Below, piece by piece: positions 1-64,000 of a stretch of DNA of 64,000 nt. Positions within the stretch are counted from its first letter, which is position 1. Each line of letters opens with the position of its first letter. A program made the translations under genes and the position numbers. The notes under the pieces are model-generated. The model did no database searches, was not told the DNA's origin, and saw only the letters and a program-made list of their open reading frames with translations. This stretch comes from Laetmonice hystrix (taxonomy: Eukaryota). The stretch is from contig OZ249446.1 in assembly GCA_965235115.1 (NCBI GenBank), positions 15,810,001 through 15,874,000 of the forward strand, written 5' to 3'.

Positions 1-520
1 TCGGTTCGAATCCCACCAAGTACAAAAACTTTTTTCTCATTTTTCACACTCTGAAAACCAAAGCACCACCAGGCAGCATATGAGGCCTTGTCACAGTCAT
101 AGTTATGAAATGTTTTGACATACATGGTTCTCAAAGATAAAGTTTACCAGAAATCGGTCATATCTCTGGCAGTTTTTAACAGATCTTAACGAAACTTAAT
201 AGGCTTAAAGAGGATGGGTTGCTGAGCTAGATTTATGCAAACTTTTTTCTGTGACGTCACTCTTTTGTGTCATGACGTCATCCACCTATTTCAAATAGGA
301 CCTAGGTACCTCTACAAGCGTGAGTCTCAATAGCTGAGTTGGTAGCATGCCCGACCTAAAGGCCGGAGATCATGGGTTCGAATCCCACCAAATACGGATT
401 TTTTTTTCTCATTTTTCAGACTCTGAATACCAAAACACCACCAGGCAGGATATGAGGCCTTGTCAAAATCATAGTTATGAAATATTTTGACATACATGGT
501 TTTCAGAGATAATTTTCCCA
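1..520 (+). repeat. Two copies of a repeat with a tRNA-like head (SINE-like or TE relic)
   Basis: 1-150 and 374-520 align closely (ggttcgaatcccaccaa...gacatacatggtt). The second copy has an A-box-like TAGCTGAGTTGG (331-342) and a B box GGTTCGAATCCC, but no pairing acceptor stem. Confidence 0.5.
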
Positions 521-1344
521 TAACTTGACCTCTGTCAATTACCCTTTCTGAGATTTGGGACAAAGGTTCCAGGACTGACAGTGACAGTAAAACCAAGATG
601 GCAGAGTGGTAAGGCTATGGGCCACTTTAGTTACTTGATAGCATACGAATGGCACCTGGCGTTTTCCTCATGACGTCCGGAGGAAATGGGATTAGTGTAT
701 TGCTTGCAATCATGATGTCTAGTGTTTATTTATTTTTTCGTTGTTGGGGGGGGGGGGGGTGTCGTGAAGTATCACTAATAACATTGATACTTTTATACAT
801 CAGAGAATCTAATACTTTCGGACCCATATAGTGCTTATAACTTTGTGCAAAGTTTTGAGTCAAACATAAAAGAAATATGTAGAAACCCCTCAAATTTGAA
901 CTCTGCCTTGTTGAAACGTTATAGGGCCTCATGACATACTCGAATGTAGCCTTTGGTATAGAGATATGACACGTGGCTTGGAACCGAAGGTGGGGAAAGC
1001 TATAACGCCTTAGGTATGAAAGTATATAGACAGCGGGATGGCGGCTCCACCCCATTGGTATGTGACCCCCCCCCCCTTTTGCGATCCCACAGTTTAACAC
1101 AAAAATACCCCCGTTGTCCCCCATCTTCGTGAAGATCTGGATTCGTCCCTTCCAATCAAGGACTGCAAGATAATTTAACGACGTAAGGGTTGCGTGAATA
1201 CCAGACACCAGTAAAAGTTCAGCCCTTTTAGTAACCTACATTTACATTATTGAAATGTTCCACCATAGCATTGCAGTCGTATATTGACGTTCATTTTTCA
1301 ATGTATTAATTTTATCGTAAATGTGAGTATCATTAGATCCATGG

Positions 1345-1416
1345 GCGTCGGTGGTGTAATGGTTAGCATGGTTGCCTTCCAAGCAGTCGATCCGGGTTCG
1401 ACTCCCGGCCGACGCA
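1345..1416 (+). tRNA. trnG-TCC: tRNA-Gly(TCC), copy 1
   Basis: 72 nt GCGTCGG...CCGACGCA. Paired acceptor stem, TTCCAAG anticodon loop, GGTTCGACTCC T-arm, TTTT terminator immediately 3'. Confidence 0.97.
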
Positions 1417-2083
1417 CTTTTGATTCAATCACTCGTGGTCAGTTGTCAACACGGTTGGGTTTTTTTTGGAGGGGGGGGGGTCTGAAGTGTCACCAATAAT
1501 ATTGTTACTTTTATACACCAGGAAAACTTTTCGGACTCATATAGTGCCTATAAATTTGTGCAAAGGTTTGAGTCAAACATAAAAGAAATATGTAGAAACC
1601 CCTCAAATTTGAACTCTGCCTTGTTGAAACGTTATAGGGCCTCATGACATACTCGAATGTAGCCTTTGGTATAGAGATATGACACGTGGCTTGGAACCGA
1701 AGGCGGGGAAAGCTATAACGCCTTAGGTATGAAAGTAGGCCTATATAGACAGCGGGATGGCGGCTCCACCCCATTGGTATGTGACCCCCCCCCCTCCATG
1801 TGCGATTGCACCGCCGGTTCAACACAAAAATATCCCCGTTGTCCCCCATCTTCGTGAAGATCTGGACCACATTAGGCTAACTGATGTAGATATAGTAGCT
1901 GCACAGATGCGTATTTATGAGACCTATTTAATGTTCCATTAAAGTATTTTTTTGCAGACACAGTATTCTTGCTCTCAGCCACCGATGAACATAATTAAAA
2001 TGTTTCACGATGGCATTGGAGATGACGTTTATTTTTGAAACTATTACTATATTGTAAAATTGTGACTTTTAAGACTTATGTGG

Positions 2084-2155
2084 GCGTCGGTGGTGTAATG
2101 GTTAGCATGGTTGCCTTCCAAGCAGTCGATCCGGGTTCGACTCCCGGCCGACGCA
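2084..2155 (+). tRNA. trnG-TCC: tRNA-Gly(TCC), copy 2
   Basis: Identical to copy 1, with a TTTT terminator. Confidence 0.97.
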
Positions 2156-2819
2156 CTTTTGATCCACTCATTCGTGGTCAGTAACTGTTATCACTTTTTT
2201 ATTTATTTTTTCGTTGTTGGGGGGGGGGGGGGTGTCGTGAAGTATCACTAATAACATTGATACTTTTATACATCAGAGAATCTAATACTTTCGGACCCAT
2301 ATACTGCTTATAACTTTGTGCAAAGTTTTGAGTCAAACATAAAAGAAATATGTAGAAACCCCTCAAATTTGAACTCTGCCTTGTTGAAACGTTATAGGGC
2401 CTCATGACATACTCGAATGTAGCCTTTGGTATAGAGATATGACACGTGGCTTGGAACCGAAGGTGGGGAAAGCTATAACGCCTTAGGTATGAAAGTATAT
2501 AGACAGCGGGATGGCGGCTCCACCCCATTGGTATGTGACCCCCCCCCCCTTTTGCGATCCCACAGTTTAACACAAAAATACCCCCGTTGTCCCCCATCTT
2601 CGTGAAGATCTGGATCCGTCCCGTCCATTCAAGGACTGCAAGATAATTTAACGACGTATAAGGGTTGCGTGAATACCAGACACCAGTAAAAGTTCAGCCC
2701 TTTTAGTAACCTACATTTACATTATTGAAATGTTCCACCATAGCATTGCAGTCGTATATTGACGTTCATTTTTCAATGTATTAATTTTATCGTAAATGTG
2801 AGTATCAATACATGCATGG

Positions 2820-2891
2820 GCGTCGGTGGTGTAATGGTTAGCATGGTTGCCTTCCAAGCAGTCGATCCGGGTTCGACTCCCGGCCGACGCA
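2820..2891 (+). tRNA. trnG-TCC: tRNA-Gly(TCC), copy 3
   Basis: Identical to copy 1, with a TTTT terminator. Confidence 0.97.
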
Positions 2892-3566
2892 CTTTTGATT
2901 CAATCAATCGTGGTCAGTTGTCAACACGGTTGGGTTTTTTTTGGAGGGGGGGGGGGGGGTCTGAAGTGTCACCAATAATATTGTTACTTTTATACACCAG
3001 GAAAACTTTTCGGACTCATATAGTGCCTATAAATTTGTGCAAAGGTTTGAGTCAAACATAAAAGAAATATGTAGAAACCCCTCAAATTTGAACTCTGCCT
3101 TGTTGAAACGTTATAGGGCCTCATGACATACTCGAATGTAGCCTTTGGTATAGAGATATGACACGTGGCTTGGAACCGAAGGCGGGGAAAGCTATAACGC
3201 CTTAGGTATGAAAGTAGGCCTATATAGACAGCGGGATGGCGGCTTCACCCCATTGGTATGTGACCCCCCCCCCCCCCTCCATGTGCGATTGCACCGCCGG
3301 TTCAACACAAAAATATCCCCGTTGTCCCCCATCTTCGTGAAGATCTGGACCACATTAGGCTAACTGATGTAGATATAGTAGCTGCACAGATGCGTATTTA
3401 TGAGACCTATTTAATGTTCCATTAAAGTATTTTTTTGCAGACACAGTATTCTTGCTCTCAGCCACCGATGAACATAATTAAAATGTTTCACGATGGCATT
3501 GCAGATGACGTTTATTTTTGAAACTATTACTATATTGTAAAATTGTGACTTTTAAGACTTATGTGG

Positions 3567-3638
3567 GCGTCGGTGGTGTAATGGTTAGCATGGTTGCCTT
3601 CCAAGCAGTCGATCCGGGTTCGACTCCCGGCCGACGCA
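3567..3638 (+). tRNA. trnG-TCC: tRNA-Gly(TCC), copy 4
   Basis: Identical to copy 1, with a TTTT terminator. Confidence 0.97.
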
Positions 3639-4306
3639 CTTTTGATCCACTCATTCGTGGTCAGTAACTGTTATCACTTTTTTTTTCTTTTTTTTCGTTG
3701 TTGGGGGGGGGGGGGGTGTCGTGAAGTATCACTAATAACATTGATACTTTTATACATCAGAGAATCTAATATTTTCGGACCCATATTAGTATGCGTGCTT
3801 ATAACTTTGTGCAAAGTTTTGAGTCAAACAGAAAAGAAATATGTAGAAACCCCTCAAATTTGAACTAAGCCTTGTTGAAACGTTAATGGAACCTCATGAT
3901 ATACTCGAATGTAACGTGGTATAGAGATACGACACAGGGTTGGAACCGAAGGCGGTGAAAGCTATAACGCCTTAGGTATGAAAGTATAGACAGCGGGATG
4001 GCGGCTCCACCCCATTGGTATGCCACCCCCCCCCCCTCTTGTGCGATCGCACAGTTCAACACAAAAATACCCCCGTTGTCCCCCATCTTCGTGAAGATCT
4101 GGATCCGTCCCTTCCAATCAAGGACTGCAAGATAATTTAACGACGTAAGGGTTGCGTGAATACCAGACACCAATAAAAGTTCAGCCCTTTTAGTAACCTA
4201 CATGTACATTATTGAAATGTTCCACCATAGCATTGCAGTCGTATATTGACGTTCATTTTTCAATGTATTAATTTTATCGTAAATGTGAGTATCAATACAT
4301 CCTTGG

Positions 4307-4378
4307 GCGTCGGTGGTGTAATGGTTAGCATGGTTGCCTTCCAAGCAGTCGATCCGGGTTCGACTCCCGGCCGACGCA
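4307..4378 (+). tRNA. trnG-TCC: tRNA-Gly(TCC), copy 5
   Basis: Identical to copy 1, with a TTTT terminator. Confidence 0.97.
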
Positions 4379-4424
4379 CTTTTGATTCAATCATTCATGG
4401 TCAGTATTATTCGTCTTCCTTTTT

Positions 4425-4459
4425 GGGGTGGGGTGGGGTGGGGTGGGGTGGGGTGGGGG
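4425..4459. repeat. (GGGGT)n microsatellite with seven G-runs, G-quadruplex-competent
   Basis: Read directly from the sequence. Confidence 0.9.
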
Positions 4460-5352
4460 CATTTCTGAAGTAGACCTATCACTAATAACTTGGCAATATC
4501 AGACTTCCCACATTGTTACCATAACAGCAGAGAATGTAATATTTTCAGACCCGTATTGCCTATAACTTTGTGCAAAGGTTTCTAAATTGCATCAAATAAA
4601 AAGAAATACTAAATACCTCAAATTTGAAATGTGCCTTGTAAAAACGGCAATAGGACCTCGTGATATATACTCGAATGTAACCTTTGGTATAGAGATACCA
4701 CACGTGGCTTGGAACCTAAGGCGGTAAAATCTATACAACGCCTCAGGTACGAAAGTATAGACAGCGGGATGGCAGCTCCACTCCATTGGTATATGATCCC
4801 CCCTTGTGCGATTGCACAGTTCAACCCAAAAATACCCCCGTTGTCCTCCATCTTCGTGAAGATCTGGATCCGTCCCGTCCAATCAAGGACTGCAACAAAT
4901 ACACGGGAATTCATGCAGCAGCTGTGGGCCTATCTCGTATAAATTTATAACAATGTCCGAACTCATCAAAATGATGTTGTGAGATATTGTCTGCCTAAAA
5001 GGTAGAGATATTCTATTAAAAATGATAATAACTTTATAATCCAGCTGAAAACAATTCATGAGGGTATTCAAACCACAATAATTATTATATTCTTGCCCGT
5101 TGTCAACCAAATTATTGGTTTTGTCATGCATCTTTTACTACATAAACAAATGAACCAGACTTTACAGGGTCTCTAGGATAATTTAACGACGTACGGGTTG
5201 CGTGAATACCAGACACCAATAAAAGTTCAGCCCTTTTAGTAACCTACGTGTACATTATTGAAATGTTCCACCATAGCATTGCAGTCGTATATTGACGTTC
5301 ATTTTTCAATGTATTAATATTATCGTAAATGTGAGTAGCAATACATTCATGG

Positions 5353-5424
5353 GCGTCGGTGGTGTAATGGTTAGCATGGTTGCCTTCCAAGCAGTCGATC
5401 CGGGTTCGACTCCCGGCCGACGCA
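5353..5424 (+). tRNA. trnG-TCC: tRNA-Gly(TCC), copy 6
   Basis: Identical to copy 1, with a TTTT terminator. Confidence 0.97.
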
Positions 5425-7847
5425 CTTTTGATTCAATCATTCGTGGTCAGTATTATTCGTGTTTTTTAGGGGAGGGGGGCATTTCTAAAGCATCATTAAT
5501 AACTTTCGCAATATCAGACTTCTCACGTTGTTACCGTTACAGCAGAGAATGTAATATTTTCAGACCCGTATTGCCTATAACTTTGTGCAAAGGTTGCTAA
5601 ATTGCCTCAAATAAAAAAGAAATTCACTCATTAAATGAAAATCACAACATAATATTATTGCCTATTTTCAACCTAAAAATTTGGTTTTGTCATACAACGA
5701 ACCCGACATTACAGCGACTCCAGGGATATTTGAATGACGTACGGGTCGCATAAATACCAGACACCAATAAAAGTTCAGCCCTTTTAGTAATCTACATAAT
5801 TGAAATGTTTCTCTTTAGCATTCCAGGTTATTGACGTTCATTTTTTGCTATTTTCCTTTTAAACTGTCTGCCAGATAAAGTATAATGTTAATTCTTTGTG
5901 CTCGATTGTATACACAGACGACCTCTATGTCACCTCCGGGCAAAATTAACTGTGTGTGCTGACCGATGTATACACCTCGGCAGGAGGTAGTCCTTCATAA
6001 CCTGACAATGTCGGTATAACAACAGTCATTAGCCTCCTATCACCGTCGATGTTAGCGATAAGGAGGGTAGCAGCCGCTCAGGGTGACATATCGGTATGAT
6101 GACATGCTGGCCCACGCGCTCTACACGCGCGTCGTCACGCCTCACGTCTACCTACATACACTTACACTTACATATCTCCAATGAACTCAGCGACGGGTGA
6201 CTAAGTAAGAACGTTAAGTGACAACCTTCTCTAATCAAGCGGTCAGCGATGACCCCTCCTCTGCCACTGCCCACAGCCACTTCATGACGGGATATGACAA
6301 AAGGTTCCCACCTGGCTCCAGCCCCTGGCAGCCGCTGTGGATGCAGGCGCTCTATTCGAGGCGGCTGTCCAAGCCACTGTTGCCGGGCGCTGTTGGAGAG
6401 GGACGCGCGCGCCCGACGCCGCCACGGTTGTTAGCCGGGAACAATAGGTAGGGGAGCCCGGGCGGTCGGGCGGACGGTCCCGTCAGGACTCCGGGGTCTA
6501 CAGCAGCCGGGCGGGCGGTGGGCTGCGCCCCAGCTCAAGGCTTTGATCGCAACACCTTTCAAATTTTACACTCATCTCGTAATTCTCTTGAACCCACTGA
6601 GTCAAGTACCCGGAAGGTGAGAATGCGGTGTGATATTATAGGGCGGCCCCACCCTTTGGCTGTCGGTGATGAGGAGGGTATACGGGGTAAGCTCAATATT
6701 AGAGGCTAATCTCCCCATACAGGGGCGTGGGAATGTTCGCACCTTGACCAGATTCAGTCCCTCAGGAGAGGGTGAATGTTGACGCATGTTTCAGCGTCTT
6801 CCTATTGTCTTCTGTCAGTCAGTAAAATGACTCCGTAGTTCACGCTTTCTGATGCGAAACATTCAACGAACTGAACTTCGTCTGGGTTAATGTTCAAAAA
6901 TATTATGTTATCGTTGTCTTTCTGAATTGTAAAGGCATTTCTTTTCGTCAAGTGCTGCTGGTTTTATGATACCGTACATCCTCATCATTAACACTATTTA
7001 TACCAATTTCACTATTTCCATAATTTATAATACGTTCTATAGAATACGTTGCATGCGCACCATACGTGCGTAGCTCGCGATACCGATACATTCCGCTCAT
7101 TTTCAACACTTAGTATAGATATCTATGCCACTGTGATATAAGTGACCCTGCGTTTTGAAAAAAAAAGAAAATTATTAGAATCTCTGCATGGATTAATATA
7201 CATTAAAAATAATACATCGTGTTTGATGACTGCAGCCTTTCTCTGGTGACTAAGTAGTGTACATGCTAAAATAGGGACAAGGCTGTGCATGTCGATTTTC
7301 GACTACATGTATTTAAGTACTTCAGTTTTACTTAAATCAAGAATGATACTCGATTGAACATCAAACAATATTATTATGAATACTGAGAGAGTCCGTGCAG
7401 GCTGATACACATGATCGGGTTATTTTATTTCCAGTGCAGCGAAATCCCGAAAAATTTCCTCGTTGTTGCCTCACAAAGACAGTTTAAGAATATGACATAA
7501 AGTTTGAGTATATTGAGAGTGCATGCAGACTGATATAAAAACAATAAAACCTTATGTCAGCACGGTGAAGTTCGACATAATATGTAATCCATGCACATTA
7601 TTATATAATTTACCACAACTATTTACATAAGTCGTTTTTGTCTGTATTGCACAGTTCACCATTCGCTCGATCAATAGATTCGTCAGAACTCGAAATGGGG
7701 AATGCTTTCAGAGTTGTCCCTTTCAGGATAGTATGACAAGTATATCAGTCAGTATACTTATATCTTAATGTGATAATGTTATGATGAACTTGTTAATAAT
7801 CTCACCATCCCTTTCTGATGTTCCTAACTTTGTCACTGACTGTAACA

Positions 7848-8864
7848 TCAGGTGTTTCGACTGTTTGGCTGCGGAGAGTGCCTTGAACTCGACCCGTCCG
7901 AGTCGTAACCCTTGGACGTTCTGACCCAGAACGTCTCCTTGCTGCCGTCCAGTTTACTCCCTACAAGTGACACTTTCTCCGGGTCCTCGCCTCCAACCAC
8001 GGCCGCCATGAACCCGATATAGGTGATAGCCAAACGTAGGGTTTCGATCCGAGATAGTCTCTTTTCGTAGGCAAAGGTCGGAACTTTGTTACGCAGATCA
8101 TCAAATGCTTCGTTCAGGTTGAACATGCGGCGTCGCTCGCGGACGTTGGCGGCCCTGCGCTGGGCGACCGTCGCAACCCGGCGACGTTTGGGTTTCCCGA
8201 CGTGGCCAAAGGTAAGGTCCCTCTGTCGGAGGATCATGGCACGGTGGTCGTCAACAGTGGTCGGGCTGTCCACCAGATCAAAGCCTTGGTAGGTGTCCAC
8301 TTGGTAGAGCTGGCCACTGGGTTGGGAGTGAGGGTAGGTGATGTAGCCGGTGTATTGGGTGTAGGAGTGATGCTGTGGGGTCAGATACTGCGGCTGTGGC
8401 GGCTGTGGTGGCTGCCCCGGCGGCCAGGGTGACAGAGGCCGCCCGGGGTGTGTAGGATGATCGACCGTGTCTGTAGCCGACCGTGGTTCCCGGACGTAGT
8501 AGCAGTAATCGCCGCCGACCGGACCATCAAGGGAACCGCCCGATCCACTTTCTCCACGGCCGCCGTCAGTCAGGGTCATATCGTGGGGAGGGACGGTCAT
8601 CGTGAGGTCCCCCCGGCGGGCACAGCTGCCACCCTCGGCCGGTAAGGACGCGTAACCACCCCCGCGGTAACTCCAACACGACGGACGCTGAGCGCAGTCG
8701 TACCCCACCCTCTCCCGCCGGGCACAGTCCGTCCTTAGCCCCGCCGCTACTCCCAGGTTGTCAGGACTTGTGAACGGGGGAACACCAGGCCTCACGGCCC
8801 CCGCCTGGAACTTTGCAGAAACAGCAGTCGCCTTCCTACATGAACCCCGGAGATTGGAGTTCAT
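7848..8864 (-). CDS. FERD3L: Fer3/Nato3-type bHLH transcription factor, copy 1 (closest to canonical FERD3L); single exon, up to 338 aa
   Basis: [63 protein letters not shown] matches the Fer3/NATO3 signature ([27 protein letters not shown]) rather than PTF1A or Fer2 (SKVDTL/SKIDTL). The start is uncertain; an internal Met near 8600 is possible. Confidence 0.93.
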
Positions 8865-10522
8865 GCTTGACTAAAAATCCAAGTTGTTCACTGCTTAACT
8901 CAAGTCGACAGGGACTCCTTAAAATGCCCACAGAACACTGGTCACCAAAGCTGGAGAACGGCTGCCACGACTGGCCACCAGGAAAACGTTTCACGGCTCG
9001 GTGCTGGATTCGGCAATCCAAGTCCGAGTTGCTGTCAGAACACCAAGTATCAATCATGGCTTGAATAAATATCAGACGATACTGGACTTGTTTTAATGAT
9101 CCTCCCATACCTTGCCGCGCCCCCGTTACTGAATCCAATATTGTAGGCGTGCTTCAGTGACTGGGGTAGTACGGGACTTGTAATATCCAGGCCGTCCACA
9201 CCACACGTGCTGCCTTATGCCACATTTACCCCGATTATAATATCAATAAGCGGCACTTAATTTGGCCCTGATGTGTTATAGTTCCACAAATCCTTTCTTC
9301 CTGCCTGATTTCAATAAACAATGTTCACTTTTTCCCGTTAACACCGGCCGTTGAAGATCAAGGATCATTATCTGGCCTCTGTCTGCCGTCGTGATCTATC
9401 AATATCTTACAGTAATTAGAACGCCATCTCACTGACGGCTCGGCAATCATTCATCGCGACAAATTACACATTAAATCGGCAAAGTTTTAAAGTCTGTGTC
9501 TTTCACGCAGACACCGCAGAATATAAGCCTGGAGCAGTTGATGCCTCCTATCACTTCATAATGATATTATACATATTGTGTGCCTTGTATACTGCATGGT
9601 ATAATGTTCGCGTTTTTTAAAAGAAAGTATTTTGAAATTCACAGTATACAAACTGAGCGTTTCCCTTGGAACACGGAATCAGAGGGACAGGAGGACCACG
9701 GCAAGACGCCGACCACATCCTGGTTCCTAAATCGTCAACTGCCAGGCTATAATCTGTAGGCCGATATCTTAGCGTTCTGACCATGAACCATACACCATCG
9801 ATTACCAGATCATAAAGACACCATGAACTGATCCAAGTCACGTGACTAACATACAGAAACAGGCTCACCGCAATCCTGCCTCAATAAGACGGAAAGTTTA
9901 CTTTTGTTGTGACGAGTTGACGTCTAGGTACATGAAGACGACAATAATTATAAAATTGATGTGTTTTCTGGGAGGCAGGATTAGAAACGACACTATTATA
10001 TATGTAAATAATGAAATTATTATAAATTTCATTATAACATCATTTAGAGTACGGGCCTTCGTACTTGTGAAATGCTTAACGTATTCATAAAGCTGGATGA
10101 TATCGTTTATATGCTTGATTTCGGCTGGTGTGTACTTTTGGTCACTTTAATTGCCTCCCTAACTGAGCTTTGGTGAGCTTGTCGTCCGCCGGCATACGAC
10201 AACACGTGTCTGTTATTGCTGCACGTGCAGTACGCGTGTGGGACCTGTTAGGTGGAGTGCCGTGTCGTATAGTGTCAGTCAGAAATGGTCGTGTGGTTTG
10301 GTCGTACACGTTTTACAGGCCCGGGTTGAGGGCGGACCGTACCACAGCCTCGGTCGACCGTTTACTGGGAAGTCGACGGAGTTTCTATAGACACACGTGT
10401 GCTAGAATTACAATGGAAACGGAACCGCAGGTTGGCGGGTGTGGCCGCTGAGGCACTGTCACCAGCTGCGTGTGTTTCAAATGGGTCCATTTTTATATAA
10501 ATGAGGTAAATTCTTAATCATG

Positions 10523-10716
10523 TTAAGCTGCGTGTCCACCGGATGCGGACACGGTTACGGATACGGATTTTTAAAAACACATTACAAATATAGGGACTAT
10601 GTCAGATCGGTCGCCGTGTCCGGACCCGCACGAGTGAACACAGTCCCTATATTTGTAATGTGTTTTTAAAAATTCGTATCCGTATCCGCATCCGGACCTG
10701 TGGACACGCAGCTTAA
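10523..10716. mobile_element. MITE with ~80 bp terminal inverted repeats
   Basis: ttaagctgcgtgtccac...gtggacacgcagcttaa. The arms also pair over cggatgcgga and tttttaaaaacacattacaaatatagggact. TTAA lies at both ends (TTAA or TA target site); superfamily uncertain. Confidence 0.85.
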
Positions 10717-10926
10717 CACCATATACTGATCATATCTCATGCTTCCCACATTTTGTGCACAACAGCGAAGAAATACATATTGGCCTACTTTTAAATAAAA
10801 TTATTTAAAGTGTAGATTTTAATTAATTAAAGCGTAGATTTAATTCATAATCACACCAGGCGTGATTGAAGACACTATAAGACATGCAAGAAAAGTGATG
10901 AGGCTTTTGTCTCTTGAACAATCTGA

Positions 10927-11708
10927 GCAAGACTGGCACCCAGTAACAGTTCTGCAAGACCTGACACCCAGCAACTGCAAGACTTGGTACCCAGCAACCG
11001 CAAGACCTGACACCCAGCAACTGCAATACCTGGCACCCAGCAACTGCAAACCTTGGCACCCAGCAACTGCACGACCCGGCATCCAGCAACTGCAAGACCT
11101 GACACCCAGCAACTGCAAAACCTGGCATCCAGCAACTGCAAGACCTGGCACCCAGCAACTGCAAACCTTGGCACCCAGCAACTGCAAGACCTGACACCCA
11201 GCAACTGCAAGACCTGGGATCCAGCAACTGCAAGACCTGGCACCCAGCAACTGCAAGACCTGGGATCCAGCAACTGCAAACCTTGGCACCCAGCAACTGC
11301 AAGACCTGGGATCCAGCAACTGCAAGACCTGGTACCCAGCAACTGCAAGACCTGGCACCCAGCAACTGCAAGACCTGGCACCCAGCAACTGCAAGACCTG
11401 GCATCCAGCAACTGCAAGACCTGGCACCCAGCAACTGCAAGACCTGGCACCCAGCAACTGCAAGACCTGACACCCAGCAACTGCAAGACCTGGCACCCAG
11501 CAACTGCAAGACCTGGCATCCAGCAAGTGCAAGACCTGGCACCCAGCAACTGCAAGACCTGGCACCCAGCAGCTGCAAGACCTGGCACCCAGCAACTGCA
11601 AGACCTGGCATCCAGCAACTGCAAGACCTGGCACCCAGCAACTGCAAGACCTGGCACCCAGCAACTGCAAGACCTGGCACCCAGCAACTGCAAGACCAGG
11701 GATCCAGT
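10927..11708. repeat. 23-bp minisatellite (GACCTGGCACCCAGCAACTGCAA), ~33 copies
   Basis: Read directly. It accounts for the six overlapping repetitive ORFs at 10823-11844. Confidence 0.95.
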
Positions 11709-14700
11709 AATTATGAACTTATTCAGAGATGACCAGCTGTGCCTTAAGTCGAGGACACCAAAAGGGACCAGTATCTTAAGCAATAAAAGCCAAACAGGCC
11801 AATTATTTACTAATATTGAATTTTATGTAAGTAATAAATTATAATGATGAACTTTTCAATGTTATAACGATGTGATTCAGCCCTATAGACTAAACTAATG
11901 CAAAAGATACTGAACGGAACGCCATAAAAATGAAGAAAACACATATCCTACAAAGAATATAAGCAAGGGATACCTAGAGAATGGCAGACCGTGACTAGCC
12001 TCAAGTACGTCTGGCTAGACATTTGGGCTCTTACAGTGAAAACCGATTTGTTCAAATGGAGGGTCCACTCTCCACATAATAGAAATGGCATTCAGCATTT
12101 CCTAAAATCCTTACCCGCCTACCCCTTATTTTAATATCGCTTGCTAAGCCTTGCTGGGCCTTCAATTATAACACATGGATAAACGTGTGTATGGCATAAG
12201 TATAGCTCTACATTACATGCATAAGGATATAGCCATGTTTACAAGGTGGCTATCATTGTTTCTATTGATGTTTAGATCTGAGAGATCTGGCATAATAAAA
12301 AGGTGCTGATCACATAGGCCAATCGGCCGGGGTGTTCAGCCAGCACCAAGAAGGAATGTCCTGTAATTACCTCCGAGATTTCCCCCACAATCTCGCACGG
12401 TTGCCGTGTTATGACGGGATCCCTCGGGAACCAATTAAAACCAATGTCTGTTCCTACAAAGGCCTTAAGGTTCCGCGCCGCAAAGTGGTTTTCGCAGCCA
12501 CCTGGGGCGGCGGCCCCTTCATCTATTATGGTCCTCAAGTGTTACTTGTCGAGTTGCTCCTTTGTCGCTCGAGTGCCAAGGACAATACAGCGTGACAAAC
12601 AGATTTGTTGTTGGCCATTTGTGGCGTAGGGTTTGAACTCTGCGGTAAAGGAGTATTTTGCCTGCTTCATTTCGGCACAGCTAAAGAGAACTTTCCGGGG
12701 TTCAGATTTGTGTAAAGCAAGATCAGAAAGAAATGAGCATAGTTCATGGTTATCCCCAAATAACGTGCGACATTGAGGAAAGAGGAGTCAAAAGTTTATA
12801 ACGTACGTAGATTCATTCCTTAAAGGAAAGGTAAGGCACGATAACGTGCGGGACGTATTGAAAAATACTTAACCCTCTTATATGACAATAATCATCAGAT
12901 CTTATACCTTAAATTAGGAATATATATAATCGTTTTCCTTTGACTAATGACCAAAGACGATCAGCTTTGGAAAACATCCTGCATGCTTCGCAACAAATTA
13001 TACCTAAAACCAAGTAGGTATTCTATAGTTAATGCTGATTTTAGAATTTTTTTGCAGGTCTACATGTGCATGTTATTCTAATATAATACCAACTTTGTCT
13101 CTCTAAACTCAAGGATGTATAAAGAAGTTAGTGCGCCAAGCCTACAGGATATTAGATATCGATCGGCATAATCCCACTGGAGTCTCTTCCGTGTAACGTA
13201 GACTGTCGTATAGTTTTAAATAACTCTGTTCATCTACGTAATGCAGCTGCCAATGTATCATCTATATAAATACCATATTATAATTCCAAGCGTTTTTAGT
13301 ATCTTTTGCCTGTTGTTCTCTTTATAGCGTTTTGACTAGGGACAGTGTGTATAGAGTCTTGCGTGCCGCTTCCAATTAACATTATACGTACATTGTTTTG
13401 GAACAGGACGTGTATTTCAATCATGTCATAAGGGGGACAAGAAATCAAAGGAATGACAATTTTTATGAAAACTGACGCCATTGCCATGCATCATTGCTTT
13501 TCACCATGCAAAAAGGATAGACACGGAAGCCTGGGGTCGCATCCAGGGCAGAATTGTACGCGTTCAATATCTTTTGTTTTCATTTTGTTCAATTGGACAT
13601 TATGTAATGTAGAATGCGCCCGCATTTAGGAATGCTAGGACCTGCGGCAAGATGAACACGACAACAGGCCGTCGGCCTTCTCAGTATCGACATGGCGTGT
13701 CGCAATGATGAGGACTGCATGGGTGGGACTGGGTGGGACTGGGTGAGACTGGGTGGAGGTGCAGTCTTTCAGACGACCTACTACAACCTCTGTCTGACTT
13801 TGGTATAGATCAACATCATTGTAATACGTGTAAGACCGTTTCAAAGTGATGCAACAATATACAAAATACATAAAACACGCATCAACTATCGTATTCATTA
13901 CTGAACATGACATTATTAACAACGGAAACATCATCAGATATCACAATAGCATCATTATTATCTGTAAATAAAATAGGGAGGACCGTAACTGGGGCATCCA
14001 GCCGGTAACAATGTCCAATGCATCAAATTGTCAAAATATTGCCAACAAATACTACAATTTGTAATGACAACATTATTGTTCGCTTGATAATTTTACTCAG
14101 TGGCATTGTGTGTCGATATTGTTAAAAGAAGCATATGTTTTGTTATGTTTATGGTTTGGCGTATTATTTCGTCGAGTTATGACGAATAGAGTCATGATGA
14201 CACAACCTTGTCGTAAACAAAGTAAATGTGCTATAAAGATAACTCATCATCGCGACATACAATGTAGCATTGACCCCTCAACATGCTTTATATCACCCAG
14301 AAAAGACAGCTGACCAACAAAGCAGAACTTAAACAGCTTTTGATGTGCAGCATCCAAAAATGGGGACAAACGAACACGTGGCCACAAAAACGGTTATGCA
14401 ACACTAATTTTGAAAGCATGTAGTGCGAACTATAAACATGTTCCATCGCCTAGCTACAGCCGCCATAACCAACATCAAAGGCATGTCTAGACTCTAAGGA
14501 TTTATGGGAACGTGTAACTCACACCAACTTTTTGTACATTTGCCACAATTTCATAGTAAACGCGCATCAAAAAGCCGCAATTCGCCATTTTTCTCTACCA
14601 GCAGGATTTTCCAGCAGAAGCCGCTTCGAGGCTAGCCACGTGTCGGCTGCGACATTGATAATGAGGCTGAATGGTTGAGGCAGACGACATCAAGCCACAT

Positions 14701-16035
14701 TTTGCCGTAACAAAGCCAGTATTCAGCCAGGCGGAAACAGGCGGCTGCCGCGAGGGGGCGTGACGGCACAAGGCATGGTATATGGCGACCCGTGACGCCT
14801 GGAAGGCGGTGCTCTGCCTAATTTTGCTGGGCCTCAATACCTCACTGGGAGAGGTAGAATGTCGTGAAACTAAACAAGCTCACGACCCATGCGATCAATG
14901 GCGCCCCCTGTGTCGATAATAAGCAGTTGAGCACGAAGCCTAATGACACCCTGGTAACACATTGCCGTCACTACGATCAGATACTAAGCTCTTAATGAAG
15001 CTTCAGAATGAGTAAGCTGTAGACCCAATGGACTTGTGAACAGCTCAAAGATGCTTGACGCACCAAAACGGGATGCTTTTCAACCCAGGACTCAGGTTTG
15101 GGGGGGGGGGGCATTTTGATACATCTTTGTTGGGATGACGACCCCCCCCCCCCCCCCCACCATATGATTTTAAAGCTGTGGGTCCTTCGTTCAACCCGTT
15201 GCAGATATTTGGGGCCTCGTACAATTTACATGAGACTTTGGTCTTTAGAAAATATTCTTGATCGTTTGAGTCGGGAACCGTAAATCGTCGGGTTCCCAAG
15301 CAAAATATATCTTATATAACTGTGCCATATATTTCAGACGCCCTAGACCTTCAATATTTGTTAAAAGGCGCACAAATGAACTGCCATCCAGCCAAACTAT
15401 TAATTATTTATTTTATTTATTTGTTTCTTAATTTTGTCAAATACTAACAACGAATAGTCAATGCTACATAAAAGAAGAGTCAAGATTGACCCGAGGGTCG
15501 ATTAATGTACCTTATACAATAACACCGACGAACTCCAAAATGATATTTCAATTAACCCAATTTTAATTTCCTTTTTCTAATAGAAATTGAAACTCTAGTC
15601 AGAAAATCCCCACGCAAGTCGCGCGTCGTTTAAACCCTTATCCATTAGATATAAAATATTGGTTGCCGTTTTACGCATTGTTGTGACAGCAAGGGCCCAT
15701 TCAGTTCGACAATACCACTTTGTTGCCCTATTTTATACGTTCAATGGTTCCCGTTATCGGTCAGATTTTTATCTTCATCAAGTGCAGGTGAACGTTCTGC
15801 CAAACGCTGGCGTCACGCAAACAGGGGTTCGCCCAACCCGAAACTCGATACTTTCAATATGTATCAATGGGCGGTGGTATTCGATTGGCTCTAATCGTTT
15901 GATTCGGTTTGCCACGCCTTCCCAAGCCTGCCCCTGTGACGTGTAGGCCTATATATGGCAGGGAGGACACGTGTGTGTTCAAGGGAGCGTGAAATGCGCG
16001 TGCGTCCCATTGCTATGGGTGCTTACCTGTCTGGT

Positions 16036-16041
16036 TATAAA
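16036..16041 (+). promoter_or_regulatory. Candidate TATA box of Fer3-like copy 2
   Basis: TATAAA(G) ~330 bp upstream of the ATG at 16368, amid E-boxes (CACGTG, CATATG, CAGCTG). Confidence 0.45.
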
Positions 16042-16367
16042 GAGAAGTGACTTGAAGGTGGCCCTCATATGTTACCGTGGTCCCATCAAAGTTACATCAC
16101 GGGAAAACGCTGGAAACGTATACGGATAGTGACACGGTGACCAGCTGTTGTAGGGAAAACGCTTCACTTTCGCTGTATTGCCTCACAGTGTATATGTGAC
16201 ATTGCCAACGATGCTGCAGTTCAACAAGCAGTAGGACTGGGGACATCTTCTACCATCATCTGACATTTACCAACAACAAGTTGTCATTCCAAAGGTGATC
16301 TGGAGATTACGAACACATAGAGGTCGTCTGACGTCGCGACGACAATCACAAGACCTGCAGCTCCAAA

Positions 16368-17246
16368 ATGTTCTGTGACTATTCCACAGCCTCGGACACA
16401 TACCCACAAGACCATTCTGTCTATGAACAAGGATTCTACCACAACGGCAACAGCAGCATTAGCCAAGGTAATGACAATTCTCATTGCGTTCAATACTCGC
16501 CATCATACAGTGACAATTCCACAGGACAATTCTCAGACGGGTCCTCATGTCAAGGACAGTCAGTGATGGATATTTTCGACTACGATCCGTCACATGCCTA
16601 TGCCAAGCGCCTTCGGGAGTACTTCGATGACGCGCCCTGCTCACCAGGCCTGCGCTCCGAAGATTCTTGCTCTCCTGTGTCCTACACGGGGGGTTGGGTA
16701 GGGGGTAGAAAACCGGACCTTGAAGAAGGACCCTCCATGCCCACTTCATTCCCACCTGCGCTGCGTTCGTACGCTTCTCAACCTGAGGCATACTCTTACA
16801 ACTCCCACCCAGCCACTGACCGCCTCGCACCTGCTGCTCCGGCCGGCTGCCAACTGGACACCTTCACACAGATGACATTATCAAATGCTTTCTCTTCTTA
16901 CCCGCATCCATACAACGTTACACCACAAACGGCACTTCACAACTCCAATGGTAAACCGAAACGGAAACGAATTATCAACAAGGAACAGCGCAAGGCGGCC
17001 AACGTGCGAGAAAGGCATCGAATGACCAGCCTCAACAACGCCTTCGATGGGCTCCGCAAACGCGTTCCAACCTTCTCCTACGAAAAGAAGTTGTCGAGGA
17101 TTGAAACCCTCAAACTCGCCATTACCTACATTCACTTCATGACAGACGTGCTGAAGGGGGAAGATGGGTTCTCCTCTGATAACAGTGACTTTGATAAGAG
17201 TTCTCAAATCGCAAGGACTGCTGTATCCGATGGTAAAATATTATAA
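16368..17246 (+). CDS. Fer3-like bHLH transcription factor, copy 2; single exon, 292 aa
   Basis: [67 protein letters not shown], preceded by a Ser/Tyr/Pro-rich N-terminus. Confidence 0.92.
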
Positions 17247-17647
17247 ACATACACTCTCAAACGTACAGACTGTTTCATCATATCACAATCAACTCATCTA
17301 CATTTCTCTCAGTTATAAAATGTGTTATCAGAAATATAACGGTGGTACTGCATGAGAGTATACACATTTATATATAGTGTACATATATTTATAGGTCTAT
17401 ACCTCCTTTACAAGGCATTATAAAGTTGTGTATCAAGTCTACAGGAATACAATATTTATATTCCCTTTGACTATATTGATACATTTTCACAGAGACAATA
17501 CCTCATTTGAGGATGAGAACTCGCACATCAGTGTTGTGAGTGAACAATTTTGTTATATATGTTATTAACATTTGTATCTTTTTGCTGGCATGATTAACTG
17601 CATAGTCAGCTATCTTGATGATGATTAAAGTTGTAATGGTGAAAGCC

Positions 17648-17801
17648 ATATCATTATTTGATACCTTTTCATTGTTGTATTCTACCATATTCCGAAGCAA
17701 GTATATCAAAAGATAGATACGTAGCAATATCATTATTTGATAACTTTTCAAGTTTGTATTCTACAATATTCCGAAGGAAATATCAAAAGATAGATAAGTA
17801 G
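17648..17801. repeat. Imperfect tandem duplication of ~78 bp
   Basis: atatcattatttgata...aaagatagata.gtag occurs twice in succession. Confidence 0.8.
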
Positions 17802-18605
17802 ATCTAGCCATCTCCTGTATACCAGTAAGTAGTTACTTATATCTCTACATCCACCCAGACGGATACACATACATAAACATCCCGGCTTGCTCACCACATA
17901 TACATTATGACAGACTTGGCGGCAGAAATAATGATTAACAATATTATTACATAATGCACAGTCATGCATATCTACATGTCAGGACATAGGCAGGCACACA
18001 TGAATACACAAACATAGTAACATTATTGTCAGACTATATAGTGAAAACAAAACAAAGTATTCTCTTTCCCATACGCTCCTTCTCAAACAGATACTCAGTC
18101 AGCATGCACAGAACATACGCATGCAGACGATAAAGTCGTCGTGTTAGATTGAGGGCATAGAGAACCTAAATCAAAGCTCAGTATTATACATGCACGCAAT
18201 GCTGTGTTGTTTTCTGTATGAGGGGTTCATTGTGACATTAATGAACAAATGGAAGCAGTACGACCGCAGATACAACCATCCACCCACAACGGAAATAATT
18301 AGATAATGACATGTTGAACGTATGGGTTTGTAGCAGGTACCTGCAACGGGTCATTTTGAGGGACATGTACATCAGAGTATTGACACGATAACGGATTGTT
18401 TTTATTTTAACAGGAGGTCCGACCGACCTAGGGTCACATGTCAGCCGCAAGACTTTTCAACCGCGCGTAATTGGGGTTCAAGAAAAAAAAGGCAGTTGGC
18501 TATCTTCTATTGTAAAGCTTTATAGTATTAATTGAATCGGTAGGCTATGTGGGCAAGCGTAAGAGAAGACACGCAAAGGACTAATACAGCGCAAATGGCA
18601 TGCAG

Positions 18606-18629
18606 CTCTCTCTCTCTCTCTCTCTCTCT
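18606..18629. repeat. (CT)12 microsatellite
   Basis: Read directly. Confidence 0.95.
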
Positions 18630-21556
18630 AAAATATAGGCTTTGGCATACTCTTCAAAGGTTAGATTATAGGCCTACCGCATGTACTTTTTAAAATCGTG
18701 TATTTTGTTTGGTATATACATCTGAAACTGCTCTAGAAAATCCCCTTTCCTTGAATTCTGTTTAGCCACCACCGCATTGGAACATTCCGTGGACAAGATA
18801 ACGCACTCACACAGACATGCGCTATAAGAGCACCCGCCACCTCCCCCCATGTGTGACTGTCACGGTTCGTTGACCCTGAAACCCCTCAGAGTTGTTGTCA
18901 GCCCTGGGCTATAATTTGTGGATTTATCCTTCACTTCTTGTCGCTTCATTTAACGTGTTAACCTCAAATGCACGCGTACTAAACTCCCGGAGCATTTATT
19001 TTCCCGGCGTAAATTAAAACTTATTGTGCAACCCTCGTGCAATCTAAAAGTCAAATTTTCCAGAAGACAGGCAGGTTTTTCTATTATTCCGATCTTCATA
19101 TTGACAGCAGGTGCAGGCCACATTGATCCATTTCTTTGTTACATACAGGATAACCGGCAGTGGGGAAAAATTGGCGCATAATTTAGTGTGTCGTTAAACA
19201 CAATATTAGGGGAAACTCTGAGTGGTTCGCCCTTAGTGACTCCGCAGGGTGAGTAATTTCTCATGTCACTCAGTATATAATTAATTACTGGCTAATTTCT
19301 GGAAAATCTCAGGTCCATTCATCTGGCTAGATATTATAAGAGATAATGTCGTGAAGTTAACTAGTGACAGGGTGCATGGAGTTTCAAGAGTTATGCGGAC
19401 AGGAATAGATCGATGAACTAGGCAGACAAGAATCGTATCCATCCGAACCACTGTACACCATAGTCACAATGGTTACGCTTTATTTGAACTTTTTATTTGA
19501 TATTTGATATATTGTTGACGATCAAGTGAGATAATCTATGACTGTGATATAGATGCAACATGTCGACTTCATTGAGATATATACTACCGAACATGCAGGT
19601 ATATTGCCTGTATACAAGTATATGGTGCATTTCATAGTTATGCATACAAAACATTATAAATATATCCACGCACACAATACATAAAGTGTATTTTATATCA
19701 AAACACTATTTGATAATATTTGGGGCCAATGTAAAACGTATTATTGAAAATTATTTTAAGTTCCACATTAAGGGCACAATATATTTACGGTACTAACCCC
19801 CATTCCATGTCCTATAGGATTTAGATTGAACACTCATTTTCTAAATCATTCATATTTGACAATGGGGATAAGGACTCAAATAAACCACGCATTCGTATTT
19901 AAAGGATATGAATTGTCCCAACGAAACAAAGTTTGAGCTAATTGTATGTACCTGCTTTACTAACAGGCACTGAGCGAACCTACTGTGGGCCCATTGAAAT
20001 GGAGTTTTTATGTGTTTTCATGGTAAAAGAATAGGTAAGTGGTTGGTGAATAGGACAAGATAAAAGAATGAAGCGATTCAACTGGACAACAAGTTGCGTA
20101 CTCAGTGAGCGTTCCGGACTGCAGGTTATACTCACATGACACGCCACCCCTTTCAAACTCAACGCGGCCAATTCAAATTCTTGATCATTTTGGGGAAACA
20201 TAATTATATTTCATTTAAATATTTAAATATATTTAAAGTGGGCCGACTATTTAGTGGTCTGTCCAACACATGAACCAGCGGAACTACGTGTCATTTCAGG
20301 AAGAAGGAGCAGAAGCAGAAGAAGAAAATATTTAAACATTTTTGTGTATTTTTATTGTGTATAGTTGGGCATTAGAGAATACGAAGTATCACCACGCTCT
20401 TTGCTATCACAAAGATGGTTGTTACTGATATGAAGTTATGTGTTGGGATGCATAGACATCATAGCTATCACATTTCATTTTCATATTTTAGGATACATAA
20501 CATAAAAGGGCTACTTAGTCATTGCGTATATAACGCACGGCATAGAACGTTCATTCTATTATACGTGTGGCAAAGAAGGTAAAAACTTAATGTGTGCTAT
20601 ATCCTCCAATAGTATTATATTAGAATTTTAATTTCATCCAAAATAACGATTGTATTCTCTTTTTCTGTATAGACCCAATTAATAATATGAAATAATGCTC
20701 GCATCATTGTAATGCAATTATACGGCCACTAATATACGCTGACAACAGTTACTATTATACGAAGACTGCTTATACTGCACTTAGAAGACTGTCCTTCATA
20801 CGGCATAATACAACCTGCTGCATGCATGAATAAGAACAACTATGGATGCTGAAATAGTGAACGTAACAACAATGGCAGTAATAATGACCAGAAAAATAAG
20901 CATCATTATTCCAAAAATATAGTAACACATTTTTAACGTCTACACAGGGCCTGTTTTATGCATTTTACATGGGACACCACGAGTCTATTGCTACAGAGTC
21001 TGAAGCCAGGAGCAGCTAAGCAGGATTATACAATAACTTGAATTGGTCACTGGCATTGCCAAGTCCATGGACCCGCATCAAAATTAAAATTGACACTTCT
21101 GAATTTTTGAGCGGTTCCCTGACCTCCCCCCCCCCCCGACACGAACGCGCACCATAACAGTTCACTACAATATGAAATCCCCCGAAGCGCTCTTGTTACA
21201 TAATACACTCATGTACTTGTGCGCTGTAATTACACTATTTCACATACATGTATAAAGCAATATGTCACCGACTTTTCCGACACCAAGAAAGTAGGTTGGC
21301 TGAATCATCACTTTGTTAAAATGATAGCATGGCAATAGGCATGGATTTCTAGATCAATGTGTAAGCAAGGCACGTTCCGTTTGCGCTATATACACCAAAA
21401 ATAACTTAATACGTATTTAATGAGATAAATATATCTTTGAATCTTCATCTGAAGTCATTGAAGCGCATCATCAGCTACAATATGTATAGGCAGCTAACAC
21501 CGAAGTTTTATACATCTATGAACTTAAATGGGAAAACACTTACGGGACACTTCATT

Positions 21557-21631
21557 TTACGGTATCACACTGGATAAATATAGTGGAATGTATTCATCTT
21601 ACGGTATATCACACTGGATAAATATAGTGGA
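21557..21631. repeat. ~42 bp tandem duplication downstream of Fer3-like copy 3
   Basis: ttacggtat(at)cacactggataaatatagtgga occurs twice. Confidence 0.8.
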
Positions 21632-21677
21632 GAGTATTGCCACCTAAACATTTATATCATCTTTGATAGCTGTCAGA

Positions 21678-22319
21678 TTATGTTACTTGGGTCGACAGAA
21701 ACTCCGCGTCTCTGTGAGAGTTCTCACTCATTCCCCTCGCCATGCGACCGTTTTTCTTCACTCCGTAACTTGGCAATCGACCTGAGAACAGTTTCACTTC
21801 CTTGGGGTTCGCACCATTAAGAATATCCGTCATAAAAGCTATGTAAATTAAGGCAAGGCGCAGGGTCTCGATTCGGGACAGTTTCTTTTCGTAGGAAAAT
21901 GTCGGAAGGCTATTCCGCAAGAGATCGAAAGATTCGTTCAAGTTGAGCATGCGTCGTCTTTCGCGGACGTTGGCTGCCTTTCGTTGGTCGAAAGATATGA
22001 TTCGTTTACGTTTCGGTGGTTTTCTCTGGGTCTGTCGGAGTTCTGGCCCTGATGTACCGAGTACTCCTCCACTGCCCGTTGCCATGGTGTTCATCGGGTA
22101 TTCGTAATTTTGAGTTACTGCCGAGTTAAACGTCACATTTCCATGGGCCGCGTAGTCTCGGTGAACCCCGTTTTGGGCGGCATCGTGCGAGAATATTGTG
22201 GATGACGTCATACGGTTGTTGTAGTCAGACGTTGCCGTGTTGATGTCCTGGTGTGACGTGTACATTGCTAATGAGTAGGGCGGCGACACGCCTTCTTGTT
22301 TCTCCAAGTAACCAGGCAT
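21678..22319 (-). CDS. Fer3-like bHLH transcription factor, copy 3; single exon, 213 aa
   Basis: [66 protein letters not shown]. Confidence 0.92.
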
Positions 22320-22438
22320 CGTTCAACCGGGAACGCATAAAGAGATGAACCTTAATGGCACACGACACCGCTAACTTCCTCCTCAGTGTTCGGCCAGTCT
22401 GTTGGTGTCACAGTGTTGATGAATGAAAAGTTTCCGAA

Positions 22439-22522
22439 TAATGTGTCAGTCTCCACAAATCCTGGATCATCCCTCTACTATAATGTGTCAGTCTCCACAA
22501 ATCCTGGATCATCCCTCTACTA
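22439..22522. repeat. Perfect 2 x 42 bp tandem duplication ~120 bp upstream of the copy 3 ATG
   Basis: taatgtgtcagtctccacaaatcctggatcatccctctacta twice. Confidence 0.9.
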
Positions 22523-24118
22523 TGAGACTATTAAACTATTGGTAGTAAATCCAACAACGTCAAAGAACGTATAAATGTCACATGGTCACCGCTGAGGACA
22601 ACAAGTATTGTTATGTCCATGGCGTCCCTGCACTTAATACACAAGTATATTTAGGTTGATTCGATGTCTCGTGAGCTGGTATCCTATGTTTCGGATAGAC
22701 ATGGTAGTGCGCAGTGTCTAAATGTAAAATATTTTACCGGTATATTCATGTATTCATATATATGACTGCGCCATGTGTTACGATGCTGGTGGCAGGCATT
22801 GTTGGGTAGAGTACCGCTCAGTTGTCAATGTTATCATGTAAAGTAAGTGTGCCATTCGCCAGGAACGACTGAGTGGTAAAAGGCAACAGCTTGCAGGCAC
22901 CTGTGGGTCCTCTCTTGTCTGAGCTATACATGACTGGCACCATACCGCCCGCCCCAGGTGATTCGATTAGTAATCCAACAGGTAAAGATAATACAAGAGA
23001 TGTGGAGTACAGCCCTTGGCCGCACGCACTGTTTCCATATACCCTCGATTCGATATGAAAGTATCTATGGTTTAATGGGTATATACCAAACCAATAAAGG
23101 AAGAAGTGCTTATGTCTATAATTCCATACATCCTATAGATGTGGCATTTGACTCCCACCTTCCCACATAATAACCGTGCACTTTACTGTCCTATACTCAT
23201 ACAGTACATCATGCAGCCATACTCTAGTATATCATAGGTCCCTCATATGGGCGGGAGTTTGTATATGTAATGGGGTGCGGTCGGTAGATCGCATGGACTA
23301 TAATAGACTCAAAGTGTTTATTATTAGTCTGAGTGACGTTTTCTTACGGTGGTTCCCTCCTTAAAATACACCAGTCCGTTTGGACTTATCGGAGTCCAGA
23401 CCTACCCCCAACAAGGTCTCCCTTAAATGTGCCTTTGAAACTATGGGGGGGAGGGAGCCCATAGTTTCGGGGCGGATTCAAGAATTTTGGAAGGGGGCGC
23501 TGGAAAAGGCGGGATGGGCCTCCTTCGCTATCGTCAAAATACGCCAATAAAGGCCATCTTAAATACATTTGTCAGCAATAAGGAGGGAGCACGCCGCACG
23601 CCCGTCATTTATCCGCCAGTGCAATCTTAATACTTTAAAATATGAATATGAACCGACATGGAATGGACTTATCCACAAGTTTGTGGGCCTGTCTTACGGT
23701 AGGTCCGACACTCTGGAACCTTCATATGCACTTGCGCACCCCCTGGCGGTAGTGAGGAGAACGAACTCTTCAGTGATTTGATGGACGATGTTGGTGGTCG
23801 ACAGGAGGGAAAGAGTATTGATATATTATGCGAGAGAAGAAAAGGGCTTGGCTTACACGAGAATGAATGACAAATGTTGTTCACAACATATTTTATTTAA
23901 CTAGCATTACTGTTGAGGCAAATAAATACCAGAAGTCAAAATTTAAAAAGAAATCAAAGTAAATTTATAATATAGTGATAATATTTTAACAGATTGCAGC
24001 GTTTCACGCTTACGGTTGGTTATTAAGTAGAATTTTGGCCATTGGAAGCCCTACCTCTGGCGAACAAAAGCTAAAAAACTCATCCTAAACGAAAAGGTCA
24101 GGAGCTCCCAGTATAAAG

Positions 24119-24293
24119 TCACTCTAGAGTGCTCTGAACCTAGGATGAAATCACTCTAGAGTGTTCTGAACCTAGGATGAAATCACTCTAGAGTGTTCTG
24201 AACCTAGGATGAAATCACTCTAGAGTGTTCTGAACCTAGGACTAGAGCACTCTATAGAGTGTTCTGATCCTAGGATGATATCACTCTAGAGTG
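24119..24293. repeat. 32-bp minisatellite (~5.5 copies) with internal palindromes
   Basis: Unit tcactctagagtgttctgaacctaggatgaaa contains CACTCTAGAGTG and CCTAGG. Confidence 0.9.
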
Positions 24294-25914
24294 AAAAATT
24301 AGGGTAGTGATTGGATCCTGCTAAACCGGCCCTTCGATACAGTACCGCCATCTAGCGAGACGATAACAGACTATCGTCAATGGATGGGGAACTAGTAGAA
24401 ATAATAATATACAATTTGGATGTAAAAATTACAACAACGGGACAGCAATCTCGAGTAAGTCGCTAAATATTTGAATATGACAAGCCCCATCTTAGATTAA
24501 TAGTCATGCTGTGCGTAAAAAGTAAGGATGTAACACCTTAATTGTTCATATCTGTATGGAGTCAATCAGCCGATTATAATTGTTCATGAGCATCCTAACT
24601 GTACATCACTTAATTATTAGAAAATGCACTCGCTCAAACATTACAGGTATCCAACTTGAAGCCACATACATTCTTCCAAATATTGTACAAAGAATAGAAA
24701 ACATATAACCATGTATTTCTAATAAACGACATGTTGGAGGCCATTAGAAGGTATAAATCGAACGTAGAAATATAACTGAAAGTACAAGTATCAAGCTGAG
24801 CCACAGATATCGCAATCTTCTAATACTTTTCAGTCCGCAGGTAAAAATACTGTATACTTATAATTTCCTATAACTGCTTTAATTCTACTGAAAATGCATG
24901 TAAATATCGTTTTAACGATTTAAAAGTAACAAAGAAGAGAAGATAACATCAGAAAAAGTTAAGTCGTCTTCCCAACCTAAGATCAAGATGACGTCAACCT
25001 CTCTCTCCATGGCCATTATCTTCCTTGGAGTATAGAATATCATTATAAATGACACTTATGTATATATTTTCTAGGACGATGGCTCTTTCTTTTACCTTAG
25101 AGGACTGCAATATCCCAATAAATGTTTGTGATCATTCTACACGGTAACTGCTTTAAGAGCATGTACATGTGAGACATGTGCGAAATAGAAACAAATCATA
25201 AAAATCACCAATATTTGGTAATATCAAGTTCTGAATGAGGAGCATACAAAACAATATTATATTTCAATTATCATGTGCATGCCTAGACCAAGAGTTACAT
25301 TTATATCACAGAACGACGAAATAATATACGCTATATATAGCTATAGTTATTATGAAATAATGAAGGACAAATCCCAAATTTAGCTGCACGGATATGAGCG
25401 ATGACTGAAGGTAAATTCTCCCAGGATTACTATACTATTATGTACTATAGAGCTTTGCAGTTCTTTGATGGAAACAGCCACAGCCATTAGACAAGAACGA
25501 GGAAAAACCTCTAACCACCAGCACCAGAAGAGGGACGGAAATAGACAAGCAGACACAATTTTGGACAAAAGATTGGCAGGGTGAAAGTGAAGGGTACTGC
25601 TCTCTTGGGAAATCGCGAGAAAAACAGTTGTTGAAGGAACACAAAGTACGGCGATCATAGCAGCAAAAAGGTTCGTCGTACATGTATAAAAATAAATGTC
25701 ACCCACGTACTGAAAAATCTGATGGATGGTATGAAAGTTATAACATGATGAACCTATGACGTAAAATGATGTCATGATGACGTAACGATTATGACTGACG
25801 CAGACGACTGACACGACAAAAGTTACGTCACTGACGTAAGGAATACAAACATTATCGTGAAACAACCAAACAAATCTATCAGTTCCTCTGGGTACCACCA
25901 GTCGGTTCCTCTTC

Positions 25915-26456
25915 TTACGTACACAATTCCTCCAATAGGACAGTTAGGGCCCGTTCAATATCAGCGTCAGATTGTATTTGTGTGTACGTCGTTGTCATCG
26001 CCGACGCTCGGTTTATGTTGTTAAGGACGAGTCGGTCGACTTCAGACCCGACGCCCACCGTGTGCACAATGACGTCAGCGAGACCGACGGAAGGTTGTGA
26101 CGTGGCGTGACCGTCACTGATGATGACGGCATGGTTACGGACGCCCGTCCTGTCACCAGCGCTCTCACGGAACACGCGATCACGGAGCGTCCGTAACACC
26201 CGGTCCAAGTCGGTCCCCGAACCTTTACGCGGGAGAGCGATCGCTTCCAAAATTTCCAACTGGCTGGTGTAGTCGTTTAACAAAAACCACGTTTGCACGT
26301 TCCTGTCAAACGAAACCAACGCCACGCGCGTTCCGCCAAACCGGAAACTCAAACCGTTGACGACGCCGCGCAGGAGCATAAGCATGCGCGGGAAGTCCCG
26401 GTCGACATCCACCGAGACATCAACAACGAGGGCTACGTCAATCTGACGGCTGCATC
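25915..26456 (-). CDS. Gene B terminal exon: vWA6 plus stop
   Basis: [16 protein letters not shown]...IISDG...LLEELCT*; acceptor ctaactttag. Confidence 0.9.
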
Positions 26457-29400
26457 CTAAAGTTAGCAAAGTGGAGGCGTTTTTTAAAGAAGTGTATATT
26501 TCACCGCCCTATGTTTCAGTTATTGGCCAGGTGTAGGCCCGTATATCAAGAACGCTTAACCAGACAAATCAACAGCAGTCACCGAGGAGTTTTCAAGTGA
26601 CGGAAGGCCAGCGAAGTTAAGACTTAAATCTAGTCTTATGAAATTATCTTAAAGAACAAAACGTAGTTTTTGAAGACCAGTACTCACTTCGTTCACAGCG
26701 CAGACCGGCGGTGGGATAGGGACAGTCACAGCGCGGGTTTAGGGAATCAGGAATACATCGTCCAGAACCACAATTCAAACGTCTACAGCCGTCCGTGTCT
26801 GAAACATGATAGACAATGGTGTAAATCCTGTCCTCATTAAAACATTAAAACATCCACAAACATCACAACAATACTGACAGTGCATGGATTATCTGAGTGG
26901 ATTCATTCATGGTCATCAAAGATTGGAAGACATACAGCACCTTAAACTCAAAATAGTTTTATTGCCGTTCATTTCTTGGCAAAGGAACTGTAGAGTAAAA
27001 ATCGCGCCTATATTATGGGCCTATTGTGTACTATTGGGTCTGATCCCCTGGGGCGATTTTGGACGTTCATGCGATTTTGACATCACATTTTTATTATACT
27101 ATGATTTTGAGATTAAAGGATGGAACCCATTTCCTTAAACAGGGAAGGCCAGCCAGGAAAATTCCTGAAATTCCACCATTAAATCAAAGATCGCATGGCC
27201 GTCGCAAGGGAAATCGCTTGGGATGAAGCCCTTTAAGAATCAGCAGCCACTAGCCCATTCCAACATGGCCTGGCCTACTCTCACCGTTGATAATTGTATC
27301 GATGAGCCTGTCTGTGATCGACCCCAAGTCACCGACCCGTTTGACGGTGAGTACCGTCCTGGAGTACGGGTAGCTGGCGATGCCGCGGTACTCGAGGGCC
27401 CGGCGCCGGTTGAGGCCGATGCCGACCACAAGGAAGACGGTGCCGTCAATACGAGCCCGGACCGCCTCACGGACCGTACGGTCCAGATCGTCAGGGTTAC
27501 CGTCTGTCACTAACACGGCGTAGTTCACTACGTCAAGCCGGTCTCCGTTAGACCCCGACAGTAACTGTTGCCGCATTAACTTTAAGAGAAACATGTAAAC
27601 AGCTATAGCTAGATGTGATGCAGGTAGAGGCGAGAGGGTTAAAACAAAAAATTGTATAAGATTCTGAACCGTACGAGTTCATAGGTGACACCTACTGTTT
27701 AGTGCAGACTGAAGCAGATGTTAGCGTACAGTTCACTACAGTACAGGATGTAAAAATCCTTGTAACAGGGGGTCAAACAGTCAAGGTAGGGGGTCCCAGT
27801 AAGGAAAATGTATTAAAGGCAAAGTGGCATAAAAAGGGCAGTCCGTACCCCTCGGACGGCCTCCTTAGTCATCCTCCCAGGAGCTGTTGTCCCCCTCCCC
27901 CGATAAGTTTAAAAATAACTACTTTTTTCTAATACCAAAACCCTCTTTTGAACCTTGGTCTGCCCCCTATCAATTTTTGGCTGTGTACGACCCTGGGGGA
28001 GGCGGAGGGGGGGGGGGGGTTGATGTGCAGGCCTACTGTTCGTACCGCGATGGCGGCGGCCGTGTTGGTAGTACCGCCGGTGTACCGGATCGACTCGGTC
28101 GAATGGATGATATCCTGAGGGTCGGAGTACTCGTTTAGGTTGAGACGTACTCGGGCCCGGTCGGAGAAAGTAATCACTGATAGTCGGGTCTGCTCAGGTC
28201 CGATGTTCAGGTTGTGGGTGACGTTAGTGACGAAGTAAAGGAGAAGAGGGAAGTTCTCCCGCTGGATGCTTCCGGAGGAGTCTATGAGAAACACAACGTC
28301 CATCTTCTTACTGCTTCCTGTAGGGGTGAGGACAGGGACGCTCAGTAAGGACATGATGAATAAAGGAAAACAACAACGTAACTAGAGAAGGCAGAAATAC
28401 AAGACGTACGTGTGCAGTGCAATAAAGTAAAGGGCAAGCCGTGAAGATATTACAGGTCATTGAAAAGTACAGGGAAATAATTATGAAATGCGTATAAAAT
28501 ATTTTGGTACCATATAAAAAAGAATATAGACATGAGTCCTGTGATTTTTTGGGTATATTGTTTTCTTTGGTGTATTATTGCGCTATTCCGTATTTTAATA
28601 AAACTTATGAAACCTTTTTGTCTAAATTCTGACCATATTTCTATAATAATTACAGGAAATAACGAAAGACCTATAAGAAAACCGTCTATTCTAGAAGGAT
28701 TATAAGACGTACGTCTGGCACAGGTTGGTCCAAGGTACCCTCGCCGACACCGACATGTATACGACCCGATTCCGTCCATACACACACCACCATTTTCACA
28801 CGGCCTTCTGTCGCACTCATTGACCGCTGCCAAATACACACAGCAAGCCTAATATACTAAAAGTATACCTGGTATAGCCGAGGAAAATCTTTCTACTTCA
28901 TAATAATTAATTATTAAATTAACAAAATAACAAAATGGTTATACATGATATACACGTAGGAGAAATTGAGACATTCTTTAATCTCTTCTGTAATTACGAG
29001 GTGAGAGAATTCTACATTAGAAGTATTCACTATTTTTCAGATTTTAAGTGGAATTTATTACCGTTTTGTATATCTCTAACACATCAGTTCCATAACATAC
29101 TCACGAAACAACCACAGACAGGGGAGGCTATATTTTAAGAATACCCTTTGTCTTTCAGTTGCCAACCTATAGCAGTCAATACGCCACTTCCATGTAAATA
29201 CAAATGACCGCCCAGGCCTGGTTATGGAATCAGAATCAGATCCCATTGCTGGCAGAACTTACCGTTACACAGGTGTTCAGTGAGAGGCTCCAACAGTTGC
29301 GGCAGGTCCTGAAAGCCGTGTATCATGTAGAGGTTGGAGTCACCCAGACCGCTAGCAATCCCACGTAGTTCTAACTTACTGACTACTCCACCTACTCCAA

Positions 29401-32400
29401 TAACTATCAGTGTTACACCTACAACAAACGACAGTCACATCATGAACAATGGTATACATAGTCCTTATTACTAACACGATGTGTTCTAACTTACTGACTA
29501 CTCCACCTACTCTAATAACTATCAGCGTGACACCTACAACAAACGACAGTCACATCATGAATAATGGCATTATATAGTACTTATTACTAACACAATGTGA
29601 CCGCCTTCCCTCGCACAACAACAAGAAAACAATACGAAAAAGAAATTTACTCACGCCTTAGAAGAGAATGTGTTTGTTACAATAAAGTCCTACCAGAATT
29701 CCGAGTTGACACCGCTTGTCGGTAGGTGGCGTCGCGGTCTAGTGACTTGCCGTCCGTTAAGAGTATGGCGACGTTTGGAACATTTGGTCGGTCTCCCCGA
29801 TCTGGGGTAAACATCTCACGTATCGTTCTGACAATAAATAAAAGGGTAATTATATGTATGTAAACTAGTGAGCTCAAATGAAAATTTCCCAGAGTGGCGA
29901 AATTACGGGTGTTAATTTATAGACCCTATAGGCCTATATTAATTTAACACGCCATCTGATTTCGGACTCACGATCGTGGGTTTTCTATATTGATTGTCTA
30001 TAAGTAATGGGGTGAGCTTACGTTATCGCTTCTGCTGTATTAGTTGATCCCTTTGTATAAGGAAAATATATCGCTTCCTGGATCAATCTCTTCGTGGAGT
30101 ATTTGCTGAGGTCAAAGTGAACGGTCACGTGATCATCATAGGTCAGGACCCCGACTCGTGTCCTCCTGGCGGAGTTAGACGGAAACGGGAAATTCTCGAC
30201 GAGATCCGAGAAAAATCTGAGCATCTTATAGAAATTCTTCTCGCCAACTGAACCGGAAGAATCGATGGCGAATACGATATCGTAGTAACCTGGGCAGTCT
30301 GTAACGACAAACCGTCTTAAAGTAAAAGAACTTCTAAAAGAAAGAGACCAGACTATGCAGACATTACGGTATAACATCGGTGTTTACAGTTATGTGTAGA
30401 AGATTTTAGTTTTGTTAATTACAAGAACGTTAACGGAGGTGGACGACACATACCGTATTGACAGTCTGCCCCGGATGTGCCATCCCGGCAGGCACAGCGG
30501 TACTCGTTAGTTCCGTTCGTACAACCACCACGGTTTTTACAGGGATTGTTCATACATTCGTTCGTTTCTGTTCAAAGGAAAAATTCAGATATACACAAAC
30601 ATAAAACTGTTTAAGTGACTTGGCTCTACGTATTTTAAATCTAAAGTATTTATAACACTTTCATCATGCACGACTCAGTTCATACCTTTTAAATTATTTC
30701 TCGTGAGGTTTCAGATTCCCAGTGAGGCCACATTCATAAATGTAGGCCCTACACTGTATTATTGAATTTTTCCTGAAGAGAATGATGTAAACAAATCATC
30801 TAACCATTACAAATGGATGTTTGAATCGCCTGCACGACTTTATCCAACGAGCCGTAATCGCGCACGCGCAGAGCGTTCTTCTCGCGCGGAATGCTCGCAA
30901 TGCCGAGAAGTTCCGTGTCCCGCATCCAGCGCGGATCGCTCACCCCCAACACAAGTGACGTCACACCCGCTTCCTTCAGAAGTCGAGCCTCGGTTAAAGT
31001 TTCCTCCACCTGATTGGATTCGCCGTCTGTGATGACGATGATGACGTCAGGCGCGTCCCGTCGATTTCCGCGGTCGTTACGTAACAGCTCACGTCGGACC
31101 AATCGTAACGCGGCCGCTGTGTCTGTAGTCCCGCGAGAAAACTCCACCTCTAGAATCGCTCTGGCCGCGTCCTCGCTGTCCCTGAAGTCGTTCAGATAAA
31201 ACGCAGCCCGTGGTGTGTCTCCGTAAACCACCAACCCGACTCGTACGATCCCCGTGTTAATCTCAAGGTTGCCGATCAACGTCCGCACAAAGTTTTTCAT
31301 TCGGATGAAATTGTTGTCACCAATACTGCCCGAGGTGTCGAGAACAAATACCAGGTCTAATCTTTTGGCACAGTCTATCCAACGAAAGAGAGATCAGATT
31401 AGGTTAACTGTATGTAGTAAACATTAGCGGCAGGTGTATATAGACGACACGAGTATATTATTAGCAATCTAAAAGATAGGACGCGACAAGGACCATCATA
31501 TAAATGATTCCTTCACGCATCAAAAGGAATCTTAGGTGCTATTCTTCACAGCTCCCCAGACTGTACGGAGAAAGGATAATAGTGTGCCAAGTTCAACTGA
31601 ATAGGAACGCTTCAGTGTCAAGATTCTTTCCGGTGAATTAACCTCAGACATACTGCTTGACTGAAGGTTATTCTCCCTGAAGCAGTATAATTTGGACCGT
31701 TTGCCTTATTGAAATGTTAAAATCCCGCGTAACAGTATTCAGAGTCATTCACTCAATGTTACCTATGCAACTCAATTAATTCGCAAAGAGCTTTCATGAT
31801 ATCACTTATTAAAATCAAGCAAGGCGGACGCTGAAATCCTGGCATGGAGCCAGTCTGTTAATCAAAGCAATTGTAAAGCTGCCAACCCTGGGTTTAAGTA
31901 CCCATCCTCTCTCTGGGCTGCTGTGACGACTCATTTAATAGTTGCCTGTTTGTTCGACTCAATGAAGGCCTGTGAAACAAAGGTTGTTCTGGACCTTCTC
32001 GGAACGGTGCCAGATCGCTGTCGCTTCAACATTATATTGACTTAAATGAAATGTTGAAATGTTTTACACCGATTAAACACCTGCCGCGGAAGAATGTTGT
32101 TATTCTTCTGTAGTAATAGTTCATCCTTGGCTCACAACTTACATACTATATCCAGCTCACAGTCGGACCACTTCAGGACGATGTTGTCGTAAACGCCGTC
32201 AGCCGCTTGAGCAACTCGGAAAACGTGAGCAACATCCGGGTCACTGGCAATAATCTTCAGTTCCCGGATGTCAGCCAAAGGTCCCAGCCCGATTGCGTAC
32301 ATCTGTGTGACACAATCTTGGATAGAAAACTCACGTCTAAATGGAAATGGAGGAACTTCACAAATCGTCAGACCAAGAATTGCTAGAATACGACGGTAGG

Positions 32401-35400
32401 AACACTTTGGTGATACAGCAAGCTGGGCCTATTTTGTTAGTCACTGATGGGAGTGGAATTCCTGGTCGAAAAGTTAGGCCATAGACCTCCTGATGTTACT
32501 TGATAGGGGGCTGTTTAATTCTATTCCTCTGCCTAACCCCTCATGCCGCATAAAAATGGACAACCCAGACCATTCTTGTAGTAAATGAACGCCTACCTGA
32601 ATTCCTGCACGGTGGTTGGCATACGAGTCCCGATGTAGGTTTCCTTCTTCCCTGTTAGCCATTCCGTCTGTTATTAGTATCCCAACGTCTCGGACGCCTT
32701 TCCGGTTTCCATTTCCCGGTAGGAACATCTCGCGTCTGACGAGACGGAGAGCTCCGGATGTGTTGGTGTTCTCATCATGATAAACCACGTGATCGATTTG
32801 ACCTCGAAGCCCTGATCGCGAGAACGTCTCGTTAAACCCGAACTGCGGATAGGCAAAGTTGCTGTAGGCGATACCTGCCACGCGCACGTTATGTTTGCCC
32901 ACCGGAAGTAGTCCCACGAGATGTTTGGCGAAAGTGAGGCTCTTGGTCCACTCCTGTTTGACGCTGCCGGAAGTGTCCATGATAAACACGATGTCGGCGG
33001 CTTCTGTACAGACTAAAATAACGAGGAATTCCAAGTATACTCGAGCGGCAATGGATCAAACAGAGATGGCCTGTAAAGCAGTTGTTTTCAGAATAACTGC
33101 AAGACGCCTCTTAATTTCCACCCAATGTCGGGAACCAGGGCCCGGTTTTTTGGTTGAGCTTGAGACGAAACCTCGTCTCAAGCTCACGGCCCTATAGGAG
33201 TCGACTCATAGGGCCGTGAGCTTGAGACGAGGTTTTCTTCTCAAACTTGACTCAAGCTCAACCAAAAAACCGGGCCCAGGGGTCTAGAAGTCTTGAGCCC
33301 ACATTTAAACATATTTTTTATAATGCATTTTGCTCACTTGGCCTCTGTTGGACCCTATTTTTAGGTGGGCCCCTTTTTGCAAGCTTCCCATGTTGGACCT
33401 CAGCTGCAGGAGTTTTCAAAATCAAGGAGCAGCCCCTACGTCAAAAATTATACTCATAGAAAATAGACTTACGTTTGAAATCTCTGCATATTGTCTTTGT
33501 AATATTGTTCGTAAGTGTTTGTAACTGTTCCGGTCGGTCGACGAAGAAGAAATGATCCTCGTCTGGGTTGGTGGCGATCGCCCTTAACTCCACCCGGTCA
33601 ATTCCATGACTCCCAACTCCGACGGTAAACAGCCGAACTCCTTGTCGTCGGAGTCGGCTGGCTATCCGAAACACCTGCACATTCCCAAACAGGTCAATTA
33701 AATTCATCTGAACTCTTACTTTGTTCAAAATGATGGAGTTAATGTTTGTTAATCTCCTTGTGTTTATAATGTTTTACGGGTTAGCTCCAAAACTACACAC
33801 TGACAATGGCATACAGTAATACTTCAGGTATGGCCCCTAGAGACCTCATTAGACTTAAACGTTCTCCCTTTTCACCTGATACCAAACAGATCCCTTGGAA
33901 AGTCTCCCGAAATGATTGGTCAGGACCGAGAACCCAAGTGAAGGGAGCAGTGTCCGTTAATACCTGTTCCCGGTTGACGTCCGGCCGGCTAGCCGTTACC
34001 AGGAGAGCGGCATTGGGTGCCAGGCTCCGGTCTCCTTTGGCCGGTTTGAAGAGAACCCTCTCCAGGTACTCGAGGGCGGCTGTCAGATTGGTTGGACTCC
34101 TGCCTGGGTACTGAACGCGCCCCAATGCTCGGGCCACCTGTCAGAACATATACACAGACTCCACATCTACTACATTAAGTGCCCCCTTTTGGATACCTTT
34201 TTGAAGTGAATACCTTTTAAAGGTTTCCCCGGCTTGTAACCCCTTTCCCGCCACCTTTTTGAAATCCTGTATCCGCCCTAAGAGGTAGCCCCACCTCATT
34301 TATCTTATCTTTAATGTCTCAATAGTCAGGAAATTTTCAGACAGCATCGTCAACCCATTGGTTTCTGCACATGAGCTCAACTTCACTCTGATTGAAAACT
34401 CGGCAAAAGGTGTGCTTCATTTGATATTCTGCTCGCTTCCCGCGTTATGATCAAATATGTGTAACCTAAACGGGTGCGTAACCTTACGGAGCCCACTTTA
34501 GATGCCACAGGTAGAGTCGATAATATATGGTAAATCCGACGGGAAGTATGGGATTCGCAGATATATCCTTTAAATCAATGTACACGACCAAAAGAAATAC
34601 GTGGACTGTACCTCCCCAGGAGATAGCCATCTGTTAAAGGAGAACGCCTCACGAACACGGTCACTATACACGATGGCTGCGACACGAGCGAGACCGTCAT
34701 CAAGCGTGAGCATGCGCGTGATTGATTGAACCAATCGGATCATCTCGTTCCAGGTCCGACGCCCCACCTGGCGGGAACCATCCAAAACAACCACCAAGTC
34801 GCCTTTTTGTTGACATACTGTCAAGCGAAACAGAATAAGCAGATTAAGTTAACAGGTCTACTATTGTACTACTAGACAACTAACCTTTTCTATAACAACG
34901 TTTACAGAAAGATGTGGGATTTAGAGGAAGGGGTATCAAAAGAAACACTCAGACCAAAATATGACCGAACTAAACTGTCTAAAGTATATTGTGTATCAGG
35001 AACAGTAAATTTAGCCACAAAGGTTTACACCTTAGATTATGGTACGCCTAATGTCGAAGTTCACGGTATTAGGAACAGTAACTATTTAGCCACAAAGGTT
35101 TACACATTAGATTTTCGTATACGCCTAATGTCGAAGTTCACGGTATTAGGAACAGTACCTATTTAGCCACAAAGGTTTACACATTAGATTATGGTACGCC
35201 TAATGTCGAAGTTCACGGTCCTATCGATTAGAGAAACAGAAATAGAGTAAAACTGTGGATGATACCGTAATTACTACAGATAGCATCACAGTCAATTGGT
35301 AATTATTAGTGTTCAGGGAAACACTACAAGGGCAGTCATAAATCATCATTGACGACGGCACCACACATGGCGATCCAAACCTGGTTTTTATTAAGGGACT

Positions 35401-36911
35401 GTCCTTTAACGTACAGTGCGTTTTAAAAACATTACGGGGCCCCCTCGTTACCGTGATTGTAAGACACGAATTTGCTTTTAGTTCTGCTTCAAAAATCTTT
35501 GAAGGCTGCCTCGGTGTATGGCCCGATAGAAATCGCACTTTGACATATTCGGAGGCGAAGGATAAGAAAAACAACACTCATTATTAAAGTTTGTCACGTT
35601 TGTCCCAGTACAGGCTAAGAGTTCTAAAGAGAGAGAAAAAACCGCTAGATCTCCTCCAATAAAACATAATGCAAAACATGCCATAAGTGGTTCCATGTAT
35701 ATGTATTTCAATACTGGTGATCTGTGCATGTATATAATATATGCTACTTTGGCTTGAAAAGTATTTTCCACTCCTTCAAGTAACAGCATATAACACACCA
35801 CAATTCTGCTGAGTGTTTCAAAGAAGAGAATGGAAACTTCTTTCTGCGGATACAAACAGACGTATATGTTATGAGTTTAGATATTTTTGTCGAAGATTTT
35901 GTGTGCGTGATGGAATGGAAGAAGAGCAGATAAAAGAGTGCAGTGTGGTCATTATGTCTGACCGCGCCATGTGTGGACATTAATAATGCCTGTAACGCCA
36001 CAGACGATTCATTGACATGCACTCTTGGAGTAAATAATCAAACGTCTTCCCCTGTGCCGTCAGTGGCATGATCAGCACAAATAGAACGTGTTCCTTTATC
36101 CAACGGATATTCCTTCCTCGGGAAAAAATAAATGAAAAAATAAGTCGTTCTTTGCAAGGTGGTAATCGTTCAATTCAACACAGGGCAGGGGCCGTGCAGG
36201 AGGCGAATAGTTGTACTGTTTGCTTCTTTCTTTGCATTTTTTACCTCCTGACCTTAGAGAGACTTGCCGTTGGTTTGCCGAGTTCGGGAGACATTTCAGC
36301 AACATATTCTGGTATATTACTGTAAGGATCAAATGAATCCTTGAAGGAGTGTGTTCCTATGGTGGCATGCACTCTGCTCATGTCGATGAGGAATGTATAG
36401 GGGGGGGGGGGGGGTCAATGTCTAAAGGTTCCCATAATATGGCGGCCTGATATGGCACATGCTTCGACGAGATTTTGATTTCTTTCTTTCTCCGATACAA
36501 AGGAGTCAAACTGTACTTATATAATTTAACCATACTGGTAGCAAAAATGTGGTACGCGTTTTTGTACTAATTCCCTTAAGTTTTAATGACTAATCAAAAC
36601 TGGCAATGTTAATTATACAACCCCCATATTTTTAAAAATTTCTTTCTTCTGAAACTACAGTAATCGCCGCCTATTCACTATCACTAAAACAGAAGATGAC
36701 GCTGGGAAGAGGACAGGAAAATGACTGGGCATTATTAGGTCAAGACTACAAGTAGTATTGTTGTGCTAATGTGGTAGTAATTATGTGATGTGCCAATTAG
36801 AGATGACGTTTATAAATACAATATGAGTGTCTTACCCCTCTCGGAGGCGGTACTAATTGAATTCCAAACTAACAGAAACATCCACAGTAGAAACGTTTTA
36901 TGGCGCGCCAT
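25915..36911 (-). CDS. Gene B: secreted vWA/EGF multidomain protein (SP-vWA-vWA-vWA-EGF-vWA-EGF-vWA-EGF-vWA), 16 coding exons, 1272 aa
   Basis: Exons 36836-36911, 34612-34817, 33964-34137, 33473-33674, 32597-33012, 32143-32302, 30805-31374, 30454-30567, 30022-30298, 29694-29827, 29263-29418, 28713-28826, 28046-28317, 27285-27579, 26688-26798, 25915-26456. All are AG/GT-bounded and phase-compatible, summing to 3819 nt in one open frame. Confidence 0.85.
26688..26798 (-). CDS. Gene B EGF3 exon
   Basis: [36 protein letters not shown]; six Cys, phase 1-1, 111 nt. Confidence 0.85.
27285..27579 (-). CDS. Gene B vWA5, second half
   Basis: [27 protein letters not shown]...LIDTIIN; donor g|gtgag. 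Confidence 0.88.
28046..28317 (-). CDS. Gene B vWA5, first half
   Basis: [16 protein letters not shown]...[11 protein letters not shown]; phase 1-0. Confidence 0.88.
28713..28826 (-). CDS. Gene B EGF2 exon
   Basis: [37 protein letters not shown]; 114 nt. Confidence 0.92.
29263..29418 (-). CDS. Gene B vWA4, third part
   Basis: [23 protein letters not shown]...EHLCN; acceptor ttgtag, donor gtaagt. Confidence 0.88.
29368..29598. repeat. 2 x 115 bp tandem duplication copying an exon acceptor and the first ~51 coding nt
   Basis: 29368-29482 vs 29483-29598. Confidence 0.9.
29694..29827 (-). CDS. Gene B vWA4, second part
   Basis: [28 protein letters not shown]...RNS; phase 2-1. Confidence 0.88.
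30022..30298 (-). CDS. Gene B vWA4, first part
   Basis: [16 protein letters not shown]...GSTNTAEAI; donor gtaagc. Confidence 0.9.
30454..30567 (-). CDS. Gene B EGF1 exon
   Basis: [37 protein letters not shown]; 114 nt. Confidence 0.9.
30805..31374 (-). CDS. Gene B vWA3 (single exon)
   Basis: [16 protein letters not shown]...VITDG...TSICN; 570 nt, phase 1-1. Confidence 0.92.
32143..32302 (-). CDS. Gene B vWA2, second part
   Basis: [23 protein letters not shown]...WSDCELDIV; donor gtaagt, with an alternative in-phase donor at 32164. Confidence 0.8.
32597..33012 (-). CDS. Gene B vWA2, first part
   Basis: [16 protein letters not shown]...LITDG...RAGIQ. Confidence 0.9.
33139..33276. mobile_element. 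138-bp MITE, PIF/Harbinger-like, flanked by CAG direct repeats
   Basis: cag|ggcccggttttttggttgagcttgag...ctcaagctcaaccaaaaaaccgggcc|cag, plus an internal hairpin ctcgtctcaagctcacggccctat/atagggccgtgagcttgagacgag. Confidence 0.8.
33473..33674 (-). CDS. Gene B vWA1, third part
   Basis: [21 protein letters not shown]...KTICRDFK; donor gtaagt. Confidence 0.88.
33964..34137 (-). CDS. Gene B vWA1, second part
   Basis: [22 protein letters not shown]...[13 protein letters not shown]; phase 0-0. Confidence 0.85.
34612..34817 (-). CDS. Gene B vWA1, first part
   Basis: [16 protein letters not shown]...FNRWLSPGE. Confidence 0.85.
34998..35219. repeat. 3 x ~75 bp tandem repeat (intronic)
   Basis: ggaacagta...tttagccacaaaggtttacac...cgcctaatgtcgaagttcacggt three times. 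Confidence 0.9.
36836..36911 (-). CDS. Gene B first coding exon: signal peptide
   Basis: [25 protein letters not shown] has a basic n-region, hydrophobic core and S-T-A cleavage site. The phase-1 donor g|gtaaga matches the vWA1 acceptor. It is too short to appear in the ORF track. Confidence 0.7.
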
Positions 36912-37087
36912 TCTTCCATGTGTTGCCCTAGAAAAGAACACATAAACTGCATTAAGTATGGCTGATCAGAATCTGACTCTGTCCATCAGAAGTGTGATTG
37001 AGACTTGTGTAACCATCTAAGGAACGATCACACGCAGGTGATGTGATATTTGCCGTTGATGCCAACCTTCGTCTTGGCCTTGGACGA

Positions 37088-37095
37088 TTTATATA
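37088..37095 (-). promoter_or_regulatory. Candidate TATA box for gene B
   Basis: TATATAAA on the minus strand, ~180 bp upstream of the signal-peptide ATG. Confidence 0.3.
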
Positions 37096-39825
37096 CATGC
37101 AGTCCAAGTTTTGGCCGAGTCGGCCTGGAATGACACGAAAGGACCTAATTGGGCGTGTAGTTCTCTGGACGGCCGCCAGGGATGGGCCGGGCGTGTGCGA
37201 GTGGATATTATAACATGAATGAATAATTTGTAGGCGTTTATATATCATGTAATGTATATATTGTATATACGGCCATGCGTGCGTGGTCTTTGAGAATAAT
37301 AAGATAGGTACTCACGCACACAAAACTACTTTACAAATGCCATATGATATATTGTGTTATACAGCCTGTGATCATTACAGTGAGGTTCGCTTGTATGGAT
37401 AAAGATTATTTCATGTCAACCCCAACGTGTATGCATGAATCAATTGAATTGATCCCTGCATGTACAATGCAGTGTTTATGCACGTGCGAAGTATCCGATC
37501 CCTATGCATGCATAACACTGCATATATAGGGCGATTTATTATATATGGAAGGTGTGTTTATGTTTAGGCGATGTTAACGCCACTTAGGGTATGTTAGGGG
37601 ATGGTAACGCCACCTGGAGACGATATAACTATGCATCCTCAAAACGAGGCTCTCCTTATCAAGGCACCATCACGGCGGCGGGTAGGCCTATCTCCCCACA
37701 CCTTCACAAAATGGATAATGTGTCCTCACCTAATAGGGGGTTTCCACTGCCATCTCATTCGTGGGGAACCCCCATCTCGGCGAGTGTTATGAGATTGAGT
37801 ATATGTTATTAGAAAATATCTTATTATGATAATGTCATTATTAAATGACCTTTTCACAACACATCCTATGTCTTTGATTTCCTTTGTGAGCATTTTGCAT
37901 ACAAGGTCTTTCTCGCACTAAACAATAGATAGTAAACACACTGTGCATCCGCCCCTCTTGTTTTAAAGGTTGCAGGAGCTATCATATTATAGGTATTCGT
38001 GAGTCATTGATAACATAGTGGTGCGGGTAGTGTTGACAGATCCCCAGACGGAAGCATGTGGCGGCGAGTATTGAAGGTGACCGGAAGAACATCCATGGCA
38101 CGTTCTAACATTCATAACTACGGAACTCACACATCTCATGGAGTGATTATGTTTGTTTCGAAGTTTGTCGGAAAGATCCTGCATGTACTGACTTTATAAA
38201 CCGGAGAGTATACAGTTATTGGCTACTGTCCAACATCTTAACCTAACATCACCCTATTGCCACATCAGATCTATAATCAACGTTGTTTACACATACGCAC
38301 ACATTAAAAAAACATGTCGATCACCGGATACCTGAATAGGAAGTCGATCATCAAAAGCTTAAGCTATTTAAATGTAACAATGCGATTGAAAGCCCCAGAG
38401 TACTGCATTGTCAAAAGATGCCTTTGATGAGTGAATTACATGAGACCTAACATTACCTGGTATTCCAATGTCTTCCCGAGGTATATTGTAAGTGTTAGTG
38501 TCTGGTATGCTATAGCGGAGAAACTTTGATACACAATTCCCGCGGTTGTCGTTGAACAATCCGACTCCTCCTCGACGTAGGTGTATGTCAACACGATTCT
38601 GAATTGGATATCTCAAAAGGACGCATGCCTCTTCGGCTGCCGGTTCCCGAATCATAACAAGTTTTGGATGCAGGTTGCTTTATGTGTCCGCTTGCTGCCC
38701 TCCGCTCATGCCTGCCATCACGGTTCTGCATAGATTCACTCTGCCACCGCCACCTGACCCGACTTATTGTTACACCAGGAAAAAGTGTTCTCCAGGACCG
38801 TCTAACGCTAGTTGCCGCGCGCAGACATTAACGTTGGTATGATACCTACAATTCGTCCACGCTGAGATGGTCGTCTGCCGGGCTGCCATGTTTAAACATA
38901 CCGCGAGGGGGCGCTGCGAGGGTGCATGAGATGGCCGTGTTCGAGGTTCTGCTATCCGACAAACTCGATGATGGTAATTAACTTCTTGTAATCAACATGT
39001 TACAGGAACAGGCCAAAATATAGTAGCGATAGAGGTGTCATGGCGCTATTATAGGGATATAACTGCGTGTTCGACCTGCATCTTTGTTCCCAATTGCCAG
39101 TTAACCATTATAGTCGGATCCTTGTCCGTTCTGCCATTTATGTTTTCTACACGCTGGGTCCAATGATGTGAAGGCAAAGCTGGACAAAGCTGAAAAATTG
39201 TATTCAACTAAAATACAAGACAAAATGAGGGACTGAACCCCCCCCCCCCCCCCCATTTTCACATAAAACTTCCGCTGATAAAAGCTTGGTATGTTCGGCT
39301 TTGTAAACTGCACGGGCTGGAGTCGGCTATAGCCATATGTCTATAGAAGATACATATGTCTACGCGGTATCGGATAACGTGCTTTCTTTGAGCATAGGCG
39401 GACATCCAACCAGACAGGTATGCTAGAGGTATTTCATCTGACGCATTAGGAAAAGGTGTTATCCTCTTTTTAGATTGGAAAGGTCTTCCAATAAAAGGGA
39501 CGTTTGGACTGCTTTACAACACATCACTGATATGGTGCACCGATTGCCCAGCCCGCCATGCTCTGCTGTTTTAAAACGTAATTGTAGACTTCGAATATGT
39601 CACTTGACTGGTACATGTTCCCATATAAGGAACTGGTATTTGCAATTGCTACTCTATACTGTGAATACAATGTATAAGAAAGTATGAGACGACGATGAAC
39701 ATTGGACTATATTATTCCGTTCCAGCATGCAATAATGTGTATCTTTTCCTGTCAGAAAAATGTGGCTAACAAATATTTGCTAAAATATCTTCCAATTATG
39801 GTTCAATTAAAAAAGGTAATAACCC

Positions 39826-40349
39826 TTAAAGGGAGTCGTAAAATTCATTTTTTTCGATTTATGGCAGTCTTAGAAACATATGATTCGCATACCTTGGACT
39901 CCCAGTAACATCATGTGAGACTGTTATGGCCCAGCGACCAGTATTTAGTAAGGAAAATATGCCAAATCTCTCGCAAATACGTAGCTCAGAATTAGCGAGC
40001 GGCCCACAGGATATTTGAGTTGGCCGCGGTCGGGCGATGATGACGCGTGATCACGTGACTTCCGGGTGTACATGCGGTATTTAGGTCAACGCTAGACTAG
40101 AGGGAGATTTCCTTCAACACCCGGAAGTCACGTGATCACGCGTCATCATCGCCCGACCGCGGCCAACTCAAATATCCTGTGGGCCGCTCGCTAATTCTGA
40201 GCTACGTATCTGCGAGAGATTTGGCATATTTTCCTTACTAAATACTGGTCGCTGGGCCATAACAGTCTTACTGGGAGTCCAAGGTATGCGAATCATATGT
40301 TTCTAAGACTGCCATAAATCGAAAAAATGAATTTTACGACTCCCTTTAA
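39826..40349. mobile_element. 516-bp foldback non-autonomous DNA transposon, Kolobok-like, with TTAA target-site duplication
   Basis: ttaa|AGGGAGTCG...CGACTCCCT|ttaa. Arms of ~230-240 bp are near-perfect inverted repeats around a 47-bp loop. TTAA TSD plus RR...YY termini are Kolobok hallmarks. Confidence 0.88.
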
Positions 40350-40565
40350 GACTTAAATTATTAAAATGACACCGCCCTGGAGGTCAATCTATTGTAGGAT
40401 TTCTATGATTTCCATTTCCATAGGAGAGGAAACGTCTTGCGACATATAACAGTGCATGCACGGATCTTGACTGGAGTAGTGCATTCTAAAGTACTGCCTG
40501 AAAAACACTTTTAACATTTGAGGTTGTACCACAGAGCAGTCTTACCTCCTGAGACTATTTGTTGC

Positions 40566-40702
40566 CAAATCAGTGGGGATCCAGGATTTTGATAAGGGGG
40601 TCCATCTATATTTAATTTTGGATTTTGACTGTAAAAAAGAAGAAAAAGGATATCTAAGGGGGGCCGGGACCCTTAGGCCCCCTGGATCCGCCCACTGCAA
40701 AT
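40566..40702. mobile_element. 127-bp MITE (CAGTGG..GGATCCAGG termini) flanked by a CAAAT direct repeat
   Basis: caaat|cagtggggatccagg...cctggatccgcccactg|caaat. Related single-end relics lie near 23469-23500 and 34261-34280. Confidence 0.75.
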
Positions 40703-42211
40703 CATTCTGCTTCTACCTGCATATACGTGTTGTAGGCTGTATATCAAACTATATTAATATATTATACGCTATTTTGTATTCTTCCGTATACAAGTATACA
40801 CAAATATAATATCAAGTGCCTGGAATCATACCCCAATGAGCACAGTATCAAACTCAGGTTTCCTGCCAAATGCCTGATAGGCAGTTACGCATAACAACAT
40901 CATTTATAATCGAATTCAACGAACCGCGCAACGACATTTAATGTGTTTATTATCATGTGATCCACTGATTTTTTCTATCTAGATTACTGCTGGAAAGTAA
41001 AGAAATGAATTTAATGAAGCTGAATTCTGCGTCGTTTTTCCAGCTCATCACAGTGCGGACTTGTCCCTCAAAGTTTTACCAGTCTAAATGTGAATGTTAC
41101 ACCCTCTTGGCAAACTCTGTTGACGTAAATCACTGCCAAAAAGGCAAGCCAATGACGGCTGCAAGTTTTCCAGGAATGCTGCTGTGAAACAGTTGATACC
41201 GTACCGTATTTTAACGTTTAAACCTAATACAGAAGATATCGTCTATTAGGCCGTCGTGCTTGCATACAGGGAGATCCTCTCATTTGTTTACTGCTGCAGA
41301 GTATCCTACAAATCTAGGTGGGAACAATTCCGGTTAAACTTTTATTGCCAAATGGTGATCGTTAGATGTTTTTTTTATAAATATCCTTTTTTTCCTCGTC
41401 ACGCTTTATACATATTTCACGTGTACCATGTGAGGGTGAATTAAACGTCCTAGAATCCCATCTATCCACCCAGCCACACTGCAAACTATCAGAACCCCAA
41501 TTATCGACCATGACCCAGTTCGGATTGGCATTGCATTCAATGTTGACTCCTGCGCTACTTGAATCGGGACATCTGTATTGTGACAGTCACGCTTCACTGA
41601 CGCTATAACACTCCATGACTGCATGGAGTCGATATATGAATGAAACAGAGGAGTTCTACCCCTACTACCGACTGTCATGACTGTATACGATGGTGGGCAT
41701 CGTCAGGCTATGACATACTATAGTCAGTCAGGTTCTTGTTGACGTAACCCTAGCCGGCTGTACCTACATGGTTTTGAGTGTTCGAGTGAAAAGGGTTTTG
41801 CAAGAATAACTGCAACGAATCAGGGCTATGGTGGGGTCATGAATTCTGGACAATGCTTACGTTGTCACATTGGATCCACAATACCCGCCATCCAATGCGG
41901 CCCATGCATTTGCTTAGTGCCATTCATAGCTCAACCAGAATTATTAGGCCAGTGTATCCCACCAAGTGTAAGGGGAAAACGTTGCCTCCCAATGAAAGCC
42001 ATGAAAATCTTTAGTTAGGTTTAAATCTTTTCCTGCCACACCTCACGGCTGTGGTTACTGCAGATGGTCTGTCCGCCTACTCCCGCCGGAAGTTTCTCAA
42101 TGCCGGGTTTGTAAACCTTATACCGCACGACCTAACTCCTGTCGGCGTATGGACCCGTGTGAAAGGCAGGTTCCTATTATTCTATTGCTACTGCCATCTA
42201 CACTGGAGTCC

Positions 42212-42254
42212 ATCGGAGGGCTTCTCAACATAATATGTTGAGAAGCCCTCCGAT
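42212..42254. repeat. Perfect 21+1+21 bp inverted repeat
   Basis: atcggagggcttctcaacata-a-tatgttgagaagccctccgat. Confidence 0.95.
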
Positions 42255-42572
42255 AATATAATATCATTATATTCTAATATTCTTTTTGACGAGTTACCTG
42301 ACACAAGATCGTTGGTTTTTGCTGGGTATTCCAGTTCTTTAAACCACGGCTGCTGTTGAGGCGTAAATCCAAATGTCAATAAAGTAATTTCTGGGTGCAT
42401 ATAGGACCTATATCGTAAATAATGCCAGTGACTTCCATTACACATAACTCGAAATCCTGTCACAATTTATCACATACACCTTACCGGAAGTGATATGGAC
42501 TTCCGGTCACTATCAACACATGCCTATTCTAATCTAATCATGACATACGTATATAGGTGAACTGGTCCTCCC

Positions 42573-42668
42573 CAGTGCTCCGCAACTGGGTTATCAAAGG
42601 GTTTGGTATGTCCAGCCGTGTCTGTGCGACTGGGCAGAGAAAAGAACCCTTGTCATTGTTCGAAAAGA
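42573..42668 (+). mobile_element. Headless fragment resembling the conserved central domain of widespread invertebrate tRNA-derived SINEs (Meta-type)
   Basis: cagtgctccgcaactgggttatcaaagg...ggtatgtccagccgtgtctgtgcgactgggca...aaaagaacccttg...cgaaaaga. The resemblance is from memory and has not been searched. Confidence 0.45.
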
Positions 42669-45600
42669 TCATGGGATTCACTCAGGTCCATTGACAAAAT
42701 TAAAGGGTTAATATAGCCCTGAATTTTGCTGAAATACCGACACCAGGGCGTAAATCCCCCAGTCTACTCACCAGGATATCATTCAGATCAAAGACAACGT
42801 TGTCACTGACAGAGTTAATATCTGTCTTTAACTTTATGTCCTGAAGAAGATCCCATTATTTGTACGAATATCTTGATCCAAACTGCTTATATTAAAGGCA
42901 TGAGGATGCATCTACATAGGTGCGGAGAAGCCTTTGTCGAAAATAGGTGCCATTGGGCTTATCTCTTAAGCAAAACAGCAGTAATATTGTCAAGATTCCC
43001 AAGAGTTGATAGAGTTCCTTTACGTTTTAGCTCCAATAACCAGTATCTTTTCGAGGTACCTAACGTTGCTTTCGAATCGCATTAAATAGTTCATTTGCCA
43101 TGTCGGTTTCTATTTGTCGACTTCACAGTATTATGTATACAAGTCTGACAAGTAGGAGGAGGTTTTCCCCATCACGCCCACTCAAATCGTAATACTTTAC
43201 ACCCAGAACCCTCAACCACAAGACGACCATGCAGGTTGGCCTGCTGAAACTTACAGCTTTCGAAATAGGAGTCCTATCCAGTTCCAATAGAATGCACACA
43301 TTAGGCAGATCAAACAATCACCAACTTCGTGTGCTACAAACGTAACCTGGTGGTTTTTCTGTGCATTAAAAGTATGCAGTGACCATAAAGATTTACACAG
43401 GTTCTTTGGAGGTCTGACGTTGCAAATCTGTCACGGCAATGCGACCGTCTTTTTTACAATCCTTATAAAGCGGGGTCAGCTTCCCCGAGACTATAGGCCT
43501 ACACCTGTCATCGATTGATGACAAATGAAGAGGTCGCTTTGATAATAAGTGAGAGTTTTCTTACCAGAATGTTACGAGGGAACGATTAGTCTTGAAGGCA
43601 ACCACATGAGAGGACGGCCCTCAGCGTGTCTGTGCCGCCGCCACGTGCATCAACTCGGGTTCCGCTGGAGTGCATGCCATGCAAAAGCCACCTTGTTCGT
43701 CTGCTGCGATCTGACGTCAGGTGGCGAATTGGCTGAAGCGTCGGAGCTGCGCGTAATGTGCTATGTAGCAAAGGTTGCTGAAAAACATGAAGTCGGTGAT
43801 ACGTAAGTAAATAATCCAGGAGGTGAGGGGGAGGGGGATGCTCCCTCGTCGCCATTCGGAGATGAGCATTCAGCCATCTTTAAAAACTTCCCGCGCCTTA
43901 CCGTCGAGGACAAATGCCGAGCGAAAGGTTTCAGTTACGGTTGAGGAGAGAAGGTGTGCTGCAAAAGAAAATAGTTCAGTCGCCCGAATGTGGATATAAG
44001 GAAGAGGCCCAGGAAGATAGGACAGTGGTTATTGCAGAAATAATACTTAGTACATGGGTCATCATTCAGAAAAAAATATTATTCACCACCTGACGTACTT
44101 AACTGGACCTGTATGATGTTAAGTTAAATGACGAATTCCCTCGAGTTGAAATTGTATAGGCCTACCGCATGTTTGAGGGCAGCTTGGTAATGTTCAAATA
44201 TTTCAAAGCGCATAATAGTTCATTCATGTACATGTATAGATGATCGAGTTCACATTCGTGAACAAAAGGGTTATACCAGTTTTTGGAGACTTTGACCTAG
44301 ATTGCAAGGAGTATATAGAATAACTCTCAAATTGGCGAGTCTTCGATTTGAATTCTCAGTTCGCACAACTAGGTCCTATCAATCACGCATATGGGAGATT
44401 TTACAATTAAATCCTAATTATCGATTCGCTCCAGTGTCGAAATGATTGGTTACAGTGTTTGCAGTGAAGTAAATAATTCTTTGTGATGTAACGACATGAC
44501 TAATCAAAGGGTCTATATTCATATTAATAGCATGAAACATGACGTTATACTGGGAATATTCACTAACGGGTCTTGTGGCATACAAGGCCAGCTGCGTGTG
44601 TGCTCTCCACATGTATGGGTGGGCTCGCTTGTCGCAATAGACGTCTGCATGGTTCAGTGACAGTGAAGTACCTCCCAAGTTAAAGTTTATTAGATAAAAA
44701 CAATTCGCTGGTACCATTGAATAGATGGACTGTGTTATGAACAGACGACAGGTCCCCGTGAATCTCCAGTAAAGACTGCCATTCAAATTTTCTACTACAT
44801 GATGATTTAGATTTGGTATGAGTCGCATGACCTGCAACTTTCAAAATACCAGAAGCTGTTATAAGTGTAAGGATGGATGGATGGGCCGATGGAAACAAAG
44901 CTAGATGAGTCGGAAAAGGATGTCGCCAAAAGGTCTCACTGTCTAACGTATATCCCCAAAACAGACAGGTTAAATGTATTGTAAAATTAAATTGATGATT
45001 GTGGACGACATAACATTGACGGACCATGAATTTAAATTTCGATAAACAAGATTGTCACCCTGCAAGGAAATGTAGTCCTGCCTATCTCCACTAAATTATG
45101 TACACAAAATGAATTAATGATGATCTGAAAACACTGTATAATCATTTTGTCTGTGTACATCATCCTTTACATAAACGCATGTGACCTAATTCTCAACATA
45201 CTCTCAATACCTTTGTTAGGCGTTTTTCCTCTCCGTTTTTTGACGGCTGAAGCTTCTTTGAAAAGGAAGAAAAAGGTTTTAACGCCAACGCTACTGTTGA
45301 AATGGGGATATGCCAACAGTTGGATGTTGATTGACACGGAGGCAACATTGAGTGGGTGAGGCGGCCGACCTACCGACAAGATTTTCTGCATACAAATGAT
45401 CAAAAACATGCTGAGAGATGTCATACATATGTCGTTTAATGGATTCACCGCAGAACGACGTTTCGGTTTACATAACCACGTAGGCCTCAATCCCTCGTGA
45501 CCCAAAAAATATATTTCACAGAACGCTTCCCCGGCGAACGCGGCAGTCGACGACTGTTGATACCGCGTCTAAAATGACAACAAGACAAACCAACTTTTGA

Positions 45601-48600
45601 CAACTTTTTCTATCTGTGAAGGACGCAGTGATGACATGTTGAAAGGATGCAACGAGTCCTTTTGGCTCATCTGTATCCGCCGATGGAAGGACGGAAGAGC
45701 TGTTGTTTGTACATGCATTCTTGATCTTTGCTGGGTCCAAATCCAAATCGCAGTTCATTGTGTCTTGCGTTGCCATGTAGTTCTCGAGTTGTTATGTCGA
45801 CCCAATGAACACAGTTGTATAGGAGCTGTTAGCCACAGTAGTAAAGATACACATCAGACCCCCCCCCCCCCCATTCCTGCACAGAAAAAAATAACCCGTT
45901 TGGTGTGCCAGCGAAAGCCGGAAATCATATAGGAAAAGAATATAACTCTCGGAGCCAGAGCAGGAACAATACATATATAACAATGGTTGTGCTTGGCAAA
46001 AGATGTCAAATTGTCAAAGTACACGGCACTACGATCTTTGACCGTTTATATAATATATAGTTGTCTATCGATCCGACGGATTGGTGCTAAATAAAGAGAT
46101 AATTAGGTTGCAGCCCTCTTAATCGGCAATTGAACCAGTTTTCTCTTTTTAAAATCAAGATTCAATGCGTTCATTTATTTATGCTCTATTATATGAATGC
46201 CTGAATCCATTTCAGTTGTATTAAATACACCCATTCAGGACGACAGAATCCTATTCTATTATACAACAATATGCATATTTACTGGCGAGCCGTCTTTTCT
46301 CCGGCCTTTTTAGAACCCTATCTAGGCCTCTACTGTATTCTGTAACTTATTCCTATAACATCAATAAAAACATGTTTATTGCAGACATAATGCTTCCCGT
46401 CGCCACTACAATGCCATGCACTAATTCATCAACGATTAGGCAACCATATTTATGCTTAATCATTAATGAGCTAAAAAGTAATCGCCACAATTGCCAAGTA
46501 TCCATGGTGGATAACAGGTAACGTGTATTTTGTAAACATATGGCCGTTACCTTGGTAGTTTTTATTTTCTGCCACTGCTGCCACACAACAGTCTGATTTG
46601 ATTGAAACTTCCAAATTAGCCAAATAAAGTGATGATGCCATTTTCTGATACGTCACTTTTTGTCACCCCCAAAGGAATAAATATTTTCTAGAACTATTAC
46701 ACTTTATACCTATAGTGTGAAGTTGAAGCTAAGGGACACAAACACAACTTTCAAAACGTCTTGAACTTTCTTCGGTTGATTTTGTCTCTATTCCTGATTT
46801 TCAAAGATTCGGAGGGTTTTAAAATCTATCTGTGCTTCTGACTGAAAGGTGTACTCTAGCTGCAATAAGAAAATATATGAATTATCATATAGCCTGAATA
46901 TAATTAGAGGGGAATATTCAATGAACGCCCATAGCATGTTGGCTAAGTTTGCCCCTTACGCCTGAATGAATTCAGCTCCAGGAAATAACTTTATTTTAAT
47001 ACTAGCCGTCAGAAAATCTTTTGCTTGGATGGGTCACCGTCGAAACAGAATCAAGTAACTTTTAGACTTGGAGTCTATCCATCGACCAGTGCCAACTTAC
47101 TGATAGAGGTAATGCTAATATCAAAGCCATAGGTCCGTAATAACGCCGTGTCGACTCCAGGCAGTCTCCTAAGTTCGGTATTTTCATGACTTCTCTTGTC
47201 TAACTGGTGCCGTATACCCAATGTAATTTTGGTTGATTCCACTGGCTGGTTTTGGAAACATCATTATTTGAGAGCAATTCGCCGACCTCATACATCAAAC
47301 GGCGAGTAAAAGTCCGTGCCAAGACAGGAGAACGTGAAAGGAACGATGGCTTTGAGGCACCTGTTTCATCGTATGGTTGCTTAATATATTCTGACAGATT
47401 CCCACACATATTACATATACCCATTTAGTTTTAATCGGTGTAATGCACGGCTGTTATAGAAAGACAAGTTTTAAATGTACTCTGTCTCTCTCTTGGTGGA
47501 CTTTAATACACAAAAATAGACGGCTGTGATTAGGTAGTTTATAACCTGCCACCTTAATGTAAATTACCTTTGACATTTAAGCTAGGGATAATGCGTTTGT
47601 GCAATTCCATTTTCTCATTCTATCAATAACTAGGTATTTTTCGACCTTAAAGGTTATTTCTGCATGGAGACCATTTGTAAAATTGTGGCTAGAGACATTC
47701 AGGTGATGAGATCCGTAAAAAATTATGATGATGGGATGACAGACATGATAGACATTGACCAAAATTTACAAACGTTTTGAAGTAAGGGCTGTTTTAGACT
47801 TGGCGTCTATTTTAGATCAGTATTTTGGCGCCGACGTTTCGACTCACGGAAAGATTGGTTTTGCCTATCATAGGCGCAACGGTCGGGCAGCAATGTGTGT
47901 CCACACAACCAGTGCTACCTTCACAATCGTTGACACCTTAACTATAGGGCCTAGTCTCCACACGTCAGTCGATCTCGGAAATAAAGTAGGCAAGGCTGAC
48001 CCTCGCACTCATCAAAGGTGTCCCTCAGTGTATGCGTTAGTTTGTAAAAGGTGACATTACACCCACACTTTTATCTAAACAAAAGGTTTTACAGAACTTG
48101 CCCTCTACCAAAATCTTCCATGTGTGTGTTGAATTTAATTTATTCATCTAATTTATCTATTAATTTGTTCATTTCTTTATTTCTTTATTCATTTATGTTT
48201 ATTTATTTAAGCTATATAGGACACCGTAAACAATTAACTAGAAGTTGTAAATTTGTACTTTATGAACACTTTTAATCAAGATAGGAGGATGTACATTCCA
48301 GGTTGTATATGGTAAGACAATGAACTAATTTTCTTTGTCTAATTGGCCTGAGACTTGACCAACCATACAATAACAAATGCAGCCATTTCAGGCGACACAT
48401 ATTTCCAATATCAGTGAACCGTAGCCGATAACATTTATCATTTGTGCCCGACAGCCAGGTATTGGGTCCAACACATCAAGAAGCAACATGTACAGTATAA
48501 TAGGGCCACCAGCTGGCCACTTATTCATTAGCAGATGGGCTATGCAAATTCGCAAGTCGCGACAGTAACATTGCGTATACAAAGGCAAATAGCAACTGAC

Positions 48601-49012
48601 ATACAGTGGTATAAGATACACTAATACAGACAATAAAATGATAATCCTTATCAGGGAATTAATTCATAGATGCCAAGAAACTAAAATAAACCGAATGTGA
48701 ACCGAATGCATGTGAACAAATGACAATGCCAAACTTTCCCATACATTTTATAAAATCGATAACCCCTTTAGTAAACCAATTATGTACGCTTTCCTATGTT
48801 TGCTTGAAAGTTTTAATGACAATTTTAGTTAAGTAGCCTATATATGGCAAAGTTGAGAGGGACAACGTGTTATTTATTATATGTGCTAAATGATCAAGCA
48901 GGATAGGACATAGTGAGGCTGGTCATTCTTGATTTTTAGGTAAATACATGCATTGCTCCGGATACCGGAACTGTAATATAAGCTATACAGATGTCAATAA
49001 ATTACCGGGAAA

Positions 49013-49114
49013 TAAGTTAGACAGAAGCATCCTGTGAACCCAGGCTTAAGTTAGACAGAAGCATCCTGTGGACCCAGGCTTAAGTTAGACAGAAGCATCC
49101 TGTGAACCCAGGCT
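49013..49114. repeat. 3 x 34 bp tandem repeat
   Basis: taagttagacagaagcatcctgtg(a/g)acccaggct three times. Confidence 0.92.
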
Positions 49115-51121
49115 TTCCCCATTGTCCCGAGACCCTGTGAAATTGTGCATCAGCCTGAAAGACCAGCTGCCTCTCCGACTCGTTTTGAGGAACCAATCAG
49201 ATATATATGCGCCTGTATGAAGCTTCCTGATTGGCGGATGCTATCCAGTCACGGCACCCTGATTGGTTAAACTCGATCGCGCCAGGTTCAAGCGGGAACG
49301 GCCAAGCGATATCAGCGACAGTCACGCAGAAGCTCAGGGAGGGTCACCTTCTGAAAGATGTTACCCGTTATATTAAGTACAATTCTGACCCCCACACCCC
49401 GACACCGATCCCCTACTGAGTATGGTGGTGCAGCAGCATCTTCTCTCACGTTCAATGAGTTCCGAGGTAACAAAAATTCCATTTGCTTCTTCTCGAACAG
49501 ATACTGCTTCTCACAGAGGACCTTCATGTCTGCTAGTGGCGCCCCCATTCGGACGAGACTCTGACTAGCGCGTCAAAGCGCCCCCTGGTGACAGTGTTAA
49601 ACTATGGAATGAGGCCAAATGTTCGTTCTCCACTCATTTCATGCCCCTGTACGCCCCTCTCCCTTGATATGCCTAAGTAGTTAATAAGTAATTGAGAAAA
49701 TCTAGAGACAGTTAGAATACTCTGCATGGGCCAGCCCATAGCACGAGACAGAGGGGTATGTCTGAAAGATAGATATAAGTCTAGATTATAGTGTTTTTAT
49801 ACACCTAGTCAGTAAATCGCTCCTGTTGAAAAATTATCTGAAAACAAATTAGGTAGAACTAAGTAATCTCTCGCTGGTCCATAAAGTAACATACATACAT
49901 TCGCAGTATTTATCCACATAGATTCAATTTTTCTTTTCGGTGATATTTCTTCTAATATCTTCTTGCATACAGGTGCGGATTTCTTCCTTTGAATTATCAA
50001 TAATACCTATTATGCCCATGTCGAAAGCGCTTCTAGCTCAGCCACTTAAGCATACGCCACAAATAATTGCATACACGATCAGGCAATGCCAATATCACAA
50101 ATACGAACAGCAATATAATAATTAGTGACGCCGGGACAATGAGTTGCCTTTACTGCAGGGCCGTACCGTGCAGGGGTAAGTTGCTCCCCTCCTGCTGATT
50201 CTTGAAAAAGTGTCATTTTGGATGAGCAGGTGCCCTTTTAAATATGCTCTCATTCTTAATGACGATTGCCCCTTGAACCACGGACTACCTACCTACCAAC
50301 CAGTAGGCCTGTCCTTTTGGCTGTATACGGACTGCACTGAATCTGCATGGTTGCAGATAAGCTTCGACATCCTCAATCAGGCCTACGTCCTACTCCAATA
50401 CATGTATTAATATTAATATTAAGGCCTAGAAAACGTCTAGATTATTTCCTAAAAACAACTTTTTGCACTTTTAATTTATGTTTCATGAAAGTTGCCTCAG
50501 TTAGGCCTATAATGTTTCCTCCGTGCATAGACATAGTCTCGGTGCTATTCACAATGCCCTCAGGTCTGACCATGCAAAGTCTCATCGCATCACATGAAGA
50601 GATGGCTAGCAATCTGTCCACTATAGTCCCGTGAATAAATACCGCAAACCCATTCGTCAACATCGATGGGCCTTCGAAACGTAATGAAATATTACAGGTA
50701 TATATCGTTACGTTTAATTGCGTACTCTAAATATGCCTGTCGGCCCTAGAGTATTCTGTCACACTACGGTTTAGTGACTACTGTGACTTTAGTCCCATAT
50801 TATTTTGGCAAAAAGCGGTAAACATTTTGTAAATGCCAAGTGGACTTCCCCCTGTTAGACGCACGGTAGTATAGATTTCTGCGGGCTGATGTGCCGTATG
50901 GTTGTGTGAATTCATGAAGATGACAATATATTCTGTAATGAAACGATTCTTATCCTATACATATCCCACCTTGCAATTCTGTATAGACAGCCGCCAAGAG
51001 CTGTACTACTATAGCGTTCCTCGTAATATTCAGTGGGTCCCCCACACACATGAGTCGGTGTATACGAACGAAAGGACGTCGTCGCGTCAATGACAGCCAC
51101 GACGCAGTGTCAACGACGTGA

Positions 51122-51491
51122 TCACGTACAAAGTTCGTTCAAAAGCACGTCAGCAATGACATCCGTCTCCTCTCTTGACCTCGCTCTGTACATGTGGGTG
51201 CTTTCGGGTGCCGAGGCAATTCGAGCCAGTTGTTCTCTGTCTATCGAGTCTCCCAGACCGATTACGTATATTCTCAACCGACCTCTGGCTCTTCGCAGGT
51301 CGTCAACGACCTGGTCGATGAAGTCCTTCTCCATGGTTGCCTTGCCATCGCTTAACAACACTAGCACGTTGTCAACGCCGTTACGGTCGCCACTGCGAGG
51401 GTTAAAGACGTTGTCACGGATTTGTCGCAAGGCTGCAGCAATGTTTGTCTGGTAGCCGACTTCGCTGACGGTGATGGCGTTCAGGATGTCA
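51122..51491 (-). CDS. Gene A terminal exon: vWA6 second half plus stop
   Basis: [23 protein letters not shown]...LLSDG...LLNELCT*. Confidence 0.9.
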
Positions 51492-54400
51492 CTAAAATGT
51501 AAATACAGTGTATAATACTTTTATCAAAAATATATAATTTCATATAAATTTGCCAAGCGCATGGGAGTAGAAAGTGGGCTATACATGTAATTCTAATTTA
51601 CGTTGTATACCACACCCTTCTTGTCCACCCGCGTCTCCCCGAAAAAATCATCAATAGATCTACGTATGTCATTAGTCACAGGAAAACGATATGTGTACAT
51701 GTGTATACGTAATTTAGGGTACATATAAGATCATGCATACCTTATCTGTGATATATTGGCTAATAACCCGATGGCCGTATAAGATGTTTAAGTATTTTTC
51801 AGTATTTTCTGCATATTTTCGGGTTTAACCTTCCTTTAAGACTCACCGGTCAGTAGAATAAGTGTCCAGGAAGAATTTTGTGTCTGGATTCTCCGCATAG
51901 GTTGTAAGGGAAATCCTTGTCCGGGAAAACTTGAAATTAAGGCCAGAAACGACACGCTTGATGAACGACACAGGAATATCAAACGTTCCTTCGAGGGAAC
52001 CGGATATATCGACCAGGAACGCGACGTCTGTCTGCGTTGCGCATCCTAGAAGGGAAAAAATGAGTAATTATAAGATTTCACGCCCAAAATATCTGCAGGT
52101 CCCTAGTTTAGATTTCGACATATTGCCTTATGCTGCCTTTGATCACTTTTCCAGAGCAAACCAAACAGGAGCCGTTGTGACCTGGGTGATATGAGCAAGG
52201 GTCAGCTATGAGCTGAGGACTTTTTACAAGAGTCTGGATAAAAAATCATGTTGTTTCACCTTATTTTATAAGCCTAGTTATTGTAACGTTATAGGGCATT
52301 TTCTTCGGTAAGGTATTCTTAATTTCGATTGGGTCTGGGGATTGAAATCTGGGACCCAACGTTACGAAAAACTGTAAACAGCTAGGGACCTCATCGATTA
52401 TGGACCTCAACTCCGATTACTGGCAAGAAAAGTGATCCGTGGTCATAAGTAGCCTTACTAATATTTTATTTTCCATAACTAAATATGAGAACGGGATGGG
52501 TAGGGTCGCCTATTTTGCAGTCACACCATGGGCCTGGTCCCCTGGGAATGAACAACCTAAACGTACGTCGTTCGCAGTTGACTCCTGTGTAGCGATCATC
52601 ACAGCGACATAAGTAAGACTTGAGGCCGTCAATACACGTTCCGCCGTTCAGGCACGGAGAACTTTCACACTCGTTTATACCTTAAAGAGGGAGAGGCAAA
52701 CAAAAGAGATGTGTACAGGTTACAGGGTAATGAAGAGTATTATACTTGTGTGGCGTGTATATCTCGACAAATGCGTTCTTGATAGGCCTGGACCTAAAAT
52801 TTCTTCATAGAAATTATATAAATGCGTTTATTTTAGAAATAAAAACCTTACTGTTGCACACTGCCCCTGCCACGTTCGGCACCACAGTCTCCAAATTCTT
52901 GAAGTCCTCAACGTTGAAGATATTTTCTGCGAAAGGTTCGCTAGCGATGCCATGAAGATTCAGGTAGTTCCGCCCCGAATTCAGCCCTGAGCCAATGGTT
53001 ACCAAGACAACATGGATCCCTTCTATCTTCGCATTGATCGCTTCCGGTATCATGCTCTCCCGCTCGGCGTTCGGCAGGCCATCCGTGACAACGATGGCGT
53101 AGTTTGCGACATCAGGCCTGTCGCCGCCCGTGCTAGTAAAGAGATTATTTCGCGCCAGGCTGATTCCTCTAGCGGTGTTCGTCTTGCCACCCACGTACGA
53201 CTCGCCCAGTTTGTCGAGGGCGAAAAGCACATCTTCTCTCTCGGAGCGGGCCCTGAACGGATGTCGAACCTCAGCGTTCTCATTGAATGAGATGATGGAC
53301 ACATGGATCTGATCGTTCTCCAGGTCAAGCTGACGTACGAGCGACTTCACGAAGTCGATCACGTAACCGTAATTCTCTTTCTGGATCGACCCGCTTGAGT
53401 CGATCAGGAAAGCTATGTCCGCCCTGTTCGTACAGACTGCAGAGAAATATATATTCAGTCAGACAAACGCGCAAACGTCTTTTCATTCAACCTAACAGGC
53501 TATAAGTCTCATGTTCTAGCGGGTGAACCTCCTGAGGAATACACTACGACCTTCTCAACATTGTTCTCCTGTAGTTTTAATCTCTCTCGGAATCACTCAC
53601 ATCTTTCACAGTGACGCCCGGTGAATCCTGCCCGACACCGACACGTGTAGTCATTGAGACCGTCAATGCACACGCCACCATTCAGACACGGCCCTCCTTC
53701 ACACTCATCAACGACTGGTGCAGACAATAACAAAATGATTTCAATACATTTCTTACCGTATACTTCTTCATTGAGGGTTTTAGCCTTTCATGGAACCATA
53801 AGATTCGCCTACGTTCATATCACATTCAACAGCAATTGCTCTTCGTCTTCTTGTTTGTTTGTAAATGCTACTTTAGTTTTCTTGATTTTGGGGTAAATAT
53901 TTAGGCCTTGATAACGTTTAATAGAATAATTCTCAATCCCCACTTGGACTAGTCGGGCCTCTGTTTCTAGTAATGCTTGACCCTGACTGGTGACCTGTAG
54001 ATAAGATACTCACTGTTACACGACTCGCGGATGAGAGGAGTGAGCACTCCAGCTAGTGCGTTGAAGTCTCGTACTTTGTACACGTTCTGGTTGTCAGGGT
54101 CGCTCGCAATTCCGTTCAGTTCTTTCTGCCCGACACTTTGGCCAACTCCGATAGCAACAAGATGAATTCCCGCTTTTCGGGTGGCAACCGCCTCGGCTAA
54201 CGTGTCGTCCCGGATGTTCGACTTGCCATCGGTTAGAATGATTCCAATATTGACGGCATTGGGACGGTCGCCATTACCACGCGTGAAGACTTGATTGCGC
54301 ATGAGCCGTAGCGCTTCCGCCGTGTTTGTGGTGCCCCCTGTGTAGCGGAAGTTCATGGCGTTCAGCACAGATTTCGTCGTGTTGTAGGCGTTCAGACCGA

Positions 54401-57400
54401 AACGGACGGTTGCATCGGTCGAATACAGGATAATGCTTACCCTGGTCCCACCCTCAATGTTCAAACCGTATATCAAGTCACGGACAAAGTCTTGCATGAT
54501 GAAGAAATTGGGTTTCTCTATACTTCCGGAGGCGTCCATGGCAATGGCGACGTCAGCAATATTAGGACACCCTGTAACGTACAAAACAGGTATTAAACTA
54601 CAATATGGACAAACAAGACTAGTTTTATCAGTACTTGGAGAATATAGATGGTTCATTTTTATATTGTATCAAGTATCATCACAATATGTTAAATACTGAG
54701 GTGTTGTCTTACGCTGGTCACAGTCCTTGCCCGTGAAGCCCGTGGGACAGCGACAGTAGTACATATTGATGGCGTCCTTACATACGCCTCCATTCTGACA
54801 CGGTGAGCTTCGACATTCGTTCTCCACTAGAAAGGGCACAGAGAGCAGGTCAATGGAGGAGAAACTGGTTGAATTTCTAACTGAAGCGACAAGTGGTCAG
54901 TACAATAGTGACAGAGCTGGAGTTTGTGCCGACATATTTTCTCTTGGGGATGTTAAGCCACTGATCTCCAGAGGATCCTTAAACTAGTTCGTGGTCCTGA
55001 AATTCTAAAGCACATCTTACGATTGCACATCGCGAGGACCAATAGATCCAATGCCTGGAACAACGAGTTGTAGTCGAGTACGTTGAAGACGTTGCGAGAC
55101 TTGGGATGACTTGCCATTCCTTCTAACTCGGACTGACGCACCCACTTGCCCACACCAAGGGCAAGAACCGTTACCCCGTTGTCTCGTAGCAGTCTGGCCT
55201 CGTCAATGCTTTCGTCGGGGTTGGTGGACTCTCCGTCCGTGATTATAAATAGAACATCAGGGATGTCCAGTCTGTTTCCGTTAGCCTCGGAGAAAATAAC
55301 TTGGCGGGCAAACCGCAAGGCCTGCCCCGTGTTCGTTCTCCCATGGGTGTATCTGCCAAATAAAAGCTAGACTGCTAATGGTTCCTGGGTTACTTTCTGG
55401 AATTTTACACGAGTTGCAAAGAATATTTTGGTAGCATATAGGGGGTTAAGGACATTATATATTATCAACACAAATTTTTAAGATAGCAATAATCGAATCG
55501 GGAGGGAACAGCGATAATTTTAATTTTGATTTTGATTTTACCTGGTCTTTCTAATTTTGCTCAGCAGTTCAGTCTAATTGAATACTATATTAAGGTTGGT
55601 CATTACGCCACTCACTCGACTCGTTGTATAGCGCCAGTGACCTGAGAAGCTGTCGTGTATTGGTCGAGGAAGAACTCAACCTTTGGGGTATCCGCGAACG
55701 TCATGAGTGACACCCGCGCTCGGTTGTTCCTGAAGTCTAGCCGGGCCGCCAGTTCTCGGACAAAGTTTAATACCCTCTGGAAATCAGGCTCTTCGATGGA
55801 GCCAGAGGAGTCCAAGACAAAGGCAATGTCCACTTGGTCAGTGCAGACTGGAAAAATAAAACAAAGAATGTTGTGAGCGAGACTTTGATAGATGGCGACT
55901 TTGCAACTCTTCCTTGCACAGATTCCACATTTAAAATCAGGGGCGTGCCGGATCCGCATAATTTGACATCACAGTCTGAAGCAACACGACACCTGAGAGG
56001 CCGTGCCGAAAACCTTCACAAATCAAATGACGTCATGTATACGTCAGGAGGTGCTCACCAGGTGGCGCCTCACGGCAGGTCCTCCTGACGAGCGTCGATT
56101 CGATTTCCCGGAGGTTGTTAAAGTCGGTCACGTGGAAGACGTGCTCGCTGTCTGGGTTTGTGCCAATCTCACGCATCTCATTCTCCAGGCGCGGTCGCGT
56201 CAGCACGTCGTCACCAATTCCAATGGCGAACACCCGGATACCATTTTCGTGGAGATTGTTCGCTTCAATCGTAGTGAGTTGAGGCTACAAATAGTTACCA
56301 GTAAGTACGACCAGGCTGAGGGCGGGGGGTTGGGTGGGGTCGGAGGGGTGTGCGCCTCCCTCAGCGGACGGAGGAGTACTTGTCCGTGCAAAAATACAAC
56401 CCTATGCAGAAACCCTTTTCTCTTGTCAGTTTGCAGGTAAGAGCAAATCCTCCGTCAGTAGAAGCCCTGGCTGTAAGTTTACTTTCTCCCCCAAAAGGTC
56501 CAATTTTCCTAAAATATTAACAATTTCCACTTCTTCAAAAAGGTCCACTTTCCCCCCAAAACGACTAGTTCATTTGGAAATCCTGGAATGCCAAGTTATG
56601 TGGAGCTGTATTGACATAGAAATCCTTACGTTTGAAAACGAGAATTAGTAGGTCTACTGTGTTGTGGGTGAGATGCATAATGGTGACTGAGCTACTAAAA
56701 CCTCTTACAGTTAATGAGTTAATTTTATGTTACTCCCTTCTGATCTTTGTCTCCTTCCGTAGTTCTATTCCGATTTCGATTTCAAAGAATAAAATTCCTT
56801 TTCAGAATATGGCGTTAATAGCACGCAAATGCTACTGAGCAGATTGCATTTTTTAAACCCAATATCGCGCCGATATCACAAGGCAAATCGGAACAATGAA
56901 AAGGGTTTTTACGTGTCCCTATCGGACTTTCTAATTGCAATGTACACAAGTGACAACTACGGACCTGGATAGTCGACGCCCCGTCGCTAACCACCACTGC
57001 GATATCGCGAACGTTTAGTCGGTCTCCACGTCTCTGTTCATATACATCGCGACTGAGCGTGCGCAATGCTCCGGATGTATTAGTGGCGCCCTCTAGAAAT
57101 CCAAGTTTCGAGATGGCGTCAGTCATCTCGCCTTTACTTCGGTATCTGTGCAAAACGAAAGGGAGAACCGTTATTCTTGTCGGGGTGGAATGTAATCATT
57201 TTTAGCGATTAGCATATGACTTTCTGTTTCCAATATGGACGGAGGCCGGTTAGGCAATATTTCTATTACAATTGTCGCCCGTAGGTATTACCACATAAGA
57301 TATTGGATATGGTGGCAAGATCGTAATGGTTTGCCATATTGATAGAATATCAAGGTGTTCACTTCTCTAACTTCTCAGAAGCTTGTGACACAGCGTTTAT

Positions 57401-60400
57401 GAATAACTTAACGTCAAGGTTTGACAAGTTCTTTTTGTGCCCACCCTATAAATCCCAATCCTCACGTATATGCCATACAGGCCCATCTTATTCTGTCCTT
57501 ATTATAATAGTACCTTTTCAGATTTCCTGTTCTTCTATAAACCATAGCAATCCTAAAAAGTTTTAATGAAAAGTTACAACTTAACTTCCCTTCGCGTGAG
57601 GCCCTCTGAGCCTTCAAATAATATTTACCTCCACTGATCATGAAAGGCGTTAATGACATGCTTACAGGGGTTTAATTGCCAACCCTGTTACACTGATCAT
57701 GTAAAATACATGCATGTTGCATTCCACGTATGGTAACAAGTTTTAACATACCTATACGTAATTAAGACATGGCACATTCCTAGGAAGCCGTGCGAGGTCT
57801 AAGGTGCAAGCTGTTTTAGGCTAAGGCCTAAATTGTCTCAGCTCTAGCCATCATATTCACTCGCAGTCGCATTTTATTGTCAAGCGCATGAAACACAGGT
57901 TTGCGCAAGGGACGAAATGGTACGTTAGAGTCATAAACAATACGCATACAAAGGAATAGTAATCACCCTTTACAAGAGCAGATCCCAGAGATTAAGACAT
58001 GAGTTATAACATATACTATGGTACCCGTGCGACTGGCTGAAAATTCCGCCGAGATATATGCTTTATGTGGCGTACATCTCTTAAAGAGGAAGGCCTATAC
58101 TTTCACGGTATTTTAGAACCAGTTCCAGGAGGGACGATAAACATCAACAAGTATTCCGAGTTCACCAATACAATAGGAAGCCTTCACCAAGGAGGAACCA
58201 TGCCGATACCCAGGGCCGTAACCCGACTCAATGCACTGGACGAAAACAATCACGCCACCTGGTGGCATGAACCAACATCACAAAACAATCGACGCCAATT
58301 GAATGTTGCCTTCCAGGGTGACTGTAAGAGGAGGTGGGGAGGAGGTTGAGAAAAAGGCATGACAGATCAGGAGAGCATTCTCTTCCCAGAAGGAATGCGT
58401 AATAAGTTTTCTTTTCAGTTTCAGGATGATTGTATAGGTGAGCGAACCCGTGAGAAATGGATACCACTGTTGTAGTTTACACTTAGAAACACAGGGATGT
58501 ATGTGTACCGCCGTTCCGTAAAAGTTTATCCCTATTTAATCGGTTAACCTAGATAGTGCTTCTTTTATAAGAACCTCTAAAGTCCATTTAAATTTACTGA
58601 GACGAGAATTGGTCTTGCACAGAGAAAATGCATTGTCAAGGTAGCCATCAATGAGCAGAAGCTATAGGGCGGCATCGAAGTAGAGTTTGACAACGGCAAC
58701 CCCTTGGCCTATAGCAGTGGTGAAAGCCCAGTAGCTACAGGTTTGCAGCATTTCCAAATCGAAAAAAATGAGCATATTCTTTCTTTCTCGTTATGGTTTT
58801 TATGTTTCTCTCTTTTTCTCATAGTATGGGCTTCTAGAAAGGCAATGACATGTGGTTACAATGGAACACGTACAATGGAAGGGGTGTTTATCTGTGTATA
58901 TATATGTGCGTCGTACTGTGATAATATATATACATAAAAAGCGGAAATGTTTCTGAGCCGTGTTCCACACACACAAGGGCTTAGCAACATAACGGACACA
59001 CAGGTAGATGCATTGTAGGTACACTAAAATGATGCAAAGATACTTACAATAACGGGTCAGGTGAGAGGTACCTTAATTAGATAGCACACCAGCACGTCAC
59101 TCTTACACGCAGCTTTTTAATGATTAAATTAATTAATGTATTAATTGTGTCATGTGGGGCGTCATGCCCGTGACTTGTGTATTGTGAATTTGAGCTCTAT
59201 TGTGGCATTGCTTTAATATTCATGTCCCTATACTGCAGCAGATTATCTTCATAATCTGTTCTATTTATATTATAATTCGTTCATTTAAAAAAAAAAAGTT
59301 TCAGTAACACATAAAGTGGGACATTATTACAGAAAATATGTGGACTAAGAACAACCTCTATTATCCAATCCATGTATTGGGGCCTCTGGCGCATTCTTCT
59401 TCTTTTTCTTCCTCCTCTTCTTTTCCTTCATCTTTTTTCCATCCATTTTTCATTCTAGGTATAGAGTCGCCTTTACTGAACGAATACTTACCTGTCTCAG
59501 CAAAGTCGGGTGTAGGAGGCACATAAAATCCGACTAGAATCTTTTGGCACACTATCGCATCCATTCCAGGGTAGTGGGATTTTTTCGTCCATTTCTTTAT
59601 TATATACAGCAGTCATTACTCTATTCAATGCATATTATATCCACTGGCGACTTTTCAGGGCAACTAAATCTCTATCTGCGTTATGTAGGGTAGAAACGGT
59701 CTCAAACTGGTTATAATAGACAGTGACATCTCTATACAGTCTAATGGTTAGAGCAGCCAGCTCCTTTCTAGCCATGTGGCCCTGACGTCATTCATGGTTT
59801 TAGGGTTAAAAAACATATTTGACAAGAAAAGAACTTTGTTCCTGCAATGTACCCTTGAATATTGTAACGATACTTTCATTTTTTTACTGACGGTTTTCTA
59901 GGTATCATAAAACCTGATAAAAATTACGAAATTATATAGTCCCTAAAGATGCGTAACCCTGCCAAATTTGATAGTGCCATCGTCCACGTAACAAGAGAAC
60001 AAATGGCACTGGTCCGCCCGACCGGCTTATTTTCGTATGGTTGATGGAAGTGAACGAAAATAAAGAATGCACGATGATGCATGTTTGATTAAATGTGGAC
60101 ATTAATAAGACATCTTATGAATCATGGTTTTGTTGAATTTCTTCCGGCCGGTCGCCAGACCAGTGGGCCAAGGCTTTTACGAAGGGTGCAGGCCAAGTAA
60201 AATGCACCACAACAGAATCTGATGTACGAGCAGGCGTGTCCTATGAAAACTTAAAATCACGCATTAAAAAGGTGATTCTGTGAAGTAAATATCAGTCGTT
60301 GCTCCAGAAAGACTGGCATTTTACAAATTAGTAAAAGGTTAGAGATACATGGCTCCCAACGCTATTGTTTTCTCTGAAATTGTATCCATGAATACAATAC

Positions 60401-63254
60401 ACATACATGCAGGCACCCACGCATAAATTCCATGTATTCGCACCCCTATGCAACAGGTTGAATTTGAAATGTCAACGTGAGCATTTGTCAACTAGGTCAA
60501 AAACGTGTCAACTGTGTCAAACCTAGAGTCCTACATTAGAATCTGAAAGAAATAGCATGAATTTCAGTATAGATGCATGGCTCAAAACGCTATTGTTTCC
60601 TCTGAAATTGTATCCATGAATACAATACACATACATGCATGCACCCACGCATAAATTCCATGTATTCGCACCCCTATGCAACAGGTTGAATTTGAAATGT
60701 CAACGTGAGCATTTGTCAACTAGGTCAAAAACGTGTCAACTGTGTCAAACCTAGAGTCCTACATTAGAATCTGAAAGAAATAGCATGAATTTCAGTATAG
60801 ACGCACCTGTCGAAGTAGAAACTAACGGTGGCGTTATCACTGTAGGTTACCACCGCTATACGGACGCCATCCCACGAAATGTACATTTCGTTTATGATGC
60901 GCACGCAGAAGTCGAGCATGACTCGCCAGTTTTTGAGCCCAACGGAACCGGAAGAGTCCAGGATGAAGGAAATGTCGGCTTGTCCCGCGCATGCTGGTTA
61001 TCACAGAAAGTATGCTTACATAACGTAAAATTATCAGATACTTTTCAGTAATGCATTGCATGGCCTTAAGCAAATCAGCACTTATATATCATATAGGTTG
61101 ACTGTGGGGCAAGGTTATGATGGTAACTGCATCTGGATTAAGGTCACTTACATAGACGTCATCAGGGTGGGTGATACCAAAGAAATTTCCTGGAGACACA
61201 TGAGGACCTGACTGCCAAAGGTTCCGCTAAAGTAGGCTATTCATTGCAGACCTACTAGTACACAGTCAAAACTTTGCCGCTACCGAACTGCGAGTTGAAA
61301 GACTTGTTACTTACCTGGGATTCCTCGACACAGCCCCTTCAGGATGTCGTTCCGGAAGCTGAAAAGCCCGGTGGCGTCCTCGACTATCGTGATGTACTCA
61401 TCGACAGGATCGGAGGCCAGTTGACGGAGAAACCCGAACAGTCGGAATCCTTCCACGTTAGTTCCATACGAGGCCACGTAGATCTCTGTCTCCTTGTTCT
61501 TCAGGTTCTGGGCAGCCTCCTGAATATTGCCACCTACCGTGAAGACGCTGGCGGAAGTGATGACGAAGAGAACCTTCGGGAAGCGAGGTCGGGATCCGCC
61601 AGCAGTGTTAAACATGACCCGGTCGACGAACTCGAGAACGCGGGGCAGGGCGGCCTGCGTACCTTGGTACCGGATATTCTCCATCGCCAACATCAATTGG
61701 GATTTGTCGAAAAAATTCGACAACAAAATGTCGGCGGTGCCGTCACCGGCAATCGAGGCGACGCCGACCCGCGTCTTGTTCATAGCGATGTCCAGGCTGC
61801 TGACCAAATCACGTGCAAAGATTTTGGAACGCTGGAAACTGTCCTCTGTGGTGTAAATCGAGTTGTCCAGCAAGAAGACCACATCAGCCTCTCCTTCACA
61901 TCCTGAAGACAGCAAGGAAACGGGATGTATTGCCAATATGAAAATGATTATCTTGGCTATTCCGTTTCAATACTCTAAAATTATAGGCCGAAAATTGCGA
62001 GTTGGGTTTACCCAAAAATCTAAGTAGTGCCCTGCCGAGGGCATCTACAATCAACATCAACTGGTCATTAGTTTAAGTAGCCCTTCCGTGATGTAGAGAT
62101 TTATGTTAATTTAACAACTATGAAAAACTGAGAAACAATAGGCCTATAGGCCTATCATTTTGTCTTTGATCCAGAGTAGGTGAGGTAGTGGATTGGAGGT
62201 TTTACGCCCTGTCGACAGTATTTCAGTCATATTGAGGGCGATAGAAGCCAAGGGAACTATTTTACCCCCGGATTCCGGGGGATTTTTTAATCCAGAGACA
62301 AATCATGAGCAATGTGATCCTGCAGTTGAAGGTAGGTTAGTGGTCATCGACAAAGTAATCAAATCTCTATATGTTGCGATAAGTGTATTGCACACACGAT
62401 AATGTTAGTATGGTCAGAGCATCAGGAATCTTCAAGCCTCAAGTTGTCTAAACCAAATTCTTATTTGAGTAACGCAAATGAGTGTAATTAAATCCGAGTT
62501 AGATCAATGGGTGGAAAATCATGCCAGATCGTTTCTTGATAAAACCAGGAAATAACAATGCAGTAATATATTTCTTGAAAAAAGTGATTGCTATAACTAG
62601 GAGTATTTAGTGTGCAAAATTTAGGCGAAAAGAGTTATAGTTCAATGAACCCACCAAGGCGAAAGGTTCATAGACTAAGAGGAAAATTGTTATAGTCTAT
62701 ATCAATCACAGTATACAGTAGAAATATAAAGCAGAAGAATAGTATATTAAAAACACAAGACAACAGCACATCTTTAAGCTAAGACTATCACTGTCTACCT
62801 AGAATGATTAAGTAATATCACTTCAGTCATATCATGCCGGTACAAACTGTTCATTGTAACGTAAGCTTCACTATTCTTGTATATTCATGCTTCATTCCTT
62901 CTGTTTCCTCACCAAAATATTCATCCTCATTTTCTCCGTTGCCTCTAGGTGTCTGTGTTGTAGAACGAGAGAATTCTCGAGTGGATATGAGAGAAGACAG
63001 ACGGCTAGACGACGTGCTAAGGTTGTCGTTTGAAGGTAAAGAGGATAGATTCCTGGTCTGAGAAGAGGTAGAAATGTTAGCAGATAGAGTGAGAGGTCTG
63101 TCAACGGAATTATCTCCTCCCGGAGTCCCAACAGGAGTCAAGGTTATGCTTGTTGTCTGTGAGTTAATAGCGGTGACGTTAGTGGGTGTCCTAGCGGCAG
63201 AGTCGGGAACTAGATCCGTCACAAACTGGTCCGTTTTGACAGCTTCCGACGTAA
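51122..63254 (-). CDS. Gene A (5'-incomplete): Ser/Thr-rich stalk + vWA-vWA-vWA-EGF-vWA-EGF-vWA-EGF-vWA; paralogue of gene B
   Basis: Exons 62913-63254, 61315-61902, 60807-60993, 56965-57145, 56059-56284, 55616-55847, 55021-55352, 54713-54826, 54014-54571, 53601-53714, 52852-53436, 52567-52680, 51847-52045, 51122-51491. All are AG/GT-bounded and phase-compatible (4142 nt), ending LLNELCT*. Confidence 0.87.
51847..52045 (-). CDS. Gene A vWA6, first half
   Basis: [16 protein letters not shown]...FFLDTYSTD; donor gtgagt. Confidence 0.9.
52567..52680 (-). CDS. Gene A EGF3 exon
   Basis: [37 protein letters not shown]; 114 nt. Confidence 0.92.
52852..53436 (-). CDS. Gene A vWA5 (single exon)
   Basis: [16 protein letters not shown]...VVTDG...GAVCN; 585 nt. 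Confidence 0.92.
53601..53714 (-). CDS. Gene A EGF2 exon
   Basis: [37 protein letters not shown]; 114 nt. Confidence 0.92.
54014..54571 (-). CDS. Gene A vWA4 (single exon)
   Basis: [16 protein letters not shown]...ILTDG...RESCN; 558 nt. Confidence 0.92.
54713..54826 (-). CDS. Gene A EGF1 exon
   Basis: [37 protein letters not shown]; 114 nt. Confidence 0.92.
55021..55352 (-). CDS. Gene A vWA3, second half
   Basis: [14 protein letters not shown]...IITDG...LAMCN. Confidence 0.9.
55616..55847 (-). CDS. Gene A vWA3, first half
   Basis: [16 protein letters not shown]...GAIQRV; donor gtgagt. Confidence 0.9.
56059..56284 (-). CDS. Gene A vWA2, third part
   Basis: [24 protein letters not shown]...RRTCREAPP. 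Confidence 0.88.
56965..57145 (-). CDS. Gene A vWA2, second part
   Basis: [27 protein letters not shown]...[10 protein letters not shown]. Confidence 0.88.
60348..60803. repeat. 2 x 228 bp near-perfect intronic tandem duplication abutting a splice donor
   Basis: 60348-60575 vs 60576-60803. Confidence 0.92.
60807..60993 (-). CDS. Gene A vWA2, first part
   Basis: [18 protein letters not shown]...SFYFDR. Confidence 0.9.
61315..61902 (-). CDS. Gene A vWA1 (single exon, degenerate MIDAS)
   Basis: [16 protein letters not shown]...VITSAS...GLCRGIP; 588 nt. Confidence 0.9.
62913..63254 (-). CDS. Gene A Ser/Thr-rich (mucin-like) stalk exon
   Basis: 342-nt phase 1-1 exon (cctag|...ttt g|gtgagg) encoding TSEAVKT...STSSSRLSS...EDEYF. 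Confidence 0.7.
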
Positions 63255-63698
63255 CTAGGATGTAATTTAAGTAATGCAAGTGAAAGCTTCAGAAGAGATT
63301 CGTGATATATTTTATTGTAAAGAATGTATTGACAGAGAGTATCACCATTATGTTTACTAGTAGACTTTAACGGATTTATGAAGTATGGAGAGTAAGAATG
63401 AGGCAAACTATATGTGTGACCCAAGTGGGCTTGTGCGAGTACGTAGAGGGTTTCTTTAAGAAGAAAGGTACGTGTCCGATAGTTACAATGTACGATCATA
63501 TAAAACCAAATAAATACATTGAGTAAGTGAAGAAGCATCATTATATGGAACTGTTTTGTATATACATGTTCTCCTGAGATCATTATCTGTGTCTTTCGTT
63601 TCAGTCCAATTCTACAACTACTGACAAAAACGTAAAATGGAACAGGCCTCCGGCAAAGTCGTTCATCATCATTTGGAAGAAACAAGTTCGCGGCCTAC

Positions 63699-63731
63699 CT
63701 GTGAATGGAGGTCCATTGGCAGCGTTAGTAG
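63699..63731 (-). CDS. Possible 33-nt upstream mini-exon of gene A (xTNAANGPPFT)
   Basis: tccag|33 nt|gtaggc, phase 1-1 and stop-free. Confidence 0.35.
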
Positions 63732-64000
63732 CTGGACACCAAAGTATGTTAATTGTTATATTAAAGTAACAAATTAATCCACTAACAACACCAAGCCTTC
63801 ACTCTGCTGCTTCCAGATACCTTTTTTAAATGCATGCGACTTTTAACTGACAAGCCAGAGTACATTCTGAACGACTTGAACAGCGCAGAAACAAAACTCG
63901 GTATATCTACCGATGTATTGATCCATTTTATTCACCAATTAACCATATCCGTCCACCTATACATCCATTTAATCCACCACTTAATCCACTTTCACCGTAA

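Follow-up and report, generated by a model that had tools for sequence, protein, structure and literature searches.

Three linked single-exon bHLH genes of Laetmonice hystrix as probable old tandem duplicates of the Fer3/Nato3/FERD3L family

The window analysed here (i.e., the whole 64-kb stretch of DNA) carries three intronless bHLH genes, which an initial annotation had attributed to an old, lineage-specific expansion of the Fer3/Nato3 family. The locus raises the question of whether all three genes belong to this family, whether they are old and functional copies, and whether they are held together by shared regulatory DNA.

Gene layout and domain content

The three genes are single-exon open reading frames (ORFs) located within 14.5 kb, i.e., g1 at positions 7848-8864 on the minus strand (338 aa, bHLH domain at residues 235-285), g2 at 16368-17246 on the plus strand (292 aa, residues 207-258) and g3 at 21678-22319 on the minus strand (213 aa, residues 112-163). 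Each ORF contained one Pfam PF00010 (HLH) domain (E = 1.6e-18 and 66.7 bits for g1, E = 2e-17 and 63.1 bits for g2, E = 3.2e-16 and 59.3 bits for g3; curated cut-off of 20.7 bits), spanning profile positions 1 to 51 or 52 (of 53). The three intronless genes of the initial annotation were thus recovered in full, and a six-frame scan of the window, which is free of N, found exactly three bHLH domains. As matches to group-A bHLH domains number about 27 in the whole 627-Mb genome, the occurrence of three inside 14.5 kb is far beyond chance. The single-exon status of the genes is supported by the observation that each ORF, from its first Met, aligns with an orthologue from a related genome.

g1 and g2 are arranged head-to-head and g2 and g3 are convergent (<-g1 g2-> <-g3). 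The region between the start codons of g1 and g2 (8865-16367) is 7503 bp long, in agreement with the approx. 7.5 kb initially reported, and the spacer between the stop codons of g2 and g3 (17247-21677) is 4431 bp long. Inside the g1-g2 intergenic region, a minisatellite of 23 bp × 32.4 copies is located at 10952-11697 (91% matches and a score of 1262, Tandem Repeats Finder); it is responsible for long repetitive spurious ORFs in all frames.

Both motifs pointed out in the initial annotation, i.e., a loop and helix 2 of the form PTF[AS]YEK[RK]LSRIETL and a PKR[KR]R basic lead-in, were found in g1, g2 and g3, with the lead-in reading KPKRRR in g1, KPKRKR in g2 and PPKRKR in g3. All three copies also show the Fer3 states LSRIETL, xLN (in helix 1, as [FLT]xLN) and YIxFM (at the end of helix 2). 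The residues of the basic region R-x-A-A-N-x-R-E-R-x-R have an established role in contacting DNA at the E-box; as judged from the predicted proteins, the DNA-contacting pattern R-x-x-x-N-x-R-E-R-x-R, including the E-box glutamate, is intact in each copy. g2 represents a derived 'FSYEKK / ETLKLA' type without the DPKEVKL-like motif that follows helix 2. The 72-aa bHLH blocks of the three proteins are 65-69% identical to each other. On the other hand, the N-termini, previously described as unalignable by eye, are indeed no more alike than shuffled sequence (local alignment z = -0.96 to +0.76 against 200 shuffles). The N-terminal regions of the three proteins are low in complexity.

Assignment to the Fer3 family

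Over its 58-aa core, g1 shares 88% of residues with Drosophila 'protein Fer3' and 78-81% with vertebrate and amphioxus Fer3/FERD3L, as compared to 59% with the PTF1A-like and Fer2-like genes of its own genome. The corresponding comparisons gave 69-81% (named Fer3/FERD3L) versus 57-60% (own PTF1A-like and Fer2-like genes) for g2, and 67-76% versus 53-57% for g3. In a first phylogeny (tree 1; 66 rows), g1, g2, g3 and two further loci of the genome (L004 and L005) formed a clade with the named Fer3 references, i.e., Xenopus and Misgurnus Fer3, amphioxus FERD3L and Priapulus Fer3-like (support 99/89), while the PTF1A-like, L007 and Fer2-like genes of the same genome fell outside this clade. A search of the ESM Atlas for relatives returned generic HLH clusters only. 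Overall, the assignment of all three predicted proteins to the Fer3/Nato3/FERD3L family, as initially proposed, is supported by tree, identity and signature residues. By this assignment, the paralogues are predicted to be tissue-specific, class II, group A bHLH transcription factors.

The sister families PTF1A/Fer1 and Fer2 provide the closest comparison, as they are also group-A bHLH proteins with a PT(F/L)xYEKRLS loop and are represented by genes on the same chromosome as g1-g3. One possible alternative is that g2 and g3 lie outside Fer3 and fall within, or sister to, one of these families, with the loop motif being convergent. Consistent with this reading, the long PTF1A/Fer2 branch joined inside the Fer3 radiation, with weak support, in a second phylogeny (tree 2; 69 rows), and several relatives carry the automatic NCBI name 'pancreas transcription factor 1 subunit alpha-like'. 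Moreover, an AU test did not reject a clade of g2, g3, their orthologues and PTF1A/Fer2 (delta lnL = 10.7, P = 0.245; 85 columns); this result, which is uninformative at 85 columns, does not contradict the family assignment, and branching within the Fer3 family likewise lacks resolution at 85 alignment columns. Tree 1, however, separates g2 and g3 from PTF1A and Fer2 (99/89). In tree 2, a topology forcing all Fer3-type rows together was 5.4 lnL above the free-search tree, and, in their domains, g2 and g3 reach 67-81% identity to named Fer3/FERD3L but just 53-60% to the PTF1A-like and Fer2-like domains of their own genome, which differ from g1-g3 at every Fer3 signature position (LSK[VI]DTL, SIN and FL/LL instead of LSRIETL, xLN and YIxFM). 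In addition, the Fer2-like gene of this genome has a phase-1 intron in the loop, whereas g1-g3 have none, and distinct PTF1A-like and Fer2-like genes are present elsewhere on the chromosome. We thus consider it highly improbable that g2 and g3 belong outside Fer3.

The Fer3 complement of the genome is larger than the cluster itself. Searches with three different queries all returned the same top five loci, so that the genome has five, not three, Fer3-type genes; all five are located on one chromosome, and the additional two (L004 and L005) form a second tandem pair, with members 5 kb apart, located 770 kb from the cluster. The three-gene expansion that had been proposed is thus real with respect to the linked genes, but does not represent the whole family in this genome.

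Age, constraint and conserved linkage

In the bHLH block, NG86 dS was saturated in most pairs, and omega ranged from 0.10 to 0.14 where it could be computed. Between paralogues, 27-30 of the 47-50 codons encoding identical amino acids differ in DNA. For g2 and its orthologue from sp2, dN/dS in the bHLH block was 0.097 (sp2, like sp3, is a more distant, very divergent genome). By these estimates, the bHLH domain is under purifying selection, with a dN/dS of about 0.1, which answers one of the checks that the initial annotation had called for.

Each copy also has its own orthologue elsewhere. In the nearest relative (ERZ26222911), g1 corresponds to P0114 (47% identity over 100% of the ORF, from MNSN... 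to ...SPQPNSRNT), g2 to P0230 (48% identity over 95% of the ORF, from Met1) and g3 to P0001 (58% identity, from Met1 and near full length). In tree 2, each copy grouped with its own orthologue (support 99/98 for g1, 90/86 for g2 and 100/98 for g3), and a g3-type clade covering four genomes was recovered with support of 96/80. The mollusc paralogues, on the other hand, formed clades of their own without supported pairing to g1, g2 or g3. Given the saturation at synonymous sites and a separate orthologue for every copy in another genome, the duplications are old, in line with the age initially suggested for the expansion.

P0114, P0230 and P0001 share one 322,434-bp contig of the nearest relative, on which the g1 and g2 orthologues are head-to-head and approx. 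6 kb apart. Two further genomes, ERZ25767047 and ERZ26052287, also have convergent g2-like and g3-like genes, separated by 19.7 and 39.6 kb, respectively. The 10 kb of DNA upstream of the g2-like gene contained no gene of the g1 type in one other genome. The proposal that the copies have been held together, for which microsynteny was to be checked, is thus borne out in the nearest relative, where all three orthologues are linked and the head-to-head arrangement of g1 and g2 is kept.

These data also bear on two alternatives to a set of old, functional genes. As all three genes are intronless, and as their N-terminal regions are of low complexity and cannot be aligned between paralogues, at least one copy could be a non-functional relic, i.e., a retrocopy or decaying duplicate with an open frame that persists by chance. 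The three sequencing runs returned for this organism, all from one sample, contain 75-83% of a 6-kb segment that is mostly intergenic and thus represent genomic DNA, none of them being registered as RNA. However, the ORFs are intact and align at 47-58% identity over their whole length, including start and end, with genes of a related genome, and a dN/dS of about 0.1 at saturated dS argues for constraint on the bHLH block. Intronless genes are, moreover, the norm in this family (in Capitella and Ptychodera, too, each copy consists of a single ORF), and conservation of position and orientation is not expected of retrocopies; we consequently give little credence to a relic. The least credible reading is that the three copies go back to a recent tandem triplication specific to this species or to a duplication in the assembly, as, even though clusters of close tandem paralogues are common and tree 2 includes within-species sister paralogues in Capitella and Ptychodera, the paralogues are just 65-69% identical in the bHLH block with no similarity outside it, dS is saturated, the three orthologue pairs already refute it, and all three orthologues are found on a single contig of another genome.

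We conclude that g1, g2 and g3 are, very probably, three functional single-exon Fer3/Nato3/FERD3L paralogues, i.e., old tandem duplicates that have been kept as a micro-syntenic block. As far as coding sequence can tell, they are old, functional duplicates, and g1, which keeps the ancestral sequence, is the conservative, canonical copy, with g2 and g3 being derived. Old tandem duplications would have given rise to a block with the fixed orientations <-g1 g2-> <-g3 as part of a five-member complement. From what is known of class II bHLH proteins, each protein would be expected to dimerise with an E-protein through its HLH domain and to bind E-box DNA through its intact basic region. The three unrelated and fast-evolving N-terminal regions may confer cofactor or regulatory properties specific to each copy, and the copies may be deployed in different cell types.

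Intergenic DNA and relation to known Fer3 genes

One possible explanation for the persistence of linkage would be that the genes depend on shared or interdigitated regulatory DNA. The initial annotation had suggested that the DNA between g1 and g2 could co-regulate both genes; this region (8865-16367) presumably holds both the g1 and the g2 promoter and may be regarded as candidate shared regulatory DNA. When positions 1-26000 of the window were compared by blastn (word size 9) to the sp2, sp3 and Ptychodera loci, no conserved non-coding elements were found, and matches were limited to bHLH-coding segments. The comparison with sp2 and sp3 therefore lends no support to shared regulation, although both genomes are very divergent. 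A more far-reaching interpretation is that the triplet <-g1 g2-> <-g3 represents a deeply conserved regulatory unit, i.e., a small 'Fer3 complex' with a logic comparable to that of the achaete-scute or E(spl) complexes. Shared or interdigitated enhancers would then fix order and orientation across distant spiralian genomes, g1 would keep the ancestral neural role, and g2 and g3 would have taken on roles in lineage-specific cell types, e.g., chaetoblasts. We regard this interpretation as rather unlikely.

Single-copy Fer3 genes, i.e., Fer3/48-related-3 in Drosophila and FERD3L/Nato3/N-twist in vertebrates, share the PKRKR lead-in, the loop and helix 2 with the present genes, and their coding sequence is single-exon, as found here. 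The human FERD3L gene is a single-exon gene adjoining TWIST1. Compared to these single-copy genes, the present genome has five copies, derived residues are found in g2 and g3 (FSYEKK, with RERHRM in g2), and the DPKEVKL-like motif after helix 2 has been lost from g2. The initial statement that Fer3 is a single gene in Drosophila and vertebrates agrees with published counts for human and Drosophila (Table 1, PMC5381572).

Clusters of three to six Ptfa(Fer3) paralogues have, however, been described in molluscs, annelids and a brachiopod (Bao, Xu and Shimeld 2017, Genome Biol Evol, PMC5381572), with three copies in most of five molluscs and two in one, six in Capitella, four in Helobdella and four in Lingula. 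As clustered Fer3 genes are thus known from several phyla, and also occur in hemichordates, the term "lineage-specific" in the initial annotation proved too narrow. These lophotrochozoan clusters resemble the present one (three genes in 14.5 kb plus a pair) in that multiple paralogues are tightly linked, similarity is high in the bHLH domain but not in the remaining, diverged parts of the protein, phylogenetic resolution within the family is poor, and the clusters are read as old. In Capitella, we directly observed two Fer3 genes in head-to-head orientation at a distance of 2.8 kb. Conversely, the present genome differs from the 2017 clusters in that its five copies fall into two sub-clusters separated by 770 kb, and one-to-one orthologues and fixed orientation were traced here across up to four genomes. 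While Fer3 shows tight linkage to NeuroD in Lottia and Capitella (PMC5381572), the NeuroD-like ORF of the present genome (L009; C12:11.59 Mb) shares the chromosome of the cluster but lies 4.2 Mb away from it.

Ptychodera flava (CM083791.1) likewise has intronless tandem Fer3-type genes, with 1 kb between P0024 and P0021; the chromosome carries P0163 as a third gene of this type. Unlike the genes of the present cluster, P0024 and P0021 are on the same strand and are sisters in tree 2 (95/84), which points to an independent duplication or gene conversion, rather than to ancestry shared with the cluster studied here, as the probable origin of that pair.

The 16.8-kb mitochondrial contig of the genome has all genes on one strand, uses TGA for Trp (12 in-frame TGA codons in COX1) and has a trnK with the anticodon UUU. 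Its gene order matches what we take to be the annelid ground pattern. A one-strand rule has been reported for annelid mitochondrial genes (PMC7682095, PMC4505326). The mitochondrial data thus indicate a lophotrochozoan and, most probably, an annelid genome; an ambulacrarian affinity, which matches in Ptychodera and Amphiura had suggested, was discarded after this analysis.

With respect to function, fer3 is expressed in the CNS midline and floor plate in other phyla. In annelids, fer3 expression has been reported in the chaetoblasts of Owenia and Capitella (PMC9050690, PMC13275895), with the paralogue unspecified, and published annelid expression also includes D-quadrant micromeres. As expansion and clustering of Fer3 in spiralians are already published, the present data represent a sound annotation that overturns nothing. 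What is new, and was beyond the resolution of the 2017 survey, is the identification, in several genomes, of one-to-one orthologues and of the fixed order and orientation of individual Fer3 paralogues. The cluster is thus a usable case for the division of roles among copies of a cell-type-specifying bHLH factor that go back to old tandem duplications, and it raises the question of which copy is the fer3 of annelid chaetoblasts.

Three Fer3-type genes and their family assignment

The window carries three intact Fer3-type bHLH genes that are under purifying selection and show conserved linkage. The open reading frames reported in the initial annotation are present with identical boundaries, i.e., g1 (7848-8864, minus strand, 338 aa), g2 (16368-17246, plus strand, 292 aa) and g3 (21678-22319, minus strand, 213 aa); g1 and g2 are head-to-head with 7503 bp between them, and g2 and g3 are convergent with 4431 bp between them. 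Each gene encodes one Pfam HLH domain scoring far over the curated cut-off (E = 1.6e-18, 2e-17 and 3.2e-16 for g1, g2 and g3, respectively), and a six-frame scan of the window, which is without N, found exactly these three bHLH domains. As only ~27 group-A bHLH matches were found in the 627-Mb genome, the grouping of three such genes is not due to chance. The PKR[KR]R lead-in (KPKRRR in g1, KPKRKR in g2, PPKRKR in g3) and the PTF[AS]YEK[RK]LSRIETL loop/helix 2 described previously were found in all three genes. The bHLH blocks (72 residues) show 65-69% identity among the copies; local alignments of the pre-bHLH regions gave z scores of -0.96 to +0.76 (200 shuffles), in agreement with the claim that the N-termini are unalignable between copies. 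Overall, the initial observation was confirmed and its interpretation is supported.

Two other features of the window were observed. The g1-g2 intergenic region contains a 23-bp minisatellite (10952-11697; 32.4 copies, 91% matches) that creates long spurious open reading frames in all six frames. Downstream of g3, the minus strand (25915-61936) has six or more distinct exons encoding VWA domains (Pfam VWA, E = 1e-23 to 7e-39), which represent parts of one or more large multi-VWA genes.

We assessed family membership with two trees and with core identities. In the first tree (IQ-TREE, 66 bHLH domains; support given as ultrafast bootstrap/SH-aLRT), a Fer3 clade (99/89) included g1, g2, g3 and the two further own-genome loci L004 and L005, together with Xenopus and Misgurnus Fer3, amphioxus FERD3L, a Priapulus Fer3-like sequence and all other hits, and left out the own-genome PTF1A-like gene, the divergent PTF1A-family gene L007 and the Fer2-like gene. 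In the second tree (69 rows with named taxa), the long branch of the sister families PTF1A and Fer2 attached within the Fer3 radiation at a weakly supported node; holding all Fer3-type rows together was 5.4 log-likelihood units better than this free-search tree. The alternative that g2, g3 and their orthologues join PTF1A/Fer2 was not rejected by an AU test with little power (delta lnL 10.7, p = 0.245; 85 columns), and the bHLH domain is too short for resolving deep branching. Identity over the 58-residue core is a more direct test than the trees: identities to named Fer3/FERD3L proteins were 78-88% (g1), 69-81% (g2) and 67-76% (g3), and identities to the own PTF1A-like and Fer2-like proteins were 59%, 57-60% and 53-57%, respectively. 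The Fer3 states LSRIETL, xLN and YIxFM are present in g1, g2 and g3; the sister families show LSK[VI]DTL, SIN and FL/LL at those positions. Copies g2 and g3 are thus closer to named Fer3 proteins and do not group with another bHLH family. Within the Fer3 family, g1 is the conservative copy (88% identity to Drosophila Fer3), and g2 and g3 are derived copies.

Age, constraint and conserved linkage

Synonymous sites between the paralogues are saturated (NG86 dS not computable or >1.8), and 27-30 of the 47-50 codons that specify the same amino acid differ in DNA between paralogue pairs, which excludes both recent duplication and recent gene conversion. Where computable, dN/dS was 0.10-0.14. Each copy has a separate full-length orthologue in the nearest relative, ERZ26222911, namely P0114 for g1 (47% identity, 100% coverage), P0230 for g2 (48%, 95%) and P0001 for g3 (58%, 92%); the old duplication proposed previously is upheld by these data. 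As the orthologue alignments begin at Met1 of each window reading frame, and that of g1 reaches its last residues, the single-exon reading frames are real coding sequences and the genes are intronless, as initially proposed. The N-termini are kept between orthologues though unrelated between paralogues. The full-length orthologues and the dN/dS values argue against a pseudogene or retrocopy reading; by sequence criteria, g1, g2 and g3 are functional genes.

The suggestion that the genes have been held together was borne out in related genomes, where both linkage and orientation are conserved. In the nearest relative, the three orthologues are located on one 322,434-bp contig, with the g1 and g2 orthologues head-to-head at about 6 kb; no HLH gene was found within 10 kb of the g3 orthologue, so that the g2-g3 spacer is longer than the 4.4 kb of the window. 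A convergent pair of g2-like and g3-like genes was found in ERZ25767047 (1,251,824-1,252,825, plus strand, and about 1,272,538-1,273,296, minus strand; 19.7 kb apart) and in ERZ26052287 (3334-4179, plus strand, and about 43,747-44,355, minus strand; 39.6 kb apart). The 10-kb region upstream of the g2-like gene in ERZ25767047 contains no g1-like gene, and the ERZ26052287 contig stops 3.3 kb upstream of its g2-like gene. The spacers differ about nine-fold and orientation is constant; conserved non-coding elements were not detected in comparisons with these two genomes. The second tree recovered the orthologue pairs of g1 (99/98) and g2 (90/86) and placed g3 in a four-genome clade (96/80). In ERZ25767047, a DIRS-like retroelement (L030:1668-5892), with RVT_1 and phage-integrase/tyrosine recombinase reading frames, is located 4 kb upstream of the g3-like gene.

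Other bHLH loci and the mitochondrial genome

Own-genome scans with g1, g3 and L005 as queries always placed the same five loci on top, i.e., g1, g2, g3 and two further genes in tandem on one strand, L004 (G000:C12:16586519-16586854, plus strand) and L005 (G000:C12:16591618-16591875, plus strand), 770 kb off on the same chromosome. These intronless Fer3-type open reading frames (213 and 279 aa, respectively) are 5 kb apart. Both show LSRIQTL in place of LSRIETL; L005, on a long branch beside a g2-like protein, has 62% identity to PTF1A/Fer2 versus 62-66% to named Fer3.

Next in rank were L006 (PTF1A-like, IPTLPYEKRLSKVDTL), L007 and the Fer2-like L026. L006 (G000:C12:1050566), whose open frame continues into a repetitive CHRGKVVVN tract, and L007 (G000:C12:974005; loop IPLASGDRKLSKVDTL) are 76 kb apart. 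A phase-1 intron interrupts the bHLH of L026 (G000:C12:24226613-24226723 and about 1.5 kb downstream, minus strand) within the loop (VPTFPY | EKRLSKIDTL), and the Fer3 copies are by contrast intronless; another bHLH gene, L011, is 24 kb from L026. Contig C12 (30,595,731 bp) represents 4.9% of the genome, yet 12 of the 27 group-A bHLH matches are located on it, corresponding to 7 of ~20 independent loci (binomial P ~3e-5): five Fer3 genes, the PTF1A-like gene and L007, NeuroD-like and Twist-like genes, L016, L011 and the Fer2-like gene. This enrichment fits the ancient group-A bHLH linkage proposed by Bao et al. 2017 (PMC5381572).

Contig C35 is the mitochondrial genome (16.8 kb). TGA encodes Trp and trnK has the anticodon UUU, so the code is not that of echinoderms. 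The gene order is cox1-N-cox2-D-(atp8)-Y-cox3-Q-nad6-cob-W-atp6-R-H-nad5-F-E-P-T-nad4L-nad4-C-G-M, followed by rrnS-V-rrnL-L...S-nad1-I-K-nad3-S-nad2, which we take to be the pleistoannelid ground pattern except for the position of trnG. The 13 protein-coding genes and ~21 tRNAs all share one strand; annelid mitochondrial genes are all on one strand (PMC7682095, PMC4505326). The mitochondrial features thus indicate a lophotrochozoan and most probably an annelid. The control region (G000:C35:1-2100) has about four tandem copies of a ~512-bp repeat, with reading-frame strings recurring at 512-bp offsets.

Known Fer3 clusters and proposed function

Human and Drosophila have one Ptfa(Fer3) copy each (Bao, Xu and Shimeld 2017, PMC5381572), consistent with the single-copy state initially cited for Drosophila and vertebrates. 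The same survey reported three copies in most of five molluscs (two in one), six in Capitella teleta and four each in Helobdella and Lingula, with paralogues clustered in molluscs and annelids, a linkage its authors considered primitive, and with diverging embryonic expression among old clustered paralogues (PMC5381572). We directly confirmed two intronless Fer3-type genes in Capitella (head-to-head, 2.8 kb apart), and in Patella, Tegillarca, Saccostrea and Gigantopelta such genes have adjacent locus tags or share scaffolds. Beyond Lophotrochozoa, a single Ptychodera chromosome carries three copies, of which two are separated by 1 kb, and a Saccoglossus scaffold carries two. Clustered Fer3 expansions were thus already known in these animals, and the window provides a further case. 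Mollusc paralogues formed clades of their own in the second tree, and none was paired with g1, g2 or g3 with support. Unlike the published clusters, L. hystrix has five copies in two sub-clusters. The survey also reported linkage of the paralogues with NeuroD in Lottia and Capitella (PMC5381572), but the NeuroD-like reading frame of L. hystrix is 4.2 Mb from the window cluster and not tightly linked.

By analogy with class II bHLH factors, each protein would dimerise with an E-protein through helix-loop-helix contacts and use its basic region to bind E-box DNA; g1, g2 and g3 all have this region intact. The g2 type has lost a DPKEVKL-like motif after helix 2; this loss and the unrelated N-termini suggest, from sequence, that the copies may have different cofactors or activities. 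We hypothesize that g1 and g2 could be co-regulated through their shared 7.5-kb upstream region. In D-quadrant micromeres of the annelids Owenia and Capitella, a fer3 gene functions downstream of ERK1/2 and BMP; at later stages it is a marker of chaetoblasts (PMC9050690, PMC13275895). The increment over published work is modest; what is new is that one-to-one orthologues and the fixed arrangement of a divergent g1-g2 pair followed by a convergent g3 can be traced across several genomes.

Follow-up and report, generated by a model that had tools for sequence, protein, structure and literature searches.

Two neighbouring genes on the minus strand

The window analysed here is a 64,000-nucleotide stretch of the Laetmonice hystrix genome (contig OZ249446.1, positions 15,810,001 to 15,874,000). 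Two neighbouring multi-exon genes, A and B, lie on its minus strand, with B upstream and A ~14 kb downstream. Based on Pfam searches of exon-sized open frames, both encode a signal peptide, three vWA domains (V1 to V3) and then three EGF-vWA repeats (E1 to E3, V4 to V6); the parts of this order not called by Pfam are A EGF3, A EGF1 (below the cut-off) and two short vWA exon tails of A. HMMs built from the models' own domains gave V-V-V-E-V-E-V-E-V for both proteins, with 0 residues past the last vWA domain. The spliced models have open frames of 1272 aa for A, including the signal peptide, and 1265 aa for the in-window part of B. GT-AG introns are found at all junctions of both predicted models and the inter-domain introns are in phase 1 without exception (16/16 for A and B together); the splice sites, chosen by HMM score and site score, are predicted, as are the first exons and the expression of the genes. 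The tandem pair of 6xvWA/3xEGF genes with identical domain order, reported in the initial annotation, was thus confirmed by Pfam, the spliced models and the own-domain HMMs, and the description of the pair as deeply diverged was borne out by an identity of 34.5-35.7% between A and B.

Gene A is predicted to start with an exon at 36836..36911 (minus strand, as are all features below), which carries the ATG, the signal peptide and a phase-1 donor and joins in frame. It is the sole candidate with a Met, a hydrophobic stretch and a phase-1 donor upstream of A vWA1, barring a match inside the B 3' region. The vWA1 domain is spread over three exons: exon a (34612..34817) matches Pfam VWA and was spliced by HMM and site score, and exons b (33964..34137) and c (33473..33674) were placed by Pfam and HMM-scored joins. 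The same two lines of evidence place vWA2 exon a (32597..33012), and exon b (32143..32302), without a Pfam match when taken alone, supplies the rest of the domain once joined by HMM score. A single exon encodes vWA3 (30805..31374; Pfam VWA, 8.7e-42). EGF1 (30454..30567) has the six-cysteine pattern and scores 19.2 bits for EGF_2, under the cut-off of 22.1. The vWA4 domain consists of exon a (30022..30298) and exon b (29694..29827), both from Pfam and HMM-scored joins, and exon c (29263..29418), from an HMM-scored join. EGF2 (28713..28826) is matched by Pfam EGF_CA, hEGF and EGF, and is followed by the two exons of vWA5 (28046..28317 and 27285..27579; Pfam, HMM-scored joins). EGF3 (26688..26798) is degenerate and one residue shorter, keeps its six cysteines and has no Pfam match; it was recognised by its cysteine pattern and the own-domain EGF HMM. 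The single-exon vWA6 (25915..26456; Pfam, spliced model) ends in LLEELCT, followed by TAA at 25915-25917.

The ATG and signal peptide of gene B are predicted to lie ~600 bp past the window end, in an exon at window-equivalent 64588-64672 (15874588-15874672). This upstream exon of B, reading MALTCTCLRLLMTAVTITLATAQNQIPA and then G-CEGEAD, is similar to ...SWAQNIEQGCDGEAD of the orthologue P0151. Between 61967 and 64000, inside the window, no candidate start with a fitting Met, signal peptide and phase-1 donor was found. Pfam places the single-exon vWA1 at 61315..61902. The vWA2 domain is divided among three exons (60807..60993, 56965..57145 and 56059..56284; Pfam, HMM-scored joins), and the terminal 11 residues of the last one are the same in the Paralvinella and P0151 orthologues. 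The two exons of vWA3 (55616..55847 and 55021..55352) were obtained in the same way. EGF1 (54713..54826; Pfam EGF, 1.4e-9) precedes a single-exon vWA4 (54014..54571; Pfam VWA, 7.4e-39), whose best PDB matches are collagen VI alpha3 and mussel PTMP1. EGF2 (53601..53714), the single-exon vWA5 (52852..53436) and EGF3 (52567..52680) were all called by Pfam. Finally, vWA6 comprises exon a (51847..52045) and exon b (51122..51491), both from Pfam and HMM-scored joins. In the spliced model exon b ends in LLNELCT, followed by TGA at 51122-51124. In both proteins the stop codon thus comes directly after one residue past the last cysteine.

The locus had been delimited as 25915-63254. The low end is the stop codon of A, but the high end is no gene boundary. 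An ORF at 62854-63288, S/T-rich and containing position 63254, was considered as coding and rejected: it has no Pfam match, lies within the first intron of B, and the B model is complete without it. Three sequencing runs from one study, considered as RNA support, were judged to be genomic DNA and set aside; each contains 70-78% of the words sampled from a largely intronic 10-kb stretch.

No Pfam family was found in the intergenic ORFs between A and B. Adjacency on one strand with no other Pfam-recognisable gene between them would suit a single gene whose one transcript encodes 12 vWA domains, but we give this arrangement almost no credence. The TGA of B comes right after the vWA6 cysteine, where full-length orthologues end, and P0151 (1280 aa on 6.1 kb), an uninterrupted transcript-like contig, ends at the same point. 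In addition, A has a predicted start of its own, with a Met, a signal peptide and a phase-1 donor, and ATTAAA signals are located 404 and 647 nt 3' of the B stop.

An annelid family and the split between A and B

The 6-vWA/3-EGF order with a tail of 0 is also found in the Helobdella protein XP_009025465 (P0035), the Paralvinella protein LSH36_47g02029 (P0152), P0151 and P0099; P0047 has the order V-V-V-E-V-E-V-E-V with a tail of 1. A form with five vWA domains occurs in Capitella (CAPTEDRAFT_225901) and Dimorphilus (DgyrCDS8533). Two further 5-vWA genes are located on the same chromosome as A and B, at 26.18 and 26.22 Mb, with proteins ending in ...DQLCR and ...ERLCQW. All named annelid members are annotated as 'hypothetical', and automatic annotation often labels relatives 'collagen alpha-x(VI)-like'. 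A literature search by accession found no paper on the orthologues, and one on annelid or polychaete vWA/EGF proteins returned general mentions of the vWA domain only. The suggestion that the pair is an undescribed system therefore needs to be narrowed: the proteins are uncharacterised, but not undiscovered, as their annelid-wide architecture is already in databases as hypothetical proteins. A and B are real, uncharacterised genes built of ordinary parts.

B shares 47-48% identity with P0152 and P0151 across the full length, and 35-47% with the named proteins from Helobdella, Paralvinella, Capitella and Dimorphilus, of which it is the orthologue. None of these four proteins is an orthologue of A. 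In the tree, B falls inside the 6-vWA clade with the Helobdella and Paralvinella proteins (support 100), A branches next to this clade but outside it, as the sister lineage (support 84), and a sister relationship of A and B is rejected by the AU test (p 6.7e-5). These placements identify A and B as old paralogues. The A branch is long (1.58 changes per column), and A deviates in composition from the other aligned sequences; fast evolution could explain part of its apparent age, and the AU test has the same model weakness.

Trees of individual domains refine this relationship. It had been expected that each domain of A would pair with the domain of the same number in B. This holds for V3-V6 and partly for V2, which in A groups with the 5-vWA subfamily, but fails for V1, as vWA1 of A is not found with the B-type vWA1. 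The N-terminal vWA1 domains of A and B may not be strict counterparts.

Cysteines, MIDAS motifs and EGF type

A cysteine census of the two models found one N-terminal and one C-terminal cysteine in each vWA domain and six in each EGF module. The exceptions are vWA5 of A, in which both flanking cysteines are lost, and vWA2 of B, which has one extra internal cysteine. In matrilin vWA domains, the terminal cysteine pair forms an intradomain disulfide bond (PMC4294422). The terminal cysteine of A and B is, by this comparison, predicted to be the usual vWA C-terminal cysteine, closing the vWA6 disulfide bond and not serving as an assembly motif; this assignment rests on the census and the matrilin precedent, and the PDB alignment of A vWA6 stops short of the cysteine. 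Since each vWA domain has its N- and C-terminal pair, no cysteine would be spare for cross-linking except the extra one in B vWA2. The shared LLxELCT C-terminus had been singled out in the initial annotation. Both proteins do end this way, but the motif is no more than the close of a vWA domain, and the seemingly special cysteine is ordinary vWA chemistry.

These observations bear on the idea that A and B co-assemble as a hetero-oligomer with the shared C-terminal cysteine as an intermolecular link. The two proteins have the same end motif, and the tandem pair is kept in a related species, where exons orthologous to A (81%) and B (63%) share one 562,559-bp contig (ERZ26222911). Nevertheless, co-assembly appears very unlikely. 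The terminal cysteine normally partners the first cysteine of vWA6, the only unpaired one being that in B vWA2, and neither a coiled coil nor another oligomerisation module is present. All members of the family end in this way, among them orthologues present as a single copy and the 5-vWA genes located 10 Mb from A and B. Furthermore, the 10 kb downstream of the B orthologue showed no A-like gene in either Paralvinella or Helobdella, although this flank is shorter than the 14-kb gap between A and B here.

In the alignment, a full MIDAS (DxSxS...T...D) is present in V2-V5 of A, with DTSGS in V2, and in V2-V6 of B. It is missing in V1 of both A (DGSRQ) and B (DNSIY), and is imperfect in V6 of A (DVSVD), where a serine is lost. 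The calcium-binding EGF pattern (D/N-x-D/N-E/Q-C; C-x-D/N-x4-F/Y-x-C) is found in E1-E3 of B and E2 of A, the latter being the only module above the Pfam EGF_CA cut-off (29.8 vs 27); E3 of A does not have the pattern.

The imperfect V6 MIDAS, the lost V5 cysteine pair, the degenerate EGF3 and the orphan V1, together with the long branch and deviant composition, raise the question of whether A is a decaying duplicate, either a pseudogene or a gene under relaxed constraint. This is improbable in view of the integrity of the gene: none of its 16 exons is interrupted, every junction has GT-AG sites, the phases agree, the predicted signal peptide is intact and V2-V5 keep a full MIDAS. The loss of the V5 cysteines as a pair is a pattern of tolerated change. 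In the related species, the A vWA3 exon has an open orthologous exon of 81% identity (P0225), accompanied by flanking vWA exons.

Relation to known matrix proteins and proposed function

The initial annotation held that the architecture matches neither matrilins, collagen VI nor AMACO, and our comparison agrees: there is no coiled coil, no Gly-X-Y repeat and the domain order differs. Like matrilins, A and B are secreted, non-collagenous proteins of cysteine-flanked vWA and EGF modules, and a role as an adaptor between matrix fibrils is presumed for both groups. In matrilins, one or two vWA domains are combined with consecutive EGF modules in the centre, and the chains form trimers or tetramers through a coiled coil at the C-terminus, whereas A and B have six vWA domains, single EGF modules alternating with them and nothing after the last vWA domain. 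No coiled coil is found in either model, both of which stop 1 residue past the vWA6 cysteine. Matrilin_ccoil (PF10393) is absent from the Pfam lists of the orthologues and present on the matrilin-2 match only.

The N-terminal arrays of collagen VI alpha3-alpha6 share the long tandem of vWA domains and include the best PDB match (9han_C). Unlike collagen VI, A and B have EGF modules and lack a triple helix and C-terminal Kunitz/FN3 domains. No run of at least six G-x-x triplets was found in open frames of at least 30 aa in the six frames of the whole window, and PF01391 is absent from P0035, P0151 and P0152. AMACO/VWA2 is likewise a secreted, non-collagenous protein of vWA and EGF-like domains without a coiled coil, arranged vWA-EGF-like-vWA-vWA-EGF-EGF. 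Compared with its three vWA domains, A and B have six in the order V-V-V-E-V-E-V-E-V, and no AMACO sequence was among the best matches examined. Among solved structures, Mytilus PTMP1 is the next-best relative after collagen VI (4cn8_A, 8.4e-36). This collagen-binding invertebrate protein is likewise secreted and carries vWA domains in tandem, but has two of them only, no EGF module, and is specific to the mollusc byssus. The proposal of a distinct invertebrate extracellular matrix family stands insofar as A and B are separate secreted genes outside the matrilins, collagen VI and AMACO, but the architecture is not peculiar to the pair.

Taken together, we favour, with a probability of about 0.72, two separate same-strand paralogous genes, each encoding a secreted non-collagenous matrix glycoprotein of a multi-gene family conserved in annelids, with a multivalent linker role inferred. 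Judging from their domain content, A and B are most likely metal-dependent matrix cross-linkers, similar to matrilins minus the coiled coil. Each would be a single-chain linker with its domains arranged as beads on a string. The complete MIDAS in four vWA domains of A and five of B makes it probable that these domains hold collagens or other matrix ligands via a bound divalent cation, in the manner of the vWA domains of matrilin, collagen VI and PTMP1. The EGF modules, mostly of the calcium-binding type, may act as stiff spacers. Because an oligomerisation module is absent, multivalency would come from the tandem domains themselves.

Few proteins of the annelid extracellular matrix have been well characterised. 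This study defines a conserved family with clean gene models for two members, a fixed architecture and a phase-1 structure of the domain-shuffling kind, and distinguishes at least three subfamilies of old origin: A, B and the 5-vWA form. To our knowledge, no matrilins have been described in annelids, and the family offers this phylum a specific candidate for an adaptor of the matrilin type. As its parts and likely function are conventional, its biology will mainly interest specialists. In a more speculative and unlikely scenario, the annelid 6- and 5-vWA proteins with EGF modules would take the functional place of matrilins or of the arms of collagen VI as a lineage-specific analogue, forming a filamentous network by vWA-vWA and vWA-collagen contacts with no oligomerisation domain; A, long retained in synteny with B and differing from it in V1 and by the changes in V5 and V6, would be specialised either as a heterotypic partner of B or as a subunit that caps it.

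The same molecules could have another role, as parts of the tube, cuticle, chaetae, mucus or an adhesive and not of the general interstitial matrix, which we regard as less likely. The family is also present in a leech (Helobdella) and in a small worm of interstitial habitat (Dimorphilus), neither of which is known to us to build tubes; this argues against such a role. A tubeworm tube proteome is enriched in vWA-rich proteins (PMC8476170) and such proteins recur in lophotrochozoan biomineral matrices (PMC13425148), consistent with a specialised secreted material, but the A/B architecture is listed in neither study. Also in favour of such a material, the closest solved non-vertebrate relative is the mussel byssus protein PTMP1, and the Laetmonice hystrix genome contains large vWA expansions.

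Gene models and domain order of A and B

The window sequence contains no N, and vWA and EGF signatures lie in stop-to-stop open frames from 25.9 to 62 kb. The two genes, A (25915-36911) and B (51122-61902 within the window), are both encoded on the minus strand. The initial annotation claimed the order V-V-V-E-V-E-V-E-V (V, vWA; E, EGF) for both, and a Pfam run on exon-sized pieces confirmed it. In B, the upstream gene, an open frame at 61310-61966 (minus strand) matches vWA1, followed on the same strand by pieces matching vWA2 (three), vWA3 (two), EGF1, vWA4, EGF2, vWA5, EGF3 and vWA6 (two). The downstream gene, A, repeats this order and divides it differently among its exons. Its EGF1 scored below the Pfam cut-off, and no Pfam match was obtained for EGF3, or for two short exon tails of vWA domains, when each was scored alone; EGF3 retains the six-Cys pattern and the two tails complete their respective domains.

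Intra-domain junctions were modeled by scoring all frame-compatible GT/AG joins with a vWA HMM, made from five single-exon vWA domains, and a simple splice-site score. Inter-domain junctions were picked by site score, from the closing Cys of one domain to the opening Cys of the next. The spliced frames are open over 1247 residues in A (vWA1 to stop) and 1265 in B, and 16 of the 16 inter-domain introns are in phase 1. Phase-1 introns at module boundaries are a classic signature of shuffled modules.

About 2 kb upstream in A, an ATG at 36911 opens 25 residues followed by a phase-1 donor. The assignment of this predicted first exon with a signal peptide is convincing, and gives a precursor of 1272 residues. 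No B exon of this kind (Met, signal peptide, phase-1 donor) was found within the window. The window spans C12:15810001-15874000, and the 20 kb adjoining its high end contain a candidate, MALTCTCLRLLMTAVTITLATAQNQIPA, at window-equivalent 64588-64672 with a phase-1 donor behind it. Splicing connects this exon to G-CEGEAD, and the closest orthologue is similar, reading ...SWAQNIEQGCDGEAD. The position 63254, previously taken as the upper limit, is therefore no gene boundary. It falls in a Ser/Thr-rich open frame of 145 aa (62854-63288, minus strand) within the B first intron; the frame has no Pfam match and is probably non-coding.

According to the predicted models, A and B are two genes rather than one. 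B has a TGA immediately after ...LLNELCT, with ATTAAA at +404 and +647 nt, and full-length orthologues stop where B stops. A carries its own Met and predicted signal peptide. The 14 kb separating the genes hold only short ORFs, none with a Pfam match. The final nine bases of A (25915-25923) and B (51122-51130) are the same except for the stop (TGT ACG TAA and TGT ACG TGA).

An annelid family of vWA/EGF proteins

A full HMMER scan with B vWA4, together with a word-based search in which the Helobdella protein was the query, gathered 229 proteins, and the architecture was scored in 211 of them with HMMs made from the window's own domains. The complete order with a tail of 0-1 residues is present in Helobdella robusta XP_009025465 ('hypothetical protein HELRODRAFT_189175') and Paralvinella palmiformis LSH36_47g02029. 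It also occurs in three further relatives, P0047 (tail 1), P0099 and P0151, as uninterrupted ORFs on 4-6 kb contigs that we infer to be transcripts. A form with five vWA domains, V-V-E-V-E-V-E-V, is found in Capitella teleta CAPTEDRAFT_225901, Dimorphilus gyrociliatus DgyrCDS8533, P0015 and P0019, and Owenia has variants of the type MAM-vWA4/5-EGF-vWA-EGF-vWA.

A and B represent a familiar kind of protein that annelids have conserved. The Pfam lists of the relatives contain only vWA-type and EGF-type families; unlike collagens they have no collagen helix, and unlike matrilins no matrilin coiled coil. We found no paper mentioning the orthologue accessions, and the papers retrieved in searches for annelid vWA/EGF proteins offered general remarks on vWA domains only. 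The earlier proposal of a distinct, uncharacterised family is borne out.

A cluster of five-vWA-type paralogues lies on the same chromosome (C12), ~10 Mb from the window. One locus (26182501-26191500) reads V-V-E-V-E-V-E-V and ends ...IIDQLCR, another (26223001-26232000) reads ...V-E-V-E-V-E-V and ends ...AERLCQW, each before a stop, and additional matches lie at 26.34 and 26.39 Mb. Dense tandem vWA arrays occur at C12:6.92-6.95 Mb, C20:6.00-6.49 Mb and C2:18.67-18.69 Mb. The C12 array has >30 vWA units in open frames of up to 1274 aa. Arrays of this density suggest that the genome has giant poly-vWA genes and has undergone a large expansion of vWA domains.

Divergence of the A/B pair

B shares 47-48% identity with P0151 and the Paralvinella protein and 35% with that of Helobdella; the best match of A is B, at 34.5%. 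In a protein tree of 18 full-length relatives, B falls within the six-vWA clade (starred support, 100) and A is sister to that entire clade on a long branch (SH-aLRT 84). A and B as sisters were rejected by an AU test (delta lnL 58, p 6.7e-5), which is subject to the same long-branch weakness as the tree model. Because of these placements and the AU result, the duplication would be older than the split of the sampled annelid lineages, or else A evolved very fast. In a related species (ENA ERZ26222911), exons 81% identical to A vWA3 and 63% identical to B vWA1 lie on one 562,559-bp contig. The pair thus appears to be retained there, and A is unlikely to be a private decaying copy.

The expectation that each domain of A pairs with its counterpart in B held for V3 to V6, held only partly for V2 and failed for V1. 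The tree used for this comparison covers nine proteins with 51 vWA domains. It recovers V4, V5 and V6 each as a single starred clade (support 95-99) mixing A, B-type and five-vWA-type domains, and V3 also forms a single clade (75). A V2 clusters with the first domain of the five-vWA proteins (96, starred), apart from B-type V2. The B-type V1 clade (99, starred) excludes A V1, an orphan long branch. Based on these clades, A and B are collinear homologues over their C-terminal four-fifths, and the N-terminal domain may be an independent gain or replacement.

In the vWA alignment, A and B have no intra-domain intron common in position and phase, and those of B also differ in position from those of its Paralvinella orthologue. 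The inter-domain introns, unlike the intra-domain ones, are conserved, all in phase 1. The differing intra-domain introns reflect rapid gain and loss across the family, nothing peculiar to this pair.

Cysteine pattern and a possible function

All 12 vWA domains of A and B are aligned with a Cys at the start and ...C-x at the end, of which the Cys census finds A vWA5 without the pair. The census gives two Cys per vWA and six per EGF, except in A vWA5 and B vWA2, which has one additional internal Cys. A vWA5 (27285-28317) has lost both its N-terminal and C-terminal Cys and retains a full MIDAS, consistent with the two being disulfide partners. The terminal Cys residues of a matrilin vWA domain sit near each other and are most likely joined by a disulfide within the domain, which stabilises its fold (PMC4294422). 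In light of the census and this pairing, LLxELCT comprises the final helix of vWA6 and the Cys that closes the domain; it is not a separate motif and leaves no free thiol for cross-linking. The ending LL[DE]xLC plus 0-2 residues is present in all relatives with the A/B architecture, and two more genes on the same chromosome share it (...DQLCR and ...ERLCQW). The earlier treatment of the shared C-terminus as special is incorrect. The suggested co-assembly of A and B found no support.

The MIDAS residues are complete in the alignment in V2-V5 of A and V2-V6 of B, and absent from V1 of both. The nearest solved relatives are the collagen VI alpha3 vWA domains and mussel PTMP1, a collagen-binding protein, and most EGFs of A and B have a calcium-binding pattern. 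The most economical reading of the sequences is that the proteins would act as secreted, monomeric, multivalent, cation-dependent matrix linkers.

The A EGFs have neither C-x-S-x-P-C, the O-glucosylation consensus, nor C-x4-T-C, that for O-fucosylation. The former occurs in B EGF1 (54713-54826, CRSSPC) and B EGF3 (52567-52680, CESSPC), and the latter in B EGF3 (CLNGGTC).
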